The notes under the pieces were generated by a model, which saw only the letters and a program-made list of their open reading frames with translations, made no database searches and was not told the DNA's origin. DNA of 64,000 nt from Okamejei kenojei (Eukaryota), in NCBI GenBank assembly GCA_035221665.1, contig CM069136.1, positions 20,460,001 through 20,524,000 of the forward strand. Reading direction: 5' to 3'. Below, one piece after another: positions 1 through 64,000 of this stretch (positions are counted from its first letter, which is position 1; each line of letters opens with the position of its first letter). A program made the translations under genes and the position numbers.

Positions 1-646
1 ATGAAGAAAGGATATCAGGAAGCATTAATTATTCAAAGGAATTCAACACATTTCAAAAAAAACTATCGGCATGGTCCTTTCAACATGGCTGAAAAGGAAG
101 AATGTCTGTGCTTGGTGCAGCAGAGAAGATTCTGTTAGACTGAAAGACAACCTCTACTTTTATAATTTCAGGAAATGAGCATGCTTTTCAATTGTGTAAG
201 TCCTTTGCAACAGCCCTTGACTTCATTAACCATCCACTAGCATTCTCTTTTATCTTGCACAATCAACTCAGTCTCTGATGAAGTCGCAACTCCTTTATAC
301 CCTGTAGTCGTGACAATCCCTCCACATTTTGCATTTGTTCCATGTCTCTAAATGTGTCATCTGCATCTATTCATCATCATGTTGAAAATAATTTGATCTA
401 AAACTTGATCAATGGCTCTTGGGCAAAGCATGCTGGCCAGTCAATTCAGAAATGACATTGATCTCATTTTGCTTACCTAGTCAGAACATGCCCAGTTTTC
501 CCAATTTAATTTCCTATTTCATTGCAGACACAAATATTCCAATATTCAGCAATGAACATAGATCCCATGACCTCAATACACCTACACTTTTACATCAATT
601 ACTTGGTTTTAAACCTGAGACAAACTTGGGAAGATTTGCTACTTAC

Positions 647-712
647 AAGTCGGGGATGTGCTTGCGGCTGGAGTGCTGCCGGTCCCTGCAGTTGTAGATG
701 GCGCAGCGGTGG
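647..712 (-). CDS. Micro-exon A (66 nt), representative copy: (S)TAAPSTTAGTGSTPAAS(T/S)SPT
   Basis: Minus strand reads aatttttgctcattggtatcctctag|CCACCGCTGCG...TCCCCGACTT|gtaagt. It is ~65% GC inside an AT-rich unit and symmetric phase 1-1. Confidence 0.85.
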
Positions 713-3700
713 CTAGAGGATACCAATGAGCAAAAATTATTGAAAGGAAATTCAACCCTATTCCTTAAACATTCAACATGATCTTTCCTTACATATATGA
801 AAATAAAATTAATACTCACACGATGCCGCAGAGAAAATATTGCGACAAGCAAGTAGTCAGTTTATCTGTCATATCAGTAAATGAATCTGTTTTTCAATTG
901 TGTATGCTCATCGCAACACCTTTACCCACCCACTGCCGCTTCCTTGTATTTTGCACATTCACCCTCTGCATCAGGTTGCCACTCTTCCTTTATATTCCAT
1001 TGCAGTGACAATTCTCCAACTTTTGCCCATTTCCCTGAATGCCTGTAACCTGAAACATAAGCTTTGGCACTTGGGCAAAAGATGCTGGACAGCCACCTCA
1101 GAAATGTCTAACCTCGTCAGAATTTGCTCAGTATTTGACATTTGTTTTCAAAATCACTAATGTATTGGTGGGTGTCAAATAATTTGATCTGGAAATACAT
1201 ATATATCACATGGTGTTCTCTCGGTATGTGGTTTTTGCTGCAGTTGTAGTAATGCCTGTTCCTCAGTTGGGATGTGCCCCACAGATCAAATATAATAAGA
1301 AATGATAATAATTACAATTGAGTGAGAGACTGTCATTTTTGTATGCACGATAATTATAACATGGTTTCAATGACATATACAATAGGCGAGTGGAGTGAAT
1401 GAATCCATCATTTTTCCTGTTGCTGTGTTCACACTTTTTATCGCAATGCTTTGGACCTGTTATGACTGACCTGGGGGCTGAATGGGCACACAAGCCAATT
1501 TGTAGTTTCACCATTAACAACATCCGTCTCAAGAGCGGAGACGCTGTTAATGATATTTGTCATCAATTTCTTGGTTAATGCCATAAATTGACAATGTTCT
1601 GTTAAAAGACTGCATCATTTCACACATCGTAAACAACACTTTTAGTGAATGGCGTTTTAACCAATGGGCTGTTTTCAAAGGAGCCATGCTTGATGTATAC
1701 ATATTTCATTATTCTGATTTGTATCCTAGAAATTATTACCTGAACACACCTTAACCAGCACATTGAAAAGTTGGCTTTACATACAAGATAAACTTATCAT
1801 GAACTCAGACTCACAGGTGGTTGGGCCAGGAGTTGCAGGGATCCCCGTCACTGAAATTGTACTTAGTGCTGTAATGAAGAAAGGATATCAGGAAGCATTA
1901 ATTATTCAAAGGAATTCAACACATTTCAAAAAAAACTATCGGCATGGTCCTTTCAACATGGCTGAAAAGGAAGAATGTCTGTGCTTGGTGCAGCAGAGAA
2001 GATTCTGTTAGACTGAAAGACAACCTCTACTTTTATAATTTCAGGAAATGAGCATGCTTTTCAATTGTGTAAGTCCTTTGCAACAGCCCTTGACTTCATT
2101 AACCATCCACTAGCATTCTCTTTTATCTTGCACAATCAACTCAGTCTCTGATGAAGTCGCAACTCCTTTATACCCTGTAGTCGTGACAATCCCTCCACAT
2201 TTTGCATTTGTTCCATGTCTCTAAATGTGTCATCTGCATCTATTCATCATCATGTTGAAAATAATTTGATCTAAAACTTGATCAATGGCTCTTGGGCAAA
2301 GCATGCTGGCCAGTCAATTCAGAAATGACATTGATCTCATTTTGCTTACCTAGTCAGAACATGCCCAGTTTTCCCAATTTAATTTCCTATTTCATTGCAG
2401 ACACAAATATTCCAATATTCAGCAATGAACATAGATCCCATGACCTCAATACACCTACACTTTTACATCAATTACTTGGTTTTAAACCTGAGACAAACTT
2501 GGGAAGATTTGCTACTTACAAGTCGGGGATGAGCTTGCGGCTGGAGTGCTGCCGGTCCCTGCAGTTGTAGATGGCGCAGCGGTGGCTAGAGGATACCAAT
2601 GAGCAAAAATTATTGAAAGGAAATTCAACCCTATTCCTTAAACATTCAGCATGATCTTTCCTTACATATATGAAAATAAAATTAATACTCACACGATGCC
2701 GCAGAGAAAATATTGCGACAAGCAAGTAGTCAGTTTATCTGTCATATCAGTAAATGAATCTGTTTTTCAATTGTGTATGCTCATCGCAACACCTTTACCC
2801 ACCCACTGCCGCTTCCTTGTATTTTGCACATTCACCCTCTGCATCAGGTTGCCACTCTTCCTTTATATTCCATTGCAGTGACAATTCTCCAACTTTTGCC
2901 CATTTCCCTGAATGCCTGTAACCTGAAACATAAGCTTTGGCACTTGGGCAAAAGATGCTGGACAGCCACCTCAGAAATGTCTAACCTCGTCAGAATTTGC
3001 TCAGTATTTGACATTTGTTTTCAAAATCACTAAATGTATTGGTGGGTGTCAAATAATTTGATCTGGAAATACATATATATCACATGGTGTTCTCTCGGTA
3101 TGTGGTTTTTGCTGCAGTTGTAGTAATGCCTGTTCCTCAGTTGGGATGTGCCCCACAGATCAAATATAATAAGAAATGATAATAATTACAATTGAGTGAG
3201 AGACTGTCATTTTTGTATGCACGATAATTATAACATGGTTTCAATGACATATACAATAGGCGAGTGGAGTGAATGAATCCATCATTTTTCCTGTTGCTGT
3301 GTTCACACTTTTTATCGCAATGCTTTGGACCTGTTATGACTGACCTGGGGGCTGAATGGGCACACAAGCCAATTTGTAGTTTCACCATTAACAACATCGT
3401 CTCAAGAGCAGAGACGCTGTTAATGATATTTGTCATCAATTTCTTGGTTAATGCCATAAATTGACAATGTTCTGTTAAAAGACTGCATCATTTCACACAT
3501 CGTAAACAACACTTTTAGTGAATGGCGTTTTAACCAATGGGCTGTTTTCAAAGGAGCCATGCTTGATGTATACATATTTCATTATTCTGATTTGTATCCT
3601 AGAAATTATTACCTGAACACACCTTAACCAGCACATTGAAAAGTTGGCTTTACATACAAGATAAACTTATCATGAACTCAGACTCACAGGTGGTTGGGCC

Positions 3701-6700
3701 AGGAGTTGCAGGGATCCCCGTCACTGAAATTGTACTTAGTGCTGTAATGAAGAAAGGATATCAGGAAGCATTAATTATTCAAAGGAATTCAACACATTTC
3801 AAAAAAAACTATCGGCATGGTCCTTTCAACATGGCTGAAAAGGAAGAATGTCTGTGCTTGGTGCAGCAGAGAAGATTCTGTTAGACTGAAAGACAACCTC
3901 TACTTTTATAATTTCAGGAAATGAGCATGCTTTTCAATTGTGTAAGTCCTTTGCAACAGCCCTTGACTTCATTAACCATCCACTAGCATTCTCTTTTATC
4001 TTGCACAATCAACTCAGTCTCTGATGAAGTCGCAACTCCTTTATACCCTGTAGTCGTGACAATCCCTCCACATTTTGCATTTGTTCCATGTCTCTAAATG
4101 TGTCATCTGCATCTATTCATCATCATGTTGAAAATAATTTGATCTAAAACTTGATCAATGGCTCTTGGGCAAAGCATGCTGGCCAGTCAATTCAGAAATG
4201 ACATTGATCTCATTTTGCTTACCTAGTCAGAACATGCCCAGTTTTCCCAATTTAATTTCCTATTTCATTGCAGACACAAATATTCCAATATTCAGCAATG
4301 AACATAGATCCCATGACCTCAATACACCTACACTTTTACATCAATTACTTGGTTTTAAACCTGAGACAAACTTGGGAAGATTTGCTACTTACAAGTCGGG
4401 GATGAGCTTGCGGCTGGAGTGCTGCCGGTCCCTGCAGTTGTAGATGGCGCAGCGGTGGCTAGAGGATACCAATGAGCAAAAATTATTGAAAGGAAATTCA
4501 ACCCTATTCCTTAAACATTCAGCATGATCTTTCCTTACATATATGAAAATAAAATTAATACTCACACGATGCCGCAGAGAAAATATTGCGACAAGCAAGT
4601 AGTCAGTTTATCTGTCATATCAGTAAATGAATCTGTTTTTCAATTGTGTATGCTCATCGCAACACCTTTACCCACCCACTGCCGCTTCCTTGTATTTTGC
4701 ACATTCACCCTCTGCATCAGGTTGCCACTCTTCCTTTATATTCCATTGCAGTGACAATTCTCCAACTTTTGCCCATTTCCCTGAATGCCTGTAACCTGAA
4801 ACATAAGCTTTGGCACTTGGGCAAAAGATGCTGGACAGCCACCTCAGAAATGTCTAACCTCGTCAGAATTTGCTCAGTATTTGACATTTGTTTTCAAAAT
4901 CACTAATGTATTGGTGGGTGTCAAATAATTTGATCTGGAAATACATATATATCACATGGTGTTCTCTCGGTATGTGGTTTTTGCTGCAGTTGTAGTAATG
5001 CCTGTTCCTCAGTTGGGATGTGCCCCACAGATCAAATATAATAAGAAATGATAATAATTACAATTGAGTGAGAGACTGTCATTTTTGTATGCACGATAAT
5101 TATAACATGGTCTCAATGGAATATACAATAGGCGAGTGGAGTGAATGAATCCATCATTTTTCCTGTTGCTGTGTTCACACTTTTTATCGCAATGCTTTGG
5201 ACCTGTTATGACTGACCTGGGGGCTGAATGGGCACACAAGCCAATTTGTAGTTTCACCATTAACAACATCGTCTCAAGAGCAGAGACGCTGTTAATGATA
5301 TTTGTCATCAATTTCTTGGTTAATGCCATAAATTGACAATGTTCTGTTAAAAGACTGCATCATTTCACACATCGTAAACAACACTTTCAGTGAATGGCGT
5401 TTTAACCAATGGGCTGTTTTCAAAGGAGCCATGCTTGATGTATACATATTTCATTATTCTGATTTGTATCCTAGAAATTATTACCTGAACACACCTTAAC
5501 CAGCACATTGAAAAGTTGGCTTTACATACAAGATAAACTTATCATGAACTCAGACTCACAGGTGGTTGGGCCAGGAGTTGCAGGGATCCCCGTCACTGAA
5601 ATTGTACTTAGTGCTGTAATGAAGAAAGGATATCAGGAAGCATTAATTATTCAAAGGAATTCAACACATTTCAAAAAAAACTATCGGCATGGTCCTTTCA
5701 ACATGGCTGAAAAGGAAGAATGTCTGTGCTTGGTGCAGCAGAGAAGATTCTGTTAGACTGAAAGACAACCTCTACTTTTATAATTTCAGGAAATGAGCAT
5801 GCTTTTCAATTGTGTAAGTCCTTTGCAACAGCCCTTGACTTCATTAACCATCCACTAGCATTCTCTTTTATCTTGCACAATCAACTCAGTCTCTGATGAA
5901 GTCGCAACTCCTTTATACCCTGTAGTCGTGACAATCCCTCCACATTTTGCATTTGTTCCATGTCTCTAAATGTGTCATCTGCATCTATTCATCATCATGT
6001 TGAAAATAATTTGATCTAAAACTTGATCAATGGCTCTTGGGCAAAGCATGCTGGCCAGTCAATTCAGAAATGACATTGATCTCATTTTGCTTACCTAGTC
6101 AGAACATGCCCAGTTTTCCCAATTTAATTTCCTATTTCATTGCAGACACAAATATTCCAATATTCAGCAATGAACATAGATCCCATGACCTCAATACACC
6201 TACACTTTTACATCAATTACTTGGTTTTAAACCTGAGACAAACTTGGGAAGATTTGCTACTTACAAGTCGGGGATGTGCTTGCGGCTGGAGTGCTGCCGG
6301 TCCCTGCAGTTGTAGATGGCGCAGCGGTGGCTAGAGGATACCAATGAGCAAAAATTATTGAAAGGAAATTCAACCCTATTCCTTAAACATTCAGCATGAT
6401 CTTTCCTTACATATATGAAAATAAAATTAATACTCACACGATGCCGCAGAGAAAATATTGCGACAAGCAAGTAGTCAGTTTATCTGTCATATCAGTAAAT
6501 GAATCTGTTTTTCAATTGTGTATGCTCATCGCAACACCTTTACCCACCCACTGCCGCTTCCTTGTATTTTGCACATTCACCCTCTGCATCAGGTTGCCAC
6601 TCTTCCTTTATATTCCATTGCAGTGACAATTCTCCAACTTTTGCCCATTTCCCTGAATGCCTGTAACCTGAAACATAAGCTTTGGCACTTGGGCAAAAGA

Positions 6701-9700
6701 TGCTGGACAGCCACCTCAGAAATGTCTAACCTCGTCAGAATTTGCTCAGTATTTGCCATTTGTATTCAAAATCACGAATGTATTGGTGGATGTCAAATAA
6801 TTTGATCTGGAAATACATATATATCACATGGTGTTCTCTCGGTATGTGGTTTTTGCTGCAGTTGTAGTAATGCCTGTTCTTCAGTTGGGATGTGCCCCAC
6901 AGATCAAATATTATAAGAAATGATAATAATTACAATTGAGTGAGAGACTGTCATTTTTGTATGCACGATAATTATAACATGGTCTCAATGAAATATACAA
7001 TAGGCGAGTGGAGTGAATGAATCCATCATTTTTCCTGTTGCTGTGTTCACACTTTTTATCGCAATGCTTTGGACCTGTTATGACTGACCTGGGGGCTGAA
7101 TGGGCACACAAGCCAATTTGTAGTTTCACCATTAACAACATCCGTCTCAAGAGCGGAGACGCTGTTAATGATATTTGTCATCAATTTCTTGGTTAATGCC
7201 ATAAATTGACAATGTTCTGTTAAAAGACTGCATCATTTCACACATCGTAAACAACACTTTTAGTGAATGGCGTTTTAACCAATGGGCTGTTTTCAAAGGA
7301 GCCATGCTTGATGTATACATATTTCATTATTCTGATTTGTATCCTAGAAATTATTACCTGAACACACCTTAACCAGCACATTGAAAAGTTGGCTTTACAT
7401 ACAAGATAAACTTATCATGAACTCAGACTCACAGGTGGTTGGGCCAGGAGTTGCAGGGATCCCCGTCACTGAAATTGTACTTAGTGCTGTAATGAAGAAA
7501 GGATATCAGGAAGCATTAATTATTCAAAGAAATTCAACACATTTCAAAAAAAACTATCGGCATGTTCCTTTCAACATGGCTTAAAAGGAAGAATGTCTGT
7601 GCTTGGTGCAGCAGAGAAGATTCTGTTAGACTGAAAGACAACCTCTACTTTTATAATTTCAGGAAATGAGCATGCTTTTCAATTGTGTAAGTCCTTTGCA
7701 ACAGCCCTTGGCTTCATTAACCATCCACTAGCATTCTCTTTTATCTTGCACAATCAACTCAGTCTCTGATGAAGTCGCAACTCCTTTATACCCTGTAGTC
7801 GTGACAATCCCTCCACATTTTGCATTTGTTCCATGTCTCTAAATGTGTCATCTGCATCTATTCATCATCATGTTGAAAATAATTTGATCTAAAACTTGAT
7901 CAATGGCTCTTGGGCAAAGCATGCTGGCCAGTCAATTCAGAAATGACATTGATCTCATTTTGCTTACCTAGTCAGAACATGCCCAGTTTTCCCAATTTAA
8001 TTTCCTATTTCATTGCAGACACAAATATTCCAATATTCAGCAATGAACATAGATCCCATGACCTCAATACACCTACACTTTTACATCAATTACTTGGTTT
8101 TAAACCTGAGACAAACTTGGGAAGATTTGCTACTTACAAGTCGGGGATGTGCTTGCGGCTGGAGTGCTGCCGGTCCCTGCAGTTGTAGATGGCGCAGCGG
8201 TGGCTAGAGGATACCAATGAGCAAAAATTATTGAAAGGAAATTCAACCCTATTCCTTAAACATTCAGCATGATCTTTCCTTACATATATGAAAATAAAAT
8301 TAATACTCACACGATGCCGCAGAGAAAATATTGCGACAAGCAAGTAGTCAGTTTATCTGTCATATCAGTAAATGAATCTGTTTTTCAATTGTGTATGCTC
8401 ATCGCAACACCTTTACCCACCCACTGCCGCTTCCTTGTATTTTGCACATTCACCCTCTGCATCAGGTTGCCACTCTTCCTTTATATTCCATTGCAGTGAC
8501 AATTCTCCAACTTTTGCCCATTTCCCTGAATGCCTGTAACCTGAAACATAAGCTTTGGCACTTGGGCAAAAGATGCTGGACAGCCACCTCAGAAATGTCT
8601 AACCTCGTCAGAATTTGCTCAGTATTTGACATTTGTTTTCAAAATCACGAATGTATTGGTGGGTGTCAAATAATTTGATCTGGAAATACATATATATCAC
8701 ATGGTGTTCTCTCGGTATGTGGTTTTTGCTGCAGTTGTAGTAATGCCTGTTCCTCAGTTGGGATGTGCCCCACAGATCAAATATAATAAGAAATGATAAT
8801 AATTACAATTGAGTGAGAGACTGTCATTTTTGTATGCACGATAATTATAACATGGTCTCAATGAAATATACAATAGGCGAGTGGAGTGAATGAATCCATC
8901 ATTTTTCCTGTTGCTGTGTTCACACTTTTTATCGCAATGCTTTGGACCTGTTATGACTGACCTGGGGGCTGAATGGGCACACAAGCCAATTTGTAGTTTC
9001 ACCATTAACAACATCGTCTCAAGAGCGGAGACGCTGTTAATGATATTTGTCATCAATTTCTTGGTTAATGCCATAAATTGACAATGTTCTGTTAAAAGAC
9101 TGCATCATTTCACACATCGTAAACAACACTTTTAGTGAATGGCGTTTTAACCAATGGGCTGTTTTCAAAGGAGCCATGCTTGATGTATACATATTTCATT
9201 ATTCTGATTTGTATCCTAGAAATTATTACCTGAACACACCTTAACCAGCACATTGAAAAGTTGGCTTTACATACAAGATAAACTTATCATGAACTCAGAC
9301 TCACAGGTGGTTGGGCCAGGAGTTGCAGGGATCCCCGTCACTGAAATTGTACTTAGTGCTGTAATGAAGAAAGGATATCAGGAAGCATTAATTATTCAAA
9401 GGAATTCAACACATTTCAAAAAAAACTATCGGCATGGTCCTTTCAACATGGCTGAAAAGGAAGAATGTCTGTGCTTGGTGCAGCAGAGAAGATTCTGTTA
9501 GACTGAAAGACAACCTCTACTTTTATAATTTCAGGAAATGAGCATGCTTTTCAATTGTGTAAGTCCTTTGCAACAGCCCTTGGCTTCATTAACCATCCAC
9601 TAGCATTCTCTTTTATCTTGCACAATCAACTCAGTCTCTGATGAAGTCGCAACTCCTTTATACCCTGTAGTCGTGACAATCCCTCCACATTTTGCATTTG

Positions 9701-12700
9701 TTCCATGTCTCTAAATGTGTCATCTGCATCTATTCATCATCATGTTGAAAATAATTTGATCTAAAACTTGATCAATGGCTCTTGGGCAAAGCATGCTGGC
9801 CAGTCAATTCAGAAATGACATTGATCTCATTTTGCTTACCTAGTCAGAACATGCCCAGTTTTCCCAATTTAATTTCCTATTTCATTGCAGACACAAATAT
9901 TCCAATATTCAGCAATGAACATAGATCCCATGACCTCAATACACCTACACTTTTACATCAATTACTTGGTTTTAAACCTGAGACAAACTTGGGAAGATTT
10001 GCTACTTACAAGTCGGGGATGAGCTTGCGGCTGGAGTGCTGCCGGTCCCTGCAGTTGTAGATGGCGCAGCGGTGGCTAGAGGATACCAATGAGCAAAAAT
10101 TATTGAAAGGAAATTCAACCCTATTCCTTAAACATTCAGCATGATCTTTCCTTACATATATGAAAATAAAATTAATACTCACACGATGCCGCAGAGAAAA
10201 TATTGCGACAAGCAAGTAGTCAGTTTATCTGTCATATCAGTAAATGAATCTGTTTTTCAATTGTGTATGCTCATCGCAACACCTTTACCCACCCACTGCC
10301 GCTTCCTTGTATTTTGCACATTCACCCTCTGCATCAGGTTGCCACTCTTCCTTTATATTCCATTGCAGTGACAATTCTCCAACTTTTGCCCATTTCCCTG
10401 AATGCCTGTAACCTGAAACATAAGCTTTGGCACTTGGGCAAAAGATGCTGGACAGCCACCTCAGAAATGTCTAACCTCGTCAGAATTTGCTCAGTATTTG
10501 ACATTTGTTTTCAAAATCACTAATGTATTGGTGGGTGTCAAATAATTTGATCTGGAAATACATATATATCACATGGTGTTCTCTCGGTATGTGGTTTTTG
10601 CTGCAGTTGTAGTAATGCCTGTTCCTCAGTTGGGATGTGCCCCACAGATCAAATATAATAAGAAATGATAATAATTACAATTGAGTGAGAGACTGTCATT
10701 TTTGTATGCACGATAATTATAACATGGTCTCAATGAAATATACAATAGGCGAGTGGAGTGAATGAATCCATCATTTTTCCTGTTGCTGTGTTCACACTTT
10801 TTATCGCAATGCTTTGGACCTGTTATGACTGACCTGGGGGCTGAATGGGCACACAAGCCAATTTGTAGTTTCACCATTAACAACATCGTCTCAAGAGCGG
10901 AGACGCTGTTAATGATATTTGTCATCAATTTCTTGGTTAATGCCATAAATTGACAATGTTCTGTTAAAAGACTGCATCATTTCACACATCGTAAACAACA
11001 CTTTTAGTGAATGGCGTTTTAACCAATGGGCTGTTTTCAAAGGAGCCATGCTTGATGTATACATATTTCATTATTCTGATTTGTATCCTAGAAATTATTA
11101 CCTGAACACACCTTAACCAGCACATTGAAAAGTTGGCTTTACATACAAGATAAACTTATCATGAACTCAGACTCACAGGTGGTTGGGCCAGGAGTTGCAG
11201 GGATCCCCGTCACTGAAATTGTACTTAGTGCTGTAATGAAGAAAGGATATCAGGAAGCATTAATTATTCAAAGGAATTCAACACATTTCAAAAAAAACTA
11301 TCGGCATGGTCCTTTCAACATGGCTGAAAAGGAAGAATGTCTGTGCTTGGTGCAGCAGAGAAGATTCTGTTAGACTGAAAGACAACCTCTACTTTTATAA
11401 TTTCAGGAAATGAGCATGCTTTTCAATTGTGTAAGTCCTTTGCAACAGCCCTTGACTTCATTAACCATCCACTAGCATTCTCTTTTATCTTGCACAATCA
11501 ACTCAGTCTCTGATGAAGTCGCAACTCCTTTATACCCTGTAGTCGTGACAATCCCTCCACATTTTGCATTTGTTCCATGTCTCTAAATGTGTCATCTGCA
11601 TCTATTCATCATCATGTTGAAAATAATTTGATCTAAAACTTGATCAATGGCTCTTGGGCAAAGCATGCTGGCCAGTCAATTCAGAAATGACATTGATCTC
11701 ATTTTGCTTACCTAGTCAGAACATGCCCAGTTTTCCCAATTTAATTTCCTATTTCATTGCAGACACAAATATTCCAATATTCAGCAATGAACATAGATCC
11801 CATGACCTCAATACACCTACACTTTTACATCAATTACTTGGTTTTAAACCTGAGACAAACTTGGGAAGATTTGCTACTTACAAGTCGGGGATGAGCTTGC
11901 GGCTGGAGTGCTGCCGGTCCCTGCAGTTGTAGATGGCGCAGCGGTGGCTAGAGGATACCAATGAGCAAAAATTATTGAAAGGAAATTCAACCCTATTCCT
12001 TAAACATTCAACATGATCTTTCCTTACATATATGAAAATAAAATTAATACTCACACGATGCCGCAGAGAAAATATTGCGACAAGCAAGTAGTCAGTTTAT
12101 CTGTCATATCAGTAAATGAATCTGTTTTTCAATTGTGTATGCTCATCGCAACACCTTTACCCACCCACTGCCGCTTCCTTGTATTTTGCACATTCACCCT
12201 CTGCATCAGGTTGCCACTCTTCCTTTATATTCCATTGCAGTGACAATTCTCCAACTTTTGCCCATTTCCCTGAATGCCTGTAACCTGAAACATAAGCTTT
12301 GGCACTTGGGCAAAAGATGCTGGACAGCCACCTCAGAAATGTCTAACCTCGTCAGAATTTGCTCAGTATTTGACATTTGTTTTCAAAATCACGAATGTAT
12401 TGGTGGGTGTCAAATAATTTGATCTGGAAATACATATATATCACATGGTGTTCTCTCGGTATGTGGTTTTTGCTGCAGTTGTAGTAATGCCTGTTCCTCA
12501 GTTGGGATGTGCCCCACAGATCAAATATAATAAGAAATGATAATAATTACAATTGAGTGAGAGACTGTCATTTTTGTATGCACGATAATTATAACATGGT
12601 TTCAATGACATATACAATAGGCGAGTGGAGTGAATGAATCCATCATTTTTCCTGTTGCTGTGTTCACACTTTTTATCGCAATGCTTTGGACCTGTTATGA

Positions 12701-15700
12701 CTGACCTGGGGGCTGAATGGGCACACAAGCCAATTTGTAGTTTCACCATTAACAACATCGTCTCAAGAGCAGAGACGCTGTTAATGATATTTGTCATCAA
12801 TTTCTTGGTTAATGCCATAAATTGACAATGTTCTGTTAAAAGACTGCATCATTTCACACATCGTAAACAACACTTTCAGTGAATGGCGTTTTAACCAATG
12901 GGCTGTTTTCAAAGGAGCCATGCTTGATGTATACATATTTCATTATTCTGATTTGTATCCTAGAAATTATTACCTGAACACACCTTAACCAGCACATTGA
13001 AAAGTTGGCTTTACATACAAGATAAACTTATCATGAACTCAGACTCACAGGTGGTTGGGCCAGGAGTTGCAGGGATCCCCGTCACTGAAATTGTACTTAG
13101 TGCTGTAATGAAGAAAGGATATCAGGAAGCATTAATTATTCAAAGGAATTCAACACATTTCAAAAAAAACTATCGGCATGGTCCTTTCAACATGGCTGAA
13201 AAGGAAGAATGTCTGTGCTTGGTGCAGCAGAGAAGATTCTGTTAGACTGAAAGACAACCTCTACTTTTATAATTTCAGGAAATGAGCATGCTTTTCAATT
13301 GTGTAAGTCCTTTGCAACAGCCCTTGACTTCATTAACCATCCACTAGCATTCTCTTTTATCTTGCACAATCAACTCAGTCTCTGATGAAGTCGCAACTCC
13401 TTTATACCCTGTAGTCGTGACAATCCCTCCACATTTTGCATTTGTTCCATGTCTCTAAATGTGTCATCTGCATCTATTCATCATCATGTTGAAAATAATT
13501 TGATCTAAAACTTGATCAATGGCTCTTGGGCAAAGCATGCTGGCCAGTCAATTCAGAAATGACATTGATCTCATTTTGCTTACCTAGTCAGAACATGCCC
13601 AGTTTTCCCAATTTAATTTCCTATTTCATTGCAGACACAAATATTCCAATATTCAGCAATGAACATAGATCCCATGACCTCAATACACCTACACTTTTAC
13701 ATCAATTACTTGGTTTTAAACCTGAGACAAACTTGGGAAGATTTGCTACTTACAAGTCGGGGATGAGCTTGCGGCTGGAGTGCTGCCGGTCCCTGCAGTT
13801 GTAGATGGCGCAGCGGTGGCTAGAGGATACCAATGAGCAAAAATTATTGAAAGGAAATTCAACCCTATTCCTTAAACATTCAACATGATCTTTCCTTACA
13901 TATATGAAAATAAAATTAATACTCACACGATGCCGCAGAGAAAATATTGCGACAAGCAAGTAGTCAGTTTATCTGTCATATCAGTAAATGAATCTGTTTT
14001 TCAATTGTGTATGCTCATCGCAACACCTTTACCCACCCACTGCCGCTTCCTTGTATTTTGCACATTCACCCTCTGCATCAGGTTGCCACTCTTCCTTTAT
14101 ATTCCATTGCAGTGACAATTCTCCAACTTTTGCCCATTTCCCTGAATGCCTGTAACCTGAAACATAAGCTTTGGCACTTGGGCAAAAGATGCTGGACAGC
14201 CACCTCAGAAATGTCTAACCTCGTCAGAATTTGCTCAGTATTTGACATTTGTTTTCAAAATCACTAATGTATTGGTGGGTGTCAAATAATTTGATCTGGA
14301 AATACATATATATCACATGGTGTTCTCTCGGTATGTGGTTTTTGCTGCAGTTGTAGTAATGCCTGTTCCTCAGTTGGGATGTGCCCCACAGATCAAATAT
14401 AATAAGAAATGATAATAATTACAATTGAGTGAGAGACTGTCATTTTTGTATGCACGATAATTATAACATGGTCTCAATGAATATACAATAGGCGAGTGGA
14501 GTGAATGAATCCATCATTTTTCCTGTTGCTGTGTTCACACTTTTTATCGCAATGCTTTGGACCTGTTATGACTGACCTGGGGGCTGAATGGGCACACAAG
14601 CCAATTTGTAGTTTCACCATTAACAACATCGTCTCAAGAGCGAGACGCTGTTAATGATATTTGTCATCAATTTCTTGGTTAATGCCATAAATTGACAATG
14701 TTCTGTTAAAAGACTGCATCATTTCACACATCGTAAACAACACTTTTAGTGAATGGCGTTTTAACCAATGGGCTGTTTTCAAAGGAGCCATGCTTGATGT
14801 ATACATATTTCATTATTCTGATTTGTATCCTAGAAATTATTACCTGAACACACCTTAACCAGCACATTGAAAAGTTGGCTTTACATACAAGATAAACTTA
14901 TCATGAACTCAGACTCACAGGTGGTTGGGCCAGGAGTTGCAGGGATCCCCGTCACTGAAATTGTACTTAGTGCTGTAATGAAGAAAGGATATCAGGAAGC
15001 ATTAATTATTCAAAGGAATTCAACACATTTCAAAAAAAAACTATCGGCATGGTCCTTTCAACATGGCTGAAAAGGAAGAATGTCTGTGCTTGGTGCAGCA
15101 GAGAAGATTCTGTTAGACTGAAAGACAACCTCTACTTTTATAATTTCAGGAAATGAGCATGCTTTTCAATTGTGTAAGTCCTTTGCAACAGCCCTTGACT
15201 TCATTAACCATCCACTAGCATTCTCTTTTATCTTGCACAATCAACTCAGTCTCTGATGAAGTCGCAACTCCTTTATACCCTGTAGTCGTGACAATCCCTC
15301 CACATTTTGCATTTGTTCCATGTCTCTAAATGTGTCATCTGCATCTATTCATCATCATGTTGAAAATAATTTGATCTAAAACTTGATCAATGGCTCTTGG
15401 GCAAAGCATGCTGGCCAGTCAATTCAGAAATGACATTGATCTCATTTTGCTTACCTAGTCAGAACATGCCCAGTTTTCCCAATTTAATTTCCTATTTCAT
15501 TGCAGACACAAATATTCCAATATTCAGCAATGAACATAGATCCCATGACCTCAATACACCTACACTTTTACATCAATTACTTGGTTTTAAACCTGAGACA
15601 AACTTGGGAAGATTTGCTACTTACAAGTCGGGGATGTGCTTGCGGCTGGAGTGCTGCCGGTCCCTGCAGTTGTAGATGGCGCAGCGGTGGCTAGAGGATA

Positions 15701-18700
15701 CCAATGAGCAAAAATTATTGAAAGGAAATTCAACCCTATTCCTTAAACATTCAGCATGATCTTTCCTTACATATATGAAAATAAAATTAATACTCACACG
15801 ATGCCGCAGAGAAAATATTGCGACAAGCAAGTAGTCAGTTTATCTGTCATATCAGTAAATGAATCTGTTTTTCAATTGTGTATGCTCATCGCAACACCTT
15901 TACCCACCCACTGCCGCTTCCTTGTATTTTGCACATTCACCCTCTGCATCAGGTTGCCACTCTTCCTTTATATTCCATTGCAGTGACAATTCTCCAACTT
16001 TTGCCCATTTCCCTGAATGCCTGTAACCTGAAACATAAGCTTTGGCACTTGGGCAAAAGATGCTGGACAGCCACCTCAGAAATGTCTAACCTCGTCAGAA
16101 TTTGCTCAGTATTTGACATTTGTTTTCAAAATCACAAATGTATTGGTGGGTGTCAAATAATTTGATCTGGAAATACATATATATCACATGGTGTTCTCTC
16201 GGTATGTGGTTTTTGCTGCAGTTGTAGTAATGCCTGTTCCTCAGTTGGGATGTGCCCCACAGATCAAATATAATAAGAAATGATAATAATTACAATTGAG
16301 TGAGAGACTGTCATTTTTGTATGCACGATAATTATAACATGGTTTCAATGACATATACAATAGGCGAGTGGAGTGAATGAATCCATCATTTTTCCTGTTG
16401 CTGTGTTCACACTTTTTATCGCAATGCTTTGGACCTGTTATGACTGACCTGGGGGCTGAATGGGCACACAAGCCAATTTGTAGTTTCACCATTAACAACA
16501 TCGTCTCAAGAGCAGAGACGCTGTTAATGATATTTGTCATCAATTTCTTGGTTAATGCCATAAATTGACAATGTTCTGTTAAAAGACTGCATCATTTCAC
16601 ACATCGTAAACAACACTTTTAGTGAATGGCGTTTTAACCAATGGGCTGTTTTCAAAGGAGCCATGCTTGATGTATACATATTTCATTATTCTGATTTGTA
16701 TCCTAGAAATTATTACCTGAACACACCTTAACCAGCACATTGAAAAGTTGGCTTTACATACAAGATAAACTTATCATGAACTCAGACTCACAGGTGGTTG
16801 GGCCAGGAGTTGCAGGGATCCCCGTCACTGAAATTGTACTTAGTGCTGTAATGAAGAAAGGATATCAGGAAGCATTAATTATTCAAAGGAATTCAACACA
16901 TTTCAAAAAAAACTATCGGCATGGTCCTTTCAACATGGCTGAAAAGGAAGAATGTCTGTGCTTGGTGCAGCAGAGAAGATTCTGTTAGACTGAAAGACAA
17001 CCTCTACTTTTATAATTTCAGGAAATGAGCATGCTTTTCAATTGTGTAAGTCCTTTGCAACAGCCCTTGACTTCATTAACCATCCACTAGCATTCTCTTT
17101 TATCTTGCACAATCAACTCAGTCTCTGATGAAGTCGCAACTCCTTTATACCCTGTAGTCGTGACAATCCCTCCACATTTTGCATTTGTTCCATGTCTCTA
17201 AATGTGTCATCTGCATCTATTCATCATCATGTTGAAAATAATTTGATCTAAAACTTGATCAATGGCTCTTGGGCAAAGCATGCTGGCCAGTCAATTCAGA
17301 AATGACATTGATCTCATTTTGCTTACCTAGTCAGAACATGCCCAGTTTTCCCAATTTAATTTCCTATTTCATTGCAGACACAAATATTCCAATATTCAGC
17401 AATGAACATAGATCCCATGACCTCAATACACCTACACTTTTACATCAATTACTTGGTTTTAAACCTGAGACAAACTTGGGAAGATTTGCTACTTACAAGT
17501 CGGGGATGAGCTTGCGGCTGGAGTGCTGCCGGTCCCTGCAGTTGTAGATGGCGCAGCGGTGGCTAGAGGATACCAATGAGCAAAAATTATTGAAAGGAAA
17601 TTCAACCCTATTCCTTAAACATTCAACATGATCTTTCCTTACATATATGAAAATAAAATTAATACTCACACGATGCCGCAGAGAAAATATTGCGACAAGC
17701 AAGTAGTCAGTTTATCTGTCATATCAGTAAATGAATCTGTTTTTCAATTGTGTATGCTCATCGCAACACCTTTACCCACCCACTGCCGCTTCCTTGTATT
17801 TTGCACATTCACCCTCTGCATCAGGTTGCCACTCTTCCTTTATATTCCATTGCAGTGACAATTCTCCAACTTTTGCCCATTTCCCTGAATGCCTGTAACC
17901 TGAAACATAAGCTTTGGCACTTGGGCAAAAGATGCTGGACAGCCACCTCAGAAATGTCTAACCTCGTCAGAATTTGCTCAGTATTTGACATTTGTTTTCA
18001 AAATCACTAATGTATTGGTGGGTGTCAAATAATTTGATCTGGAAATACATATATATCACATGGTGTTCTCTCGGTATGTGGTTTTTGCTGCAGTTGTAGT
18101 AATGCCTGTTCCTCAGTTGGGATGTGCCCCACAGATCAAATATAATAAGAAATGATAATAATTACAATTGAGTGAGAGACTGTCATTTTTGTATGCACGA
18201 TAATTATAACATGGTCTCAATGAATATACAATAGGCGAGTGGAGTGAATGAATCCATCATTTTTCCTGTTGCTGTGTTCACACTTTTTATCGCAATGCTT
18301 TGGACCTGTTATGACTGACCTGGGGGCTGAATGGGCACACAAGCCAATTTGTAGTTTCACCATTAACAACATCGTCTCAAGAGCGGAGACGCTGTTAATG
18401 ATATTTGTCATCAATTTCTTGGTTAATGCCATAAATTGACAATGTTCTGTTAAAAGACTGCATCATTTCACACATCGTAAACAACACTTTTAGTGAATGG
18501 CGTTTTAACCAATGGGCTGTTTTCAAAGGAGCCATGCTTGATGTATACATATTTCATTATTCTGATTTGTATCCTAGAAATTATTACCTGAACACACCTT
18601 AACCAGCACATTGAAAAGTTGGCTTTACATACAAGATAAACTTATCATGAACTCAGACTCACAGGTGGTTGGGCCAGGAGTTGCAGGGATCCCCGTCACT

Positions 18701-21700
18701 GAAATTGTACTTAGTGCTGTAATGAAGAAAGGATATCAGGAAGCATTAATTATTCAAAGGAATTCAACACATTTCAAAAAAAAACTATCGGCATGGTCCT
18801 TTCAACATGGCTGAAAAGGAAGAATGTCTGTGCTTGGTGCAGCAGAGAAGATTCTGTTAGACTGAAAGACAACCTCTACTTTTATAATTTCAGGAAATGA
18901 GCATGCTTTTCAATTGTGTAAGTCCTTTGCAACAGCCCTTGACTTCATTAACCATCCACTAGCATTCTCTTTTATCTTGCACAATCAACTCAGTCTCTGA
19001 TGAAGTCGCAACTCCTTTATACCCTGTAGTCGTGACAATCCCTCCACATTTTGCATTTGTTCCATGTCTCTAAATGTGTCATCTGCATCTATTCATCATC
19101 ATGTTGAAAATAATTTGATTCTAAAACTTGATCAATGGCTCTTGGGCAAAGCATGCTGGCCAGTCAATTCAGAAATGACATTGATCTCATTTTGCTTACC
19201 TAGTCAGAACATGCCCAGTTTTCCCAATTTAATTTCCTATTTCATTGCAGATATTTCCAATATTCAGCAATGAACATAGATCCCATGACCTCAATACACC
19301 TACACTTTACATCAATTACTTGGTTTTAAACCTGAGACAAACTTGGGAAGATTTGCTACTTACAAGTCGGGGATGAGCTTGCGGCTGGAGTGCTGCCGGT
19401 CCCTGCAGTTGTAGATGGCGCAGCGGTGGCTAGAGGATACCAATGAGCAAAAATTATTGAAAGGAAATTCAACCCTATTCCTTAAACATTCAGCATGATC
19501 TTTCCTTACATATATGAAAATAAAATTAATACTCACACGATGCCGCAGAGAAAATATTGCGACAAGCAAGTAGTCATATCAGTTTATCTGTCATATCAGT
19601 ACATCAACTCATCTTTACACCTTTACCCACACCACTGCCGCTTCCTTGTATTTTGCACATTCACCCTCTGCATCAGGTTGCCACTCTTCCTTTATTTCCA
19701 TTGCAGTGACAATTCTCCAACTTTTGCCCATTTCCCTGAATGCCTGTAACCTGAAACATAAGCTTTGGCACTTGGGCAAAAGATGCTGGACAGCCACCTC
19801 AGAAATGTCTAACCTCGTCAGAATTTGCTCAGTATTTGACATTTGTTTTCAAAATTGGTGGGTGTCAAATAATATTGGGTGGTGTTCTCTCGGTATGTGG
19901 TTTTTGCTGCAGTTGTAATGCCTGTTCCTCAGTTGGGATGTGCCCCACAGATCAAATATAATAAGAAATGATAATAATTACAATTGAGTGAGAGACTGTC
20001 ATTTTTGTATGCACGATAATTATAACATGGTCTCAATGAATATACAATAGGCGAGTGGAGTGAATGAATCCATCATTTTTCCTGTTGCTGTGTTCACACT
20101 TTTTATCGCAATGCTTTGGACCTGTTATGACTGACCTGGGGGCTGAATGGGCACACAAGCCAATTTGTAGTTTCACCATTAACAACATCGTCTCAAGAGC
20201 AGGAGACGCTGTTAATGATATTTGTCATCAATTTCTTGGTTAATGCCATAAATTGACAATGTTCTGTTAAAAGACTGCATCATTTCACACATCGTAAACA
20301 ACACTTTTAGTGAATGGCGTTTTAACCAATGGGCTGTTTTCAAAGGAGCCATGCTTGATGTATACATATTTCATTATTCTGATTTGTATCCTAGAAATTA
20401 TTACCTGAACACACCTTAACCAGCACATTGAAAAGTTGGCTTTACATACAAGATAAACTTATCATGAACTCAGACTCACAGGTGGTTGGGCCAGGAGTTG
20501 CAGGGATCCCCGTCACTGAAATTGTACTTAGTGCTGTAATGAAGAAAGGATATCAGGAAGCATTAATTATTCAAAGGAATTCAACACATTTCAAAAAAAA
20601 CTATCGGCATGGTCCTTTCAACATGGCTGAAAAGGAAGAATGTCTGTGCTTGGTGCAGCAGAGAAGATTCTGTTAGACTGAAAGACAACCTCTACTTTTA
20701 TAATTTCAGGAAATGAGCATGCTTTTCAATTGTGTAAGTCCTTTGCAACAGCCCTTGACTTCATTAACCATCCACTAGCATTCTCTTTTATCTTGCACAA
20801 TCAACTCAGTCTCTGATGAAGTCGCAACTCCTTTATACCCTGTAGTCGTGACAATCCCTCCACATTTTGCATTTGTTCCATGTCTCTAAATGTGTCATCT
20901 GCATCTATTCATCATCATGTTGAAAATAATTTGATCTAAAACTTGATCAATGGCTCTTGGGCAAAGCATGCTGGCCAGTCAATTCAGAAATGACATTGAT
21001 CTCATTTTGCTTACCTAGTCAGAACATGCCCAGTTTTCCCAATTTAATTTCCTATTTCATTGCAGACACAAATATTCCAATATTCAGCAATGAACATAGA
21101 TCCCATGACCTCAATACACCTACACTTTTACATCAATTACTTGGTTTTAAACCTGAGACAAACTTGGGAAGATTTGCTACTTACAAGTCGGGGATGAGCT
21201 TGCGGCTGGAGTGCTGCCGGTCCCTGCAGTTGTAGATGGCGCAGCGGTGGCTAGAGGATACCAATGAGCAAAAATTATTGAAAGGAAATTCAACCCTATT
21301 CCTTAAACATTCAACATGATCTTTCCTTACATATATGAAAATAAAATTAATACTCACACGATGCCGCAGAGAAAATATTGCGACAAGCAAGTAGTCAGTT
21401 TATCTGTCATATCAGTAAATGAATCTGTTTTTCAATTGTGTATGCTCATCGCAACACCTTTACCCACCCACTGCCGCTTCCTTGTATTTTGCACATTCAC
21501 CCTCTGCATCAGGTTGCCACTCTTCCTTTATATTCCATTGCAGTGACAATTCTCCAACTTTTGCCCATTTCCCTGAATGCCTGTAACCTGAAACATAAGC
21601 TTTGGCACTTGGGCAAAAGATGCTGGACAGCCACCTCAGAAATGTCTAACCTCGTCAGAATTTGCTCAGTATTTGACATTTGTTTTCAAAATCACTAATG

Positions 21701-24275
21701 TATTGGTGGGTGTCAAATAATTTGATCTGGAAATACATATATATCACATGGTGTTCTCTCGGTATGTGGTTTTTGCTGCAGTTGTAGTAATGCCTGTTCC
21801 TCAGTTGGGATGTGCCCCACAGATCAAATATAATAAGAAATGATAATAATTACAATTGAGTGAGAGACTGTCATTTTTGTATGCACGATAATTATAACAT
21901 GGTCTCAATGAATATACAATAGGCGAGTGGAGTGAATGAATCCATCATTTTTCCTGTTGCTGTGTTCACACTTTTTATCGCAATGCTTTGGACCTGTTAT
22001 GACTGACCTGGGGGCTGAATGGGCACACAAGCCAATTTGTAGTTTCACCATTAACAACATCGTCTCAAGAGCGAGACGCTGTTAATGATATTTGTCATCA
22101 ATTTCTTGGTTAATGCCATAAATTGACAATGTTCTGTTAAAAGACTGCATCATTTCACACATCGTAAACAACACTTTTAGTGAATGGCGTTTTAACCAAT
22201 GGGCTGTTTTCAAAGGAGCCATGCTTGATGTATACATATTTCATTATTCTGATTTGTATCCTAGAAATTATTACCTGAACACACCTTAACCAGCACATTG
22301 AAAAGTTGGCTTTACATACAAGATAAACTTATCATGAACTCAGACTCACAGGTGGTTGGGCCAGGAGTTGCAGGGATCCCCGTCACTGAAATTGTACTTA
22401 GTGCTGTAATGAAGAAAGGATATCAGGAAGCATTAATTATTCAAAGGAATTCAACACATTTCAAAAAAAACTATCGGCATGGTCCTTTCAACATGGCTGA
22501 AAAGGAAGAATGTCTGTGCTTGGTGCAGCAGAGAAGATTCTGTTAGACTGAAAGACAACCTCTACTTTTATAATTTCAGGAAATGAGCATGCTTTTCAAT
22601 TGTGTAAGTCCTTTGCAACAGCCCTTGACTTCATTAACCATCCACTAGCATTCTCTTTTATCTTGCACAATCAACTCAGTCTCTGATGAAGTCGCAACTC
22701 CTTTATACCCTGTAGTCGTGACAATCCCTCCACATTTTGCATTTGTTCCATGTCTCTAAATGTGTCATCTGCATCTATTCATCATCATGTTGAAAATAAT
22801 TTGATCTAAAACTTGATCAATGGCTCTTGGGCAAAGCATGCTGGCCAGTCAATTCAGAAATGACATTGATCTCATTTTGCTTACCTAGTCAGAACATGCC
22901 CAGTTTTCCCAATTTAATTTCCTATTTCATTGCAGACACAAATATTCCAATATTCAGCAATGAACATAGATCCCATGACCTCAATACACCTACACTTTTA
23001 CATCAATTACTTGGTTTTAAACCTGAGACAAACTTGGGAAGATTTGCCACTTACAAGTCGGGGATGAGCTTGCGGCTGGAGTGCTGCCGGTCCCTGCAGT
23101 TGTAGATGGCGCAGCGGTGGCTAGAGGATACCAATGAGCAAAAATTATTGAAAGGAAATTCAACCCTATTCCTTAAACATTCAACATGATCTTTCCTTAC
23201 ATATATGAAAATAAAATTAATACTCACACGATGCCGCAGAGAAAATATTGCGACAAGCAAGTAGTCAGTTTATCTGTCATATCAGTAAATGAATCTGTTT
23301 TTCAATTGTGTATGCTCATCGCAACACCTTTACCCACCCACTGCCGCTTCCTTGTATTTTGCACATTCACCCTCTGCATCAGGTTGCTACTCTTCCTTTA
23401 TATTCCATTGCAGTGACAATTCTCCAACTTTTGCCCATTTCCCTGAATGCCTGTAACCTGAAACATAAGCTTTGGCACTTGGGCAAAAGATGCTGGACAG
23501 CCACCTCAGAAATGTCTAACCTCGTCAGAATTTGCTCAGTATTTGACATTTGTTTTCAAAATCACTAATGTATTGGTGGGTGTCAAATAATTTGATCTGG
23601 AAATACATATATATCACATGGTGTTCTCTCGGTATGTGGTTTTTGCTGAAGTTGTAGTAATGCCTGTTCCTCAGTTGGGATGTGCCCCACAGATCAAATA
23701 TAATAAGAAATGATAATAATTACAATTGAGTGAGAGACTGTCATTTTTGTATGCACGATAATTATAACATGGTCTCAATGGAATATACAATAGGCGAGTG
23801 GAGTGAATGAATCCATCATTTTTCCTGTTGCTGTGTTCACACTTTTTATCGCAATGCTTTGGACCTGTTATGACTGACCTGGGGGCTGAATGGGCACACA
23901 AGCCAATTTGTAGTTTCACCATTAACAACATCGTCTCAAGAGCGGAGACGCTGTTAATGATATTTGTCATCAATTTCTTGGTTAATGCCATAAATTGACA
24001 ATGTTCTGTTAAAAGACTGCATCATTTCACACATCGTAAACAACACTTTTAGTGAATGGCGTTTTAACCAATGGGCTGTTTTCAAAGGAGCCATGCTTGA
24101 TGTATACATATTTCATTATTCTGATTTGTATCCTAGAAATTATTACCTGAACACACCTTAACCAGCACATTGAAAAGTTGGCTTTACATACAAGATAAAC
24201 TTATCATGAACTCAGACTCACAGGTGGTTGGGCCAGGAGTTGCAGGGATCCCCGTCACTGAAATTGTACTTAGTG
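647..24275 (-). CDS. Internal part of a mucin-like gene: PTS domain encoded by alternating 54-nt (B) and 66-nt (A) micro-exons, 40 aa per repeat unit; 5' and 3' ends not seen
   Basis: Exon A copies: 647-712, 2520-2585, 4393-4458, 6265-6330, 8138-8203, 10010-10075, 11882-11947, 13754-13819, 15625-15690, 17497-17562, 19364-19429, 21185-21250, 23055-23120. Exon B copies: 1815-1868, 3688-3741, 5560-5613, 7433-7486, 9305-9358, 11177-11230, 13049-13102, 14919-14972, 16792-16845, 18663-18716, 20480-20533, 22350-22403, 24222-24275. Each has a pyrimidine-rich acceptor ending in AG, a GTRAGT donor, phase 1-1 and no stop. The joined peptide has 26/40 P+T+S. Damaged copies continue at ~24928-24995, ~26100-26154 and beyond. 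Confidence 0.85.
1223..1285 (-). pseudogene. Decayed third micro-exon (pseudo-exon) paralogous to exon A, present in every unit
   Basis: CAACTG-AGGAACAGGCATTACTACAACTGCA aligns with exon A CAACTGCAGGGACCGGCAGCACTCCAGCCGCA. It reads GTGITTTAAKTT and is followed in phase 1 by gagag (like a GT>GA mutated donor). There is no AG after the upstream pyrimidine-rich tract. Confidence 0.5.
1815..1868 (-). CDS. Micro-exon B (54 nt), representative copy: (S)LSTISVTGIPATPGPTT
   Basis: Minus strand reads cttcctgatatcctttcttcattacag|CACTAAGTACA...CCAACCACCT|gtgagt; symmetric phase 1-1. Confidence 0.85.
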
Positions 24276-27200
24276 CTGTAATGAAGAAAGGATATCAGGA
24301 AGCATTAATTATTCAAAGGAATTCAACACATTTCAAAAAAAACTATCGGCATGGTCCTTTCAACATGGCTGAAAAGGAAGAATGTCTGTGCTTGGTGCAG
24401 CAGAGAAGATTCTGTTAGACTGAAAGACAACCTCTACTTTTATAATTTCAGGAAATGAGCATGCTTTTCAATTGTGTAAGTCCTTTGCAACAGCCCTTGG
24501 CTTCATTAACCATCCACTAGCATTCTCTTTTATCTTGCACAATCAACTCAGTCTCTGATGAAGTCGCAACTCCTTTATACCCTGTAGTCGTGACAATCCC
24601 TCCACATTTTGCATTTGTTCCATGTCTCTAAATGTGTCATCTGCATCTATTCATCATCATGTTGAAAATAATTTGATCTAAAACTTGATCAATGGCTCTT
24701 GGGCAAAGCATGCTGGCCAGTCAATTCAGAAATGACATTGATCTCATTTTGCTTACCTAAGTCAGAACATGCCCAGTTTTCCCAATTTAATTTCCTATTT
24801 CATTGCAGACACAAATATTCCAATATTCAGCAATGAACATAGATCCCATGACCTCAATACACCTACACTTTTACATCAATTACTTGGTTTTAAACCTGAG
24901 ACAAACTTGGGAAGATTTGCTACTTACAAGTCTTGGGGATGTGCTTGCGGCTGGAGTGCTGCCGGTCCCTGCAGTTGTAGATGGCGCAGCGGTGGCTAGA
25001 GGATACCAATGAGCAAAAATTATTGAAAGGAAATTCAACCCTATTCCTTAAACATTCAGCATGATCTTTCCTTACATATATGAAAATAAAATTAATACTC
25101 ACACGATGCCGCAGAGAAAATATTGCGACAAGCAAAGTAGTCAGTTTATCTGTCATATCAGTAAATGAATCTGTTTTTCAATTGTGTATGCTCATCGCAA
25201 CACCTTTACCCACCCACTGCCGCTTCCTTGTATTTTGCACATTCACCCTCTGCATCAGGTTGCCACTCTTCCTTTATATTTCCATTGCAGTGACAATTTC
25301 TCCAACTTTTGCCCATTTCCCTGAATGCCTGTAACCTGAAACATAAGCTTTGGCACTTGGGCAAAAGATGCTGGACAGCCACCTCAGAAATGTCTAACCT
25401 CGTCAGAATTTGCTCAGTATTTGACATTTGTTTTCAAAATCACTAATGTATTGGTGGGTGTCAAATAATTTGATCTGGAAATACATATATATCACATGGT
25501 GTTCTCTCGGTATGTGGTTTTTGCTGAGTTGTAGTAATGCCTGTTCCTCAGTTGGGATGTGCCCCACAGATCAAATATAATAAGAAATGATAATAATTAC
25601 AATTGAGTGAGAGACTGTCATTTTTGTATGCACGATAATTATAACATGTTTCAATGACATATACAATAGGCGAGTGGAGTGAATGAATCCATCATTTTTC
25701 CTGTTGCTGTGTTCACACTTTTTATCGCAATGCTTTGGACCTGTTATGACTGACCTGGGGGCTGAATGGGCACACAAGCCAATTTGTAGTTTCACCATTA
25801 ACAACATCGTCTCAAGAGCAGAGACGCTGTTAATGATATTTGTCATCAATTTCTTGGTTAATGCCATAAATTGACAATGTTCTGTTAAAAGACTGCATCA
25901 TTTCACACATCGTAAACAACACTTTTAGTGAATGGCGTTTTAACCAATGGGCTGTTTTCAAAGGAGCCATGCTTGATGTATACATATTTCATTATTCTGA
26001 TTTGTATCCTAGAAATTAATTACCTGAACACACCTTAACCAGCACATTGAAAAGTTGGCTTTAACATACAAGATAAACTTATCATGAACTCAGACTCACA
26101 GGTGGTTGGGCCAGGAGTTGCAGGGGATCCCCGTCACTGAAATTGTACTTAGTGCTGTAATGAAGAAAGGATATCAGGAAGCATTAATTATTCAAAGGAA
26201 TTCAACACATTTCAAAAAAAAACTATCGGCATGGTCCTTTCAACATGGCTGAAAAGGAAGAATGTCTGTGCTTGGTGCAGCAGAGAAGATTCTGTTAGAC
26301 TGAAAGACAACCTCTACTTTATAATTTCAGGAAATGAGCATGCTTTTCAATTGTGTAAGTCCTTTGCAACAGCCCTTGGCTTCATTAACCATCCACTAGC
26401 ATTCTCTTTTTTATCTTGCACAATCAACTCAGTCTCTGATGAAGTCGCAACTCCTTTATACCTGTAGTCGTGACAATCCCCTTCCACATTTTGCATTTGT
26501 TCCATGTCTCTAAATGTGTCATCTGCATCTATTCATCATCATGTTGAAAATAATTTGATCTAAAACTTGATCAATGGCTCTTGGGCAACAGCATGCTGGC
26601 CAGTCAATTCAGAAATGACATTGATCTCATTTTGCTTACCTAGTCAGAACATGCCCAGTTTTCCCAATTTAATTTCCTATTTCATTGCAGACACAAATAT
26701 TCCAATATTCAGCAATGAACATAGATCCCATGACCTCAATACACCTACACTTTTACATCAATTACTTGGTTTTAAACCTGAGACAAACTTGGGAAGATTT
26801 GCACCTTACAAGTCGGGGATGAGCTTGCGGCTGGTGCTGCCGGTCCCTGCAGTAGTAGATGGCGCTAGAGCGGTGGCTAGAGGATATACCAATGAGCAAA
26901 AATTATTGAAAGGAAATTTCAACCCTATTCCTTAAAACATTCAGCTTGATCTCTTCCTCGTACATATATGAAAATAAAAATTAAATACTACACCGATGCC
27001 GCAGAGAGAAAATATTGCGACAAGCAAGTAGTCAGTTTTATCTGTCATATCAGTAAATGAATCTGTTTTTTCAATTGTGTATGCTCATCGCAACACCTTT
27101 ACCACCCCACCCACTGCCGCTTCGCCTTGCAATTTTGACACATCACCCTCTGCATCAGGTTGCCACTCTTCTTTATATTCCATTGCAGTGAGACAATTTC

Positions 27201-30200
27201 TCAACTTTATTTTGCCCAATTTCCTTGAATGCCTGTAACCTGAAAACATAAGCTTTGGCATTGGGCAAAGATGCTGGACAGCCACCTCAGAAATGTCAAC
27301 CTCGTCAGAATTTGCTCAGTATTTGACATTTTGTTTTCAAAAGTCACAAATGTATTGGTGGGTGTCAAATATTTGATCTGGAAATACATATATATCACAT
27401 GGTGTTCTCTCGGTATGTGGTTTTGCTGCAGTTGTAGTAATGCTGTTCCTCAGTTGGTATGTGCCCCACAGATCATATTCCCAATAAATAAGAAATGATA
27501 ATAATTACAATTGAGTGAGGAGACTGTCATTTTTGTATGCACGATAAAATTTATAACATGGTTTCAATGACATATACAATACAATAGGCGAGTGGGAGTG
27601 ACCTATGAATCCATCAAAATTTTTCCCAGTCTAGCTGAGTATTCACACTTTTTATCGCAACGCGAATGTTAGGACCTCCTGTTAGGACTGACCTGGGCCC
27701 CCCCCGGCCTCAGCTCTCTGAATGGGCACACAAGCCAATTTGTAGTTTATCACCATTAACAACATCGTTCACTCAGAGGCAGAGACGCTGTTAATGATAT
27801 TTGTCATCAATTTCTTGGTTAATGCCATCAATTGACTCAAATGTTCTGTTAAAAGACTGCATCAATTTCACAACATCTAAACAACACTTTAGTGAATGGC
27901 GATTTAACAAAAAACCAATCGGGCTGATTAAAGGAGGCCCTAACAAGGATCTTATTGATGTATACTAGTATTCATTATTCAGATTTGTATCCTAGAAATA
28001 TTACCTGAACACACCTTAACCGAGCAGCATTGAAAAGTTTGCTATACATACAATATAAACTTATCAAGAACCTCATGTACACACACAGGTGGAGTTGGGC
28101 CAGAGTTTGCAGGGATCCCATCCACTTGAAATTGTAACTTAAGTTTGAGCTGTTAAGAAAAAGGAATCAGAAGCTTACAATTATTCAAAGGACATTCAAC
28201 ACATCTCAAAAAAAAACTATCGGGCATGGACTTCAAACATGGCTGAAAAGGAAGAATTTTTGTGCTTGGTGCAGCAGCAGAATATACTGTATATACTGAA
28301 ACAGAACCAAACATCTATTTATATAACTTATGTCCATAGGAAAATGTCTCAAAATAGCATATTACAAATTGGTCTGTCTTAACAGTCCTTTGCAAACATG
28401 CCCTTCCGACTCTTCAATCTAACTCATCCACTAGCATTCTCTTTTTAATCTTGCACAATCAACTCAGTCTCTGATAATTCGGCAACACCTTTATAATACC
28501 CTGTATTCGATGACAATCCCTCCCACATTTTGCATTTGTTCCATGTCTCAAAATGTGTTCATCTGCATCTAATCCACAACATCATGTTGAAAATAATTTT
28601 TGATACTAAAAACTTGATAACACTGTGCTCATAGGGCAAAGAATTGTGGCAGGCCAGATCTCAAATCAGAAAATGATGACATTCTGAACCTCAATTTCTT
28701 GCTTACCAAGTACAAAACAATGCCCAGATTCCACAATATCATAATTTCCTATTTCATTGCATAACTAGACAAATATTCCAACTATTACAGCAATCGACTT
28801 ATAATATCCCATGACCTCAATACACCAACACATTTACATCAATTACTTGGTTTTAAACCTGAGACAACTTGGAATATTTGCCACATACAAGTCGGGGAGG
28901 AGCTGCAGGCTGTAGTGCTAGCCGGTCCACCTGCCTCATGCGTACAGATGGCGCAGCGGGTGGCTGAGGGATAAAGAGAAAAAATTATTGAAGGAAATAT
29001 CAACCCATTCCTTAAACATTCAGCATGATCTTCTTCTTACATATATGAAAATAAAATTAATACTCACACGACTGACCGCAGGGAAAAATATTGCGACATG
29101 CAAGTAGGAAGTTTATTGTCATAATCAGTAAATGAATCTTTTCAATTGTGGTATGCTCATCGAAACACCTTTACCCACCATTGCGCTTCCTTGTATTTTG
29201 CACATCACCTCATGATCAGGTAGCCACTCATCATTAAAATCCATTGCAATTGCCAAACACCACAGATAATCCAATTTCCCTGTCATTCCTTTAAACGTGA
29301 ACATAAAATCATATTCACTATTTCAAAATAATCTGTACAATCCCCCCACATAAATTTCTAACCTCGTCAGCATTTGCACAGTAATGCCATTAGTCATTCA
29401 AAATCCAAATGTCATTGGTCGGGTGTCAAATAAATTGATCTGGAAATTAATAAATATCACTGGTTGTTCTCACGGTATGTGGTTTTTAGCTGCAGTTTTG
29501 TAGTAATGCTGTTCCTCAGTTGGGATGTGCCCCACAGATCAAATATACATACTACAATATAATAATTACAAAATATTTCTGCTCACTTACATAAATTAAA
29601 TCACTCAAAAACAAATTTAAACCAATACACCCCACTTCTATATTCTATAATCCACACAAAAACCCATAAATCATATAACCCCCAAAACATCCCCCCATCA
29701 AATCCATAAATTACCTCCTTTTTTCATAAATTTCACCACAAGCCAATTTCATATTCACAATCACCAAACCACCGACTCAAGCAGCCGGAGTCGCTGCCTT
29801 AACGATAATTGTCATCAATTTCTTTCCCCGTTAATGCCATAAATTGACCACTGTTCCTGTAAAAGACTGCATAATTTCAACAATCGTAAACAACACTTTT
29901 AGTGAATGGCGTTTTATACCAATGGGCAGTTTTCAAAGGAAGCCATTGTTGATGTATACATATTTTTATTATTCTGATTTGTTATCCTAGAAATTATTAC
30001 CTGAACCACATTAACCTGCACATTGAAAAGTTGGCTTTACATACAAGATTAACTTATCATGACAGACTCCACAGGTGGTTGGCCAGGAGTTGCAGGGGAT
30101 CCCCGTCACTGAAATTGTACTTAGTGCTGTAATGAAGAAAGGATATCAGGAAAGCATTAATGATTCAAAGGAATTCAACAAACATTTCAAAAAAAAACTA

Positions 30201-30943
30201 TCAGCATGGTCCTTTCAACTGGCTGAAAGGAAAGATGTCTGTGTTAGGTTGCAGCATCGAACTTAAACAATGATCTACATACCCCCACACCGCCACCACT
30301 CTACTTTATTTAATTTCAGGAAATAGGCATGTTTTTTTCAATTGTGTAAGCATTCTGCACGCCCTGACTTCATTAACCATTCCACTAGCATCTTCTTTAT
30401 CTTGCCAATCAACTCAGTCTCCCGATGAAGACGCAACTCCTGTATACCTGTAGTCGTGACAATCCCTCCAAGAGCACTTTGCATTTGTTCCATGTCTCTA
30501 TGTGTGTCATATCTGCATTGTTATTCATCATCATGTTGAAAAATTTGATCCTTAAAATTGATCAATGGATCTTGGGCAAAGCATGCACGGAGTAAATCGC
30601 AACCTCTGCATACCGATACTCATTTTGACTTACCTAGGTCAGAACATGCCCAGTTTTCACCAATCTATATTTACTATTTCACTGACTAGACACAAATATT
30701 ACAATATTCTGCATTGAACATAGATCCCATTGACCTCAATACACCTTCTCTGGGAATCATTTACTTGGTTTTTAAACTGAGACTACTTGGATGATTTGCT
30801 ACTTCAAGTCGCGGATGTGCTTGGGTAGGAGATATCTTTACCCATCCTAAATACTAATTCTCCCCTCTTAAAATTTACTCTTCAACACATTCCCCCAACA
30901 ATCCATTTTCCCAACCCCCACAAAACCCAACCTCATCACAAAC

Positions 30944-31443
30944 NNNNNNNNNNNNNNNNNNNNNNNNNNNNNNNNNNNNNNNNNNNNNNNNNNNNNNNNN
31001 NNNNNNNNNNNNNNNNNNNNNNNNNNNNNNNNNNNNNNNNNNNNNNNNNNNNNNNNNNNNNNNNNNNNNNNNNNNNNNNNNNNNNNNNNNNNNNNNNNNN
31101 NNNNNNNNNNNNNNNNNNNNNNNNNNNNNNNNNNNNNNNNNNNNNNNNNNNNNNNNNNNNNNNNNNNNNNNNNNNNNNNNNNNNNNNNNNNNNNNNNNNN
31201 NNNNNNNNNNNNNNNNNNNNNNNNNNNNNNNNNNNNNNNNNNNNNNNNNNNNNNNNNNNNNNNNNNNNNNNNNNNNNNNNNNNNNNNNNNNNNNNNNNNN
31301 NNNNNNNNNNNNNNNNNNNNNNNNNNNNNNNNNNNNNNNNNNNNNNNNNNNNNNNNNNNNNNNNNNNNNNNNNNNNNNNNNNNNNNNNNNNNNNNNNNNN
31401 NNNNNNNNNNNNNNNNNNNNNNNNNNNNNNNNNNNNNNNNNNN
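30944..31443. other. Scaffold gap (500 N)
   Basis: Exactly 500 N with low-quality sequence on both sides, so the true distance and orientation between the two halves are unknown. Confidence 0.99.
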
Positions 31444-32044
31444 CCCCCCCATAAATCCTTTAATTATATATTGTATGTATTTAATTTATCGTATCTCACA
31501 TCCCCATTTATGATCCCCCCCCCCTTTTTAACGGGAGCTGGTGCCGGGGTGGGGGCGGGTGTGGGCGTTACTGGTTGGCTCCTCTACAGGGGCAGGTCCG
31601 CCTGCTGCCGGGTCTCTCTCACTGTTGCACTCTAACCGCTGCTTGTCCTCGAGTGACCAGGGGTCAGCCCGGCTCCGAGGAGTGGAGCGGCCGAATGACG
31701 AGGCGGCGGCTGCAGCCTGTCCGAGAGCAGCTGAGAAAAGTCTGTTCTTGTTTTTCTTTGGTTTGATTTGTTATTTTGTTTTGGGGCCTCCGTCCGCACA
31801 GATTTATTTCCTCACGGGGTCTCCACGGACAGTTAATGTGAAAGTCACAGCTCATGAGCTAATACTTCCTGCCAAAGGTTTATTGGAGGAGAGAGATCTG
31901 GCAGGAACTCGGTAACTCCATCAAACTGCGAACAATTCTCCAGACAGCGAGAAACACTCGCTCCGATCCCGTCTAATCCGTGCCGTGCAGGGTAATCCGG
32001 CTGTCTGGCGCTGTCTCGCCCGCTCCAGCCCCCCCCTCAGGACT

Positions 32045-32430
32045 GAACTGCCGGGGCTATGGGTATGAACCAGACCGGGTTATGGGACTGATCCGACCGG
32101 CTATGGGTAACTGAACCAGGCGACGGGCTTTGGTCTGAACCAGGCCGGGCTATGGGACTGATCCAGACCGGGCTATGGGTCTGAACCAGGCCGGGCTATG
32201 GGTCTGATCCAGACCGGGCTATAGGTCTGAACCAGGCCGGGCTATGGGACTGATCTAGACCGGGCTATGGGTCTGATCCAGACCGGGCTATGGGTCTGAA
32301 CCAGGCCGGGCTATGGGACTGATCTAGACCGGGCTATGGTGACTGATTTGTAAGGGCTGTGGGTCTGGAACCAGGCAGGGCTGTGGGTTATCTGAACCAG
32401 GCCGGGCTATGGGACTGTTCCCGGCCGGGT
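32045..32430. repeat. 23-bp minisatellite (CCGGGCTATGGGTCTGAACCAGG)n
   Basis: Direct reading of tandem copies with GAACCAGG/GATCCAGA variants. Confidence 0.9.
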
Positions 32431-32559
32431 TATAGAGGCAGCTGTGACAGGTATATCGCCGGACTCTTTCTCACACCCACCCACCCACCCACCTGTCTTC
32501 TGCCTGTCCCCGTCACCCAGGCATACTCCCCCACAGCTGGAGTAAAACTCAGCCGGATC

Positions 32560-32690
32560 AGTCCGAAGAAGGATCTCGACCAAGAAACGTCACCCATTCC
32601 TTCTCTCCACAGATGCTCATCATCGTGTGTCTATTCTACCTTCTGTGTGAACCAGCTCTGCCGTTCCCTCCTAACATCATGTTACCCGGA
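32560..32690 (+). mobile_element. Short Penelope-like terminal repeat fragment
   Basis: gtccgaagaaggatctcgaccaagaaacgtcacccattccttctctccacagatgct is homologous to the copies at 38526-38615 (-), ~39370 (-) and ~60650 (+). The family assignment is from recall, not a search. Confidence 0.5.
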
Positions 32691-32734
32691 GCTCTGCTGT
32701 GCAGGCTAGACGGCACTCAAAGTCCCGTGTGCGC

Positions 32735-33175
32735 GGGGAGGGGGTGAAGTGAGGGGGGGGGGGGGGGGGGGGGGTAGAGGGTGCAGGTAAGGAGGGGGGA
32801 GTGTGGGTGGGAGGGAGGGGGGTGGGGATAGGGGTTGCAACGTGAGGGGGTGTAGAGGGGTGCAGGTATTAGGATGGGGGGAGTGTGGGTGAGGAGGGGA
32901 GGGGGTGCGGGAAAGAGGAAGTGGGAGTGCAAGTGAGGAGGGGGGGTAGAGGGGTGAGGGTAATGAGGGGGGGGGTAAGAGGGGTGCAGTAAGGAGGGGG
33001 GGTAGAGGGTGCAGTTAAGAAGGGGGGGTGTGGGTTGAGGAGGGGAGGGAGTTGGGGGAAGAGGGGTGCAAGTGAGGAGGGGGGGTGGTAGTGGGGTGCA
33101 GGTAAGAGTAGGGGGGTTGGGTAGAGGGGTGCAGTAAGGATGGGGGGAGTGTGGCGTGAGGAGGAGGAGGGGATG
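32735..33175. repeat. G-rich low-complexity tract / degenerate minisatellite (GTAGAGGGGTGCAGGTAAGGAGGGG-like)
   Basis: Poly-G runs with a recurring motif. Confidence 0.85.
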
Positions 33176-33389
33176 AGGCATCCCGGGGCTCCGAGAAACA
33201 TATTCTCGGGGGATCTACCCAAAGAAGCTAAGGCGGTTATAAACATGGAATGGCTGCTCACTTCTGATGGACTGGATCATCAGGCTGAACAGTCCACAGG
33301 GTTTTAAATGAACAGATGTGGGAGAATGCAGGTTCTTGTACAATAACAGCGGGGGTTAGGGTTTTATTTATAGGGAGATTTCAACTTAC

Positions 33390-33630
33390 GGCTGTGCAGC
33401 GGTTTTAGAGTTGCGCCTCTCTAGCGCCAGAGGACCGGCTACGGGCGCTGTTGTTCGGGTTTCATGGTTCTCGCCGTGACCGCGTGGGTTTTTTTACTGT
33501 GCTCCGGTTTTTCTTCTACACTACCAAAAATATTACTGGGTTGTAAAATTAAGTGGCCTTCTGTAAATTGGCCCCGAGTGTGTGGTTCAAGCGGAAAGGG
33601 TCTGTTTTCAGGCTTGTATAGCTAAAACTA
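33390..33630 (+). mobile_element. Degraded HE1/V-SINE-like tRNA-derived SINE
   Basis: gcagcggt..agagttgc..gccagag..ccgtgaccgcgtgggtttt..gctccggttt resembles the better copy at 37122. Confidence 0.5.
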
Positions 33631-33659
33631 AACTAAACTAGACTTCCCTCATACTGACA

Positions 33660-34790
33660 GATCTCTCTTAGTGTAAAGGTTTGGACGGAATGAAATGTGT
33701 TAAATGTGTTCAAGAAAACTTCCGTAATCAATATAGTCCCCACAAGAGAGGGGCCAACACTGGGCCGCCTCTTGAGGGAGGCGGGTGGGCAGTGACTGAG
33801 GACGCACTTTCACCACTGACAATAATGCTCCTGGTTCTAAAGTAGTTATGGAGAAGGATAGAACTGGCCCACAAGAACCGGGGGACATAGGTTCAAGGTG
33901 AAGGGGAAAAGATTCAATAGGAGTCTGAGGGGCAACTCGGCTCGGGTCATGAAAAAGGAGGCAGACGTCAGATGTCGGCAGATCATTGTTCGAGTGATCC
34001 CTCCGTGGGGAAGTAGTGCTGGAGGGCGCAAGGGCAGTCAGGGGGGGTTGGAAGAGGACAAGGAATGGAGCTGGAGGACAAAGCAAAGGAACATCCCAGG
34101 CAACTGATCAGATACATTAAGAATAAAAGGGCGGCGAGGGAAACGAGAGGAGCCCTTAAAGACCAGCACGGTCATTCTTTGTGTAGAGGCCACTGGAGAT
34201 GGGGAGACCTTCCAAGAATTATTTTGCCATTGGTTTCTTTTAATGTGGAGAAGGGTGTCGGAAATTAAGCATTGCTGAGATGTCTTGGGTCAGATTATCA
34301 AATGCAACGAGGAAGCATTGGTGGTGTGCTGGCGGGGTTAATGTCCGGGGCATGGTGGAGTGCATCCTGACATGGGGGACTGCTTCGTTATCCAGGGGCG
34401 AGGGGCCAGGCGACTGGAGGGGGGTTTAATGATGATATCTTTTGTTAAGGGCAGCAAGGATAACTAGGAAACTACTGGCATCAGCGGTGGGAAAGTTGTT
34501 GGAGGTAATGTTAGGGACGGATGTCAGCGGCACGACCGATAGGGGATAGTCAGTCAGCACGAAACTTGCATGGGAAAACCATGTCCACAAATATGATAGA
34601 ACTTAGGATAGTACAGCACAGGAACTGGCCCTTCGGCCCACAATGTCCGTGCGAACATGTGCTGTGAAACCAACCCCTCTGCATGCGACATGATCCGTGT
34701 CCCTCCATTCCCTGCATATCTTGAGCCTGTCTAAAGCCGTTAAAAACACACTCTCGTACTGCCTCCAGGCCCGCCCCGGTAAGGTAGAAG
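33660..34790. mobile_element. Highly degraded CR1 LINE fragments
   Basis: Remnants such as gggacataggttcaaggtgaaggggaaaagattcaatagga, RYIKNKR and gtgggaaagttgttggag, plus a reverse 3' tail at ~34600-34780. Confidence 0.6.
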
Positions 34791-35339
34791 CCTGCAAAAT
34801 CCGATCAAAGATAGGTCCGAGGTGTAACAATGAGGGACTCGCCCACATGATGAGGGACCCGCAGAGGGACAGATTCTTGATTGAAGCGGGTGTCGGGGTT
34901 GTGGGCTGGGGCTGGGCAATGGTTTGGGAGGGCAGTGGATTAAGCATGATTGAAGGCGGTTGACTCGACGGGCCGAGTGGCTGGTTCTACTCTATACTTG
35001 TGAACGTGAACGTTTTGATCCACAATCTGCAACAAAGGTCAATCACCATCTTTTGTCAAATTCCCATCTCTCCACTTTCTATTATCCTGTAACTGCGTGC
35101 TGGGTTCTTTGCAATCTATCGCCATCTCCACAGTATCCACCCAACCTCTACTGTTCTCTATGTTCAGTAGTCGCCTCAGATACATAGAAGAGCACAGCAC
35201 TGGAACAGGCCCTTCGGCCCACAAAGTCCGTGCTGAATATGACGCCAAGTTAAACTAACCCCCTCTGCCTGCACATTGGAAATGAGTGTCTGACTGGTTC
35301 TGGTTCTGACTGTCGGCTCTGTCTCTGCTGCTCATAATT

Positions 35340-35960
35340 TTATTTCAAGAGGGCTTGTACACCAGAGGGATGTAACGCTGAGGCTCTATCAGGCGCTGGT
35401 CAGGCCACATTTGAAATATTGTGAACAATTTTGGGCCCCGTATCTGAGGAAGGATGTGCCGGCTCTGGAGAGGGTCCAGAGGAGGTTTACAAGAACGATC
35501 CCAGGAATGAGAGGGTTAACCTATGATGAGCGTTTGTCGGCGCTGGGCCTGTACTCGCTGGAGTTTAGAAGAACTGAGGGGGGACCTCATTGAAACGTAC
35601 GGGATAGTGAAAGGCCTGGACAGAGTGGATGTGGAGAGGATGTCTCCTCTAGTGGGAGAGTCTAGGACTAGAGGTCACAGCCTCTGAATTAAAAGGACTT
35701 CTTTTAGGAAGGAGATGCGGAGGAATTTGTTTAGACAGAGGGTGGTGAATCTGTGGAATTCTTTGCCACAGACGGCTGTGGAGGCCAAGTCAGTGGATAT
35801 ATTTAAGGCAGAGGTAGATAGATTCTTGATCAGTACGGGTGTCAGAGGTTATGGGGAGAAGCAGCAGAATGGGGTTAGGAGGGAGAGATAGATCAGCTTT
35901 GGAATGGTGGCGTAGACTTGATGGGCCGAATGGCCTCATTCTGCTCCTGTCACTTATGAT
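35340..35960 (+). mobile_element. CR1 (HER1-like) LINE 3' fragment
   Basis: YCEQFWAPYLRKDVPALERVQRRFTRTIPGM is the CR1 RT C-terminus, followed by the typical 3' UTR ending gggccgaatggcct. Confidence 0.9.
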
Positions 35961-35969
35961 CTTATGCTA

Positions 35970-36260
35970 TATTTTTATCGGGTCTCCCCTCAACCCCTAA
36001 CACTCGCGATAAAGCAATCCCGGTCCAGCCCCCCCCCCCCCCCCCCCCCCCCCCTGTAGTGAAAAAACCTCTAATCCCGGCATCGTTCTGGTAAACCTCC
36101 TCTGCACCGTCTACAAAGCCCCCACATCCTCCCTGTGACGGAGGCGACCAGAACTGCCCGCAATACTCCAGATGCGGCCCGACCCAAGTCCGATAAAGCT
36201 GCATGGTGACTTCCTGACTCTTGTCCTCAACGCCCCGACCGGTGAAGGCCAGCGTAACGT
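35970..36260 (-). mobile_element. CR1 LINE fragment
   Basis: QLYRTWVGPHLEYCGQFWSP motif; near-identical to 57705-57975. Confidence 0.85.
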
Positions 36261-36960
36261 GAGGGTGGGTGAGGGTGAGAGTGAATGAGGGTGGGTAAGG
36301 GTGTGAGTGGGTGAAGGTAAGGGTGGGTGAGGGTGAGAGTAGGTGAGGGTGAGGATGGGTGAGGGTGAGGCTGGGTGGGAGTGGGTGGCGCTGGGTGAGG
36401 GTAGGTGGTAGTAGGGGTGATGAGGGTGGGTGAGTGAGGGTTGGTGAAGGTGAGGAGTGTAGTGAAGGTGAGGTGGGAGGGTGTGGGTTGTGGGTGGGAT
36501 AAGGTGAGGGTGAGTGAGGGTGGGTGAGGGTGGGTGTAGCTGGGTATGGGTAGGGGTGGATAGGATGGTGAGAGGATGTGTGAGGGTGTGGAGTGGGTGA
36601 GGGGTGGGTGAGGGTGAGGGTGGGTGAAGGTGCGGGTGGGTGAAGTTGTAGGTGGGTGAGGGTGGAGGGGGGGTAAGGTTTAGGGTGAGGGTGGGTGAGG
36701 CTGTGTGAGGGTGTGGTTGTGGTGTGCGTGAAGGTGAGGGTGGTGGAGGGATGTGGGTGGGTGTGGGTGGGTGAAGGTGAGGGTGGGTGAAGGGGGTGAG
36801 GGTGGGTGAGGGTGTGGAGTGGGTGAGGGTGTGGTGTGGATGAGGGGGTGGGTGGGGAGGGTGGGAGGTGAGGTGGGTGGGGTGTGTGAGGGTGGGTGTA
36901 TGGGTGGGTGATGGCTGGTGAGGGTGTTGTGAGGGTGTGGTTGTGGTGAATGTGTGTGAT
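36260..36960. repeat. (GGGTGA/GGGT)n low-complexity repeat
   Basis: Direct reading. Confidence 0.9.
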
Positions 36961-37121
36961 TATTGTTTTGTGTTGATTTGTTGTTGTTTTGTTGTGTTGT
37001 GACAGGAGAGGTTGGGATGAGGGAGTGAGAGTTATAGGGAAAGGAAAGGTGTGTGGGGTCAGGAAGGGGAATGGGATGAGGGTCAAGAGTGTTTACTTTT
37101 TTCGATAGAGACGTTCTTGCA

Positions 37122-37325
37122 GCGGGCGACATGGTGGCGCAGCGGTGGAGTTGCTGCCTCATCGCTCAGGCGGCGCCAGAGACCTGCGACTGCAGGAGCT
37201 GTCTGTACGGAGTTTGTACATTCTCTCCATCACAACGTGGGTTTTCTCCAAGATCTTCTGTTTCCTCCGTCACTCCAAAGACGTGCAGGTGTGTAGGTTA
37301 ATTGGCTTGGTATAAATGTAAATTT
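37122..37325 (+). mobile_element. HE1/V-SINE-like tRNA-derived SINE
   Basis: A-box-like tggcgcagcggtgg head, then ctgtacggagtttgtacattctc...gtgggttttctcc...ctccaaagacgtgcagg...taggttaattggc. Confidence 0.75.
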
Positions 37326-37329
37326 GCAA

Positions 37330-37460
37330 GAAATCGCAGAGAGCTGTAGATGTAGCCCAGGCCGTCACACAGACCACACTCCCCACCATCGACTCCGTCT
37401 ACACTTCACGCTGCCTCGGGAAAGCAGCCGACATCATCAAAGACTTGTCCGTCCCACCCC
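37330..37460 (+). mobile_element. Rex1/Babar-like LINE fragment
   Basis: ctccccaccatcgactccgtctacacttcacgctgcctcgggaaagcagccgacatcatcaaagac, similar to the copy starting at 58190. Confidence 0.6.
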
Positions 37461-38224
37461 GGATGGGGGTGGCACTGATCGGGCGGGGAGGGGGGGGGGG
37501 GGGGGCTAGAGGGGAAGGGGCTGGAGTGGGGGTTGTGTCGTGGGAGAGGGTGGACACTGGTGGGTGGGGGGCGGTTGCCAGCGGGGGGGGGGGGGGGGGC
37601 ACATGGTGGGGGACCTGGCAGGTGGGGGTGGGGGAGGGGGGGGAAGGAGGGCATTGATCGGGGGGGGGGGGGGGGGGTGCATTGGACGAGGCACCCACTG
37701 CCCCTCTGATCCTCACCAACCCGATCAAAGGTCGGTGAGGATCAGTCTGGAGAGCGGAGCGTTTGGGTTGCAACAGACCGGCGCGTTGCTCCCGCTCCGC
37801 TCCGCTCGGCAGCTGCTCACATCCAGGATAAGAATCAGCGAAGGCTCGCTTTACACGAGACCCCATCCAGCTCAATCCACACCCGTGAACCCTGCCACAG
37901 CTCACGGGGAGAGCTGATGCGGGGGCTGCCTCGGTCAGGGCGGATCAGTAGAAACAGACTCGACCCCCTGTGTCCAATCCTGTCAATCGGTGCTGTTTGC
38001 ACGGAGTTTGCACGCTTATCCTGTGACCGCGGGGGTTAATTGGCTTTTGTAAATGGTCCCCAGTGTGTAGTGTTTGTGTATGACGGTCCCTGCCCTGGTT
38101 TGACTTCCAAAAATGCAACACCTCGCACGCATCGGCATTAAACTATTTGCCCACTTGCCCCCCCGCTGTGATTGTTTGATAACCAACTTCACTATGTATG
38201 ACAGACCCACCACTTTAACATTAT

Positions 38225-39365
38225 AGACAATGAACAATAGACAAAAGGTGCAGGAGTAGGCCATTCGGCCCTTCGAGCCAGCACCGCCATTCAATGTGAT
38301 CATGGCTGATCATCCCCAATCAGTACCCCGTTCCTGCCTTCTCCCCATATCCCCTGACTCAGCTATTTTTAAGAGCCCTATCTAGCTCTCTCTTGAAAGT
38401 ATCCAGAGAACCGGCCTCCTCCGCCCTCTGAGGCAGAGAACTCCACAGACTCACAACTCTCTGTGAGAAAAAGTTTCTCCTCGTCTCCGTTCTAAATGGC
38501 TTACTCCTTATTCTTAAACTGTGGTTACACAAAATGCTGGAGAAACTCAGCGGGTGCAGCAGCATCTAAGGAGCGAAGGAGATAGGCGACGTTTCGGGTC
38601 GAGACCCTTCTTCAGACTGTGGTCCCTGGTTCTGGACTCCCCCAACATTGGGAACATGTTTCCTGTCTCTAGCGTGTCCAAACCCTAAACAATCTTCTAT
38701 GTTTCAATAAGATCCCCTCTCATCCTTCTAAACTCCAGCCGCTCCATTCTCTCAGCATATGACAGTCCCGCCACCCCGGGAATTAACCTTGTAAACCTAC
38801 GCTGCACCCCCTCAATAGCAAGAATGTCCTTCCTCAATTTAGGGGACCAAAACTCCACACAATATTCCAGGTGTGGACTCACTAGGGCCCTATACAACTG
38901 CAGAAGGATCTCTTTGCTCCTATACTCAACTCATGTTATATAACACGCCATTCGCTTTCTTCACTGCCTGCTGTACCTGCATGCTTACTTTCATAGACTG
39001 ATGAACAAGGACCCCCAGATCCCGTTGTACTTCCCCTTTTCCCAACTTGACACCATTTAGATAGTAATCTGCCTTCCTATTTTTGCAAACAAAGTGGATA
39101 ACCTCACATTTATCCGCATTAAACTTCATCTGCCATGCATCTGCCCACTCCCCCAACCTGTCCAAGTCACCCTGCATTCTCATAGCATCCTCCTCACAGT
39201 TCACTACTGCCACCCAGCTTTGTGTCATCTGCAAATTTGCTCATGTTACTTTGAATCCTTTCATCCAAATCATTGATGTATATTGTAGCTGCGGTCCCAG
39301 CACCGAGCCTTGCGCTACCCCACTAGTGACTGCCTGCCATTCTGAAAGGGACCCGTTGATCCCTA
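38225..39365 (-). mobile_element. CR1 (HER1-like) LINE 3' ~1.1 kb with a nested 90-bp insertion
   Basis: QGDLDRLGEWADAWQMKFNADKCEVIHF, YRALVSPHLEYCVEFWSP and FSQRVVSLWSSLP motifs, with a 3' tail of caatag repeats. Confidence 0.92.
38526..38615 (-). mobile_element. Short Penelope-like end inserted in CR1, with 8-bp target-site duplication ACTGTGGT
   Basis: ACTGTGGT at 38518-38525 and 38616-38623 flanks a 90-bp insert whose minus strand starts CTGAAGAAGGGTCTCGACCCGAAACGTC. Confidence 0.7.
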
Positions 39366-39709
39366 TTCTCTTATGCTGGAGTAACTCAGAGGGTCAGGCA
39401 ACATCTGTGGAGAAAACATGGTTAGGTGTCGTTTCGTTGTGGAGATCCTTGTTCAGCGTTATTGCGGAGTTTTTCAGATTGAAGATGAGAACTGGGAAGA
39501 GAGAGATCCAGTAAGTTGAACGTTGGGGAGGGGGTGTCGAGGGTGGGGGGTGGGTGGGGGGGGGCTGGTGAGAGGGACAGAGGGGGGTGGGGGTGAGGAC
39601 AGAGGCATGGGTGGGGAGCGAGGTGGTGAGAGGCCACACGGGGATGGAGGGAGTGAATAGGCGATTATCCACTGTTTACCAGTGGGAGTAAGCCGACAGT
39701 GCGAGCAGT

Positions 39710-41170
39710 GGGTGTGGGCGGGGGTGTGAGGGCAGGCGTTGTGTGGGGAGGGGGAGGGGGGGGGGTGTGGGGGGGGGAGGGGGTATGGGTGTGTCTGTGG
39801 GTGGGGGGGGGTGTAAGTGTCGGGAGGGGGGTGTGGGTGTGTGGGGGAGTGTGAGTGGGGAGGGAGGGGTGGGGGTAATTGTGCAGGGTATTGTGTGTGT
39901 GTGGGGGGGGGGGGGTGGGGTGGGAGGGTATGTGTGGGGAGGTGGGGTGTGGGGGGTGTGGGTGGGGGAGGAGGGTGTGGGGGGAGGGAGTGCGGGGGGA
40001 CGGTGATGTGTGTGTGGGTGGGGGAGGGGTTTAGGAGAGGGGGATGTGCGGGCGATGGAGGGAGGGGTGTGTGTTTTTGGCTAGGGGGGGGGGAGGGGTG
40101 TGTGGGGAATGAGGGAGGGGTTTGTGTTTGTCGGGGGGGGAGGGGGGTGTGTGGGGAACAGGGGGGATGTGGGGGTGGGGTGTGGGGGTGTGGGGAAGGG
40201 AGGCGAGGGGTGTGGGGGGGGTGTGGGGGAGGTAGAGGGGGGTTGTGGGGCGATGGAGGAGGGGTGTGTGTGTGGGGGGGAGGGGGGGGGGGATGGTGGG
40301 GTGAGGGGTGTGGGGAGGGGGGTGGGGAGGGGGATGGACGGGAGGGGGAGGGGTGTGGGGATGGATGGGAGGGGTGTGTGTGTGGGGGAGAGGTAGGTGG
40401 GGATGGGGAGGGGTGTGGGGGTGTGTGTTGGGGATGGAGGGTTGTGGGGTAGGAGGGGGGTGTGGGAGGAGGGTGTGGGGGAGGGTGGGGTGTTGTGTGG
40501 GGGGGGTGTGGGGAGGGAGGGGGGATGTGGGGAGGGAGGGGTGTGGTGTGTGCGGGGGGGGCGGAGGGGGGGATGGGGGGAGGGTAGGGATGTAATGTGT
40601 GGGGAGGAGGGGGGTATGGGGAGGGTGAGGGGTGTGTGGGTGTGTGTGTGTGGGGGCGGTGTGGGGGGGTGGGTGTGTGGGGACGGGAGGGGTGTGTGGG
40701 GTGTGTGTGTGTGGGGGGTGGGTGTGTGTGGGACGGGTGGAGGTAGGGGGGTGTGTGTGTGTGGGGGTGAGTGTGGGGGTGGGAGGGGTGTGTGTGGGGG
40801 GTGTGTGTGGGGAGGGGGCATTGTGGGTGGGGTTGTGGGGTGTGGGGAGGGAGGGGGAGGGGTGTGGGGGGGGTGTGGGGAGGAGGGGGGTTTGGGGATG
40901 GATGAGGAGTGTGTGTGTGTGGGGGGAGGGGGATGGGAAGATAGAGGGGGTGTGTGGGGGGGGGGGGTGTGGGAGGGGGTGTGTGTGGGGAGGAGAGGGG
41001 GGTGTGGGGAATGGAGAGGGGTGTGTGGGTGTGTGTGTGTGTGGGGGGGGGTGGAGTGTGTGGGGTGAGTGGGGGGGGGTGTGTGTGGGGGAGGGAGGGG
41101 TGTGTGGGTGGGGGAGGGAGGGGGGGTGGGGTGGTTGTGGGGAGGGGAGGGGTGAGTGTGGGGGGGGAGG
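39710..41170. repeat. G/GT-rich low-complexity tract
   Basis: Nearly pure G/T/A runs (GTGTGGGGGA). Confidence 0.95.
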
Positions 41171-41294
41171 GGTCCTGTGAGCAGATGCTGTGACCAACGC
41201 CTTTACACGCTACAGTGTCGGACAGACACAGATCCGGCGACCCGTTAGCGCAGAAAGCGAAACATCAGGAAGCAGTTTTGTACAAATGTGTAGA

Positions 41295-41300
41295 TTTAAT
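41295..41300 (-). terminator. Candidate distal polyadenylation signal (ATTAAA) of dchs1
   Basis: Minus strand reads ATTAAA-tctacacatttgtaCAaaactgc followed by U/GU-rich ttcctgatgtttcgctttctg, with an AU-rich tatttatttttccatgttgtaatat element upstream. Confidence 0.5.

Positions 41301-64000: not shown

Follow-up and report, generated by a model that had tools for sequence, protein, structure and literature searches.

A satellite-like array of two micro-exons as the probable PTS domain of a Muc19-type mucin in the skate Okamejei kenojei

Introduction

Does a 1.87-kb tandem repeat that resembles satellite DNA in the skate Okamejei kenojei encode protein and, if so, as part of which gene? The window analyzed here is a stretch of 64,000 nt (C6:20,460,001-20,524,000) from a genome of 2.76 Gb. 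Its minus strand carries, at positions 1–30823, a tandem array of 1873-nt units, each consisting of an exon B, an intron of about 1100 nt, an exon A and an intron of about 650 nt. An initial annotation, made from the sequence alone, had interpreted this array as the PTS domain of a large mucin-like gene in which a whole exon–intron cassette serves as the repeat unit. Such a gene was indeed found as a 56-exon model of a gel-forming mucin, located on C21 rather than beside the window.

Results

The two minus-strand micro-exons proposed for each unit, B with 54 nt and A with 66 nt, were recovered by a homology scan, which located 16 copies of each in the window. Thirteen copies of either exon are clean, spanning positions 24275 down to 647, and possess the expected splice sites: an acceptor ending in cattacag and a gtgagt donor for exon B, and an acceptor ending in cctctag and a gtaagt donor for exon A. 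The clean B copies are found, all on the minus strand, at 1815–1868, 3688–3741, 5560–5613, 7433–7486, 9305–9358, 11177–11230, 13049–13102, 14919–14972, 16792–16845, 18663–18716, 20480–20533, 22350–22403 and 24222–24275, the latter being the last clean exon on the gap side. On the same strand, the clean A copies lie at 647–712, 2520–2585, 4393–4458, 6265–6330, 8138–8203, 10010–10075, 11882–11947, 13754–13819, 15625–15690, 17497–17562, 19364–19429, 21185–21250 and 23055–23120. The B-to-A introns measure 1099–1102 nt, with one of 1050 nt, and the A-to-B introns 647–652 nt, in agreement with the sizes first estimated. As had also been stated, the exons are richer in GC than their flanks (54% and 65% versus 37% for both introns). 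Central units are 99.3–100% identical to the reference unit, with one at 95.5%. Tandem Repeats Finder, operating with a period limit of 500, reported no array in 1-30,830.

Spliced together, B and A yield a 40-codon repeat with 11 Thr and 9 Ser (50%) and 6 Pro (15%), the rest being only Ala, Gly, Ile, Leu and Val; our recomputation thus reproduced the composition given earlier, which is devoid of charged and aromatic residues, Cys and Asn. A Ser/Thr variant site is occupied by Thr in four of the 13 clean A copies (647–712, 6265–6330, 8138–8203 and 15625–15690). The exons had been described as phase 1-1 and stop-free. Read in a second frame, the spliced repeat is likewise stop-free, so the array by itself leaves the frame open and is not decisive on this point; it is the flanking exons on C21 that set phase 1 and thereby uphold the assignment.

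Indels are present in the three B and three A copies closest to the gap at 30944. These belong to three noisy units (24928–30823, minus strand) in which scattered indels become more numerous toward the gap, with A copies at 24995, 26876 and 28963 and B copies at 26154, 28144 and 30126; we read these units as an unpolished contig end. The array contig ends at an unstranded run of 500 N (30944–31443), which would be a scaffolding gap, because it equals in length two other runs, at C6:20427130 and C21:17036516, and the error load rises toward all three. In the other direction the array continues past the left edge of the window, as anticipated, and could be traced as far as C6:20427630.

Splicing joins exon B to A and also A to B. 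Contigs from four sequencing runs were compared with a single unit of the array (window 1900-3772). None of the runs listed as containing the unit is recorded as RNA; X1 and X2, which come from one study, carry an RNA label that is a guess, and X1 is flagged as probably DNA. Each of these two runs contains a 150-nt contig with two joints that represents the collapsed form of the 120-nt B–A repeat. The first joint leads from 2585 to 3688 and skips 1102 nt bounded by CT..AC on the plus strand, that is, GT..AG on the coding strand; the second returns from 3741 to 2520. The joints thus coincide with both ends of the A copy at 2520–2585 and of the B copy at 3688–3741, exactly at the predicted splice sites, and the spliced contigs have depths of 64.5 and 59.3 versus 0–3.2 across the introns. 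The two junctions that the initial annotation had expected to see in RNA are therefore present in X1 and X2, and they are absent from X3 and X4, two other organisms with DNA-like data, in which the unit is about 95% identical, 30/30 and 29/30 bins are covered and the genomic unit-to-unit joint appears without a spliced one. Another X1 contig proceeds from an A variant to a B variant and into a 236-nt loose end, the first bases of which match a terminal exon, A', that is found only on C21. Transcript support extends to the two array junctions and this loose end, the remaining junctions being predicted. No A–A or B–B skipping joints were seen in the X1/X2 comparison, in which skipping of a whole pair would be invisible. 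Of 46 exon-A candidates, 40 were scored, and none of these proved to be an intronless copy.

The 1.87-kb unit occurs at two places in the genome, C6 and C21. On C21, we modeled a mucin gene with the array in its middle (C21:16,920,717-17,084,422, plus strand). Of its 56 exons, 28 precede the array, 23 are PTS exons from the edges of the array and 5 follow it. The translation, 1801 aa long, meets no stop before the terminal one. Its junctions are AG/GT throughout except for two GC donors, and one donor was chosen as the canonical site that keeps the frame and restores a conserved Cys. The ATG exon at C21:16,920,717 has a hydrophobic stretch, a phase-1 donor and an N-terminus similar to that of protein P0003, and would encode a putative signal peptide, as judged without a signal-peptide predictor. 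It is followed by three VWD-C8-TIL units, with VWD matches at C21 16,929,007, 16,948,074 and 16,967,321 and Pfam VWD, C8 and TIL domains found on single upstream exons; over D1–D3, the model is 53% identical to P0003 (1218 columns). A 29-nt linker exon then sets phase 1 ahead of a Thr-rich first PTS exon. The A and B cassettes are followed by A', a diverged exon, then by a short vWC-like segment and finally by a cystine knot, the part 3' of the array amounting to 151 aa. Pfam Cys_knot scores 15.4 and 20.8 bits on the last two exons, each under the 24-bit cut-off, and the C-terminus of the model is 30–38% identical to those of other mucins over about 135 aa; the last exon is single-copy in the genome. 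The 23 edge exons contribute 464 aa in frame, 70% of which are Ser, Thr or Pro, and together with the 33 non-repeat exons they translate without an internal stop. The model thus shows flanking exons joining the array into one predicted open frame from putative signal peptide to cystine knot, which answers the call for such exons in the initial annotation. Among the end domains suggested there, the VWD type was found, three times and with a cystine knot to follow, but the protein is not of the SEA/TM or ZP type and contains no match to CysD: the CysD-bearing protein P0001 gives no match in the assembled array region of C21, and neither of the 2 SEA matches of 73 scored is on C21 or C6. A fourth VWD unit was also sought, and no VWD-type match was found downstream of the array.

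The C21 array itself (16.987–17.067 Mb) consists of 22 B and 24 A copies with a 500-N run in the middle. As assembled, 18 of its 25 central copies (17,012,638–17,046,164) contain indels, in 13/13 A and 5/12 B exons, and the model leaves out all 25. The number of indels per unit increases from 0–7 far from the N runs to 56–157 near them. Because this load grows toward the gaps and the indels differ from copy to copy, we read them, judging on the assembled sequence, as read errors. On C6, too, a +1 indel affects one of the A copies that lie in the clean part.

On C6, the array extends over 63 kb from one 500-N run to another and comprises 27 copies each of B and A. Apart from repeat units it holds nothing but a 5.2-kb transposon element, present in two copies, a fragment of which was assigned to no family by Pfam; one copy of the element is visible on C21. 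The 3' end of the element joins the unit at the identical base on C6 and C21 (97.8% identity), the first C6 copy has a 5' junction different from that of the C21 copy, and the units after the second C6 copy are unlike those after the C21 copy. Polymorphic sites of the C6 units are shared with the central C21 units; comparison of the variant patterns unit by unit revealed no register in which the two arrays overlap. Outside the two N runs, no mucin exons were found in the 124 kb of C6 examined, and there was no VWD on C6 among 150 scored of 185 matches. The C6 piece, to which the array in the window belongs, has probably been scaffolded onto the wrong chromosome. It would stem from the middle of the C21 array or represent that array's other haplotype.

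The skate gene is most likely a mucin of the Muc19 type, an assignment made because an LRRK2 exon lies nearby and because a tree groups the gene with the Muc19 side. The LRRK2 exon encodes the Roc domain, matches human LRRK2 with an E value of 1e-18 and is found at C21:16,753,295 (plus strand), about 170 kb upstream of the mucin gene and on the same strand; between the two there are no other VWD matches (150 scored of 185). A search with COR-A did not find LRRK2 on C21 and gave 2 matches elsewhere. An ABCD gene, which in humans lies near MUC19, is located at C21 16.24 Mb. In a D1–D3 tree from a quick search, with 40 rows chosen from 121 and neither Muc6 nor verified Muc2 among them, the model is sister to P0003 and P0001 (support 100) inside a cartilaginous-fish clade (99), and stands on the Muc19 side against Muc5 (100). 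The same two proteins are the closest among the matches listed, at 53% (P0003) and 57% (P0001) over D1–D3.

Other families were considered as well. A Muc2 or Muc5 type is ruled against by the lack of a D4 and of a CysD match in the assembled array region, and a membrane mucin of the Muc13 type by the lack of a SEA match on C21 and C6 (73 scored) and by a model that ends at a cystine knot. A PDB search with one D3 exon placed VWF first by summed repeats; this ranking cannot classify the gene, because no Muc19 structure was among the matches.

Between 16.27 and 19.19 Mb of C21, the VWD matches (150 scored of 185) form, by our own grouping, roughly nine gene-sized groups, three of which were sampled as paralogues. 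In two of these, the PTS is encoded by large exons whose open frames run to 284 and 1186 aa; the third uses duplicated cassettes with 10 or more phase-1 micro-exons (51–63 nt), so that the two designs stand side by side in one cluster. The array of the third paralogue shows no DNA likeness to the 1.87-kb unit, introns included. This paralogue matches P0012, a 'mucin-2-like' model from the little skate Leucoraja, at 64–98%, which identifies the genome as that of a skate.

The two cassettes of the unit are themselves related. The B cassette aligns with the A cassette (intron plus exon) at 68.6% identity over 542 columns and with a score of 332, versus 95 ± 9 for 40 shuffles, which indicates that one ancestral cassette was duplicated. 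The central units carry mosaic variants. The edge cassettes are older, and their introns contain insertions. No internal indel occurs in the 1170 nt of 19 edge exons, versus 35 in 5446 nt of flanking intron, and one edge exon has a +3 extension. Substitutions are not rarer in the edge exons (99/1170) than in the introns (375/5446), nor are nonsynonymous changes depleted, at 27 versus 12 distinct changes. Constraint therefore acts on frame and composition only. Indeed, 4/27 distinct amino-acid changes leave the set of Ser, Thr, Pro, Ala, Gly, Val, Ile and Leu versus 35% expected (P=0.017, P values being optimistic here because the copies share history). Two edge cassettes are without the whole B exon and two decayed cassettes follow A', which a symmetric phase permits.

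Discussion

Most likely, the array is the PTS domain of a secreted, Muc19-type gel-forming mucin gene on C21, and its C6 piece has been misscaffolded. It would encode the central, O-glycosylated domain of a protein whose D domains and cystine knot, by analogy with MUC2/5/19, may mediate polymerization, the PTS domain forming a glycosylated rod of 1,500-2,000 residues. Secretion, O-glycosylation and disulfide polymerization are thus suggested by the domain architecture only. The PTS domain would have about 50 units (2,000 aa) when the C6 piece is counted in, and about 38 units (1,500 aa) with C6 as the other haplotype. Since all cassettes are phase 1-1, any exon that is gained, lost or skipped keeps the frame. 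The array probably arose when an ancestral cassette was duplicated (its descendants B and A remain ~69% identical) and the pair was then amplified in the manner of a higher-order satellite repeat.

The placement in the assembly, taken literally, would make the C6 array a real second copy, in which the cassettes moved to C6 and became an orphan satellite without promoter or flanking exons, transcripts arising from C21 only. The transposons are in keeping with this idea, since C6 has two copies to the one on C21, the first with another 5' junction and the second followed by units that mismatch those after the C21 copy. However, both ends of the C6 array fall at 500-N gaps, with no assembled junction to unique C6 DNA, and C21 is gapped in the middle of the very same array; moreover, the reading frame is better preserved in the C6 units than would be expected of an orphan, and these units share variants with the center of C21. 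We therefore regard a second locus as improbable.

Even less probable is a transcribed pseudogene, or an RNA that is mostly truncated or circular, with genuine frameshifts in the central copies and with a back-splice behind the A-to-B contig joint. The indels in 18/25 central C21 exon copies would fit such a product, and on a one-unit reference a linear splice from A to the next B is indistinguishable from a back-splice. Yet all 33 non-repeat exons and the 23 edge cassettes are free of stops, the indels follow the distance to the gaps, the 120-nt repeat is intact in one RNA-like contig, and another continues in linear order through to A' and past it. The view that the array is non-coding satellite DNA, its exon-like pieces being chance or relic features, could draw on the 99.3–100% identity across exons and introns, which resembles satellite homogenization, and on the absence of conservation at the amino-acid level. 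It is hardly tenable in the face of RNA-like contigs that join precisely at GT-AG sites and have high depth, of an array that sits with matching phase between D3 and C-terminal exons, and of a search that found no intronless DNA source for the X1/X2 contigs (40 scored of 46 exon-A candidates).

As a coding array in a Muc19-type gene on C21, the locus can be compared with known mucins. Passages of PMC4948705 describe a Muc19 layout of three VWD-C8-TIL units, a PTS and a cystine knot, with no C-terminal VWD unit, and attribute the lack of a fourth VWD and of CysD to Muc19 and Muc6 alike; MUC19 and LRRK2 are neighbors in humans according to parts of PMC10557577, and the stickleback spiggins are described as a tandem gene expansion in parts of PMC4989455. 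The skate gene resembles this Muc19/spiggin family in its three VWD-C8-TIL units, PTS, cystine knot, LRRK2 neighbor and tandem paralogues. In human MUC19, the main repeat is a 30-bp VNTR in an exon of ~12 kb, as given in portions of PMC10557577 and PMC13345508. In contrast, the skate PTS domain consists entirely of micro-exons, and its repeat unit is a 1.87-kb block of two exons and two introns. Mammalian MUC19 reportedly has many small exons as well. The related proteins P0003 ('mucin-19-like', Mustelus) and P0001 ('mucin-2-like', Rhincodon) have CysD domains after D3, whereas none was found in the skate gene.

Multi-exon PTS domains had been regarded as exceptional, with chicken Muc13 as the example. 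That precedent holds: in the excerpted account of PMC1552070, chicken Muc13 has its PTS in near-identical exons, one repeat per exon, with an assembly gap in the array, and alternative splicing was proposed as a control of length. The skate gene shares with it a PTS domain built from near-identical exons and an assembly gap in the array. Chicken Muc13 is described there as membrane-bound, with SEA and TM domains and 12 or more 20-aa repeats, whereas the skate protein is of the secreted type and would have about 38–51 units and two alternating exon types. However, the design is less exceptional than supposed, as frog MucXS is also multi-exon; because precedent thus goes beyond chicken Muc13, the locus is less surprising than it first appeared. 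Xenopus MucXS/Otogl, in the passages of PMC5789918, is a gel-forming mucin with three VWD units, a multi-exon central domain and a cystine knot, all of which the skate gene has in common with it; it is annotated as otogelin-like, and its Cys-rich and PTS repeats alternate. The skate repeat, in contrast, is without Cys, and the intron homogenization seen here has no counterpart for MucXS in those passages. The frog integumentary mucin FIM-C.1 is polymorphic through alternative splicing, according to part of PMC7177656.

A 9-mer shared with the skate repeat was found in none of 242 proteins (the top 120 among 912 matches and among 650). Shark and skate mucin models with many isoforms suggest that such arrays have already been predicted automatically in relatives. 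We found no literature on the exon structure of cartilaginous-fish mucins in a search that covered mostly openly available papers. The multi-exon PTS design is already known; what stands out here is its size, a two-exon unit resembling satellite DNA, the coexistence of both designs within one cluster and an assembly that is probably wrong. A coding array within a mucin gene that behaves, introns included, like higher-order satellite DNA is one that assemblers break and misplace. The splicing idea put forward in 2006 for chicken Muc13 can now be tested on a transcript seen at high depth.

The adjoining paralogues, with large exons or with micro-exon cassettes, offer a natural comparison for the evolution of mucin repeat domains. 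Tentatively, paralogues of the Muc19 cluster may have switched repeatedly between large VNTR exons and cassette arrays, the arrays acting as a frame-safe dial for length and glycan pattern, through unequal crossing-over between individuals and exon skipping within one animal. Three Muc19 paralogues are reported for the ghost shark in the relevant passage of PMC4948705, and the approximately nine groups of VWD genes around LRRK2 suggest a larger Muc19 repertoire in skates.

Sequence beside the array and within its introns

The GC content of the window at 31444-64000 is 46-73%, with dense G-rich minisatellites, whereas the adjoining array of 1873-nt units has 39% GC. This sharp contrast in base composition and minisatellite content is in keeping with a scaffold join. 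A giant protocadherin gene has its 3' part on the minus strand at 43783-56749, where cadherin repeats spread across three open frames are followed by a membrane-like stretch and a cytoplasmic tail, ending at 43783; the gene resembles those of the Dachsous type.

Three units carry in their A-to-B intron a broken retrotransposon of 5.2 kb, one end of which bears an inverted repeat; it is found at 565-5776 of L011, a stretch of chromosome C21, and as two copies in L024-L025 on C6. Judged by their motifs, fragments of it resemble the reverse transcriptase and the tyrosine recombinase that DIRS-type elements encode; a Pfam scan of one fragment gave no match. A sister element, 92% identical, is located at C21:17.098-17.103 Mb.

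The mucin gene model and related VWD-domain genes

The 56-exon model requires two GC-AG introns, at L001:8361 and L003:8263. At L004:8368-9242, the last D3 exon and a 29-nt linker exon, the latter predicted only, lack two cysteines found in relatives; these may have formed a disulphide that was lost as a pair.

A second micro-exon PTS array, unrelated to that of 1873-nt units, lies in a paralogue at C21:18.308-18.337 Mb (L044-L049), which matches the little-skate protein P0012, annotated as "mucin-2-like"; downstream of its PTS array, the paralogue has a CysD-like exon as well as a fourth VWD unit. Roughly nine groups of VWD-domain genes are clustered around LRRK2 at C21:16.27-19.19 Mb of the skate assembly (G000), and several more groups at C18:45.9-47.4 Mb. 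These two large clusters are a mucin expansion in the skate.
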